Assembly (NCBI GenBank): GCA_964016885.1
Contig: OZ024744.1
Span: forward strand, 115,320,001 to 115,384,000
From: Eledone cirrhosa
Lineage: Eukaryota
Direction of reading: 5' to 3'
DNA: 64,000 nt
Positions 1 to 64,000 of the stretch are shown here, piece by piece (position 1 is the stretch's first letter; the number at the start of each line of letters is the position of its first letter). The position numbers and the translations under genes were made by a program. The notes beneath the pieces were generated by a model, which was given only the letters and a program-made list of their open reading frames with translations, was not told the origin of the DNA and made no database searches.

Positions 1-3000
1 ACCTGTTTCACTTTGGAGGTGAATATTACACCTGTTTCACTTTGGAGGTGAATATTACACCTGTTTCACTTTGGAGGTCAATATTACACCTGTTTCACTT
101 TGGAGGTCAATATTACACCTGTTGTACTTTGGTGGTCAATATTACACCTGTTATACTTTGGTGGTCAATATTACACCTGTTTCACTTTGGAGGTGAATAT
201 TACACCTGTTATACTTTGGTGGTCAATATTACACCTGTTATACTTTGGTGGTCAATATTACACCTGTTTCACTTTGGTGGTCAATATTACACCTGTTATA
301 CTTTGGAGGTCAATATTACACCTGTTATACTTTGGAGGTCAATATTACACCTGTTATACTTTGGTGGTCAATATTACACCTGTTTCGCTTTGGAGGTGAA
401 TATTACACCTGTTTCACTTTGGAGGTCAATATTACACCTGTTTCACTTTGGTGGTCAATATTACACCTGTTATACTTTGGAGGTGAATATTACACCTGTT
501 ATACTTTGGTGGTCAATATTACACCTGTTATACTTTGGTGGTCAATATTACACCTGTTTCACTTTGGTGGTCAATATTACACCTGTTATACTTTGGAGGT
601 CAATATTACACCTGTTTCACTTTGGAGGTCAATATTACACCTGTTATACTTTGGTGGTCAATATTACACCTGTTATACTTTGGTGGTCAATATTACACCT
701 GTTATACTTTGGTGGTCAATATTACACCAGTTTCACTTTGGAGGTCAATATTACACCTGTTTCACTTTGGTGGTCAATATTACACCTGTTTCACTTTGGT
801 GGTCAATATTACACCTGTTATACTTTGGTGGTCAATATTACACCTGTTATACTTTGGTGGTCAATATTACACCTGTTTCACTTTGGTGGTCAATATTACA
901 CCTGTTATACTTTGGAGGTCAATATTACACCTGTTATACTTTGGTGGTCAATATTACACCTGTTTCGCTTTGGAGGTGAATATTACGCCTGTTTCACTTT
1001 GGAGGTCAATATTACACCTGTTATACTTTGGTGGTCAATATTACACCTGTTATACTTTGGTGGTCAATATTACACCAGTTTCACTTTGGAGGTCAATATT
1101 ACACCTGTTTCACTTTGGTGGTCAATATTACACCTGTTTCACTTTGGTGGTCAATATTACACCTGTTATACTTTGGTGGTCAATATTACACCTGTTTCGC
1201 TTTGGAGGTGAATATTACACCTGTTTCACTTTGGAGGTGAATATTACACCTGTTTCGCTTTGGTGGTCAATATTACACCTGTTTCACTTTGGTGGTCAAT
1301 ATTACACCTGTTATACTTTGGTGGTCAATATTACACCTGTTATACTTTGGTGGTCAATATTACACCTGTTATACTTTGGAGGTCAATATTACACCTGTTA
1401 TACTTTGGTGGTCAATATTACACCTGTTATACTTTGGAGAGGAATATTACACCTGTTTCACTTTGGAGGTGAATATTACACCTGTTTCGCTTTGGAGGTG
1501 AATATTACACCTGTTTCACTTTGGTGGTCAATATTACACCTGTTATACTTTGGTGGTCAATATTACACCTGTTTCACTTTGGTGGTCAATATTACACCTG
1601 TTATACTTTGGTGGTCAATATTACACCTGTTTCGCTTTGGAGGTGAATATTACACCTGTTTCACTTTGGTGGTCAATATTACACCTGTTATACTTTGGTG
1701 GTCAATATTACACCTGTTTCACTTTGGTGGTCAATATTACACCTGTTATACTTTGGTGGTGAATATTACACCTGTTATACTTTGGTGGTCAATATTACAC
1801 CTGTTATACTTTGGTGGTCAATATTACACCTGTTATACTTTGGAGAGGAATATTACACCTGTTTCACTTTGGTGGTCAATATTACACCTGTTATACTTTG
1901 GTGGTCAATATTACACCTGTTTCACTTTGGAGAGGAATATTACACCTGTTTCACTTTGGAGAGGAATATTACACCTGTTTCACTTTGGAGGTCAATATTA
2001 CACCTGTTGTACTTTGGTGGTCAATATTACACCTGTTATACTTTGGAAGTCAATATTACACCTGTTATACTTTGGTGGTCAATATTACACCTGTTTCACT
2101 TTGGTGGTCAATATTACACCTGTTTCACTTTGGTGGTCAATATTACACCTGTTATACTTTGGTGGTCAATATTACACCTGTTTCACTTTGGAGGTCAATA
2201 TTACACCTGTTATACTTTGGAGGTCAATATTACACCTGTTATACTTTGGTGGTGAATATTACACCTGTTTCACTTAGGTGGTCAATATTACACCTGTTAT
2301 ACTTTGGAGGTCAATATTACACCTGTTATACTTTGGTGGTGAATATTTCACCTGTTTCACTTTGGTGGTCAATATTACACCTGTTTCACTTTGGAGGTCA
2401 ATATTACACCTGTTATACTTTGGAGGTCAATATTACACCTGTTTCACTTTGGTGGTCAACATTACACCTGTTATACTTTCGAGGTCAATATTACACCTGT
2501 TATACTTTGGTGGTGAATATTACACCTGTTATACTTTGGTGGTCAATATTACACCTGTTATACTTTGGTGGTCAATATTACACCTGTTATACTTTGGAGG
2601 TCAATATTACACCTGTTATACTTTGGTGGTCAATATTACACCTGTTATACTTTGGTGGTCAATATTACACCTGTTTCACTTTGGTGGTCAATATTACACA
2701 TATTATACTTTGGTGGTCAATATTATACCTGTTATACTTTGGTGGTCAATATTACACCTGTTATACTTTGGTGGTCAATATTACACCTGTTATACTTTGG
2801 TGGTCAATATTACACCTGTTTCACTTTGGTGGTGAATATTACACCTGTTATACTTTGGTGGTCAATATTACACCTGTTATACTTTGGTGGTCAATATTAC
2901 ACCTGTTATACTTTGGTGGTCAATATTACACCTGTTTCGCTTTGGAGGTGAATATTACACCTGTTTCACTTTGGAGGTCAATATTACACCTGTTATACTT

Positions 3001-3602
3001 TGGTGGTCAATATTACACCTGTTTCTCTTTGGTGGTCAATATTACACCTGTTATACTTTGGTGGTCAATATTACACCTGTTTCTCTTTGGTGGTCAATAT
3101 TACACTTAAGTATCACTTTAGAAGGAGAATCAGGGTGGAGAGAGAGGCACTGCACCCCAGTAAATTTACTGAAAGGTGGGTGAATGAAGCGAAAATGGCC
3201 CGAGTGATTGGGCCTTCTCTGTTTATAAGCCTGTAGGTTGAGGAAGAGAGCAAAAGGAAGAAAGGAGCACTTGCACAACACGCTCCTTGAGTTGAGGGTT
3301 GTTCTATCGACGGGGTATTAAACAACCCATTTGTGGCGCCTCCCCCCTATTGGGGATTTCGATTGTTAAAATTGTTTGTTTGTTTTTATATTTTTTACAC
3401 GACTGTATGTAAAATCCCCGGCATGTCTTTGTATTGTCCCCTTTCTTGTTGCGCCCTTGTGGCTAATAAAGAAATCAATATTACACCTGTTATACTTTGG
3501 TGGTCAATATTACACCTGTTGTACTTTGGTGGTCAATATTACACCTGTTTCACTTTGGTGGTCAATATTACACCTGTTATACTTTGGTGGTCAATATTAC
3601 AC
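1..3602. repeat. 29-bp minisatellite, ~110 copies in window, running off the left edge; consensus TACACCTGTT(AT/TC)ACTTTGG(T/A)GGTCAATAT
   Basis: Direct tandem repeat read from the sequence, interrupted once at 3106-3474. Confidence 0.98.
3106..3474 (+). mobile_element. 5'-truncated L1/Tx1-type LINE 3' end inserted in the 29-bp minisatellite
   Basis: Encodes KYHFRRRIRVEREALHPSKFTERWVNEAKMARV, followed by a 3'UTR ending AATAAAGAAA. Flanked by the 12-bp duplication TCAATATTACAC (3094-3105 and 3475-3486). A near-identical copy lies on the minus strand at ~41330-41691. The clade call is inferred from adjacency to the L1/Tx1-like RT at 40375-41300. Confidence 0.8.
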
Positions 3603-6600
3603 TGGTACACCCAGCTTCAATGTTGCTCAGAAGAAAGAAGCTTGGAAATGTTACTATGAGAGGTTAATGAATGTAGAGAATGAATGGGAGGAAGGGAGAG
3701 TCTACGACTAACTGACCCAACAGAAGGACCAGCTTTTGAAGTTGACAGTTATAGGGCCAAAGAAGCAATCAAGGAGATGAAGAATGATACAGCAAGAGAG
3801 CAACTGAAGCAATTAAGGTGTGTCGGGGATAGTCACTGAGATACTGAGAAAGCATCTGAAGAAGTTGGAGTTAAGACAGTAACCCTCAAAAATCAATCAA
3901 GTAATACATGACGAAGTCATACCCAATGACTAGTCTGACAGTATAATAGTCAATTATTTCTATGGTACAGACATCTCTCACCAACCTAGTCTACCAGATA
4001 ATATAGGACAGAGACATACACAATGACTGGTCTAACAGTATAATAGTCAATTATTTCTATGGTACAGACATCTCTCACCAACATAGTCTACCAGATAATA
4101 TAGGACAGAGACATACACAATGACTGGTCTAACAGTATAATAGTCAATTATTTCTATGGTACAGACATCTCTCACCAACATAGTCTACCAGATAATATAG
4201 GACAGAGACATACACAATGACTGGTCTAACAGTATAATAGTCAATTATTTCTATGGTACAGACATCTCTCACTAACCTAGTCTACCAGATAATATAGGAC
4301 AGAGACATACCCAATGACTGGTCTAACAGTATAATAGTCAATTATTTCTATGGTACAGACATCTCTCACTAACCTAGTCTACCAGATAATATAGGACAGA
4401 GACATACCCAATGACTGGTCTAACAGTATAATAGTCAATTATTTCTATGGTACAGACATCTCTCACTAACCTAGTCTACCAGATAATATAGGACAGAGAC
4501 ATACCCAATGACTGGTCTGACAGTATAATAGTCAATTATTTCTATGGTACAGTCATCTCTCACCAACATAGTCTACCAGATAATATAGGACAGAGACATA
4601 CCCAATGACTGGTCTGACAGTATAATAGTCAATTATTTCTATGGTACAGACATCTCTCACCAACCTAGTCTACCAGATAATATAGGACAGAGACATACAC
4701 AATGACTGGTCTAACAGTATAATAGTCAATTATTTCTATGGTACAGACATCTCTCACCAACATAGCCTACCAGATAATATAGGACAGAGACATACACAAT
4801 GACTGGTCTAACAGTATAATAGTCAATTATTTCTATGGTACAGACATCTCTCACTAACCTAGTCTACCAGATAATATAGGACAGAGACATACCCAATGAC
4901 TGGTCTAACAGTATAATAGTCAATTATTTCTATGGTACAGACATCTCTCACTAACCTAGTCTACCAGATAATATAGGACAGAGACATACCCAATGACTGG
5001 TCTAACAGTATAATAGTCAATTATTTCTATGGTACAGACATCTCTCACTAACCTAGTCTACCAGATAATATAGGACAGAGACATACCCAATGACTGGTCT
5101 AACAGTATAATAGTCAATTATTTCTATGGTACAGACATCTCTCACTAACCTAGTCTACCAGATAATATAGGACAGAGACATACCCAATGACTGGTCTGAC
5201 AGTATAATAGTCAATTATTTCTATGGTACAGTCATCTCTCACCAACATAGTCTACCAGATAATATAGGACAGAGACATACCCAATGACTGGTCTGACAGT
5301 ATAATAGTCAATTATTTCTATGGTACAGACATCTCTCACCAACATAGTCTACCAGATAATATAGGACAGAGACATATCCAATGACTGGTCTAACAGTATA
5401 ATAGTCAATTATTTCTATGGTACAGTCATCTCTCACCAACATAGTCTACCAGATAATATAGGACAGAGACATACCCAATGACTGGTCTGACAGTATAATA
5501 GTCAATTATTTCTATGGTACAGTCATCTCTCACCAACATAGTCTACCAGATAATATAGGACAGAGACATACCCAATGACTGGTCTAACAGTATAATAGTC
5601 AATTATTTCTATGGTACAGACATCTCTCACTAACCTAGTCTACCAGATAATATAGGACAGAGACATACCCAATGACTGGTCTAACAGTATAATAGTCAAT
5701 TATTTCTATGGTACAGTCATCTCTCACCAACATAGTCTACCAGATAATATAGGACAGAGACATACCCAATGACTAGTCTAACAGTATAATAGTCAATTAT
5801 TTCTATGGTACAGTCATCTCTCACCAACATAGTCTACCAGATAATATAGGACAGAGACATACCCAATGACTGGTCTAACAGTAGAATAATCAATTATTTC
5901 TATGGTACAGACATCTCTCACTAACATAGTCTACCAGATAATATAGGACAGAGACATACCCAATGACTGGTCTAACAGTATAATAGTCAATTATTTCTAT
6001 GGTACAGACATCTCTCATTAACATAGTCTACCAGATAATATAGGACAGAGACATACCCAATGACTGGTCTAACAGTATAATAGTCAATTATTTCTATGGT
6101 ACAAACATCTCTCACCAACATAGTCTACCAGATAATATAGGACAGAGACATACCCAATGACTGGTCTAACAGTATAATAGTCAATTATTTCTATGGTACA
6201 GACATCTCTCACCAACATAGTCTACCAGATAATATAGGACAGAGACATACCCAATGACTGGTCTAACAGTACAATAATCAATTATTTCTATGGTACAGAC
6301 ATCTCTCACTAACCTAGTCTACCAGATAATATAGGACAGAGACATACCCAATGACTGGTGCAGCAGTACAATCATAAATTGCTACAAGGTCAAGGGTGAT
6401 GCTTTAGAGAGGAGCAACTATAGAGGAATATAATTAATGGGCCAAATTATGAAAGTGAGAGAAAGAGTTATTGCACTACTAAGAAGAGAAAGAGTTAAAT
6501 TAGATGAGGTGCAGTTTGGTTCCATGCGTGTGTAAAGTATTACAGATTCACTTTTTTTAGTGAAACAACTACATGGGAAGTTTCTAACAATTAGTGTTTG

Positions 6601-6740
6601 TTGATGGGGAGAAAGCATTTCACAGAATAGTTCATCCTGTCATCTGGTGGTCCTAAAAGAACCAAGATGTAGGAGGAATGACTAATGGCAGTAGAGGATC
6701 CATGAGTAGGTAATGAGTTTATTAACAAAGTCAAGGTACA
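3603..6740 (+). mobile_element. Decayed RTE-clade LINE ORF fragment (linker to RT N-terminus), split by an internal 97-bp tandem array
   Basis: The left part translates KKEAWKCYYERLMNVENEWEE. The right part translates PNDWCSSTIINCYKVKGDALERSNYRGI*LMGQIMKVRERVIALLRRERVKLDEVQFG...EKAF, colinear with the RTE RT at 40370-40050. Stops and frameshifts are present. Confidence 0.88.
3920..6358 (+). repeat. 97-bp tandem satellite, ~25 copies, derived from RTE ORF sequence
   Basis: Period 97 (CAATGACTGG at 4021 and 4118). The unit translates LTNIVYQII*DRDIPNDWSNSIIVNYFYG. Confidence 0.95.
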
Positions 6741-6744
6741 AACC

Positions 6745-9700
6745 CTTACACTACCACCTACACTACTGTACCGCTTACACTAACACCATTCACTACTGTA
6801 CCACTTATACTACCATCTACACTACTGTTACACTTATACTGCCACCTTCACTACTGTACCAATTATACCACAACATACACTACTGTACCACTTATACTGC
6901 CACCTAAACTACTGTACCACTTACACGACCACCTACACTACTGTATCATTTACACTATGACCTACACTACTGTATCACTTACACTACCACCTACACTACA
7001 GTACCACCTACACTACTGCACCATTTAAACTACCACCTACAATACTGTACCACTTACACTACTGTACCACTTATACTACCACCTACACTACTGCACCATT
7101 TACACTACCACCTACACTACTGTAACACTTATACTATCACCTACACTACTGTACCACTAAGACTACTGTACCACTTATACTACCAACTACACTACTGTAC
7201 CACTTATACTACCACCTACACTACTGTATCACTTACACTAACACCTACACTACTGTACCACTTATACTACCAGTTACACTACTGTTACACTTAAACTACT
7301 ACCTACACTACTGTACCACTTACACTACTACCTACACTACTGTACCACTTACACTACTACCTTCACTACTGTACCAATTATACCACCACTGTACCACCTA
7401 CACTACTGCACCATTTACACTACCACCTACAATACTGTACTGACTTACACTACCACCTACAATACTGTACCATTTACACTACCACCTACACTACTGTATC
7501 ACTTATACTATCACCTACACTACTGAACCACTTATCCTACCACCTTCACTACTGTACCACTTACATTACCACTTATACTACCAGCTACATTACTGTTACA
7601 CTTATACTACCACCTACACTACTGTACCACCGACACTACCACCTTCACTACTGTACCTATTATACCACAACATACACTACTGTACCGCTTACACTGCCAT
7701 CTACACTACTGTACCATTTACACTATGACCTACACTACTGTATCACTTACACTACTACCTACACTACTGTACCACCTACACTTCTTTACCACCTACACTA
7801 CTGTACCACTTATACTACCACCTACACTACTGCACCATTTACACTACCACCTACACTACTGTACCACTTATACTATCACCTACACTACTGTACCACTTAT
7901 ACTACCACCTACACTACTGTACCACTTACACTACCACCTACACTACTGTACCACTTATACTACCACCTAAACTACTGTACCACTTATACTACCACCTACA
8001 CTACTGTATCACTTACACTAACACCTACACTACTGTACCACTTACACTACTACCTTCACTACTGTACCAATTATACCACCACTTTACTACTTATACTACC
8101 ACCTAAACGACTGTACCACTTATACTACCACCTAAACTACTGTACCACTTATACTACCACCTAAACTACTGTACCACTTATACTACCACCTACACTACTG
8201 TACCACTAATACTACCACCTAAACTACTGTACCACTTATACTACCGGCTACACTACTGTTACACTTAAACTACCACCTACACTACTGTACCACTTACACT
8301 ACTACCTTCACTACTGTACCAATTATACCACCACTGTACCACTTATACTACCACCTACACTACTGCACCATTTACACTACCACCTACAATACCGTACTGA
8401 CTTACACTACCACCTACAATACTGTACCATTTACACTACCACCTACACTACTGTATCACTTATACTATCACCTACACTACTGCACCATTTACACTACCAC
8501 CTACACTACTGTAACACTTATACTATCACCTACACTACTGTACCACTAAGACTACTGTACCACTTATACTACCAACTACACTACTGTACCACTTATACTA
8601 CCACCTACACTACTGCACCATTTACACTACCACCTACAATACCGTACTGACTTACACTACCACCTACAATACTGTACCATTTACACTACCACCTACACTA
8701 CTGTATCACTTATACTATCACCTACACTACTGCACCATTTACACTACCACCTACACTACTGTAACACTTATACTATCACCTACACTACTGTACCACTAAG
8801 ACTACTGTACCACTTATACTACCAACTACACTACTGTACCACTTATACTACTACCTACACTACTGTACCACTTACACTACTACCTACACTACTGTACCAC
8901 TTACACTACTACCTTCACTACTGTACCAATTATACCACCACTGTACCACCTACACTACTGCACCATTTACACTACCACCTACAATACTGTACTGACTTAC
9001 ACTACCACCTACAATACTGTACCATTTACACTACCACCTACACTACTGTATCACTTATACTATCACCTACACTACTGAACCACTTATCCTACCACCTTCA
9101 CTACTGTACCACTTACATTACCACTTATACTACCAGCTACATTACTGTTACACTTATACTACCACCTACACTACTGTACCACCGACACTACCACCTTCAC
9201 TACTGTACCTATTATACCACAACATACACTACTGTACCGCTTACACTGCCATCTACACTACTGTACCATTTACACTATGACCTACACTACTGTATCACTT
9301 ACACTACTACCTACACTACTGTACCACCTACACTTCTTTACCACCTACACTACTGTACCACTTATACTACCACCTACACTACTGCACCATTTACACTACC
9401 ACCTACACTACTGTACCACTTATACTATCACCTACACTACTGTACCACTTATACTACCACCTACACTACTGTACCACTTACACTACCACCTACACTACTG
9501 TACCACTTATACTACCACCTAAACTACTGTACCACTTATACTACCACCTACACTACTGTATCACTTACACTAACACCTACACTACTGTACCACTTACACT
9601 ACTACCTTCACTACTGTACCAATTATACCACCACTTTACTACTTATACTACCACCTAAACGACTGTACCACTTATACTACCACCTAAACTACTGTACCAC

Positions 9701-12700
9701 TTATACTACCACCTAAACTACTGTACCACTTATACTACCACCTACACTACTGTACCACTAATACTACCACCTAAACTACTGTACCACTTATACTACCACC
9801 TACACTACTGTACCACTTACACTACTACCTTCACTACTGTACCAATTATACCACCACTGTACCACTTATACTACCACCTACACTACTGCACCATTTACAC
9901 TACCACCTACAATACCGTACTGACTTACACTACCACCTACAATACTGTACCATTTACACTACCACCTACACTACTGTATCACTTATACTATCACCTACAC
10001 TACTGTACCGCTTATACTACCACATACACTACTGCAGCATTTACACTACCACCTACAATACTGTACTGACTTACACTACCACCTACAATACTGTACCAAT
10101 TACACTACCACCTACACTACTGTATCACTTATACTATCACCTACACTACTGTACCACTTATACTACCACCTTCACTACTGTACCACTTACATTACCATCT
10201 ACACTAACTACCGTATCACTTACACTATCACCTGCACCATTTACACTACCACCTACACTACTGTATCACTTATACTATCACCTTCACTACTGTACCAATG
10301 ATTCTACCATCTAGACTATGACCACACTACAGTATCACTTACACTACCACCTACACTACTGTACCATATATACTACCACATACACTACTGTACCACTTAC
10401 ACTACCAGCTACAATACCGTATCCCTTATACTACCACCTAGACTACTGTACCAATTACACTACCACCTACACTACTGTACCCCATACACTACCACCCACA
10501 CTACTGTACGATTTACACTACCACCTACACTACTGTACCATTTATAGTAACACCTACACTACTGTACCATTTACACTACCTCCTACACTACTGTACCACT
10601 TATACTACTACCTACACTATTGTACCAGTTACACTACCACCTACAATATTGTACAAATTATAATACCACCTGCACTACTGTAACACCTACAGAACTGTAC
10701 CACTTACACTACCACCTAGACTACTGTACCACTTATAGTACCACTTACACTACTGTACAATTTATACTATCACCTACACTACTGTACCACTTACACTACC
10801 ACATACAATACTGTACCACTTATACTATCACCTACACTACTGTACCCCTTATACTACCACCTTCACTACTGTACGACTTACATTACCATCTACACTACTG
10901 TACCATTTATAGTAACACCTACACTACTGTACCATTTACACTACCTCCTACACTACTGTACCACTTATACTACTACCTACACTATTGTACCACTTACACA
11001 ACCACCTACAATACTGTACAAATAATAATACCAACTGCACTACTGTAACACCTACAGAACTGTACCACTTACACTACCACTTATACTACCACCTACAATA
11101 CTGTACCACTTATACTATCACCTACACTACTGTACCACTGACACTAATGTATCATTTGTACTACAACCTTCACTACCGTACCACATACACTACTGTATGA
11201 CTTACACTACCACCTACACTACTGTATAACTTACACTACTATACCACTTACACTACCACCTAAACTACTGTACGACTTATACTACAACCTACACTAACTA
11301 CTGTATCACTTACACTACCACCTACACTACTGTACCACTTACACTACCACATACACTACTGTACCACTTATACTATCACCTACACTACTGTACCACTTAT
11401 ACTACCATCTACACTATTGTACCACTTACACTACTATAACACTTACACTACCACCTACACTACTGTACCAATTACACTATCACTTACATTACTGTACCAC
11501 TTACACTACCTCCCACACTAGTGTACCACTTCCACTACCACCTACACTACGGTACCACTTATACTACCACCTGCACAACTGTATCACCTAGCCTACTGTA
11601 CCACTTATACAACCACCTACACTACTGAAACTCTTATACTACTGTACCACTTACACAACCACCTACACTATGGACCACTTACACTACCACCTACACAACT
11701 GTACCACTTATACTATCACCTACACTAATGTACCGCTTAAACTACCACATACACTACTGTAGCACGTATACTACCACCAAACTACTGTACCACTTATTTC
11801 AACACCTACACTACTGTATCATTTACACTACCGCCTACACTACTGTACGACTTACACTACAACCTACACTACTGTACCATTTACACTTCTGTATCATTTA
11901 CACTACCACCTACACTACAGTATCACTTATACTAACACCTAGACTACTGTACCACTTAAACTACCACCTACACTTCTTTACGACTTACACTACTGTACCA
12001 TTTATACTAACACCTAAACTACTATACCACTTACACTACCAACTACACTACTGTATCATTTACACTACCACCTACACTACTATATCGCTTACACTACCAC
12101 CTACACTTCTGTACAACTTACACTACCACCTCCACTATTGTACCATTTACACTATCTCCTACACTACTCTACCACTTACACTACTGTCACACTTATACTA
12201 CTACCTACAATATTGTACCACCTACACTACTGTACAAATTATAATACCACCTGCACTACTGTACCGCTTACACTACTGTACAACTTATACTATGACCTGC
12301 ACTACTGTATCACTTACACTACCACCTACACTACTGTACAACTTATACTATCACCTACACTACTGTACCATTTATACTACCACCTTCACTACTGTACCAC
12401 ATACACTACTGTACGAGTTACACTACCACCTACACTACTCTACCATTTATAGTAACACCTACACTACTGTACCACTTACACTACTGTACCAGGTATACTA
12501 CCACCTACATTATTGTACCATTTACACTACTGTACCACTTACACTACCACCTACACTACTGTACCAATTATAATACCACCTGCACCACTGTTCCACTTAC
12601 ACAACTGCACCACTTATACTACCACCTACACTACTGTACCACTTACACTTCTGTACCACATATACTACAACCCACACTACCTCGTACACTAATGCAGCAC

Positions 12701-15700
12701 CTACACTACTGTACCAATTATGCTACGACCGGCACTACTGTACCACCAACACTAATTACTGTACCACTTATACTACCACCTACACTACTGTAGCACTTAT
12801 ACTACCACCTACACTACTGTAGCACTTATACTACCACCTACACTACTGTACCACTTAAACTACCACCTACACTATTGTACCACTTATACCTCCACCTACA
12901 CCACTTACACTTCCACCTACACTACTGTAACATTTATACTAACACCTACACTATCGTACCACTTATACTACCACCGACACTACTTTACGACTTACACTAC
13001 CACCAACACTACTGTACCACTTACACTACCACCTCCACTACTGTACCACTTACACTATTTTAGCACGTTAACTACCACCTACACTACTGTACCATTTACA
13101 CTACCACCTACACTGCTGTACAACTTATACTACCACCTAAACTACTATTCAACCTACACTACTGTACCACTTATACTATCATCTACACTACTGTACAACT
13201 TACACTACCACCTACACTACTGTACCACACATTCTACAACCTACACTACTGCAGCACTTATACTACCACCTACACTACTGTACCAATTATGCTATGATCG
13301 GCACTACTGTACCACCTGAACTAACTACTGTACCACTTATACTACCACCTACACTACTGTAGCACTTATACTACCACCTACACTACTGTAGCACTTATAC
13401 TACCACCTACACTACTGTACAAATTATACTACCACGTACACTACTGTACCACTTATACTACCAGCTACACTACTGTACCAATTACACTACCACCTATACT
13501 TCCACCTAAACTACTGTACCACTTATACTGCTACCTACACTACTGTACCAATTATATTACCACATACATTACCACCTACACTACTGCACCACTTAAACTG
13601 TACCATTTACACTGACACCTACAATTCTGTATCACTTACACTACCACCTACACTACTGTACCAATTATATTACCACATACACTACTGTACCATTTAAACT
13701 ACTACCTACACTATTGTACCACTTATACCTCCACCTACACTACTGTACCATTTATACTAACACCTACACTATACTACCGCCGACACTACTTTACGACTTA
13801 CACTACCACCAACACTACTGTACCACCTCCACTGCTGTACCACTTACACTACCACCTACACTATTGTACCACTTTCACTACTGTACCGCTTCTACTACCA
13901 CATACACTACTGTGCCACTTACACTACTGTACCACTCATACTACCATCTACACTACTGTACCACTTATACGACCACCTACACTACTGTACTACTTATAAT
14001 ACCACCTACACTACTGTACCAATAATACCACCTGCACTACTGCACCACCTACACTACTGCACCACTTATACTACCACCTACACTACTGTATCACTTACAC
14101 TACCACCTACCTACTGTACCAATTATACTACGACGTACACTACTGTACCACTTATACTACCACCTACAATACTCTCCCACCTATACTTACAGCTAAACTA
14201 CTGTAGCACTTACACTAGTATACAACTTATACTGCCACCTACACTACTGTACGACTTATACTACCACCTACACAACCTCCCAGACTACTATACCACTTAC
14301 ACTACCACCACTGTACCACTTTTACTACCACTTATACAACTGTACCACTTACACTACCACCTACACTACTGTACCATTTACACTGACCCCTACAATTCTG
14401 TACCAGTTACACTACCACCTACACTACTGTATCATTTATTCTAACACCTACAATACTGTAGCACTTACACTACCACCTACACTATTGTACCACTTTGACT
14501 ACCACCTACACTACTGTCCCACTTACACTACCACCTACACTACTGTACCACTCATACTAACACCTACACTACTGTACCAATTATAATACCACCTGCACTA
14601 CTGTACCACTTACACTACCATCTACACTACTGTACCACTTATACTACCACCTACACTACTGTGCCACTTACACTACCACCTACACTACTGTACCACATAT
14701 ACTACCACCTACACTACTGTACCACATATACTACCACCTACACTACTGTAACACTTATACTACCACATACACTACTATACCAATTACACTAACTCCTAAA
14801 CTACTGTACCACATATACTACCACCTACACTACTGTACCACTTACACTACCTGCTACACTACTGTACTACTTATACTACCACCTACACTAATGCACCACA
14901 TATACTACCACCTACACTACACTACCTCCTACACTACTGTACCACTTATACTATCACCTACACTACTGTACCACTTACACTACCTCCTACACTACTGTAC
15001 CACCTACACTACTGTACCACTTATACTACCACCTACAATACTGTATCAATTATGCTACCACCTACACTACTGTACCACCTACACTAACTATGTACCACTT
15101 ATACTACCAACTACACTACTGTACTGCTTACACTACCAACTCCACTACTGTAGCACTTATACTACCACCTACACTACTGTACCAATTATACTACCACGTA
15201 CACTACTGTACCATTTATACTACCACCTAAACTACTGTACCACTTACACTACTGTACCACTTATACTGCCACCTACACTACTGTACGACTTATACTACCT
15301 ACTGTACCACTTGCACTACCTCCCACGCTACAGTACCACCTAAAGTACAGTACCACTTACACAACCACCACTGTAACCCTTTTACTACCACTTATACTAC
15401 CCCTACACTATTGTAGCATTCACACTGACACCTACAATTCTGTACCACTTAAACTACCACCTACACCACTGTACAACTTACACTACTACCTACACTACTG
15501 TACCACTTACACTATTGTACCACTTTCACTACCACCGACACTACTGTACCATTTACACTACCACCTACATTCCGTACCTCCTACACTATTGTACGACTTA
15601 CACTACCTCCCCCACTACTGTACCACCTACAATACAGTACCATTTACATTACCACCTACACTACTGTACCACTTATACTATCACCTACACTACTGTACCA

Positions 15701-18700
15701 CATATACTACCACCTACACTACAGTACGACTTACACTACCACCTACACTACTGTACCACCTATACTACTGTACCAATTATAATACCAACTGCACTACTGT
15801 ACCACTTACAGTAACACCTACACTACAGTACCACTTATACTATCACCTACACTACTGTACCACATATACTACCATCTACACTACTGTACCATTTGCACTA
15901 CCACCTACACTACTGTACCACTTACACTACCTCCCACACTACTGTACCACCTACAATACTGTACCACTTATATTACCACCTACACTACTGTACCAATTAT
16001 ACTACCACCAAGACTACTGTACCACTTACACCACCACCTACACTACTGTCCCATTTACACTAACACCTGCACTACTGTACCACGTATACTACCACCGACA
16101 CTACTGTACCACTTACATTACCACCAACACCACTGTACCACCTACACTACTGTACCATTTACACTACCACCTACACTGCTGTACAACTTATACTACCACC
16201 TACACTACTGTACCACTCACACTACCACCTACAGTACTGTACCATTTACACTACTGTACCACTTATACTACCACCTACACTACTGTACCACTTATACTAT
16301 CATCTACACTACTGTACAACTTACACTGCCACCTACACTACTGTACCACCTACTCTACTGTACCACTTACACTGTGTACCACATATACTACAACCTACAC
16401 TACCTTGTACACTACTGCAGCACTTACACTACTGTAGCACCTACACTACTGTACCAATTATGCTACGACCTACACTACTGTACAAATTATACTACCAGCT
16501 ACATTACCGTACCAATAACACTACCACCTAAACTACTGTACCACTTATACTGCCACCTACACTACTGTACGACTTATACTACCACCTACACTACTGTACC
16601 ATTTACACTGACACTTACAATTCTGTATCACTTACCCTACCACCTACACTACTGTACAACTTACACTACCACCAACACGACTGTAGCAATTATATTACCA
16701 CTTACACTACCACCTACACTACTGTACCATTTATTCTAACACCTACACTATCGTACCACTTATACTACCACCGACACTATTTTACGACTTACACTACCAG
16801 CAACACTACTGTACCACTTACACTACCACCTCCACTAATGTACCACATTCACTACCACCTACATTACTGTAGCGCCTACACTACTGTACCGCTTATACTA
16901 CCACCTACACTACTGTACCAATAATACCACCTGCACTACTGTACCACCTACACTACTGTACCACTTACACTACCACCTACACTATTATACAACATTCCCT
17001 ACCACCTACATTGCTGTAGCACCTACACTACTGTACCGCTTGTACTACCACCTACACTACTGTACCACTTATACTACCACCTACACTACTGTACCAATTA
17101 TAATACCACCTGCACTACTGTACCACATATACTACGACCTACACTTCCGTACCTCCTACACTACAGTACCAATAATACCACCTGCACTACTGTACCACTT
17201 ACACTACTGTACCACTTACACTACCACCTACACTATTATACAACATTCCCTACCACCTACATTGCTGTAGCACCTACACTACTGTACCGCTTGTACTACC
17301 ACCTACACTACTGTACCACTTATACTACCACCTACACTACTGTACCAATTATAATACCACCTGCACTACTGTACCACATATACTACCACCTACACTTCCG
17401 TAACTCCTACACTACAGTACCAATAATACCACCTGCACTACTGTACCACTTACACTACCACCTACACTACTGTACCACTTATACTACCACCTACATTACT
17501 GTATCACTTACACGACCACCTACCTACTGTACCACTTATACTACCACCTACACTACTGTACCACTTATACTACCACCTACATTACTGTATCACTTACACT
17601 ACCACCTACCTACTGTACCACTTATACTACCACCTATATTTCCAGCTAAACCACTGTACCACTTATACTGCTACCTACACTACTGTACGACTTATACTAC
17701 CTCCCACACCACTGTACCACTTACACTAACACCACTGTACCACTTATACTACCACCTACACTACTGTACCATTTACACTGACACCTACAATTCTGTACCA
17801 GTTACACTACCACCTACACTACTGTACAACTTACACTACCACATACATTACTGTACCAATTATACTACCACCTACACTACGGTATCACTTACACCACCAC
17901 CTACACCACTGTACCACTTACATTACCACCTACACTACTGTACCACTTAAACTACCACCTACACTATTGTACCATATATACCTCCACTTACACTAATACC
18001 TACACTACCACTTATACTACCACCTACACTACTGTATCATTTATTCTAACATCACTACTGTACCACTCATACTACGACATACACTGCTGTACCACTTATA
18101 CTACCACTTACACTACCACCTACACTACTGTATCACCTACACTACCAATTATACTACCACCGACACTACTGTACCATTTACACCACCACCTATACTACTG
18201 TTCCATTTACTCTAACACCTACACTACTGTACCACTTATACTGCCACCTACACTACTGTACCACTTATACTAACAACTACACTACTGTACCACTTGCACT
18301 ACCTCCCACGCTACAGTACCACTTACACAACCAACACTGTAACACTTTTACTACCACTTATACTACCCCTACACTACTGTAGCATTTACACTGACACCTA
18401 CAATTCTGTACCACTTACACTACCACCTACACTACTGTACAATTTACACTACCACCTACACTACTGTTCCAATTATACTACCACCGACACTACTGTACCA
18501 CTTACACCACCACCTACACTACTGTACCATGTACACTAACACCTACACTACTGTACCACTTATACTACCACCTACACTACTGTACCAATTATAATACCAC
18601 CTGCACTACTGTACCACTTACACTAACACCTACACTACCTTACCACCTACACTATTGTACCACATATACTACCACCTATACTACTATACCATTTACACTA

Positions 18701-21700
18701 CCACCTACACTTCCGTACCTCCTACACTACTGTACGACTTATACTACCACTTACACTACCTCCCACACTGCTGTACCACCTACAATACTGAACCACTTAC
18801 ATGACCACATACACTACTGTACAACGTACACTACCACCTACACTACTGTACCAATTATACTATCACCAAGACTACTGTACCACTTACACCACCACCTACA
18901 ATACTGTCCCATTTACACCTACACTACAGTACCACGTATACTACCACCGACACTACTGTACCACTTACATTACTACCTACACCACTGTACAACTTACACT
19001 CCGACCTACACTACTGTACCACCTACACTACTGTACCGCTTGTACTACCATGTACACTATTGTACCACCTTCACTACTGTACCACTTACACTACTGTACC
19101 ACTTATACTACCACCGACACTACTGTACCACTTACATTACCACCTACACCACTATACAACTTACACTACCACCTACACTACTGTACCACTTACACTACCA
19201 CTTACACTTATGTACCGCATATACTACCACCTACACTACACTACCACCTACACTTCCGTACCTCCTACACTACTGTACCACTTACACTACCTCCCACACT
19301 ACTATACCACCTACAATAGAGTACCATTTACATTACCACCTACACTACTGTACCACTTACACTGCTGTACCACTTATACTATCACCTACACTACTGTACC
19401 ACATATACTACCACCTACTCTACAGTACCACTTATACTATCACCTACACTACTGTACGACTTACACTACCACCTACACTACTGTACCACTTATACTACTG
19501 TACCGTTTATACTACCACCTACACTACTGTACCCCTCATAATACCACCTACACTACTGTACCACTTAAACTACCACCTACACTACTGTATCACTTATACT
19601 ACCACCTAAACTACTGAACCACTTATACTGCCACCGACACTACTGTACCACTTATACTACCCCTTACACTACTATACCAATAATATTACCACCTACACTA
19701 CGGTACCACTTACACCACCACCTACACTACGGTACCACTTACATCACCACCTACACTACTGTACCACTTACACTACCACCTACACTACTGTACCATTTAC
19801 ACTACCACCTACACTACATTACCACCTACACTACTGTACCAATTATATTACCACCTACACTACGGTACCACTTACACCACCACCTACACTACGGTACCAC
19901 TTACACCACCACCTACACTACTGTACCATTTACACTACCACCTACACTAATGTACCACCTACACTACTGTCCCACTTACACTACTACCTACATCACTGTA
20001 GCATCTACACTACTGTACCGCTTATACTACCACCTACACTACTGTACCGCTTATACTACCACCTACACTACTGTACCACTCATACTACCACCTACACTAC
20101 TATACCACGTATACTACCACCTACACAACTGTACCACATATACTAGCACCTACACTACTGCACCACTTATACTACTGTACCACTTACACTACTGTACCAC
20201 ATATACTACCACCTACACTACTGTACCACTTACCCTACCTCCTACACTACTGTACCACTTATACGACCACCTACACTATTGAACCTATTATAATCCCACC
20301 TGCACTACTGTATCACTTACACTACCACCTACACTACTGTACCACTTCTACTATCACCAGGCTCTACTGTACCAGTTACACTACTGTACCATATATATTA
20401 CCACCTACACTACTGTACCTCTTACACTACCACCTATATTACTGTACCACCTACACTACTGTACCAATTATGCTACCACCTGCGCTATTGTACCACCTAC
20501 ACTAACTACTGTACTACTTACACTATCACCTACACTACTGTAGCACTTATACTACCATCTACACTATTGTACCAATTATACTACCACATACACTACTGTA
20601 CCAATTACACTATCACCTACACTACAGTACCACCTACACTACCACTTATACTGCCGCCTACACTACTGTACGACTGATACTACCACTTACACTACTGTAC
20701 CACTTACACTTCCACCACTGCTGTACCACTTACACTACCATTTATACTACCCCTACGCTACAGTACTATTTACACTGACACCTACACTTCTGTACCACTT
20801 ACACTACCACCTACACAACTTACACCACCACCTACACTACTGTACCACTGATACTACCAACTACACGACTGTACTACTTACATTACCAATTCCACTACTG
20901 TAGCACCTATACTACCACCTACACTACTGTACCAATTATACTACCACCTACACTACTGTACCACTTATACTGCCACCTACACCACTGTACGACTTATACT
21001 ACCACCTACACTACTGTACCAATTATACTACCACCGACACTACTGTACCACTTACACCACTGTTCCATTTACACTAACACCTACACTACTGTACCACTTA
21101 TACTACCACCTACACTGCTGTACCACATATACTACCATCTACACTACTGTACCATTTACACTACCACCTACACTTTCGTACCTCCTACACTACTGTACGA
21201 CTTATACAACCACTTACACTACCCTCCACACTACTGTAGCACCTACAATACTGTACCACTTACATTACGAACTACACTACTGTACCACCTACACTACTGT
21301 ACGACTTACACTAACACCTACACACCTACAATACTGTACCACTTACACCACCACCTACACTACTGTACCACTTACGCTACCACCTACACTACTGTACCAC
21401 TTACACTACCACCTACACTACTGTCCCACTTACATTACCCCTACACTACTGTACCACATATACTACCACCTACACTACTGTACGACTAACGCTACCTCCC
21501 ACACTACTGTACCACCTACAATACTGTACCGCTTGTACTACCACCCACACTACTGTACCACTTACACTACCATCTACACTTTTGTACCACCTACGCTACT
21601 GTACCACTTACACTACCACCAACACTACTATACCACTTATACCACCACCTACACTACTGTACCTATTATAATCCCACCTGCACTAATGTACCACTTACAC

Positions 21701-24700
21701 TACCACCAACACTACTGTGCCACATATACTACCACCTACACTTCCGTACCTCCTACACTACTGTACGACTTACACTACCTCCCACACTACTGTACCACCT
21801 ACACTGCTGTACCACTTCTACTATCACCTACTCTACTGTACCAGTTACACTACTGTACCACCTACACTACTGTCCCCACTTACACTACCTCCTACATTAC
21901 TGTACCACTTACACTACCACCTACACTACTGTACCAATTATGCTACCACCTGCACTACTGTACCACCTACAATAACTACTGTAGCACTTATACTACCATC
22001 TACACTACTGTACCAATTACACTATCACCTACACTACTGTACCACTTATACTACCACCTACACTACTGTACCACTTATACTACCACTTATACTGCCGCCT
22101 ACACTACTGTACGACTGATACTACCACTTACACTACCTCCCACACTACTGTACCACCTACACTACTCTGCCACTTACACTTCCACCACTGTACGACTTTT
22201 ATTACCACTTACACTACCACTTATCCTACCCCTACACTACAGTACTATTTACACTGACACCTACACTTCCGTACCACTTACACTACTGTACCAATTATAC
22301 TACCACCTACACTACTGTACCACTTAAACCACCACCTACACTACTGTACACTTTACACTAGCACATAAACTACTGTACCACCTACACTTCTGTATCACTT
22401 ACACTACCACCTACACTACTGTACAACTTACACTACCACCTACACTACTGTAACACTTATACTACAACCTACACTATTGTACCACTTACACTACCACCTA
22501 CACTACTGTACCACTTCCGTACCTCCTACACTACTGTACGACTTACACTACCACATACACTACTGTACCACTTATACTACTACACAACTTACACCACCAC
22601 CTACACTACTGTACCACTGATACTACCAACTACACGACTGTACTACTTACATTACCAATTCCACTACTGTAGCACCTATACTACCACCTACACTACTGTA
22701 CCAATTATACTACCACCTACACTACTGTACCACTTATACTACCACCTACACTACTGTACCCCTTATAATACCACCTACACTGCTGTACAACTTACACTAC
22801 CACTTATACTACTACCTACACTAGTGTACCACTTATAATACCACCTACACTACTGTACCACATATACTACCACCTACACTACTGTGCCATTTACACTACC
22901 ACCTACACTACTGTACGACTTATACTACCACCTATACTACCTCCCACATTACTGCACCACCTACACTACTGTACCATTTACACTACCACCTACACTAGTG
23001 TACAACTTATACTACCACATACACTACTGTACTACTTACACTACCACCTACACTACTGTACCAATTACACTACCACCTACACTACTGTACCACCCACACT
23101 ACTGTACCACTTACACTACCACCTACACTACTGTACGACTAATACTGCCAGCTACACTACTGTACGACTTACACTACCTCCCACACTACTGTACCACCTT
23201 CACTACTATACCACTTACACTACAGTACCACTTACACTACCCCTATACTACTGCACCATTTACGCTGACACCTACAATTCTGTATCACTTACACTACTGT
23301 ACTACATATACTACCACCTACACTACTGTACCATTTACACTACCACCTAAACATCCGTACCTCCTACACTACTGTACCACCTACACTGCTGTACCACTTA
23401 CATTACCACCTACACTACTGTACCACGTATACTGGCACCTACACTACTGTACCACTTACACTACCACCTACACTACTGTACCACTTATACTATCACGTAT
23501 GCTACTGTACCACTTATACTACCACCTACACTACTGTACCACTTATACTACCACCTACACTACTGTACCACTTACACTACCACCTACATTACTGTACCAC
23601 CTACACTACTGTACCACTTATACTACCACCTACACTACTGTAGCACTTATACTACCAGGTACACTACTGTACCACTTATACTACCACATACACTACTGTA
23701 ACACTTACACTACCACCTATACTTCCACCTAAACTACCACCTACACTTCTGTACAACTTTCACTGCTCTACCGCCAGCACTACTGTACCACTTACACTAC
23801 TGTACGACTTATACTACCACCTACACTACTGTAGCACTTATACTACCACTTACACTACTGTACCAATTATACTATCACGTACACTACTATACCACCTACA
23901 CTACTGTACCACCTATACTACTGTACCACTTAAACTACCACCTACACTACTGTACGACTTATACTACCACCTACACTAATGTACCACTTACACTACCTCC
24001 CACACTACTGTACAACTTACATTACAGTACCACTGACACTACCACTTATACTAACCTTACACTACTGTACCATTTACACTGACACCTACAATTCTGTACC
24101 ACTTACACTACCACCTACACTACTGTACAACTTATACTACCACCTACACTACTGTATCACTTACACTAACATCTACACTACTGCCGCACGTACACTACCA
24201 CCTACACTACTGTATCACTTATACTACCCCCTACTCTACTGTACCGCATACACTATCACCTACAATACTGTAACACTTCATACACACACTACCTCCTACA
24301 CTACTGTACCACTTATACTACCACCTATACAACAGTACCACCTACACTACCATTTACAATACCACCTACACTACTGTACCACTTATACTACCACCTACAC
24401 TATCGTACAACTTATACTACCACGTTCACTACTGAATCATTTACACTACCACCTACACTGCTGTAGCACTTATACTACCACCTACACCACTGTACCACTT
24501 ACACAACCACCTACACTATTGTACCACTTACACTACTGTACCACCTACACTACTGTACCACCTACACTACTGTACCACTTACACTACTGTACCACTTACA
24601 GTACCACCCAAACTACTGTAACACTTACAGTAACACCTACACCACTGTACCAGCCACACTACTGTACCACTTTCATTAACACCGACACTACTGTACCATT

Positions 24701-27700
24701 TATACGACCACCTACATTACTGTACCAATTACACTACCTCCTACACTACTGTACCACTTATACTACCACCTACACTACTGTATCACTTACACTGCCACCT
24801 ACACTACTGTACTACTTATACTTCCACCTACACTACTGTATCATTTACACTACCCCCTACGCTTCTGTACCACTTACACTACCACCTGCACTACTGTACC
24901 ACTTACGCTTCCACCTACACTAGTGTACCACTTTCACTTCTGTATCACTTATACTACCACCTGCAGTACTGTACCACTTATACTACCACCTACAGTACTG
25001 TACCACTTACACTACCACCTACACTACTGTAGCACTTATAATACCACCTACACTTATGTACCACTTACACTACCACCTACACTACTGTACCACTTATATT
25101 ACCACCTTCACTACAGTACCACTTACGCTACTGCACCACATACAGTACAACCTACACTACTGTACCACTTACACTTACACCTGCACTACTGTACCCCTTA
25201 CAGGACGACCTATACTACTGTACCTCTTACACTACCGTTGCACTTATACTACCACCTACACTACCATACCAATTACATTACACTACTGTACCACCTCAAA
25301 CACTATTGTACCACCTACACTACTCTACCCCTTACACTACTGTACCACCTACACTACTGTACCCCTTACACTACCACCTACACTACTGTACCACTTACAC
25401 TTCCACTAATACAAACACCTATGCTACTGTACCTCTTACACTACCACCTACGCTACAGCACAACTTATACTGACACCAACACTATTGTACCATTTATACT
25501 ACCACCTACACTACAGTACCACTTATACTACCACATACACAACTGTACCACTTATACTACCACCTACACTACTATTCCACTTATACTACCACCTACACTA
25601 CTGTTCCACTTACAGTACCACCTACACTACTGTACCCCTTACACTACCACCTACACTACTGTACCACTTACACTACTGTACTACTTATACTACCACCTAC
25701 ACCACTTTAAGACTTACACTACCGCCTATACTACTGTGCCACTTATACTACCAGCTACACTATTGTATCATTTATACTACCACCTACACTAATGTTCTAC
25801 TTACACTACCACCTACACTACTGTACCAATTATACTACCATCTACACTACTGTTCCACCTACACTACCACCTACACTACTGTACCACTTACACTATCACC
25901 TACACTACAGTACCACTTACACTACCACCTACACTACTGTACCTCTTACACTACCACCTACACTGCTGAACCACTTACACTACAACCTACGCTACTGAAC
26001 CATTTATACTACCACCTACACTACTATACCATTTACACTACTGTACCTCTTACACTTACACCAATACTACTGTACCTCTTACACTTATACTACCACATCA
26101 AACATTGTTGTACCACTTACACTACCACCTACACTACTGTACCACTTACACTACCACGTAGACTACTGTACTAATTATACTACCACCTGCACTACTGCAC
26201 CAATTACAATACCACCTACACTACTGTACCACTTACACTACCACCTAGACTACTGTACCAATTACACTACCACCTACACTACTGTACCACCTCAAACACT
26301 GTTGTACCACTTACACTACCACGTACACTACTGTACTAATTATACTACCACCTGCACTACTGCACCAATTACAATACCACCTACACTACTGTACCACTTA
26401 CACTACCACCTAGACTACTGTACCAATTACACTACCACCTACACTACTGTACCACCTCAAACACTGTTGTACCACTTACACTACCACGTAGACTACTGTA
26501 CTAATTATACTACCACCTGCACTACTGCACCAATTACAATACCACCTACACTACTGTACCACTTACACTACCACCTAGACTACTGTACCAATTACACTAC
26601 CACCTACACTACTGTACCACCTCAAACACTGTTGTACCACTTACACTACCACGTACACTACTGTACTAATTATACTACCACCTGCACTACTGCACCAATT
26701 ACAATACCACCTACACTACTGTACCACTTACACTACCACCTAGACTACTGTACCAATTACACTACCACCTACACTACTGTACCACCTCAAACACTGTTGT
26801 ACCACTTACACTACCACATACACTACTGTACTAATTATACTACCACCTGCACTACTGCACCAATTAGAATACTACCTACACTACTGTACCACTTACACTA
26901 CCACCTAGACTACTGTACCAATTACAATACCACCTACACTACTGTTGTACCACTTACACTACTGTACCACTTACACTACCACGTACACTACTGTACTAAT
27001 TATACTACCACCTGCACTACTGCACCAATTACAGTACCACCTACACTGCTGTACCAATTGCACGACCACCTACACTCGTGTATCACTTACACTTCTACCT
27101 ACACTACAGTACCCCTTACACTACCACCTACACTACTGTATATGTTACAATACCACCTACACTACTGTACCACTTACACTACCATCTACACTAATGTACC
27201 AGTTATACTATCACCTACACTGCTGTACCACTTACACTACCATCTAAACTATTGTACCACTTATACTACCACCTACACTACTGTACCACTTATACTACCA
27301 CCACACAACTGTACCACTTACACTACCGTTCCACTTACAGTACCACCTTCACTACTGTACCCCTTACATTACCACCTACACTACTATACTACTTATACTA
27401 CCACCTACACTACTTTACGACTTACACTACCGCCTATACTACTGTACCACTTATACTACCACCTACACAATTGTACCACTTATACTACCACCAACACTAT
27501 TGTACCATTTATACTACCACCAACACTAATGTTCTACTTACACTACCACATACACTACTGTACCAATTATACTACCACCTACACTACTGTACCACTTACA
27601 CCACTGCACCCCTTACACTATCATTTACACTACTGTACCACTTATACTACCACCTAAACTATTGTATAACTTATACTACCAGCTACCCTACTGTACTACT

Positions 27701-30700
27701 GACACTACCAACTGCACCACGTATACTACCACCTACACTACTGTTTCATCCACTTACACTATTGCAGCACTTATACTACTGTACCAGTTACACTACCACC
27801 TACACTATTGTACCACTTACACTACTGTACGACTTATGCTACCGCCTACACTACTGTTTCACTTACACTACAACCTACAAAACTGTACCACTTACACTAA
27901 GACATACACTACTGTACCACTTACACTATCACCTACACTACTGTACCACCTACACTACTGAACCACTTACACTACCTCCTATACTACTGTACCACTTACA
28001 CTACTACCTACACTACTGTGAAATTTACACAACTACCTACACTACTGTACCACTTACACTACTACCTACACTACTGTACCACTTAAACAACGACCTACAC
28101 TACTGTACCACTTAAACTACCACCTACACTACTGTACCACTTAAACTACCACCTACACTATTGTAGGTGGTTGTGTAGCTGGTAAAATAGTGTAGGTGGT
28201 ATTTTACGTGGTACATCAGTGTAGGTAGTAGTGTAAGTGGAACAGTTGTGTAGGTGGTAATGTAAGTGGTACAGTAGTGTAGGTGGTAGTATAATTGATA
28301 CAGTAGTGTAAGGGGTACTGAAGTGTAGGTGGTAGTATAAGTGTTACAGTAGTGTAGGTGGTAGTGTAAGTGGTACAGTAGTGTAGGTGGTAGTATAAGT
28401 GATACAGTAGTGTAAGGGGTACAGAATTGTAGGTGGTAGTTTAAGTGGTACAGTAGTGTAGGTGGTAGTGTAATTGGTACAGTAGTCTAGGTGGTAGTGT
28501 AAGTGGTACAGTAGTGTAGGTGGTAGTATAAGTGGTACAGTAGTGTAGGTGGTAGTGTAAGTAGTACAGTAGTGTAGGTGGTAGTGTAAGTGGTACAGTA
28601 GTGTAGGTGGTAGTATAGGTGCTACAGTAGTGTAGGTGGTAGTGTAACTGGTACAGTAGTGTATCTGGAAGTGTAAGTCGTACAGTAGTGTAGGTAGTAG
28701 TGTAGGTGGTACTATAAGTTTTACAGTAGTGTAGGTGGTATAATAGTGTAAGGGGTAGAGTAGTGTAGGTGGTAGTATAAGTGGTACAATAGTGTAGGTG
28801 GTAGTAAAAGTGGTACAGTAGTGTAGGTGGGAGTATAAGTGGTACAGCAGTGTAGGTGGTAGTATAAGTGGTACAGTAGTGTAGGTGGTAGTGTAAGTAG
28901 TACAGTAGTGTAGGTGGTAGTGTAAGTGGTACAGTAGTGTAGGTGGTAGTATAGGTGCTACAGTAGTGTAGGTGGTAGTGTATCTGGAAGTGTAAGTCGT
29001 ACAGTAGTGTAGGTAGTAGTGTAGGTGGTACTATAAGTTTTACAGTAGTGTAGGTGGTATAATAGTGTAAGGGGTAGAGTAGTGTAGGTGGTAGTATAAG
29101 TGGTACAATAGTGTAGGTGGTAGTAAAAGTGGTACAGTAGTGTAGGTGGGAGTATAAGTGGTACAGCAGTGTAGGTGGTAGTATAAGTGGTACAGTAGTG
29201 TAGGTGGTAGTGTAAGTAGTATAGTAGTGTAGGTGGTAGTGTAAGTGGTACAGTAGTGTAGGTGGTAGTATAAGTGGTACACTACTGTATCGCCTACACT
29301 ACTGTACCACTTACACTACTATACCACCTACACTACTGTAAAACCTATACTACCACCTACACTACTGTACCACGTATACTACCACCTACACTACTTTACC
29401 CCTTACACTACCATCTACACTACTGTTCAACTTACTCTACCACCTACACTACTGTACCACTTAAACTACCACCTACACTACCACTTACACTACTGTACAA
29501 CTAATACTACCACCTATACTACCACTTACATTACCACCTACTCTATTGTACCACCTCCACTACTGTACCCCTTACACTACTGTACCACTTACACTACCAC
29601 CTACACTACTGTACCGCTTACACTACCACCTACACTACTGTACCACTTACACTACTGTACAACTTATGCTACCGCCTACACTACTGTTTCACTTACACTA
29701 CAACCTACAAAACTGTACCACTTACACTAAGACATACACTACTGTACCACCTACACTACTGAACCACTTACACTACCTCCTATACTACTGAACCACTTAC
29801 ACTACCACCTACACTACTGTGCAATTTACACAACTGTACCACTTACACTACTACCTACACTACTGTACCACTTAAACTACGACCTACACTACTGTACCAC
29901 TTAAACTACCACCTACACTACTGTACCACTTAAACTACCACCTACACTATTGTAGGTGGTTGTGTAGCTGGTACAATAGTGTAGGTGGTATTTTACGTGG
30001 TACATCAGTGTAGGTGGTAGTGTAAGTGGAACAGTTGTGTAGGTGGTAATGTAAGTGGTACAGTAGTGTAGGTGGTAGTATAAGTGATACAGTAGTGTAA
30101 GGGGTACAGAACTGTAGGTGGTAGTATAAGTGGTACAGTAGTGTAGGTGGTAGTGTAATTGGTACAGTAGTCTAGGTGGTAGTGTAAGTGGTACGGTAGT
30201 GTAGGTGGTAGTATAAGTGGTACAGTAGTGTAGGTGGTAGTGTAAGTGGTACAGTAGTGTAGGTGGTAGTATAAGTGGTACAGTAGTGTAAGGGGTACTG
30301 TAGTGTAGGTGGTAGTATAAGTGTTACAGCAGTGTAGGTGGTAGTATAACCGGTACAGTAGTGTAGGTGGTAGTGTAAGTAGTACAGTAGTGTAGGTGGT
30401 AGTGTAAGTGGTACAGTAGTGTAGGTGGTAGTATAGGTGCTACAGTAGTGTAGGTGGTAGTGTAACTGGTACAGTAGTGTATCTGGAAGTGTCAGTCATA
30501 CAGTAGTGTAGGTAGTAGTGTAGGTGGTAGTATAGGTTTTACAGTAGTGTAGGTGGTATAATAGTGTAAGGGATAGAGTAGTGTAGGTGGTAGTATAAGT
30601 GGTACAATAGTGTAGGTGGTAGTATAAGTGGTACAGCAGTGTAGGTGGTAGTATAAGTGGTACAGTAGTGTAGGTGGTAGTGTAAGTAGTATAGTAGTGT

Positions 30701-33380
30701 AGGTGGTAGTGTAAGTGGTACAGTAGTGTAGGTGGTAGTATAAGTGGTACACTACTGTATCGCCTACACTACTGTGCCACTTACACTACTATACCACCTA
30801 CACTACTGTACCAGGTATACTACCACCTACACTACTGTACCACGTATACTACCACCTACACTACTTTACCCCTTACACTACCACCTACACTACTGTTCAA
30901 CTTACTCTACCACCTACACTACTGTACCACTTAAACTACCACCTACACTAACACTTACACTACTGTACCACTAATACTACCACCTATACTACCACTTACA
31001 TTACCACCTACTCTATTGTACCACCTCCACTACTGTACCACTTACACTACTGTACCGCTTACACTACCACCTACACTACTCTACCACTTACATTACCACC
31101 TACACTACTGCACCACTTATACTACCACCTACACTACTGTTCCACTTACACAATTGTACCACTTAAACTACCACCTACACTATTGTAGGTGGTAGTGTAA
31201 GTGGTACAGTAGTGTAGGTAGTAGTATAAGGGGTACAATTGTGTAGGTGGTAGCAAAGGTTTTACAGTAGTGTAGGTGGTAGTATAAGTGGTACAGTAGT
31301 GTAGGTGGTAGTATAAGTGGTACAGTAGTATAGGAGGTAGTGTAAGTGGTACAGTATTGTAGGTAGTAGTATAAGTGGTACAGTAGTGTAGGTAGTAGTA
31401 TAAGTGGTACCGTAGTGTAGGTAGTAGTGTAAGTAGTAAAGTAGTGTAGGTGGTAGTGTAAGTGGTACAGTAGTGTAGGTGGTAGTGTATGTGGTAGTGT
31501 AAGTGGTACAGTAGTGTAGGTGGTAGTGTAAGCCGTACAGTAGTGTAGGTGGTAGTATATGTTTTACAGTAGTGTAGGTGGTATAATAGTGTAAGGGGTA
31601 AAGTAGTGTAGGTGGTAGTATAAGTGGTACAGTAGTGTAGGTGGTAGTATAAGTGGTATAGTAGTGTAGGTGGTAGTGTAAGTGGTACAGTAGTGTAGGT
31701 GGTAATGTAAGTGGTACACTACGATAACCTCTACACTACTGTACCACTTACACTACCACCTCCACTACTGTACCACTAATACTACGACCTATACTATCAC
31801 TTACACTACCATCTACACTACCGTACCATTTACACTAAAAACTACACTCTGTACCACTCATAGTACCACCTACACTACTGTACCACTTACACTACCACCT
31901 ACACTACTGTTCCACTTACTCTACCACCTACACTACAGTACCCCTTACACTACTGTACCACTTACACTACCACCTACACTACTGTACCACTTATACTACC
32001 ACCTACACTACTGTACCACTTAAACTACCACCGACAATATTGTACCACCTACACTACCACTAATACTACCACCTATACTACCACTTACACTACCACCTAC
32101 ACTATTGTACCACCTACACTACTGTACCCCTTAAACTACCACCTACACTACTGTACCACTTATACTACCATCTACACTACTGTACCCCTTACACTACTGT
32201 ACCACTTTCATTACCACCTACACTACAGCACTACATAAACTAACACATACACTACTGTTCCACTTAAACTACCACCTACACTACTGTAGGTGGTAGTGTA
32301 GCTGGTACAATAGTGTAGTTGGTAGATTATATTGTGCTGTAGTGTAGGTGGTAATGTAAGTGGTACAGTAGTGTAGATGGTAGTATAAGTGGTAAATAGT
32401 GTAAGTGGTACAGTAGTGTAGGTGGTAGTGTAATTGGTACAGTAGTGTAGCTGGTAGTGTAAGTGGTAGAGTAGTGTAAGTGGTACAGTAGTGTAGGTGG
32501 TAGTATAAGGGGTACAATTGTGTAGGTGGTAGTATAGGTTTTACAATAGTGTAGGTGGTAGTATAAGTGGTACAGTATTTTAGGAGGTAGTGTAAGTGGT
32601 ACAGTAGTGTAGGTGGTAGTATAAGTGGTACAGTAGTGTAAGGGGTACTGTAGTCTAGGTGGTAGTATAAGTGGTACAGTAGTGTAGGTGGTAGTGTAAG
32701 TAGTACAGTAGTGTAGGTGGTAGTGTAAGTGGTACAGTAATGTAGGTGGTAGTGTAAGTGGTACAGTAGTGTAGGTGGTAGTATAGGTGGTAGTGTAAGT
32801 GGTACAGTAATGTAGGTGGTAGTGTAAATGGTACAGTAATGTAGGTGGCAGTGTAAGTGGTACAGTAGTGTAGGCGGTAGTGTAAGTGGTTCAGTAGTGT
32901 AGGTGGTAGTGTAAGTGGTACAGTAGTGTAGGTGTTAGTGTAAGTGGTACAGTAGTGTAGGTGGTAGTATAAGTGGTACAGTTGTGTAGGTGGTAGTGTA
33001 AGTGGTACACTACTGTAACCCCTACACTACTGTACCACTTACACTACCACCTCCACTACTGTACCACTAATACTACCACCTATACTACCACCTACACTAC
33101 CGTACCATTTACACTACCACCTACACTCTGTTCCACTTATAGTACCACCTACACTACTGTATCACTTACACTACTACTTATACTACCACCTACACTACTG
33201 TACCACTTTTACTACCACCTACACTACTGTACCACTTACACTACAACCTAAACTACTGTACCACTTACACTGCCACCTACACTACTGTACCACTTACACT
33301 ACCACCTACACTACTGTACGACTTATACTACCACCTACACTACTGTACCACCCGTACTACAACCCATACTACCACCCATA
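6745..33380. repeat. ~26.6-kb degenerate CACTAC-rich satellite; core ~29-bp unit CTACTGTACCACTTACACTACCACCTACA built from 9-11 bp sub-repeats; inverted blocks in 28161-33008
   Basis: Read directly from the sequence. Strong strand asymmetry (G-poor plus strand) that flips in four blocks. Confidence 0.97.
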
Positions 33381-33469
33381 AAATTAAAACTTCCTACAGA
33401 GAAACTGATAAAATTAAAAGTAAAGACTTCCCCTCTCCAGCAAAAAAATGGTAAAACAAAATATTATAC

Positions 33470-33616
33470 CTGACGTTATTTTAGGAGCAACCTGAAAATC
33501 AGCGAAATCCTCATCTCCATACAAATTTTCTCTTGGGGTCTGTAGAAGTTCTTTAGTTAATGTTCCAAAGACTGGAGCACTCTGAGACGTGCTAAGTTGA
33601 GTGGAAGCATTTAATC
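33470..33616 (-). CDS. SYNRG: Synergin gamma coding exon D (147 bp, phase 1 to 1) with gamma-adaptin ear-binding motif
   Basis: TTAG acceptor and GTATAA donor. Translates LNASTQLSTSQSAPVFGTLTKELLQTPRENLYGDEDFADFQVAPKITS. DFADF fits the [DE]FxxF AP-1 gamma-ear/GAE ligand motif typical of synergin gamma. Phase is compatible with exon C. Confidence 0.82.
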
Positions 33617-33869
33617 CTAACGGATGAATAAATAAATGTGTGAAGAAAGAACTTGCAGGAATTATATTTATATACTTGTATTTTTAACTGTTGTCAATCA
33701 ATGATAAACATTGATTACCAACTAAATTATTTATAGAAATATAAAAACATACTGAAGTGAATACCAAGCCAAACAGTAGTGCGTTTTACTATTTTGGCCA
33801 ATATTAACACTTTAGCATTTAAACCAGCCATATCCGGCCAGTATAATATCGAAATTTAATAGATACGAT

Positions 33870-36800
33870 ATTATGTGAGATAATTATGTGAGATAAAGCT
33901 TTTCCCGTGAAAATATATAGAGTAATGTAAATATTATGTGAGATATTATGTGTGGTAAAGCCTTTACTGTGAAAATACAATAGTAAATATAGAGTAATGT
34001 AAATATTATGTGTGGTAAAGCCTTTACTGTGACAATACAATAGTAAATATAGTGTAATGTAAATGTTATGTGAGGTAAAGCCTTTACTGAGACAATACAA
34101 TAGTAAATATAGAGTAATGTAAATGTTATGTGAGGTAAAGCCTTTACTGGGAAAATACAATAGTATATATAGAGTAATGTAAATGTTATGTGAGATATTA
34201 TGTGAGGTAAAGTCTTTACTGTGAAAATACAATAGTATATAGAGAGTAATGTAAATGTTATGTGAGATATTATGTGAGGTAAAGTCTTTACTGTGAAAAT
34301 ACAATAGTATATATAGAGTAATGTAAATGTTATGTGAGATATTATGTGAGGTAAAGCCTTTACTGTGAAAATACAATAGTATATATAGAGTAATGTAAAT
34401 GTTATGTGAGATATTATGTAAGATAAAGCCTTTACTGTGACAATACAATAGTATATATAGAGTAATGTAAATGTTATGTAAGATATTATGTGAGGTAAAG
34501 TCTTTACTGTGAAAATACAATAGTATATATAGAGTAATGTAAATGTTATGTGAGATATTATGTGAGGTAAAGCCTTTACTGTGACAATACAATAGTATAT
34601 ATAGAGTAATGTAAATGTTATGTAAGATATTATGTGAGGTAAAGTCTTTACTGTGAAAATAAAATAGTATATAGAGAGTAATGTAAATGAAATGTGAGAT
34701 ATTATGTGAGGTAAAGCCTTTACTGTGAAAATACAATAGTATATATAGAGTAATGTAAATGTTATGTGAGAAATTATGTGAGGTAAAGACTTTATTGTGA
34801 AAATACAAAGGTATATTTAGAGTAATGTAAATGTTATGTGAGATATTATGTGAGGTAAAGCCTTTACTGTGAAAATACAATAGTATATATAGAGTAATGT
34901 AAATGTTATGTGAGGTAAAACCTTTACTGGGAAAATACAATAGTATATATAGAGTAATGTAAATGTTATGTGAGGTAAAGCCTTTACTGGGAAAATACAA
35001 TAGTATATAGAGAGTAATGTACATGTTATGTGAGATATTATGTGAGGTAAAGCCTTTACTGTGAAAATACAATAGTATATAGAGAGTAATGTAAATGTTA
35101 TCTGAGGTAAAGCCCTTACTGTAAAAATACAATAGTATATATAGAGCAATGTAAATGTTATGTGAGTTATTATGTGAGGTAAAGACTTTACTGTGAAAAT
35201 ACAATAGTATATAGAGAGCAATGTAAATGTTATGTGAGATATTATATGAGGTAAAGCCTTTACTGTGAAAATACAATAGTATATAGAGAGTAATGTAAAT
35301 GTTATCTGAGGTAAAGCCCTTACTGTGAAAATACAATAGTATATATAGAGTAATGTAAATGTTATGTGAGATATTATGTGAGGTAAAGCCTTTACTGTGA
35401 AAATACAATAGTATATATAGAGTAATGTAAATGTTATGAGATATTATGTGAGGTAAAGCCTTTACTGTGAAAATACAATAGTATATATAGAGTAATGTAA
35501 ATGTTATGTGAGTTATTATGTGAGGTAAAGCTTTTACTGTGAAAATACAATAGTATATAGAGAGTAATGTAAATGTTATGTGAGATATTATGTGAGGTAA
35601 AGCCTTTACTGTGAAAATACAATAGTATATATATAGAGTAGTGTAAATGTTATGTGAGATATTGTGTGAGGTAAAGCCTTTACTGTGAAAATACAATAGT
35701 ATATATAGAGTAATGTAAATGTTATGTGAGGTATTATGTGAGGTAAAGCCTTTACTGTGAAAATACAATAGTATATATAGAGTAATGTAAATGTTATGTG
35801 AGATATTATGTGAGGTAAAGCCTTTACTGTGAAAATACAATAGTATATATAGAGTAATGTAAATGTTATGTGAGATATTATGTGAGGTAAAGCCTTTACT
35901 GTGAAAATACAATAGTATATATAGAGTAATGTAAATGTTATGTGAGATATTATGTGATGTAAAGTCTTTACTGGGAAAATACAATAGTATATATAGAGTA
36001 ATGTAAATGTTATGTGAGATATTATGTGAGGTAAAGCCTTTACTGTGAAAATACAATAGTATATATAGATTAATGTAAATGTTATGAGATATTATGTGAG
36101 GTAAAGCCTTTACCATGAAAATACAATAGTATATATAGAGTAATGTAAATGTTATGTGAGATATTATGTGATGTAAAGTCTTTACTGGGAAAATACAATA
36201 GTATATATAGATTGGCAGTATCGGTAGAGGGTCGGACGCCATGCTTTGACGCATAGAGTTACGGCCCTTGCCATTCTGAGTTCAAATCCCGCCGAGGTTA
36301 ACTTTGCTTTTCATCCTTTCGGGGTCGATAAAATAAAGTACCAGTAATACACTGGGTAATTGCTGGCCTTGTGTCTAACGTAGAAACAAGTATATATAGA
36401 GTAATGTAAATGTTATGTGAGATATTATGTGAGGTAAAGCCTTTACTGTGAAAATACAATAGTATATATAGGGTAATGTAAATGTTATGTGAGATATTAT
36501 GTGAGGTAAACCCTTTACTGTGAAAATACAATAGTATATATAGAGTAATGTAAATGTTATGTGAGATATTATGTGAGGTAAACCCTTTACTGTGAAAATA
36601 CAATAGTATATATAGAGTAATGTAAATGTTATGTGAGATATTGTGTGAGGTAAAGCCTTTACTGTGAAAATACAATAGTATATATAGAGTAATGTAAATG
36701 TTATGTGAGATATTATGTGAGGTAAAGCCTTTACTGTGAAAATACAATAGTATATATAGAGTAATGTAAATGTTATGTGAGATATTGTGTGAGGTAAAGC

Positions 36801-37050
36801 CTTTACTGTGAAAATACAATAGTATATATAGAGTAATGTAAATGTTATGTGAGATATTATGTGAGGTAAAGCCTTTACTGTGAAAATACAATAGTATATA
36901 TAGAGTAATGTAAATGTTATGTGAGATATTGTGTGAGGTAAAGCCTTTACTGTGAAAATACAATAGTATATATAGAGTGATGTAAATGTTATGTGAGATA
37001 TTATGTGATGTAAAGTCTTTACTGTGAAAATACAATACTATGTATAGAGT
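33870..37050. repeat. 72-bp AT-rich tandem satellite with 60-bp variants, ~42 copies
   Basis: Unit ATGTGAGGTAAAGCCTTTACTGTGAAAATACAATAGTATATATAGAGTAATGTAAATGTTATGTGAGATATT. The 60-bp form lacks the 12-bp ATGTGAGATATT sub-repeat. Confidence 0.97.
36212..36388 (+). mobile_element. tRNA-derived SINE inserted in the 72-bp satellite
   Basis: A-box-like TGGCAGTATCGGTAG, B-box GAGTTCAAATCC, body ACTTTGCTTTTCATCCTTTCGGGGTCGATAAAATAAAGTACCAG. 12-bp TSD AGTATATATAGA at 36200-36211 and 36389-36400. Second copy at 44611-44792. Confidence 0.88.
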
Positions 37051-37094
37051 AAATGGTAAAGGGTTAACACAACATATAATATATATATATAACA

Positions 37095-37278
37095 GTTGAC
37101 CAACAAGATCCCAGACCTCATTTGCTTAACAAGTGAGGTGGAGCTCGTCAAATCAAACGAAAGAAACAATGTTTGCATTGGTCTTTCCAGTTGCTAATAA
37201 TGCATCGCCTGGTCTGAGAATTGAACTCACAACCTCATAATTGTGAATCCAATACTCTAACAACTCAGCCACACTCCT
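37095..37278 (-). mobile_element. Degenerate tRNA-derived SINE, second family
   Basis: The minus strand begins GGAGTGTGGCTGAGTTGTTAGAG...GTGAGTTCAATTCTCAGACC, with A/B-box-like spacing. The 3' boundary is approximate. Confidence 0.55.
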
Positions 37279-37439
37279 TCACAACATGACCCTCCTCAAA
37301 TATGACAATACCTGTTTCAACAAATGATTTCATATGAAAAACCTTGCAAAATAAATACATCACCATATTTAATAAATCATTAATGTGATGAAAGACATAA
37401 AACAAAGCAAGCAATAAAGTTTTAATATGAAATACATAC

Positions 37440-37680
37440 CAAACGTGGTCTCTAGCAGAGATGTTGGGGTAGATGAAGTCGATGCAGGTCTAACTGACGT
37501 GGATGATGAATTTGTTAACATTGTTCCACTGCTACCTGAAGATGCTAAAGATACTCCTAAGTTTGTGATAGCACTCTGTTGAGAAGGAGTCATTTGAGTG
37601 GCTGAGGCTTGATTGAAATATGGCACTGGTGGAGAAGGTAACTGATGAAGAATCTCCAGGGAAGGAATTCCTTGGTTATT
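37440..37680 (-). CDS. SYNRG: Synergin gamma coding exon C (241 bp, phase 0 to 1), end of EH region plus Ser/Thr-rich linker
   Basis: TTTCTAG acceptor and GTATGT donor. Translates NNQGIPSLEILHQLPSPPVPYFNQASATQ...TSLLETTF, in frame with exon B. The HQLPSPPVP segment resembles the SYNRG NQFPAAPIP segment (from recall). Confidence 0.82.
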
Positions 37681-37823
37681 CTAGAAACAAATGAAATAAC
37701 AATGACAATATCATCAGAAGAATGTTTCTTTTGTTTTTCACATGTTAACATCATGAGCAACTATAATAATAGCAAATGTGTGTATATTTATATATATATA
37801 TTTATATATATATATATAACATT

Positions 37824-37902
37824 TAATATAGAAAGGGCTTCAACGGGACTAGAACTGTTTCATTCAAAACAAATCATCATCATAGAAGCCATTTCTATAT
37901 TA
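37824..37902. mobile_element. Small hairpin MITE remnant, related to 44507-44601
   Basis: Terminal inverted repeat TAATATAGAAA...TTTCTATATTA. Its internal GGACTAGAACTGTTT matches the right arm of the 44507 element (reverse complement). Confidence 0.55.
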
Positions 37903-38019
37903 CATTTTGTATATACTCTACTAATGTATTGAGTCTTTACTGTGGTTACCCCCGATTGTTAAAGCGCCTGTATGCGGTAGGCCATATGAGCACTCAATGC
38001 CCTCGTAGAGCAGAGTATG

Positions 38020-38357
38020 ATATCACAGAAAAAAGAGAATCAGTGTTGCGACGAAAGGAATTTATTGGACATATTACAAATGCTTCTCAGGTGACCAGTT
38101 CGAGGCACGATCAATGTGGTGATCACACCTGACTCTGAAATCTCTCGGTCGTCGGATACTTCTCGATTCTACGAAGCAGATTTTCTATAGGCAAATCTGC
38201 TTCGTAGAATCGTGACGTATCTGACGACCATGTTGATTTCAGAGTCGGGTGTGATCACCACATCGACCGTGCCTCGAGCTGGTCACCCGAGAAGCATTTG
38301 TAATATGTCCAATAAATTCCTTTCGTCGCAACACTGATTCTCTTTTTTCTGTGATAT
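38020..38357. mobile_element. ~340-bp fold-back (palindromic) element/MITE
   Basis: Arms of ~165 bp (ATATCACAGAAAAAAGAGAATCAGTGTTGCGACG...GCAGATTT and its reverse complement) around a 9-nt loop at 38184-38192. TA-rich flanks. Confidence 0.9.
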
Positions 38358-38496
38358 ATATATATATGTAGTTGTCTGCTGACACTCACTAAGGAAGGAA
38401 GGGAGGGATAAACTGTATCTGACAAATATCTAAAATAATACAATTAGCCTTCCTTTATTACAGCACAGGGTCAGCTAGGAAATAATATTTATAATT

Positions 38497-40372
38497 CATC
38501 ATCATCATTTAACAGCTATCTTCCACGCTAGCATGGGTTTAGACGGGAATTGTCCTACTTGAGGCAAGATTGGTCGGGTGACCATGTCTCGCTCGTATAG
38601 GACTGCCCGGTAGGTTTTCTATGGCTGGATGCCCTTCCTTATGCCAACCAGTGTGGACTGGGAGGTTTTAACTGTGTTACCTACACGGCCACATTACAGC
38701 GTGGACTGTGTGTTTTTTTGTTGTGACACCTACACAACCTCATTTATTTTGGACTGGATGTTGTGGTGCCAACATAACTTTACAGAGAAAGGGGTGGTGT
38801 TGGTAGGGGTGGGGTGGAGTAGGGGTAGTGGGATGGGGTGTATATTTGGTTAAGAGGTGCCTACTGACTGTAGGTTTCGCTTTGTACATAGGCAAGGCGG
38901 GTCTTCTGTACTACTGCAAGGAACCAAAGATCTCAGTCCAGTGACATTGTCTTACAGAGGTGTAAGTGTGTAAGGTCGGAATTTATCAAATCGTCCCAGG
39001 TTTTTCTGGATCTACCTACTTCCACCAATGTAACTTCCACCAATTTTGATCGCCCTGCACTTTTTTATACAACTGTCGTCTTTCATGTGCATCACGTGAC
39101 CATACCAACGTAGTCTTCTCTCAAGTAAACAGCATCTGATCCCTCTTATTCCTAATTTCTCACTTAGTTCATTTATGCTTTGCCGTTTGCATATATTAAT
39201 TATTGTTACACATCCAACGGAGCATGGATGCTTCGTTCCTCTCCAGTCTGTGCAGATCCTCTGCACACAAAGCCCATGTCTCACTGCCATGTAACATTGC
39301 TGTTCGTATACAGGCATTATACAATCTGCCTTTCATTTTTAGTGAAAAACCTTTAGTGGCCAACAGTGGTTTAAGCTCTCTGAACTTTTTCCATCCCGTT
39401 TTGACTCTGGCTACTGTACTTTCAGAGCACCCTCCACTACTGCTGATTTTGTCACCCAGGTAACGGAAGGTGTCCACTATTTCTATAGAATCATCTGGGC
39501 AATAGAAGGAGCTAGTATCCTGTGGGCACTTGCTACTTATTGCACCTGAGCATCGGCCACATATAAAATCTATGTTCTTAGATAGCTTACCTGTGATCCC
39601 ACTACATCTTTATGTACCCATAGTTTGCATTTGGGACATAATATGGAATTTCTGCCTACTCCTTTCCTACACACTGAGCATGGCCATTTCCCAGAGGGCA
39701 CCTGAGCCCTAGTTTCCTTTCTACATACTAGAACTTTAGTCTTAGACAAGTTAACTTTAAGGCCTTTTGATTCTAGGCCATGCTTCCATGTTTCGAATTT
39801 CTTCTCTAGTTCAGCCATCAATTCAGCTATGAGAGTTAGATCATCAGCCGGTCTTGTTATATCCTGAAGGGCAATAATAAACAGGAGGGGGCTAAGGACA
39901 GAGCCTTGATGAACACCAACTTTTACGCTAAATTCTTCACTATATTCGTTGTTAATTCTAACCTTGCTGACTGTTTCTTTATACATGGCTTGTATAGCTC
40001 TCACAAGCCATTCATCAACACCTAGTTTTCTAAGAGCCCACCAGATAATGGAGTGGGGGACTCTGTCAAAGGCTTTCTCCAAGTCAACAAAAGCTAAGTA
40101 TAGGGGTTTACTTTTAGCTAGGTGCTTCTCCTGTAGTTGTCGTACAAGGAAAAGAGCGTCCGTGGTACTTTTACCTGACACAAACCCAAACTGCATTTCG
40201 TCTAGATCAATTCGCTCTCTGATTAGTTGCGCTATAACTCTTTCTGTGACCTTCATGACCTGGTCAACCAATTTAATGCCTCTATAGTTTCCCCTACCTA
40301 GGGCATCTCCTTTACCCTTGTAGCAGTTAATATTGATTCTGCTATGCCAGTCATTTGGTATGACCCCATTTT
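38497..40372 (-). mobile_element. RTE-clade LINE, 3' half (RT, PHD-like Cys region, C-terminal domain, 3'UTR, (GAT)n tail); inactive
   Basis: Translates IPNDW...NYRGIKL...MQFGF...FVDLEKAFDRV...GVHQGSVLSPLLF. A deletion removes the residues before ADD (QDITRPADDL, no YADD). Contains WPCSVCRKGVGRNSILCPKC, MLHGSETW and RRLRWYGHV, with frameshifts. (CAT)n at 38497-38508. Confidence 0.93.
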
Positions 40373-40374
40373 TG

Positions 40375-41300
40375 CTGTTGTGTATTGCAGCAATCCAGCC
40401 CCTGAACACGGGTCCCAAGCCTGCCGCCTCGAGCACCGCATCCAGGTAACGATGGTCAACCCTATCAAAAGCCTTAGACTGATCCAAGTTGATCAGGGCC
40501 CCACCGAAGTCGGGTTTACACACTACCCTCTCTATGATGTATCGCATGAGGTGGAGGTTGTCGTGTATGGACCTGGTCAACATTGCGCATGTCTGCACTT
40601 CTCCCACCAGGTTTTCGACGACAAGCGCCAGCCTCTTTGCCAACACCTTGGCCAAAATCTGTAACTCTGTGTTGAGCAGAGTTATGGGCCGGAAGTTGCC
40701 TATGTCATCCCCCTTATTCTCGTCCTTCCTGACTAACGTGATTACGCCTTTGGTCACAGAACTGGGAATTCTCCCGTTCTGCTGCTAGTTGCAGTAGACC
40801 GCTTCCAGGAGACTGGAGAACAAGTCCAGCATTGCTCTGTAAAATTTGTAGGGTAGACCGTCGAGACCTGGAGATTTGCGTTTGCCGCATTGGCTCAGCG
40901 CGTCCCCAATCTCAGTGGCCGAAATCGGCCTTTCGCAGAACTTCGCCTCGCTGTCCGAGAGTCGCAGTAGGCCATTGAGGTATGGACCGAAATCCATAGC
41001 CCCTCCCGGCGTGCCGCCCTGCCTGAACAGTTGAGCAAAGTGCCGCTGAAAAGCCGCGCACATTTGCTTCGGCTCACGTATCACGCATCCGTCTTGGTCC
41101 TTCAAAGACCGAATCGTGTACTTGTTGCCACTTTTCGCCTCCGTCACTCGGGCCCAGCTAACAGCTTTGGCTCCCTCATTTCCCAGAGCACGTATTTTGC
41201 TTCTGACTACGCAACCCTCATGCTTTGTGTCGAAGAACAGGTCCAGGGCCGTTCTTGTCGCTAGCATGCTGGCTCATTGCCACTCCTAAGTGCCTCTTCT
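40375..41300 (-). mobile_element. L1/Tx1-clade LINE ORF2 internal fragment (linker plus RT N-terminal motifs)
   Basis: Translates KSPGLDGLPYKFY...GVITLVRKD...NFRPITLLNTELQILAKVLAKRL...QTCA...RSIHDNLHLMR...LDQSKAFDRVDH. GC-richer than the flanks. In-frame stop at 40785-40787. Confidence 0.85.
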
Positions 41301-41329
41301 ACTTTATCTAAGTTTGTGTAACAGATATA

Positions 41330-41835
41330 TTTCTTTATTAGCCACAAGGGCGCACAAGAAAAGGGGACAATACAAAGACATGCCGGGTATTTTACATACA
41401 GTCGTGTAAAAAATATAAAAACAAACAATTACAACAATCGAAATCCCCAATAGGGGGGAGGCGCCACAAATGGGTTGTTTAATACCCTGTCGATAGAACA
41501 ACCCTCAACTCCAGGAGCGTGTTGTGCAAGTGCTCCTTTCTTCCTTTTGCTCTCTTCCTCAACCTACATGATAAACAGAGAAGGCCCAATCACTCGGGCC
41601 ATTTTCGCTTCATTCACCCACCTTTCAGTAAATTTACTGGGGTGCAGTGCCTCTCTCTCCACCCTGATTCTCCTTCTAAAGTGATACTTAAAGAAGGGAA
41701 TCAATTGTTGTCCGGAGAGAAAGGCATCTGTCCTCAGTCCTCTCAACCTCGTCCACCATATAACTTCTTTCACCATAGCCACCGTACAAAGGAAAACTGC
41801 CTCTCTTTCGTTTTTGAAAGAGGCTGGCAGTTTGT
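41330..41835 (-). mobile_element. L1/Tx1-type LINE C-terminus and 3'UTR, same family as the 3106-3474 insert
   Basis: Translates AMVKEVIWWTRLRGL...FFKYHFRRRIRVERE, followed by a 3'UTR ending GGCTAATAAAGAAA. Nearly identical to 3106-3474. Confidence 0.8.
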
Positions 41836-42400
41836 TTAACAGATAGTTAGGTTATTAGCGTCACAGAATTCCAGGATTCTGGAGCCTTCCTCATTTCTAG
41901 TACCAAACCCATAGCCTCCATGGATTCCGTCATAGCCGTCACAATGTTGTCCAATGTGACCATTTAGGTCGCCAGCAATAGCTATGTAGTCACTGTCAGT
42001 TATTTGGGAGGTAGTGAGCATTAACGACTCATAGAATCTGTTTTTTATAACGCCAGGCAGTCCAGATTGGGGTGCATAAGCAGATATTATTGTCACAGTA
42101 GTTCTGTTTAGGACTAGTCTTATTTTAATTATTCTGTCGTTCACTCTATTTACGTCTATTATCTTATCTGCCCACTTTTCTGCTACCATGAATCCTACTC
42201 CACCCAGCCCATTGTCATTTCCCACCCAGAAAAGTTTATAGCATCGTTTTTTTACTCACAATGAATCTAGCAGACCCACCCCTCCACCTAGTCCCTTGAA
42301 CACAACAAACATCAACTTTCTTACGTTCAAGCATCTCTACAACCTCGTTAGAGCGACCTTTTAAGGTGCCTACATTCATGGTACCAACTCTGAAGTTTTG
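41836..42400 (-). mobile_element. RTE-clade LINE apurinic endonuclease (APE) domain fragment
   Basis: Translates GTMNVGTLKGRSNEVVEMLERKKVDVCCVQ...GGVGFMV...IISAYAPQ...IAGDLNGHIG...GYGFGTRNEEGSRILEFC, with a frameshift near 42250. The element may extend 5' to ~43000. Confidence 0.9.
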
Positions 42401-42440
42401 GATTTCGTTGGGTGGGTGGAAGGGATGGGTTGGAGGTGCA

Positions 42441-42465
42441 GGGGGGGGGGGGGGGGGGGGGGGGG
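42441..42465. repeat. G25 homopolymer
   Basis: Read directly; lies just 5' of the RTE endonuclease coding region (poly-C on the element strand). Confidence 0.95.
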
Positions 42466-43427
42466 TTTGTTAGCCATCCGTGTCTGAAGTAAAGAGGAGT
42501 CCTTGCATTCTTGTCCGGCAACAGGAGGTGAATTTATCTTTATCTTTGATATTGTCATTGAGTGTTCACATTCTTCAAACTCTCCAAATCCCGTTGTCCA
42601 TTTAGCATATCGAAGAGGGAGTAATAGCCGAGGCGGTGGTTTTGTGCAAGACATTGGGGAGAGAAACATATTATAAGCCGCTGAATTATGATTGGACCAA
42701 ATACTAATGGTGGCGTGTGGGGGAGGGGGAGGGAAATGGGAAGGTTAACGAGCAGATTAATTTTTCTGAGGGTCCTACAGATTCGACCATAATTATGAGA
42801 AGTTTAACGAGAAGTTTAATATAAATACCAATAGGTAAATGGACCAGGGATGTTGGAGAGACAGGAAAATGAAGTGAAAATATATTACATTTCTCAACAC
42901 GACAATTCAGCAACAGTAAGAATTCAACAGATTCTGAGTTCATCAACTCACGACAGATTTATTTTATACTTGCAGAGAGAGAGAGAGGAGGAGAGAGAAC
43001 GTGAAAATGCAGCACAAGAGTGAAAATATTTCTTTAATAAACTCCAATGAATTTAAAACAAAGATTATTACACAAGACATAATACATAATTGGGATATGT
43101 GAAACAGTTTTGATTTTCTTGTATCACAGTCATAAAAGACATATACTTATATGACATAGGCATGTGTAGTATAGTTGACATTCCTAGAAAGAATTGGCTG
43201 TCCCTTAATCAGATTCTCACATGCCAGGACAGACTATCATCTCCACCAATGGAAAATGAAAGAGCCCCCAGCAGTGCTGCATGATGTTCGGTTTTAGCCC
43301 CCTCAGTGGTGGCTTCAAGGCAATCCATAATACTACAAATGACGCCTTAGTCTGGCTTGCCAATCTCGGTATGTCTCTATTGTGCATATGTCATACGACA
43401 AGAAGTGTAGTTAGTGTATATATATCG

Positions 43428-43910
43428 TCATCATCATCATCATCGTTTAACCTCCATCTTCCACGCTAACATGGGTTATACGGTTTTGTTCCATTTGATG
43501 GGGGAATGGTCGGGTGACTGTGTCTTCCTTGTACAGAAGTGTCTTTGGCAGGTTTTCTATGGCTGGATGCCCTTCCTAACACCAACCACATTTACAGTGT
43601 GGACTGGGAGCCTTTTTACCGTGTCACCTAAACAACCACCTTACAGTGTGGACTGAGTACTTTTTGTTGTGTTACCGACAAAGTGGACGGAAGTGAGAGG
43701 ATGAGTAGGGTGTGTAGGGTGTATATTGAGTTAAGAGGTGCCTACTGACTGAGGGTTTAAGTTCATATGTAAGGGAAGGCAGGTCTTCTGTATAACTGCA
43801 TGGCACCAAAGGTCTCGATCCAGTGTCATTGTCTTAGAGAGGTGTAAGTGAGCAAGGTCAGTTTTTATCACCTCATCCCAGGTTTTTCCTGGTCTAACCA
43901 CTCCGTAGCT
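43428..43910 (-). mobile_element. 5'-truncated RTE LINE 3' end
   Basis: Translates SYGVVRPGKTWDEVIKTDL; 3'UTR homologous to 38510-38900 and 45780-46140; (TCA)n tail at 43428-43445. Confidence 0.88.
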
Positions 43911-43914
43911 TCGT

Positions 43915-44500
43915 ATGTGTATATATACAGCTACAAACAACAATGTCGCATGGTAGTGAGACCTGAGCGTTGTGTGCAGGAGACTTGCATAGATTAGAAA
44001 GAAATCAAGCGTGCATGTTCCGATGGATGTGTAATAGTAACGTGTGCGAACGGCAAAGCATAAATGAATTGAGAGAGAGACTGAGCATAAGAGGTATTAA
44101 ATCTTGTGTTCTGGAGAGGAAATTGCATTGATGTGGCCATGTGATGCGTATGAAGGATGACAGCTGCATAAAAAGATGCAGAGCACTAAAAGTTGATAGA
44201 AACCTTGGAGTGGGGAGACCCAAGATGACCTGGGATGAGGTGATAAAAGCCGACCTTGCCCACCTCTCACAGGAGATGACACATGACCGGGATCTCTGGT
44301 GATATGCGGTAATACAGAAGACCTGACTTCCCATGAACACAAGCTGAAGCATATGTATAGTATGCCCCACCACCCAGCCCACGCTGTCAATGTGGTTGGT
44401 GCTAGGAAGGGTATCCAGCTGTAGAAAACCAGCCAGAAACCTCCTATATGAGCGAGACACGGTCACCCGAGCCAACTTGCCAAACCCGTCTAACCCATAT
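43915..44500 (+). mobile_element. Decayed RTE LINE C-terminal fragment plus partial 3'UTR
   Basis: Translates MSHGSET*ALCAGDLHRLERNQACMFRWMCNS...GHVMRMKDDSCIK...GRPKMTWDEVIKADL. Contains the 3'UTR motif GGAAGGGTATCCAGCTGTAGAAAACC. Confidence 0.88.
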
Positions 44501-44506
44501 CAAGTT

Positions 44507-44601
44507 TAATATAGAAATAACTTCTACAGGACGAGGACTGTTTCATTCCTGATGATTTCTTTTGAATAAAACAGTTCTAGTCCTGTAGAAACTATTTCTA
44601 T
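44507..44601. mobile_element. ~95-bp hairpin MITE
   Basis: ATAGAAATAACTTCTACAGGACGAGGACTGTTT is an imperfect inverted repeat of AAACAGTTCTAGTCCTGTAGAAACTATTTCTAT. Confidence 0.7.
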
Positions 44602-44610
44602 TATATTAGA

Positions 44611-44792
44611 CGGTGTATTGGCAGTATCAGTCGAGGATCGGACGCCATGCTTTCTAGCATAGTTACGTCCCTTTACGGTCCGAGTTCAAATCCTGTTGAG
44701 GTTAACTTTGCCTTTCATCCTTACGGAGTTGATAAAATAAAGTACCAGTAATCTACTGGGTATTTGCTGGCCTTGTTCCAAAAGTAGAAACA
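44611..44792 (+). mobile_element. tRNA-derived SINE, same family as 36212-36388
   Basis: A-box TGGCAGTATCAGT and B-box GAGTTCAAATCC. 11-bp TSD ATTATATTAGA at 44600-44610 and 44793-44803. Confidence 0.88.
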
Positions 44793-44803
44793 ATTATATT
44801 AGA

Positions 44804-46167
44804 TACAACTCCTATATGCAGATGATCTAACGCTCATAGCTGAATCAATGGCCGAGCTAGAGAAGAAATTCCAAACATGGAAGCACGGCCTAGAATCAAA
44901 AGGCCTTAAAATTAACCTGGCTAAGACTAAAGTTCTAGTTTGTAGGAAAGAAAATAAGGCAACGATCCCTTCCGGGAAATGGCCATGCTCAGTGTGTAGG
45001 AAAGGCGTAGGTAGAAACTCCATTTTATGTCCCAAATGCAAAGTATGGGTGCATAAAAGATGTAGTGGGATCACAGGTAAGCTAACTAAGAACATAGATT
45101 TTACATGTGGCCGGTGCTCTGGTGCAATAAGTAGCAGCAAGGGCCCACAGAATACTAGCTCTTTCAATTGCGCAGAGGGTTCTATAGAAATAGTGGACAG
45201 CTTCCGTTACCTGGGTGACAAAATCAGCAGTGGGAGAGGGTGCTCTGAAAGTACAGTAGATAGAGTCAGAACGGGATGGAAAAAGTTCAGAGAGCTTATA
45301 CCACTATTAGCCACTAAAGGGTTCTCCCTAAAAATGAAAGGCAGGCTGTATGATGCCTGCATACGAACAGCAATGTTGCATGGCAGTGAGACCTGGGCAT
45401 TGTGTGCAGAGGATCTACGCAGACTAGAGAGGAACGAAGCTTGCATGCTCCGCTGGATGTGTAATAGTAACATACGTGAACGGCAAAGCATAAGCGAACT
45501 AAGGAAAAAATTAGAAATAAGAGGGATCAGATGTTGTTTAGTCGAGAGAAGGCTACGTTGGTATGGTCACGTGATGTGCATGAAAGACGACAGCTGTATA
45601 ACAAAGTGCAGGGAAATAAAGATAGACGGTAGCTATGGAGTAGGCAGACCCAGAAAAACCTGGGACGACTTGATAAATTCCAACCTCACACACTTACACC
45701 TCTCCAAGACAATATCACTGGACCGAGACCTTTGGCGGTACTCAGTAATAGAGACGACCCGCCTTACCTAAATACAAAGTAAAACCTACTACAGTCAGTA
45801 GGCATCTCTAACAAAATACACCCCCGTCCCACCACCCCCACCCCATCCACACCGCCCCTTTCAATGTAAAGTTATGTTGGCGCCACAACATCCAGGCCGA
45901 AACAAATGAGATCATGTAGGTGTCACGACAAAAAAACACACAGTCCACGCTGTAATGTGGCCGTGTAGGCAACACGGTAAAAACCTCCCAGACCCACACT
46001 GTAAATGTGGTTGGTGTTAGGAAGGGCATCCAGCTGTAGAAAACCCGCCAGACAGTCCTATGCGAGCAAGACAATCACTCTTGCCTCAAGTGGGAAAACC
46101 CCCGTCCAAACCCATGCAAGCATGGGACATGGACGTTAAACGTTGATGATGTTGATGATGATGATGA
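44804..46167 (+). mobile_element. 5'-truncated RTE LINE with open C-terminal ORF (LLYADDL to stop at 45771), 3'UTR and (GAT)n tail
   Basis: The 307-aa ORF 44848-45771 is preceded in frame by QLLYADDL. Contains the Cys-rich PHD-like motif, FRYLG, HGSETW, LRWYGHV and GRPRKTW. Tail GATGATGTTGATGATGATGATG. Confidence 0.94.
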
Positions 46168-46292
46168 CAGCAGTCACTAAAGCCCCACCCCCTCATATGT
46201 ATGTGCATATTGTAGAAACCAGATGCTAACCCTCTCTAGAACAGTAAAATCAGTGAAAGGAAGGAGTATAAAAGAGATGTAAGAAGACATAC

Positions 46293-46455
46293 TTGTGCAA
46301 CTGCAATAAGAGATAAAAGTAGATAGAGTTCTGGTTTACTGAGTTGTCCTGGTGTTGTCATGTTAGATACTTCCCAGATCTCCCTCAAAGTCTGTCGAGG
46401 AAGATCACTTAACAATAGAATTGGATACAGTCTGTCGGTGATTATACAATCATTC
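46293..46455 (-). CDS. SYNRG: Synergin gamma coding exon B (163 bp, phase 2 to 0), EH-like domain
   Basis: Translates NDCIITDRLYPILLLSDLPRQTLREIWEVSNMTTPGQLSKPELYLLLSLIAVAQ, closely matching the SYNRG EH domain recalled as TAKLYPILMSSGLPRETLGQIWALANRTTPGKLTKEELYTVLAMIAVTQ. TTTCAG acceptor and GTATGT donor. Confidence 0.92.
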
Positions 46456-46843
46456 CTGAAATACAATTTAAGACAAAAAAAATTATTTTCAATATGTGGA
46501 GATAGAAATTGAGTAAGGTTAAGATGTTGGACTACAGAATAATAAAACCTCTTTCATAACAACCTGAACAAACTACACATTTTAAAATCAACATCATCAC
46601 CTTATTTAAAATAAAACCTTTCTTTCAACATAATTTTATATAAGTTTTACATAAGTTATGTTACAAATACCATGTTAATAAAATAATAATTTTAGTAAAT
46701 CCCTCCAAATTTGTTATTAATTGAAATAATGTGTGTTTCATTTGAAATATGACTATGAAATGATTAAAGATTAAAAACATATCTGTTCTCAGAATTAAAA
46801 AAACAAAGGAAATATTAGTGTACATTTCGTTTTCAAAACTTAC

Positions 46844-47024
46844 GCTGAGGAAGCTTCATAAACTTGTCTATAGACATGTGGGATTTGGTCATCTTCTAAG
46901 TAACACCAAGAAGGAAGTGTCTTGAATGGTCCCTGTGGATGCTGAGAAACTGTTGGTGTTGTACTTCCACTGTCTGGTGTTGTACATTGAGGCTGCAGGT
47001 TGGAACTATTCTCATTCACCTCAT
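46844..47024 (-). CDS. SYNRG: Synergin gamma coding exon A (181 bp, phase 1 to 2), just upstream of the EH-like domain
   Basis: AG acceptor at 47025-47026, GTAAGT donor at 46838-46843. Translates EVNENSSNLQPQCTT...KTLPSWCYLEDDQIPHVYRQVYEASS, similar to the vertebrate synergin gamma segment recalled as PPWIYNESLVPDAYKKILE. Splices in frame to the next exon. Confidence 0.85.
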
Positions 47025-47184
47025 CTGTAAATACAACACAATATATTTAACACAATAAAACTAGCAACTCAATCAACTCTTATACTTTTTTATTTTTTTA
47101 GTGATTTAAATCATGCTCTAACCCCGTCCCCTGCTCCATCTCACCATCTCCCGGTCCAGCTGAAGACACAATAAAGACCATCAT

Positions 47185-48279
47185 TCTAGTATCATGATAA
47201 AATACACCCAGTACACTCTGTAAAGTGGTAGTGTTGATGTCATGATATAATACACCCAGTACACTCTGTACTGTGGTAGCGTTGGTGTCACGATACAATA
47301 CACCCAGTACACTCTGTAAAGTGGTAGTGCTGGTGTCATGATAAAATACACCCAGTACACTCTGTAAAGTGGTAGTGTTGGTGTCATGATAAAATACACC
47401 CTGTACACTCTGTAATGTGGTAGTGTTGGTGTCATGATAAAATACACCCGATATACTCTGTAATGTGGTAGTGTTGGTGTCATGATATAATACACCCAGT
47501 ACACTCTGTAAAGTGGTAGTGTTGGTGTCATGATAAAATACACCCAGTACACTCTGTAAAGTGGTAGTTTTGGTGTCATGATAAAATACACCCAGTACAC
47601 TCTGTAAAGTGGTAGTGCTGGTGTCATGATAAAATACATCCAGTAAACTCTGTAATGTGGTAGTGTTGGTGTCACGATACAATACACCCAGTACACTCTG
47701 ATAAGTGGTAGTGTTGGTGTCATGATATAATACACCCAGTACACTCTGTAAAGTGGTAGTGTTGGTGTCATGATATAATACACCCAGTACACTCTGTAAA
47801 GTGGTAGTGTTGGTGTCATGATAAAATACACCCAGTAAACTCTGTAAAGTGGTAGTGTTGGTGTCATGATATAGTACACCCAGTACACTCTGTAAAGTGG
47901 TAGTGTTGGTGTCATGATAAAATACACCCGATATACTCTGTAAAGTGGTAGTGTTGCTGTAATGATATAATACAATCAGTACACTCTGTAATATGGTAGT
48001 GTCGGGGTGTCATGATAAAATACACCAATACACTCCGTAAAGTGGTAGTGTTAGTGCCATGATATAATACACCCAGTACACTCTGTAAAGTGGTAGTAGT
48101 GGTGTCATGATCTAATACACCCAGTACAATCCGTAAATGGGTAGTGTTGGTGTCATGATAGAATACACCTCTTAAACTCTGTAATGTGGTAGTGTTAGTG
48201 CCATGATATAATAAAGCCAGTAAACTCTGTGAAGTGGTAGTGTTGGTGTCATGATAAATTAGATCAAATACACTCTGCA
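47185..48279 (+). repeat. 48-bp tandem satellite, ~22 copies, derived from the RTE 3'UTR
   Basis: Unit GGTGTCATGATAAAATACACCCAGTACACTCTGTAAAGTGGTAGTGTT aligns with the RTE 3'UTR GGTGACACGGTAAAAAGGCTCCCAGTCCACACTGTAAATGTGGTTGGTGTT (reverse complement of 43578-43628; also 45968-46018). Confidence 0.92.
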
Positions 48280-51200
48280 AATATAACCTCTACATTAACT
48301 ACCGATGTTTCACTACCATTTAACATTACATCAGATGTCCATTGAAACATGTTAGCTTCATTTCTCTCCAGTCTCTATATAACCTCTACATTAACTATCA
48401 TATCTCACCACCATGTAACATTACATCAAATGTCCATTGAAACATGTTAGCTTCATTTCTCTCCAGTCTCTATATAACCTCTACATTAACTACCCATGTC
48501 TCACTACCATGTAACATTACATCACAGGGCCATTAAAACATGTTTGCTTCATTTCTCTCCAGTCTCTATATAACCTCTACATTAACTATACATGTCTCAC
48601 TACCATGTAACATTACATCGCAGGGACATTGAAACATGCTAGCTTCATTTATCTCCAGTCTCTGTATAACCTCTACATTAACTACCCATATGTCACTACC
48701 ATGTAACATTACATCAGATGTCCATTGTAACATGTTAGCTTCATGTCTCTCCAGTCTCTATATAACCTCTACATTAACTACCCATGTCTCACTACCATGT
48801 AACATTACATCAGATGTCCATTGAAACATGCTGGCTTCATTTCTCTCCAGTCTCTATATAACCTCTACATTAACTACCCATGTCTCACTACCATGTAATA
48901 TTACATCACATGTCCATTGAAACATGCTAGCTTCATGTCTCTCCAGTCTCTGTATAACCTCTACATTAACTATCCATGTCTCACTACCATGTAATATTAC
49001 ATCACATGTCCATTGAAACATGCTAGCTTCATTTCTCTCCAGTATCTATATAACCTCTACATTAACTACCCATGTCTAACTACCATGTAACATTACATCA
49101 GATGTCCATTGAAACATGTTAGCTTCATTTCTCTCCAGTCTCTATATAACCTCTACATTAATTACCCATGTCTCACTACCATGTAACATTACATCACAGG
49201 GCCATTGAAACATGCTAGCTTCATGTCTCTCCAGTCTCTATATAAACTCTACATTAACTACCCATGTCTCACTACCATGTAACATTACATCAGATGTCCA
49301 TTGACACATGTTAGCTTCATTTCTCTCCAGTCTCTATATAACCTCTACAGTAACTACCCATGTCTCACTACCATGTAACATTACATCAAATGTCCATTGA
49401 AACATGCTAGCTTCATTTCTCTCCAGTCTGTGTATAACCTCTACATTAACTACCATGTCTCACTACCATGTAACATTACGTCAGATGTCCATTGAAACAT
49501 GCTAGCTTCATTTCTCTCTAGTCTCTATATAACTTCAACATTAACTACCCATGTCTCACTACCATGTAACACTACATCACATGTCCATTGAAACATGCTA
49601 GCTACATGTCTCTCCAGTATCTATATAACCTCTACATTAACTACCCATATCTCACTACCATGTAACATTACATCAGATGTCCATTGAAACATGCTAGGTT
49701 CATATCTCTCAAGTCTCTATATAACCTCTACATTAACTACCCATGTCTCACTACCATGTAACATTGCATCAGATGTCCATTGAAACATGCTAGCTTCATT
49801 TCTCTCTAGTCTCTATAAAACCTCTACATTAACTACCCATGTCTCACTAACATGTAACATTACATCAGACGTCCATTGAAACAAAGTAACTTCATTTCTC
49901 TCCAGTCTCTATATAACCTCTACATTAACTACCCATGTCTCACTACCATGTAACATTACATCAGATGTCCATTGAAACATGCTAGCTTCATGTCTCTCCA
50001 GTCTCTATATAACCTCTACATTAACTACCCATGTCTCACTACCATGTAACATTACGTCAGATGTCCATTGAAACATGCTAGCTTCATTTCTATCTTGTCT
50101 CTCTATAACCTCTACATTAACTACACATATCTTACTACCATGTAACATTACATCAGATGTCCATTGAAACATGTTAGCTTCATTTATCTCCAGTCTCTAT
50201 GTAACCTCTACATTAACTACCCATGTCTCACTACCATGTAACATTACATCAGATGTCCATTGTAACATGTTAGCTTCATGTCTCTCCAGTCTCTATTTAA
50301 CCTCTACATTAACTACCCATGTCTCACTACCATGTAACATTACATCAGATGTCCATTGAAACATACTAGCTTCATGTCTCTCCAGTCTCTATATAACCTC
50401 TACATTAACTACCATGTCTCACTACCATGTAACATTACATCAGTTGTTCATTGAAACATGTTAACTTCATGTCTCTCCAGTCTCTATATAACCTCTACAT
50501 TAACTACCCATGTCTCACTACCATGTAACATTACATCAGATGTCCATTGAAACATGCTAGCTTCATGTCTCTCCAGTCTCTATATAACCTCTACAGTAAC
50601 TACCATGTCTCACTACCATGTAACATTGCATCAGATGTCCATTGAAACATGCTAGCATCATTTCTCTCCAGTCTCTCCGTATGACCTCTACACTAACTTC
50701 CTCTGTCTCACTTTCATGTAACATTACATCAGATGTCCATTGAAACATGCTAGGTTCATTTCTCTCCAGTCTCTATATAACCTCTACATTAACTACCCAT
50801 GTCTCACTACCATGTAACATTATATCAGATGTCCATTGAAACATGCTAGCTTCATTTCTCTCCAGTCTCTATATAACCTCTACAGTAACTACCCACGTCT
50901 CACTACCATGTCACATTACATAAGATGTCCATTGAAACATGCTAGCTTCATTTATCTCCAGTCCTATATAACCTCTACATTAACTACCCATGTCTCACTA
51001 CCATGTAACATTACATCAGATGTCCATTGTAACATGTTAGCTTCATGTCTCTCCAGTCTCTATATAACCTCTAGATTAACTACCCATGTCTCACTACCAT
51101 GTAACATTACATCAGATGTCCATTGAAACATGCTAGCATCATTTCTCTCCAGTCTCTCCATATGACCTCTACACTAACTTCCTCTGTCTCACTTCCATGT

Positions 51201-54200
51201 AACATTAAATCAGATCTCCATTGTAACATGCTAGCTTCATACCTCCCCAGTCTCTATATAACCTCTACATTAACTATCATGTCTCACTACCATGTAACAT
51301 TACATCAGATGTCTATTGAAACATGCTAGCTTCATGTCTCTCCAGTCTCTATATAACCTCTACATTGACTACCCATATCTCACTACCATGTAACATTACA
51401 TCAGATGTCCATTGAAACATGCGAGCTTCATTTCTCTCCAGTCTCTATATAACCTCTACATTAACTACCCATGTCTCACTACCATGTAACACTACATCAG
51501 ATGTCCATTGAAACATGTTAGCTTCATGTCTCTCCAGTCTCTATATAACCTCTACATTAACTACCCATGTCTCACTACCATGTAACATTACATTACAGGG
51601 CCATTGAAACATGCTAAGGTCATTACACCCCAGTCTCTATATAACCTCTACATTAACTATCATGTCTCACTACCATGTAACATTACATCAGATGTCTATT
51701 GAAACATGCTAGCTTCATTTCTCTCCGTCTTTATATAACCTCTACATTAACTAACCATGTCTCACTACCATGTAACATTACATCAGATGTCCATTGAAAC
51801 ATGTTAGCTTCATGTCTCTCCAGTCTCTATATAACCTCTACAGTAACTACCCATGTCTCACTAACATGTAATATTATATCAGATGTCCATTGAAACATGC
51901 TAGTTCCATGTGTTTCTAGTCTCTATATAACCTCTACATTAACTACCCATGTCTCACTACCAGGTAACATTACATCAGATGTCCATTGAAACATGCTAGC
52001 TTCATGTCTCTCCAGTCTCTATATAACCTCTACATTAACTACCCATGTCTCACTACCATGTAACATTACATCAGATGTCCATTGAGACATGCTAGGTTCA
52101 TTTCTCTCCAGTCTCTATATAACCTCTACATTAACTACCATGTCTCACTACCATGTAATATTACATCAGATGTCCATTGAGACATGCTAGGTTCATTTCT
52201 CTCTAGTCTCTATATAAGCTCCACATCAACGACCTCTGTCTCACTACCATGTAACATTACATCAGATGTCCATTGAAACATGCTAGCTTCATGTCTCTCT
52301 AGTCTCTATATAACCTCTACATTAACTACTCATGTCTCACTACCATGTAACATTACATCAGATGTCTATTGAAACATGCTAGCTTCATTTCTCTCCAGTC
52401 TCTATATAACCTCAACATTAACTACCCATGTCTCACTACCATGTAACATTACATCAGATTTCCATTGAAACATGCTAGCTTCATTTCTCTCCAGTCTTTA
52501 TTTAACCTCTACATTAACTACCCATGTCTCACTACCATGTAACATTACATCAGATGTCCATTGAAACATGTTAGCTTCATTTCTCTCCAGTCTCTATATA
52601 ACCTCCACATCAACTACCTCTGTCTCACTACCATGTAACATTACATCAGATGTCCATTGAAACATGTTAGCTTCATGTCTCTCCAGTCTCTATATAACCT
52701 CTACAGTAACTACCCATGTCTCACTACCATGTAACATTACATCAGATGTCCATTGAAACATACTAGCTTCATGTCTCTCCAGTCTCTATATAACCTCTAC
52801 ATTAACTACCATGTCTCACTACCATGTAACATTACATCAGTTGTTCATTGAAACATGTTAACTTCATGTCTCTCCAGTCTCTATATAACCTCTACATTAA
52901 CTACCCATGTCTCACTACCATGTAACATTACATCAGATGTCCATTGAAACATGCTAGCTTCATGTCTCTCCAGTCTCTATATAACCTCTACAGTAACTAC
53001 CATGTCTCACTACCATGTAACATTGCATCAGATGTCCATTGAAACATGCTAGCATCATTTCTCTCCAGTCTCTCCGTATGACCTCTACACTAACTTCCTC
53101 TGTCTCACTTTCATGTAACATTACATCAGATGTCCATTGAAACATGCTAGGTTCATTTCTCTCCAGTCTCTATATAACCTCTACATTAACTACCCATGTC
53201 TCACTACCATGTAACATTATATCAGATGTCCATTGAAACATGCTAGCTTCATTTCTCTCCAGTCTCTATATAACCTCTACAGTAACTACCCACGTCTCAC
53301 TACCATGTCACATTACATAAGATGTCCATTGAAACATGCTAGCTTCATTTATCTCCAGTCCTATATAACCTCTACATTAACTACCCATGTCTCACTACCA
53401 GGTAACATTACATCAGATGTCCATTGAAACATGCTAGCTTCATGTCTCTCCAGTCTCTATATAACCTCTACATTAACTACCCATGTCTCACTACCATGTA
53501 ACATTACATCAGATGTCCATTGAGACATGCTAGGTTCATTTCTCTCCAGTCTCTATATAACCTCTACATTAACTACCATGTCTCACTACCATGTAATATT
53601 ACATCAGATGTCCATTGAGACATGCTAGGTTCATTTCTCTCTAGTCTCTATATAAGCTCCACATCAACGACCTCTGTCTCACTACCATGTAACATTACAT
53701 CAGATGTCCATTGAAACATGCTAGCTTCATGTCTCTCTAGTCTCTATATAACCTCTACATTAACTACTCATGTCTCACTACCATGTAACATTACATCAGA
53801 TGTCTATTGAAACATGCTAGCTTCATTTCTCTCCAGTCTCTATATAACCTCAACATTAACTACCCATGTCTCACTACCATGTAACATTACATCAGATTTC
53901 CATTGAAACATGCTAGCTTCATTTCTCTCCAGTCTTTATTTAACCTCTACATTAACTACCCATGTCTCACTACCATGTAACATTACATCAGATGTCCATT
54001 GAAACATGTTAGCTTCATTTCTCTCCAGTCTCTATATAACCTCCACATCAACTACCTCTGTCTCACTACCATGTAACATTACATCACAGGGACTTTAAAA
54101 CATGCTAGCTTCATTTCTCTCCAGTCTCTATATAACCTCTACAGTAACTACCCATGTCTCACTACCATGTAACATTACATCAGATGTCCATTGCAACATG

Positions 54201-57200
54201 ATAGCTTCATTTCTCTCCAGTCTCTATATAACCTCTACGTTAACTACCCATGTCTCACTACCATGTAACATTACATCAGATGTCCATTGAAACATGTTAG
54301 CTTCATTTCTCTCCAGTCTCTATATAACCTCCACATCAACTACCTCTGTCTCACTACCATGTAACATTACATCAGATGTCCATTGAAACATGCTAGCTTC
54401 ATGTCTCTCCAGTCTATATATAACCTCTACATTAACTACCCATGTCTCACCACCATGTAACATTGCATCAGATGTCCATTGAAACATGCTAGCATCATTT
54501 CTCTCCAGTCTCTCCATATGACCTCTACACTAAATTCCTCTGTCTCACTTCCATGTAACATTACATCAGATGTCCATTGAAACATGTTAGCTTCATGTCT
54601 CTCCAGTCTCTATATAACCTCTACAGTAACTACTCATGTCATATTACCATGTAACATTACATCAGATGTCTATTGAAACATGCTAGCTTCATGTCTCTCC
54701 AGTCTCTATATAACCTCTACATTAACTACCCATGTCTCACTACCATGTAACATTACATCAGATGTCCATTGACACATGCTAGCTTCATTTCTCTCCAGTC
54801 TCTATATAACCTCTACATTAACTACTCATGTCTCACTACCATGTAACATTACATCAGATGTCCATTGAAACATGCTAGCTTCATGTCCCTCCAGTCTCTA
54901 TATAACCTCTACATTAACTACCCATGTCTCACTACCATGTAACACTACATCAGATGTCCATTGACACATGCTAGCTTCATTTCTCTCAAGTCTCTGTATA
55001 ACCTCTACATTAACTACTCATGTCTCACTACCATGTAATATTACATCAGATCTCCATTATAACATGCTAGCTTCATATCTCCCCAGTCTCTATATAACCT
55101 CTACAGTAACTACCCATGTCTCACTACCATGTAACACTACATCACAGGGCCATTGAAACATGCTAAGGTCATTACACTCCAGTCTCTGTATAGCCTCTAC
55201 ATTAACTACCCATGTCTCACTACCATGTAACATTACATCAGATGTCCATTGAAACATGCTAGCTTCATGTCTCTCCAGTCTCTATATAACCTCTACATTA
55301 GCTACCCATGTCTCTCTACCATGTAACATTACATCAGATGTCCATTGAAACATGCTAGCTTCATTTCTGTCCAGTCTCTATATAACCTCTACATTAACTA
55401 CCCATGTCTCACTACCATGTAATGTTACATCAGATGTCCATTGAAACATGCTAGCTTCATTTCTCTCCAGTCTCTATATAACCTCTACATTAACTACCAT
55501 GTCTCACTACCATGTAATGTTACATCAGATGTCCATTGAGACATGCTAGGTTCATTTCTCTCTCGTCTCTATATAACCTCTACATTAATTACCCATATCT
55601 CACTACCATGTAACACTACATCAGATGTCCATTGTAACATGCTAGCTTCATGTCTCTCCAGTCTCTATATAACCTCTACATTAACTACCCATGTCACACT
55701 ACCATGTAACATTACATCAGATGTTTATTGAAACATGTTAGCTTCACTTCTATCTTGTCTCTATATAACCTCTACATTAACTACCCATGTCTCACTACCA
55801 TGTAACATTACATCAGATGTCTATTGAAACATGCTAGCTTCATTTCTCTCCAGTCTTTATATAACCTCAACATTAACTACCCATGTCTCACCACCATGTA
55901 ACATTACATCAGATTTCCATTGAAGCATGCTAGCTTCATTTCTCTCCAGTCTTTATTTAACCTCTACATTAACTACCCATGTCTCACTACCATGTAACAT
56001 TACATCAGATGTCCATTGAAACGTGTTAGCTTCATTTCTCTCCAGTCTCTATATAACCTCCACATCACCTACCGCTGTCTCACTACCATGTAACATTACA
56101 TCAGATGTCCATTGAAACATGCTAGCTTCACTTCTCTCCAGTTTCTATATAACCTCTACAGTAACAACCCATGTCTCACTACCATGTAACATTACATCAC
56201 AGGGACTTTAAAACATGCTAGCTTCATTTCTCTCCAGTCTCTATATAACCTCTACATTAACTACCATGTCTCACTACCATGTAACATTACATCAGATGTC
56301 TATTGAAACATGCTAGCTTCATTTCTCTCCAGTCTCTATATAACCTCTACATTAACTACTATGTCTCACTACCATGTAACATTATATCAGATGTCCATTG
56401 AAACATGTTAGCTTCATGTCTCTCCAGTCTCTGTATAACCTCTACATTAACTACCCTTGTCTCACTACCATGTAACATTACATAAGATGTCTATTGAAAC
56501 ATGCTAGCTTCATATCTCCCCAGTCTCTATATAACCTCTACATTAACTACCCATGTCTCACTACCATGTAACATTACATCAGATGTCCATTGAAACATGC
56601 TAGCTTCATTTCTCTCCAGTCTCTATATAACCTCTACATTAACTACCCATGTCTCACTACCATGAAACATTACATCAAATGTCCATTGTAACATGCTAGC
56701 TTCATGTCTCTCCAGTCTCTATATAACCTCTACATTAACTACTCATGTCTCACTACCATGTAACATTACATCAGATGTCTATTGAAACATGCTAGCTTCA
56801 TTTCTCTCCAGTCTCTATATAACCTCAACATTAACTACCCATGTCTCACTACCATGTAACATTACATCAGATTTCCATTGAAACATGCTAGCTTCATTTC
56901 TCTCCAGTCTTTATTTAACCTCTACATTAACTACCCATGTCTCACTACCATGTAACATTACATCAGATGTCCATTGAAACATGTTAGCTTCATTTCTCTC
57001 CAGTCTCTATATAACCTCCACATCAACTACCTCTGTCTCACTACCATGTAACATTACATCACAGGGACTTTAAAACATGCTAGCTTCATTTCTCTCCAGT
57101 CTCTATATAACCTCTACAGTAACTACCCATGTCTCACTACCATGTAACATTACATCAGATGTCCATTGCAACATGATAGCTTCATTTCTCTCCAGTCTCT

Positions 57201-60200
57201 ATATAACCTCTACGTTAACTACCCATGTCTCACTACCATGTAACATTACATCAGATGTCCATTGAAACATGTTAGCTTCATTTCTCTCCAGTCTCTATAT
57301 AACCTCCACATCAACTACCTCTGTCTCACTACCATGTAACATTACATCAGATGTCCATTGAAACATGCTAGCTTCATGTCTCTCCAGTCTATATATAACC
57401 TCTACATTAACTACCCATGTCTCACCACCATGTAACATTGCATCAGATGTCCATTGAAACATGCTAGCATCATTTCTCTCCAGTCTCTCCATATGACCTC
57501 TACACTAAATTCCTCTGTCTCACTTCCATGTAACATTACATCAGATGTCCATTGAAACATGTTAGCTTCATGTCTCTCCAGTCTCTATATAACCTCTACA
57601 GTAACTACTCATGTCATATTACCATGTAACATTACATCAGATGTCTATTGAAACATGCTAGCTTCATGTCTCTCCAGTCTCTATATAACCTCTACATTAA
57701 CTACCCATGTCTCACTACCATGTAACATTACATCAGATGTCCATTGACACATGCTAGCTTCATTTCTCTCCAGTCTCTATATAACCTCTACATTAACTAC
57801 TCATGTCTCACTACCATGTAACATTACATCAGATGTCCATTGAAACATGCTAGCTTCATGTCCCTCCAGTCTCTATATAACCTCTACATTAACTACCCAT
57901 GTCTCACTACCATGTAACACTACATCAGATGTCCATTGACACATGCTAGCTTCATTTCTCTCAAGTCTCTGTATAACCTCTACATTAACTACTCATGTCT
58001 CACTACCATGTAATATTACATCAGATCTCCATTATAACATGCTAGCTTCATATCTCCCCAGTCTCTATATAACCTCTACAGTAACTACCCATGTCTCACT
58101 ACCATGTAACACTACATCACAGGGCCATTGAAACATGCTAAGGTCATTACACTCCAGTCTCTGTATAGCCTCTACATTAACTACCCATGTCTCACTACCA
58201 TGTAACATTACATCAGATGTCCATTGAAACATGCTAGCTTCATGTCTCTCCAGTCTCTATATAACCTCTACATTAGCTACCCATGTCTCTCTACCATGTA
58301 ACATTACATCAGATGTCCATTGAAACATGCTAGCTTCATTTCTGTCCAGTCTCTATATAACCTCTACATTAACTACCCATGTCTCACTACCATGTAATGT
58401 TACATCAGATGTCCATTGAAACATGCTAGCTTCATTTCTCTCCAGTCTCTATATAACCTCTACATTAACTACCATGTCTCACTACCATGTAATGTTACAT
58501 CAGATGTCCATTGAGACATGCTAGGTTCATTTCTCTCTCGTCTCTATATAACCTCTACATTAATTACCCATATCTCACTACCATGTAACACTACATCAGA
58601 TGTCCATTGTAACATGCTAGCTTCATGTCTCTCCAGTCTCTATATAACCTCTACATTAACTACCCATGTCACACTACCATGTAACATTACATCAGATGTT
58701 TATTGAAACATGTTAGCTTCACTTCTATCTTGTCTCTATATAACCTCTACATTAACTACCCATGTCTCACTACCATGTAACATTACATCAGATGTCTATT
58801 GAAACATGCTAGCTTCATTTCTCTCCAGTCTTTATATAACCTCAACATTAACTACCCATGTCTCACCACCATGTAACATTACATCAGATTTCCATTGAAG
58901 CATGCTAGCTTCATTTCTCTCCAGTCTTTATTTAACCTCTACATTAACTACCCATGTCTCACTACCATGTAACATTACATCAGATGTCCATTGAAACGTG
59001 TTAGCTTCATTTCTCTCCAGTCTCTATATAACCTCCACATCACCTACCGCTGTCTCACTACCATGTAACATTACATCAGATGTCCATTGAAACATGCTAG
59101 CTTCACTTCTCTCCAGTTTCTATATAACCTCTACAGTAACAACCCATGTCTCACTACCATGTAACATTACATCACAGGGACTTTAAAACATGCTAGCTTC
59201 ATTTCTCTCCAGTCTCTATATAACCTTTACATTAACTACCTCTGTCTCACTACCATGTAAGATTACATAAGATGTCCATTATAACATGCTAGCTTCATGT
59301 CTCTCTAGTCTCTATATAACCTCTACATTAACTACTCATGTCACACTACCATTTAACATTACATCAGATGTCCATTGAAACATGCTAGCTTCATTTCTCT
59401 CCAGTCTCTATATAACCTCTACATTAACTACCATGTCTCACTACCATGTAACATTACATCAGATGTCTATTGAAACATGCTAGCTTCATTTCTCTCCAGT
59501 CTCTATATAACCTCTACATTAACTACTATGTCTCACTACCATGTAACATTATATCAGATGTCCATTGAAACATGTTAGCTTCATGTCTCTCCAGTCTCTG
59601 TATAACCTCTACATTAACTACCCTTGTCTCACTACCATGTAACATTACATAAGATGTCTATTGAAACATGCTAGCTTCATATCTCCCCAGTCTCTATATA
59701 ACCTCTACATTAACTACCCATGTCTCACTACCATGTAACATTACATCAGATGTCCATTGAAACATGCTAGCTTCATTTCTCTCCAGTCTCTATATAACCT
59801 CTACATTAACTACCCATGTCTCACTACCATGAAACATTACATCAAATGTCCATTGTAACATGCTAGCTTCATGTCTCTCCAGTCTCTATATAACCTCTAC
59901 ATTAACTATCCATGTCTCACTACCATGTAACATTACATCAGATGTTCATTGAAACATGCTAGCTTCATTTCTCTCCAGTCTCTATATAACCTCTACATTA
60001 ACTACCCATGTCTCACTACCATGTAACACTACATCACCGGGCCGTTGAAACATACTAGCTTCATTTCTCTCCAGACTTTCTATAACCTCTACATTAACTA
60101 CCCATATATCACTACCATGTAAAATTACATCAGATGTCCATTGAAACATGCTAGCTTCATTTCTCTCTAGTCTCTCTATAACCTCTACATTAACTACCCA

Positions 60201-63200
60201 TGTCTCACTACCATGTAACATTACAGCAGATGTCCATTGAAACATGTTAGCTTCATGTCTCTCCAGTCTCTATATAAGCTCTACATTGACTACTCATGTC
60301 TCTCTACCATGTAACATTACATCAGATGTCCATTGAAACATGTTAGCTTCATATCTCTCCAGTCTCTATATAACCTCTACATTAACTACCCATGTCTCAC
60401 TACAATTTAACATTACATCAGATGTCCATTGAAACATGCTAGCTTCATTACTCTCCAGTCTCTATATAACCTCTATATTAACTACCCATGTCTCACTACC
60501 ATGTAACATTACATCAGATGTCCATTGAAACATGCTACCTTCATTTCTCTCCAGTCTCTATATAACCTTTACATTAACTACCCATGTCTCACTACCATGT
60601 AACATTACATCAGATGTCCATTGAAACATGCTAGCTTCGTTTCTCTCTAGTCTCTCTATAACCTCTACATTAACTACCCATGTCTCACTACCATGTAACA
60701 TTACATCAGATGTCCATTGAAACATGCTAGCTTCATTTCTCTCCGTCTTTATATAACCTCTACATTAACTAACCATGTCTCACTACCATGTAACATTACA
60801 GCAAATGTCCATTGAAACATGTTAGCTTCATGTCTCTCCAGTCTCTATATAACCTCTACATTAACTACCCATGTCTCACTACCATGTAACATTACATCAG
60901 ATGTCCATTGAAACATGTTAGCTTCATTTCTCTCCAGTCTCTGTATAACCTCTACATTAGCTACCCATGTCTCACTACCATGTAACATTACATCAGACGT
61001 CCATTGTAACATGCTAGCTTCATGTCTCTACAGTCTCTATATAACCTCTACAGTAACTACCCATATCTCACTACCATGTAACATTACATCAGATATCCAT
61101 TGAAACATGCTAGCTTCATGTCTCTCCAGTCTCTATATAACCTCTACATTAACTACCCACGTCTCACTACCATGTAACATTACATCAGATGTCCATTGAA
61201 ACATGCTTGCTTCATTTCTCTCCAGTCTCTATATAACCTCTACATTAACTACCCATGTCTCACTACCATGTAACATTACATCAGATGTCCATTGAAACAT
61301 GCTACCTTCATGTCTCTCCAGTCTCTATATAACCTCTCCATTAACTACCCATGTCTCACTACCATGTAACATTACATCAGATGTCCATTGAAACATGCTT
61401 GCTTCATTTCTCTCCAGTCTCTATATAACCTCTACATTAACTACCCATATCTCACTACCATGTAACATTACATCAGATGTCCATTGAAACATGCTAGCTT
61501 CATTTCTCTCCAGTCTCTATATAACCTCTACATTAACTACCCATGTCTCACTACCATGTAACATTACATCAGATGTCCATTGAAACATGCTAGCTTCATT
61601 TCTCTCCAGTCTCTATATAACCTCTACATTACCTACCCATGTCTCACTACCATGTAACATTACATCAGATGTCCATTGACACATGCTAGCTTCATTTCTC
61701 TCCAGTCTCTATATAACCTCTACAGTAACAACCCAGGTCTCACTACCATGTAACATTACATCAGATGTCCATTGAAACATGTTAGCTTCATGTCTCTCAA
61801 GTCTCTACATAACCTCTACATTAACTACCCATGTGTCACTACCATGTAACATTACATCAGATGTCCATTGAAACATGCTAGGTTCATTTCTCTCCAGTCT
61901 CTATATAAACTCTACATTAACTACCCATGTCTCACTAGCATGTAGCATTACATCAGATTCCCATTGAAACATGTTAACTTCACGTCTCTCTAGTCTCCAT
62001 ATAACCTCTACATTAACTACCCATGTCTCACTACCATGTAACATTACATCAGATGTCCACTGAAACATGTTAGCTTCATGTCTCTCCAGTCTCTATATAA
62101 CCTCTACATTAACTACCCATGTCTCACTACCATGTAACATTACATCAGATGTCCATTGAAACATGCTAGCTTCATTTCTCTCCAGTCTCTGTATAACCTC
62201 CACAGTAACTACCCATATTTCACTACCATGTAACATTACATAAGATGTCCATTGAAACATGCTAGCTTCATTTCTCTCCAATCTCTATATAACCTCTACA
62301 TTGACTACCCATGTCTCACTACCATGTAACATTACATCAGATGTCTATTGAAACATGCTAGCCTCATTTCTCTCCAGTCTCTATATAACCTCTACATTAA
62401 CTACCCATGTCTCACTACCATGTAACATTACATCACAGGGCCATTGAAACATGCTAGCTTCATTTCTCTCCAATCTCTATATAACCTCTACATTAACTAC
62501 CCATGTCTCACTACCATGTAACATTACATCACAGGGCCATTGAAACATGCTAGCTTCATTTCTCTCCAGTCTCTATATAACCTCTACAGTAACTACCCAT
62601 ATCTCACTACCATGTAACATTACATCAGATGTCTATTGAAACATGTTAGCTTCATTTCTCCACAGTCTCTATATAACCTCTACATTAACTACCGATATCT
62701 CACTACCATGTAACATTGCATCAGATGTCCATTGAAACATGCTAGCTTCATTTCCCTCCAGTCTCTATGGAACCTCTACATTAACTACTCATGTCTCACT
62801 ACCATGTAACATTACATAAGATGTCCATTGAAACATGCTAGCTTCATGTCTCTCTCGTCTCTATATAACCTCTACATTAACTACCCATGTCTCACTACCA
62901 TGTAACACTACATCAGATGTCTATTGAAACATGCTAGCTTCATTTCTCTCCAGTCTCTATATAACCTCTAGCTTAACTACCCATATCTCACTACCATGTA
63001 ACATTACATCAGATGTCCATTGAAACATGTTAGCTTCATTTCCCTCCAGTCTCTACATAACCTCTACATTAACTACTCATGTCTCACTACCATGTAACAT
63101 TACATAAGATGTCCATTGAAACATGCTAGCTTCATTTCTCTCCAGTCTCTGTATAACCTCTATGTTAACTACCCATGTCTCACTACCATGTAACATTACA

Positions 63201-64000
63201 TCACAGGGCCATTGAAGCATGCTAGCTTCATTTCTCTCCAGTCTCTATATAACCTCTACATTAACTACCCATGTCTCACTACCATGTAACACTACATCAC
63301 AGGGCCATTGAAACATGCTAGCTTCATTTCTCTCCAGTCTCTATATAACCTCTACATTAACTACCCATGTCTCAGTACCATGTAACATTACATCAGATGT
63401 CTATTGAAACATGCTAGCTTCATTTCTATCTTGTCTCTATATAACCTCTACATTAACTACCCATGTCTCACTACCATGTAACATTACATCACAGGGCCAT
63501 TGAAACATGCAAGCTTCATTTCTCTCCAATCTCTATATAACCTCTACATTAACTACCCATGTCTCACTACCATGTAACATTACATCACAGGGCCATTGAA
63601 ACATGTTAGCTTCATTTCTCTCCAGTCTCTATATAACCTCTACACTAACTACCCATGTCTCACTACCAGGTAACATTACATTACAGGGCCATTGAAACAT
63701 GCTAGCTTCATTTCTCTCCAGTCTCTATATAACCTCTACATTAACTACCCATGTCTCACTACCATGTAACATTACATCAGATGTCCATTGAAACATGCTA
63801 GCTTCATGTCTCTCCAGTCTCTATATAACCTCTACATTAACTACCCATGTCTCACTACCATGTAACATTACATTACAAGGCCATTGAAACATGCTAGCTT
63901 CATATCTCTCCAGTCTCTGTATAACCTCTACAGTAACTACCCATGTCTCACTACCATGTAACATTACATTACAGGGACATTGAAACATGCTAGCTTCAAT
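48280..64000 (-). repeat. 96-bp tandem satellite, >160 copies, running off the right edge, derived from the RTE ORF C-terminal domain
   Basis: Period 96 with occasional 95. The minus strand translates MLHGSETWVVNVEVI*RLERNEASMFQWTSDV, versus RTE MLHGSETWALCAEDLRRLERNEACMLRWMCNS at 45373-45468. Confidence 0.97.

Follow-up and report, generated by a model that had tools for sequence, protein, structure and literature searches.

A 97-bp tandem array embedded in register in the remnant of an RTE-type LINE reading frame in Eledone cirrhosa

How does a satellite-like array begin inside a coding sequence, and can its history still be read from the locus? Satellite origins are usually erased. The window analysed here, a 64,000-nucleotide stretch of the Eledone cirrhosa genome (assembly GCA_964016885.1, contig OZ024744.1, positions 115,320,001 to 115,384,000 of the forward strand), contains a 97-bp segment repeated in tandem within a decayed LINE ORF, where the parent reading frame provides a coordinate system and half-units at the array edges preserve the founder copies. 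The question is whether this array arose in place or came from another copy of the element, and when its founding and its amplification occurred.

The array in its parent reading frame

TRF places the array at 3918-6359 (+) with a period of 97 bp, 25.2 copies, 97% matches and 0% indels, in agreement with the roughly 25-fold amplification noticed in a sequence-only reading of this DNA. That reading called it a satellite; the tandem array is real, but at 2.4 kb it has the size of a minisatellite, and, as the single 97-bp array in the window, it fits a classical satellite less well than the 96-bp array described below (>15.7 kb). A coding role is ruled out by a frame check, in which the longest stop-to-stop frame inside the array reaches 45 aa; the unit length is not divisible by 3. 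A structured-RNA role finds no support in folding z-scores, which gave no sign of a structured RNA or a hairpin-prone unit in 6/6 stretches tested (−0.88 to 0.81; 0.42 and 0.81 for the unit as single-stranded DNA), or in an Rfam search of the window, which returned 0 matches. The array does not code for protein and is most likely neutral.

The LINE remnant around the array runs from 3603 to ~6744, has ~0.7 kb outside the array and is bounded by two different, unrelated 29-bp satellites. Its left part (3603-3917, +) belongs to the linker just upstream of the reverse transcriptase (RT) of an RTE-type ORF, matches aa 27-119 of the homologue P0002 (score 154), carries about five frameshifts and adjoins the first 29-bp satellite; a shuffle test of the left flank against P0009 gave 0/30. 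The right part (6360-6744, +), from the N-terminal part of the RT, corresponds to aa 116-224 of P0002, contains two stops and a 17-bp deletion near 6587, and adjoins the second 29-bp satellite. Its homology is clear up to ~6700 and weak past that point, and a Pfam search with the 80-aa right flank found no family. The parent LINE ORF of the sequence-only reading is borne out as an RTE-type ORF, although what survives is this ~0.7-kb remnant and no whole element. A displaced duplicate of ~30 bp in the left flank (3746-3820), with the copies roughly 45 bp apart, is a second local duplication in the remnant.

Each flank was aligned separately, with a frameshift-aware aligner, to P0002 and three further homologues. 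The left flank (3628-3930) maps to aa 27-119 and the right flank (6344-6653) to aa 116-224 of P0002, and the overlap of the two is a common IPND. The start of the right flank is identical in 3/3 further homologues; the left flank reaches the motif in two of the three and ends short in P0009. Both flanks map without a gap onto one homologue, and the departure from colinearity that had been named as fatal to the claim of in-place duplication was not found. Translations of the boundaries reproduce the entry into the array at HDEVIPND, followed by a stop, and the exit at IPNDWCSSTIINCYKVKGDALERSNYRGI, likewise followed by a stop. Excision of 25 × 97 bp would leave a single V-I-P-N-D-W.

The two switch points are sharp, and both lie on one core of 17 bp, which spans the codons IPNDW. 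Its copy at the left boundary (3918-3934, +) has one change, which turns the Trp codon into a stop, and its copy at the right boundary (6343-6359, +) is identical to the majority unit. The locus thereby shows the features of a TE-derived tandem repeat formed in situ: head-to-tail copies of a contiguous TE segment, in register with colinear flanks. This in-register colinearity rules out random insertion; two different RTE copies could still have been joined by exchange between homologous arrays. A 6-bp stem without mismatches, closed by a loop of 5 bases, lies across the left boundary and core (3915-3931); stems like it occur every few hundred bases in the RTE copies of the window, and it is a weak lead.

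A paralogous RTE copy on the minus strand, extending from the RT to the 3′ tail (38500-40367, with an endonuclease part at ~41830-42409), served as the DNA outgroup. Its identity to the right flank is 70.7% over 239 bp, and its RT resumes at 40367. The pieces of this copy correspond to aa 46-238 and 559-1044 of P0009 (RVT_1, E 2.6e-28), and with it as query 120 longer homologues were obtained. Of these, 45 are at least 900 aa long, and many contain endonuclease, RT and PHD Pfam families (PF03372 with PF00078); the best named matches, at 56-64% identity, are from a cnidarian, a lancelet and a clam. The features of the RTE clade are present, namely a single ORF of ~1,000-1,100 aa with an AP-type endonuclease and an RT, and a short tandem-repeat 3′ tail; (GAT)n tails are found on 3/3 paralogous 3′ ends, the remnant itself being without a 3′ end. 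From these motifs we take the element to be an RTE, a name that no homologue match bore.

The closest homologues, P0193 (80%) and P0121 (75%), and P0030 (61%) all carry bacterial names in NCBI and are likely animal DNA contaminating bacterial assemblies. No closer protein relatives were found at E ≤ 1e-15 among 19 candidates, and a representative search, in which the motif was covered in 241 of 389 proteins, found none closer than P0193. A pattern search of genome contigs for a DNA outgroup gave 50 matches, of which 0 were confirmed. The paralogous region itself (38500-42470, −) was once a near-full-length RTE copy, in which pieces of another LINE have taken the place of aa ~238-559. Within it, a 404-codon open frame (39570-40784, −) joins the N-terminal part of the RT of a different LINE, presumably L1/Tx1-like, to the RTE RT without a change of frame. 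The junction is no more than about 15 bp away from the same IPNDW core on which the array begins and ends; this closeness may be a coincidence or may mark a fragile site.

The unit aligns over 29 codons, ungapped, with aa 103-131 of P0002 and is therefore one contiguous ORF segment. It spans both sides of the IPNDW motif, across which it reads LTNIVYQII, a stop, and then DRDIPNDWSNSTIINYFYG. It comprises 32 codons plus one base of the ORF, circularly permuted in the TRF phase. In its true phase the locus has 26 units, and homogenisation never reached the outer half at either end: on the left, unit positions 60-97 plus one additional base (3879-3917, +; 23/38 sites identical), and on the right, unit positions 18-49 (6360-6391, +; 18/32 identical). 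Anchored shuffles gave 2/1000 for the left flank against the unit end, 3/1000 for the right flank against the unit start and 0/1000 for the first half of the unit against the paralogue; protein-level shuffle tests gave 4/200 for the left flank and 0/200 for the right. When the 97-bp dimer was aligned as DNA without anchoring, its score of 47.5 stayed below the shuffled maximum of 55.5 (n = 30), and the homology of the unit therefore rests on register and on the protein level. A reading of the 97-mer as two ~50-bp subunits is rejected, as its two halves fall on neighbouring residues of the ORF. The original junction can be placed only to unit positions ~50-60, and no microhomology from the founding event could be seen there, which counts against the local origin proposed below.

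Founder divergence and turnover of the units

The two founder copies were compared by setting the left half-unit, core and first half of the unit against the second half of the unit, core and right half-unit. They differ at 29/87 sites (33%), a JC distance of 0.44 or about 0.22 per lineage. The corresponding distance is 0.03 between units and 0.40 between the right flank and the paralogue. The units are far more homogeneous than the flanks, as had been claimed. The recent expansion or homogenisation inferred earlier holds for the amplification or homogenisation of the units, but the founding duplication is old. Judged from these distances, the seed duplication would be of the same order of age as the decay of the element, and the homogeneity of the units dates only the last turnover. 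The seed duplication and the amplification can be dated each on its own and differ about 14-fold in age; assuming that the rate reported for octopus, 0.0036 per million years (PMC13282606), held here, they would be roughly 60 and 4 million years old.

Units merely 3% apart might suggest that the whole event was recent, a piece of an already decayed copy having been duplicated and then expanded. Such an event should leave a near-perfect match between unit and half-units, but outside the core 29/70 sites of the founder copies differ, and we find this explanation barely tenable. The distances also bear on a seed inherited from the parent element, in which a two-copy duplication was already present and was retrotransposed, amplification alone being local. 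With 0.44 between founders and 0.40 between flank and paralogue, duplication and insertion have the same age within error, and tandem repeats borne by TEs are on record (LTR12, PMC3389668; Ogre, PMC7004042). A 97-bp duplication breaks the frame, however, and a parent carrying it would need to move in trans; we consider an inherited seed quite improbable. The paralogue is broken just upstream of the core.

Among the 25 full units the mean pairwise difference is 3.0% (range 0-6.2%), with 12 variable positions and 16 distinct sequences. Adjacent units are more alike than chance (lag 1, p = 0.007), units seven apart have a mean distance of 2.06 (permutation p = 0.002, for a lag picked after viewing 13 lags), and the overall trend of distance with position is weak (Mantel p = 0.06). 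A 7-unit block duplication (4215-5343, +) is visible as an exact repeat at 4215-4664 and 4894-5343, which at 450 bp is the longest exact internal repeat of the array. These data can be set against an assembly artefact in copy number or homogeneity. Six of the 25 units are identical in sequence, and the array is known here from an assembled sequence, both of which would fit such an artefact; 16 distinct units, ordered haplotypes, the lack of indels and an exact repeat no longer than 450 bp speak against it and make it highly improbable.

The last full unit (6246-6342, +) is the most distant of all, with 4.1 mean differences, and carries two flank-type alleles, at unit positions 27 and 32. Each of its two changes within positions 18-49 has the flank base, an agreement with a chance of about 0.02-0.05, and each restores the P0193 residue, giving the reading TIIN found in the flank and in P0193; unit 21 has one of them too. 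We read these alleles as ancestral, left at the edge after newer alleles had nearly swept the array. Divergent terminal monomers are described as a known result of unequal crossover, an edge effect (PMC5139131, PMC5615363). The 7-unit block copy and the flank alleles of the last unit point to turnover in place, and the array shows the likeness of neighbours, the multi-unit duplication and the divergent ends that characterise concerted evolution.

Proposed origin of the array

We propose, as the probable origin, an early duplication of a 97-bp stretch of the ORF that was amplified much later, at its present site, through slippage or unequal exchange. First, about 32 codons would have been duplicated head to tail, once, at or soon after insertion of the element, through repair or replication slippage or possibly through reverse transcription. 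The two copies, which are observed at about 67% identity, would then have decayed separately. The 17-bp core would by then have been their longest remaining perfect match, and misalignment there may have amplified the interval between the cores; this would place both array ends on the core and leave the outer half-units old. Multi-unit unequal exchanges may have kept the array turning over since then. They would account for the pattern seen in it, that is, for the 7-unit block copy and for near-fixed new variants that are missing from the last unit.

A start at the core is favoured by the position of both array ends on it and by its conservation: the core agrees with the paralogue at 15/17 sites, the rest of the unit at 18/32 (Fisher p = 0.03, post hoc). 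Two calculations count against a start at the core: a perfect 17-bp run at 66% identity occurs in 2.5% of simulated pairs, and two independent boundaries would fall within 17 bp with a chance of about 0.3 by arithmetic. Stasis followed by a burst is therefore only slightly favoured over continuous turnover from the start.

Local duplication with later homogenisation, as put forward in the sequence-only reading, is the best-supported account of the colinear flanks, but colinearity alone leaves room for a homology-directed import. Here the array would have been born in another RTE copy and have arrived either through ectopic conversion or as a circular multimer, integrated by one crossover within the 17-bp core. 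Import predicts an array in the identical register, bounded by one core at both ends, and the comparison with P0193 is relevant to it. The flanks match this homologue at 14/22 codons and the majority unit at 8/22; nine codons match in the flank only and three in the unit only (p = 0.15), and the unit and flanks therefore decayed separately. A change common to unit and flank relative to P0193 is found at 1/22 codons, and the shared residue, Asp, is common in the family (43/187). In DNA the changes are split 7:4 between unit and flanks (p = 0.55). Outside the core the unit agrees with the adjacent flank at 18/32 sites and with the paralogue 34 kb away at 18/32.

We counted three of these results against a local origin. 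The unit and flank have a change in common at one codon only, of a residue frequent in the family. The unit tends to have more changes than the flanks, as an older import would, although the excess (7:4 in DNA, 9:3 in protein) is non-significant, and it is no closer to its own flank than to the paralogue. On the other side, the unit adjoining the right flank has ancestral-type alleles, which a fresh import does not predict; queries with the array ends found the unit nowhere else in the window; and a crossover within 17 bp between sequences that are 67% identical would be rare. We regard import as unlikely and retain early duplication with later amplification in place.

Other RTE-derived arrays and relation to known systems

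The 97-bp array is one of three RTE-born arrays in the window. The sequence-only reading saw this one but missed the other two. A 48-bp array of 22.7 copies (47192-48281, −) is an expansion of a short repeat inside the RTE 3′UTR, to which it aligns with a score of 85.5 against a shuffled maximum of 43. A 96-bp array of at least 164 copies (48281-63998, −) runs off the window; its unit corresponds to 32 contiguous ORF codons C-terminal to the RT, and no parent flank is visible. Compared without gaps, the majority 96-bp unit is identical to one RTE copy of the window at 67/96 sites and to another at 66/96. The 138 full-length units are 8% apart, and block repeats of 1438, 2397 and 2975 bp correspond to 15, 25 and 31 units. 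The 48-bp and 96-bp arrays adjoin directly, in the order and strand of the element, with the intervening sequence absent. The three RTE-derived arrays occupy 19,250 bp (30% of the window), and tandem arrays in all make up about 81%. An RTE origin is unsupported for the two 29-bp arrays (31.5 against a shuffled maximum of 32.5, and 32 against 39; n = 30 each) and for a 72-bp array, whose score lies at the edge of the shuffles (50.5 against 49.5, n = 30).

In-situ expanded tandem repeats derived from TEs are already well documented (PMC3389668). For the human genome, Ahmed and Liang report 7,276 TE-derived tandem repeats, 601 of them from L1, among which are a 52-bp AluJo segment repeated 17 times and 300 cases with 5-20-bp flanking direct repeats (PMC3389668). 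In their stated view, initiation occurs near retrotransposition and slow in-situ expansion follows. The 97-bp array resembles these cases as part of a TE copy repeated in place, apparently by local duplication. It differs from them in its parent, an RTE-type LINE ORF of a non-human animal, and in its outer half-units, which date seed (JC 0.44) and amplification (0.03) separately.

LINE ORF2-related satellites include PROsat of Phodopus, Pvc20 of a seal, the chicken HinfI/CR1 repeat and the common cetacean satellite (PMC9659126). Like the 97-bp array, these have monomers with homology to the coding or 3′ sequence of LINEs. In that review they are recognised through the similarity of the monomer, whereas the 97-bp array still lies in register within its parent. 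RTE is not mentioned in the main text of the review. In Lathyrus, one Ogre retrotransposon family seeds nine satellites from repeats in its 3′UTR (Vondrak et al., PMC7004042). The likeness lies in one family giving rise to several satellites by stages that run from short arrays inside the element to long ones, a route that the 48-bp array shares. However, Ogre is an LTR element with pre-existing 3′UTR repeats, while the 97-bp and 96-bp arrays derive from non-repetitive LINE coding sequence.

As described for Octopus vulgaris, RTE-2_OV has a single ORF of ~1,100 aa with an endonuclease, an RT and a zinc-binding motif, and a 3′ microsatellite (PMC9115989, PMC10294476). The homologues and the paralogue in the window share this layout, a likeness in the described features. 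RTE-BovB is reported as expanded in cephalopods (PMC10294476, PMC9068888), and RTE families as recently active in Octopus vulgaris (PMC13282606). No RTE-derived arrays are described in the available text of these cephalopod accounts (PMC10294476, PMC9068888, PMC13282606), and our literature search, which covered titles and the beginnings of abstracts, found no paper on arrays derived from an RTE ORF in cephalopods.

The value of the 97-bp array is that of a clean, datable example. With three arrays of RTE origin, the 64 kb may offer a natural series in which the beginnings of minisatellites can be tested. Arrays of this kind can also lead repeat annotation to overstate the number of LINEs. A broader idea, which we put forward as doubtful, is that one RTE family acts as a serial satellite factory, with two-copy ORF seeds of ~96-97 bp formed at about the time of insertion, a dormant decay by a third and a burst at the last perfect microhomology. 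If this were true, the window would hold a series consisting of a 25-copy array in its parent, a parentless array of >160 copies with higher-order blocks of 15-31 units, and a 3′UTR array, and the lag from seed to satellite would be directly measurable genome-wide.

Several further features lie in and between the arrays of the window. The first 29-bp satellite contains an insert of about 370 bp (3106-3474) with a 12-bp target duplication (3094-3105, 3475-3486); it is 96% identical, inverted, to 41329-41691 and is likely the 3′ end of another LINE. The 72-bp array contains a SINE-like insert (36212-36388), also with a 12-bp target duplication, a second copy of which lies at 44617-44803 (84% identical); the array is more uniform to the right of the insert (97% against 85% matches). 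A C-rich 29-bp satellite at 28154-33352 flips strand repeatedly, in blocks of 0.5-1.1 kb. Two short non-repetitive stretches, at 37460-37685 and 46870-47030, look like minus-strand exons of a host gene.

Follow-up and report, generated by a model that had tools for sequence, protein, structure and literature searches.

The stretch analysed here, referred to as the window, comprises 64,000 nucleotides of a 3.0-Gb genome (G000:C28:115,320,001-115,384,000) and contains no N letters. It lies within the gene for synergin gamma (SYNRG), which is encoded on the minus strand. The exon at 46293-46454 matches the solved EH domain of PDB entry 2mx7 (E 2e-14) and octopod synergin gamma proteins at 94-96%. 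A search with P0001 located 15 SYNRG exons, running from 115,494,676 down to 115,129,420, which gives a gene span of at least 365 kb; no exon was found in this search for the first 152 residues of P0001. Run X4, from a second organism, covered two SYNRG exons only. The features of the window, numbered from its first letter, are the following.

3603-3917, plus strand: 5' part of a decayed RTE copy of an old subfamily, which hosts the 97-bp array (70% to RTE nt 1625-1789)
3918-6359, plus strand: 97-bp array, 25 copies, 97% homogeneous, from ORF aa 559-593, antisense to SYNRG (TRF, alignment)
6360-6744, plus strand: 3' part of the RTE copy hosting the 97-bp array (70% to RTE nt 1906-2140)
6745-33380, no strand assigned: 29-bp array with inversions, not detectably RTE-derived (TRF; shuffles)
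33870-37052, no strand assigned: 72-bp array of a dispersed family, not RTE-derived (TRF; shuffles)
37438-37683, minus strand: SYNRG exon, aa 586-677 of P0001 (P0001 search)
38496-40370, minus strand: 5'-truncated RTE copy, 85% to the young element (alignment to RTE)
44807-46163, plus strand: young 5'-truncated RTE copy, 96% to the full-length element, antisense to SYNRG (alignment to RTE)
46293-46454, minus strand: SYNRG EH-domain exon (2mx7, octopod proteins, P0001 search; spliced in run X3)
46843-47026, minus strand: SYNRG exon (~aa 476-533), which comes after the 110-kb intron (P0001 search, run X3 contig)
47192-48281, plus strand: 48-bp array, 22.7 copies, of a genome-wide family from the RTE 3'UTR repeat, no RTE flank (TRF, alignment)
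48281-64000, minus strand: 96-bp array, first 15.7 kb of ~109 kb, from ORF aa 943-978, RTE-sense in SYNRG pre-mRNA (TRF, alignment)

The 97-, 96- and 48-bp arrays are all located inside SYNRG introns. Since SYNRG is on the minus strand, the orientations given in an earlier note on this DNA are correct: in the SYNRG transcript, the 96-bp array is RTE-sense, and the 97- and 48-bp arrays are RTE-antisense.

Other repeats are interspersed with these features. A 370-bp element is present at 3106-3474 and, inverted and 96% identical, at 41330-41691; it breaks up the first 29-bp array, and a 147-bp array found elsewhere (L185) is similar to part of it. A near-perfect (92%) 340-bp palindrome at 38020-38357 is possibly a foldback element. 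At 40373-41330, a fragment encoding reverse transcriptase and endonuclease, which we take to be L1-like, adjoins the RTE copy exactly at the IPNDW segment. C28 (136 Mb) stands in the assembly list behind much smaller chromosomes, a position in which sex chromosomes are often placed. If C28 is a sex chromosome, low recombination could bear on its large arrays.

The parent element and the array units

The reference for all alignments was one real full-length RTE copy of the same genome (L092). Its single ORF of 1075 residues (1152-4376) features an Exo_endo_phos domain (69-286), an RVT_1 domain (599-799) and a PHD finger (815-858). An AP endonuclease followed by a reverse transcriptase in one long ORF is the organization of the RTE clade, as are the GAT-repeat tails found in all four RTE copies checked and the 5' truncation of the copies in the window. 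The name RTE is presumptive, being carried over from the earlier note rather than derived from a reverse-transcriptase tree. The family is abundant (165,245 first-look candidates, of which 124 were scored), and young copies with whole ORFs are present in the genome. In the 3'UTR of the young element, we identified an imperfect two-copy repeat of 48-bp length. An expansion of RTE-BovB in octopuses has been described in the portion of PMC8967140 available. The PHD finger follows the reverse transcriptase in L092, whereas RTE-2_OV features a C2H2 finger in the accessible text of PMC9115989.

Arrays were delimited with TRF, and doubled units were aligned to L092, with 300 shuffles per unit. The 97-bp unit matches ORF residues 559-593, the IPxDW segment, at 65/105 nt (62%) and is RTE-sense on the plus strand. 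The 96-bp unit matches residues 943-978, the HGSETW segment, at 79/108 nt (73%) and is RTE-antisense on the plus strand. The 48-bp unit matches the 3'UTR at 65/88 nt (74%) and is RTE-sense on the plus strand. None of the 300 shuffles reached the score of the respective unit, and the claim that the units correspond to three separate parts of the RTE thus holds. All three are head-to-tail arrays of a unit significantly similar to a transposable element, i.e., TE-derived satellites.

The two RTE copies of the window, proposed earlier as unamplified references, are both present. They are not the sources of the arrays, as they show 85% and 96% identity to the young element and the units only 62-74%. 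The units match older RTE copies better, up to 78-84% over 54-86 nt.

RTE origin was also considered for the 29-bp arrays (6745-33380 and 1-3602) and the 72-bp array, which fill ~33 kb of the window, and no signal was obtained. Between 99 and 235 of 300 shuffles scored as high as these arrays against the RTE, as did 114 of 300 for the 29-bp unit taken from the inverted block 28154-29289. Near its right end (28154-33380), the larger 29-bp array flips orientation repeatedly, in blocks of 0.4-1.1 kb. The 72-bp array is broken by a short dispersed repeat, and its unit also occurs in L160, L162 and L183.

The three arrays differ in their relationship to RTE hosts. Only the 97-bp array is both private to the window and in register in a host: the host alignment at 3603-3917 runs in register into the first unit and resumes in register after the last one. 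Among 53 matches to the 97-bp unit (40 of 119 candidates scored), the 11 that reach at least 96% are all in the window. The unit is poorly similar to its own host flanks (20/38 and 19/42), which fits an old seed amplified late or an imported array. At a locus 3.4 Mb away (L095:5139-5328), the 97-bp junction is present in a single copy, after which the host sequence is 94% like the right flank of the window array over 112 bp.

The 96-bp array extends far beyond the window, from 115,368,281 to ~115,477,370, and consists of ~1,100 units, 164 of which are in the window. Of the 110.4-kb intron that contains it, 84.4 kb were read, and these are array except for two short inserts; in the unread gaps, matches were obtained in a search with the 96-bp unit. 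A 1787-nt contig of run X3, which is transcript-like although the kind of run is not on record, carries the upstream exon at 694-893 and the window exon at 892-1075, and then skips the next intron (ends CT..AC). The giant intron is therefore spliced, its two flanking exons being joined in this one contig. The claim that arrays inflate SYNRG introns is therefore borne out, with ~109 kb of satellite inside a spliced 110-kb intron. The intron is mostly satellite, as in satellite intron gigantism, and is below the megabase scale of that phenomenon.

The giant 96-bp array shows no in-register RTE flank. Further copies of the 96-bp unit, all 92-95% alike, were found at 113.568 Mb, in a 12-copy block and on the far side of the upstream exon. 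The 12-copy block (115,144,178-115,145,307) is located in another SYNRG intron and has an in-register RTE flank on its 3' side. Because it is the only 96-bp site with such a flank, it is a candidate birth site. Arrays of 96 and 59 bp occur together both at 113.57 Mb (L074:3491-5003 and L074:9356-L075) and beside SYNRG (L063:4962 onward), 1.8 Mb apart.

At least 133 matches to the 48-bp unit of the window, with up to 98% identity, are spread over 16 contigs (40 of 272 candidates scored), and another SYNRG intron also contains an array of this family. The flanks of the window array are not RTE and are not shared with those of 12 other arrays of the family. At the ends of the family's arrays, an RTE match in plausible register was observed in 2 of 22 cases, neither in the window. 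A shared carrier element was considered and discarded: apart from a short dispersed repeat of no relation and some scattered bits of 3'UTR, the flanks of the 13 arrays (22 ends) have nothing in common. The 48-bp array arrived from a dispersed family, whose starting point was a repeat that the RTE 3'UTR already contained.

The arrays had been read as three independent seedings at this locus. Different units, different junctions and three parts of the element speak for independence; seeding of all three at the locus is not supported, given the 16 contigs and the register matches of the 48-bp family. As to whether arrays are private or recurrent, the 97-bp array is private, the 96-bp array has at least two other sites and the 48-bp family is dispersed.

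Array families across the gene and the genome

Short pieces of the LINE have become arrays repeatedly, as the earlier note had supposed: 69-, 73-, 80- and 111/112-bp arrays and several 48-51-bp arrays were found elsewhere. Two of these families derive from the same ORF segments as the window arrays.

69-bp arrays in three C28 hosts, at one shared RTE position: L076:8699-10000, L077, L078; L080:6566-7314; L096:4155-4492
73-bp array, ~43 kb, HGSETW segment, without RTE flanks, upstream of SYNRG: L105:1158-10000, L106, L195, L196:1-4352

The 69-bp unit (23 codons) is independent of the 97-bp unit, comes from the same IPxDW segment and occupies ~21 kb at one site. It is in register with its host on both sides in L080 and in L076/L079, and in L096 on the 3' side plus ~55 bp. 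The 111-bp array in L132 and the 49-bp array in L166 are likewise in register in RTE hosts, and the 80-bp array in L097 on its 5' side. The 73-bp unit has ~40 nt in common with the 96-bp unit and a different junction; this array and a weakly matching 54-bp array lie 55-110 kb upstream of the last mapped SYNRG exon. A single duplication fixed in the old subfamily as the seed of both 69- and 97-bp arrays was rejected, as single-copy members exist (L013, L017, L104, L200) and the junctions differ.

Arrays of 65 and 124 bp correspond to the C-terminal region of a different LINE-like element (L062:12-986, L063:1632-3000, L184:3973-5253, L210:1762-3110); the protein similarity that places the 65-bp family in this element is weak (E 0.004-0.006). 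Arrays of 58 bp (L179) and 33 bp (L166) match a very common short dispersed repeat.

To place the locus in context, 78 windows of 10 kb (L111-L188) were taken at fixed positions on C1-C5, C7-C15 and C17-C28 (780 kb), with 20 further windows on C28 between 99.5 and 119.5 Mb; the 98 windows amount to 0.03% of the genome, and one element served as main reference. Tandem repeats account for 300,607 of the 780,000 bases (38.5%), or 28-48% by group, and at least 99% of the sequence is array in 11 of the 78 windows. Satellite DNA appears to be unusually plentiful in this genome, and this may matter more than the SYNRG arrays themselves.

RTE sequences make up 6.3% of the non-tandem DNA in the 78 windows, and RTE-derived arrays make up 6,132 of 98,157 array bases (6.2%). 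A process favouring RTE, as had been proposed, is not evident from these figures. Nor is a preference for this locus: of the 338,676 SYNRG bases read, 72.5% are tandem and 36% of that part is RTE-derived, a share that drops to 3.5% when the giant intron is left out. By count, 11 of 79 arrays (14%; period 30-200, at least 3 copies) are RTE-derived, one of them weakly, and all come from the 3'UTR; set against 6.3% of the DNA, this marks the 3'UTR as a real hotspot. In the C28 windows, 7 of 28 rows (5 of 26 arrays) were RTE-derived, as against none of 280 shuffles; the 3'UTR was again the sole origin.

ORF-derived RTE arrays are absent from the 107 rows of the fixed-position samples. They cluster at SYNRG (two families and two more arrays upstream) and at 104.7-106.3 Mb, which may represent a local excess, both loci having been chosen other than blindly.

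Matches to non-tandem DNA of another locus were found for 60 of 138 units (E<1e-4), compared with 5 of 1380 shuffles, in a set that includes non-random loci and repeated units and in which some "dispersed" matches may be stray satellite monomers. Other repeats, hence, also seed arrays.

Origin, growth and spread of the arrays

The three arrays are LINE-derived satellites that probably stem from genome-wide tandem amplification acting on a very abundant dispersed repeat. They likely reflect ordinary satellite turnover in a very repeat-rich genome, not a gene-specific process or a defence against transposable elements, and are likely neutral passengers tolerated in introns.

Such satellites would be seeded when slippage or repair at a short shared word duplicates a 50-110 bp piece of an old copy. 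The 3'UTR, in which an imperfect 48-bp repeat is built in, would skip this step; this may be the reason that all RTE-derived arrays of the fixed-position samples come from it. Unequal exchange and gene conversion would then lengthen and homogenize the array long after the host has decayed; units are 91-97% identical within arrays, compared with 62-74% to the young element. Finally, blocks would be copied nearby, as for the 96-bp unit (three SYNRG introns and a site 1.8 Mb away), and far, as for the 48-bp unit (16 contigs). Unit identity between loci is about the same as within loci for the 69-bp, 96-bp and most 48-bp sites, which points to the spread of blocks.

Spread may alternatively be guided by homology. 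Ectopic repair would carry an array that arose in one RTE copy to the same position in another, so that old LINEs serve both as seeds and as landing pads; a few segments (IPxDW for the 97- and 69-bp units, HGSETW for the 96- and 73-bp units, the 3'UTR for units of 48-112 bp) would be re-amplified independently and then copied to the same site elsewhere. The 97-bp array, poorly similar to its own host, may have come in this way. The 69-bp arrays of three C28 loci, separated by as much as 1.6 Mb, all occupy one and the same position in the RTE. Their units are as similar between loci as within them (90-92%). For the hosts, identity is 88-92% in the first 80 columns, which comprise the last unit with its edge, and mostly 60-90% farther out. 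That the hosts are less alike than the units is a hint of homology-guided transfer. In L095, similarly, a tract is 82-95% like the last 97-bp unit of the window and its right flank, and 68-82% beyond.

However, identity falls off gradually in these comparisons, and a sharp conversion tract around the 69-bp arrays was not seen in the host comparison. Upstream, L080 and L079 are 68-98% alike, as expected of an old segmental copy, and copies lacking the junction still show 88-98% identity in the segment that follows IPxDW. These loci were found with the 97-bp query and are consequently biased towards that RTE site. Moreover, RTE flanks are mostly missing from the 73-bp array, the second 96-bp site and the arrays of the 48-bp family, so that homology is not needed for spread. 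We consider homology-guided spread unlikely, and the wider picture of old copies as combined seeds and landing pads equally doubtful. If true, a dead LINE family would act as a network for dispersing arrays, through which an intron in a housekeeping gene could grow by 100 kb.

That the 96-bp array is real but over-expanded by the assembly is very unlikely. Long tandem arrays are hard to assemble, the length of this one is taken from the assembly, and two near-identical inserts of ~0.5 kb lie ~4.7 kb apart near its far end. Nevertheless, seven stretches of the array (75.7 kb) contain no N and have units that differ by 5-8%, identity exceeds 97% at no lag between 90 and 4000 bp, and lag spectra are unlike between stretches.

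It is extremely improbable that the arrays, co-transcribed with SYNRG, feed small RNAs against active RTE copies, as the earlier note had suggested. In its favour, run X3 shows SYNRG to be transcribed, with splicing across the intron that contains the array, and this presumably places the arrays in the pre-mRNA; relative to the RTE, the 97- and 48-bp arrays are antisense, and young copies with whole ORFs exist as targets. By 28-mer comparison, however, the arrays are too diverged from young RTE to silence it. For all three arrays, 0% of 28-mers come within 2 mismatches of two young RTE copies. Allowing 4 mismatches raises this to no more than 1.1%, and exact matches extend over 10-11 nt at the longest, short of the near-identity to an active element over 26-31 nt that characterizes piRNA sources. 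Furthermore, the 109-kb 96-bp array is RTE-sense in the transcript, and the intronic antisense RTE copy at 44807-46163, in which 93% of 28-mers are within 2 mismatches, would be much better suited as a source. Amplification of a dispersed repeat, followed by block spread, remains the preferred reading.

Comparison with known systems

The SYNRG arrays are a further instance of a known phenomenon, TE-derived satellites, and exhibit no new mechanism or function. No report of RTE- or LINE-derived satellites in octopods was found in the literature searched, which excluded most subscription papers and supplements. In cephalopod repeat papers, as far as their accessible text goes, the tandem fraction, which amounts to 38.5% of our sample and 72.5% of the SYNRG span read, is set aside or undiscussed. 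For instance, simple and unknown repeats were discarded in PMC8967140, the available text of which contains neither "satellite" nor "tandem", and no treatment of LINE-derived arrays was found in the available parts of PMC9068888, PMC13282606 and PMC9115989.

The view that TE-derived satellites are usually isolated cases does not agree with the human genome, in which 7,276 were counted, accounting for 23% of minisatellites and including 601 from L1 (Ahmed and Liang 2012, PMC3389668, part of the paper). Human hotspots are mainly TEs with an internal repeat (LTR12, L1PA), and both single- and multi-locus families occur. As in human, arrays arise here inside TE copies and grow by local duplication. 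In contrast, human cases mostly consist of ~2 units, while the SYNRG array has ~1,100 units and spans 109 kb inside a gene, and its parent is an RTE-type LINE.

Satellites from LINE ORFs and 3'UTRs are known in whales, hamster, seal and chicken (Zattera and Bruschi 2022, PMC9659126, text in part). Examples are the cetacean common satellite (L1 3' end), PROsat and Pvc20 (L1 ORF2) and chicken HinfI (CR1). There, as here, satellites have arisen from ORF as well as 3'UTR parts of retroelements, and pea PisTR-A, a repeat of the Ogre 3'UTR, parallels the 48-bp family in that a pre-existing 3'UTR repeat was amplified. The cases in the accessible text involve one family per element and species, whereas at least five ORF-derived and several 3'UTR units derive from one LINE family here; the word RTE does not occur in that text.

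Repeated independent birth from similar retroelement regions is also a feature of maize CRM1TR and CRM4TR, the growth of which has been ascribed to gene conversion (Sharma et al. 2013, PMC3648361, available portion). Unlike the arrays described here, those of maize derive from LTR elements, are centromeric and moved little between loci 1.4 Mb apart; in our case, units from different loci are as alike as units from one locus.

Stages of satellite birth can be followed in one genome, from a repeat within the element, through arrays of 4-12 copies in hosts, to a 109-kb block in an expressed gene. This suggests that gene and genome size in the lineage are driven by tandem DNA too, not by transposon insertion alone. 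A coding gene spliced across a satellite intron has its counterpart in Drosophila kl-3 and kl-5 (PMC6508621, in the part available). In these genes, introns are of megabase size and depend on a dedicated spermatocyte programme, whereas the SYNRG intron measures 110 kb, is built from a LINE-derived unit and belongs to a trafficking gene.
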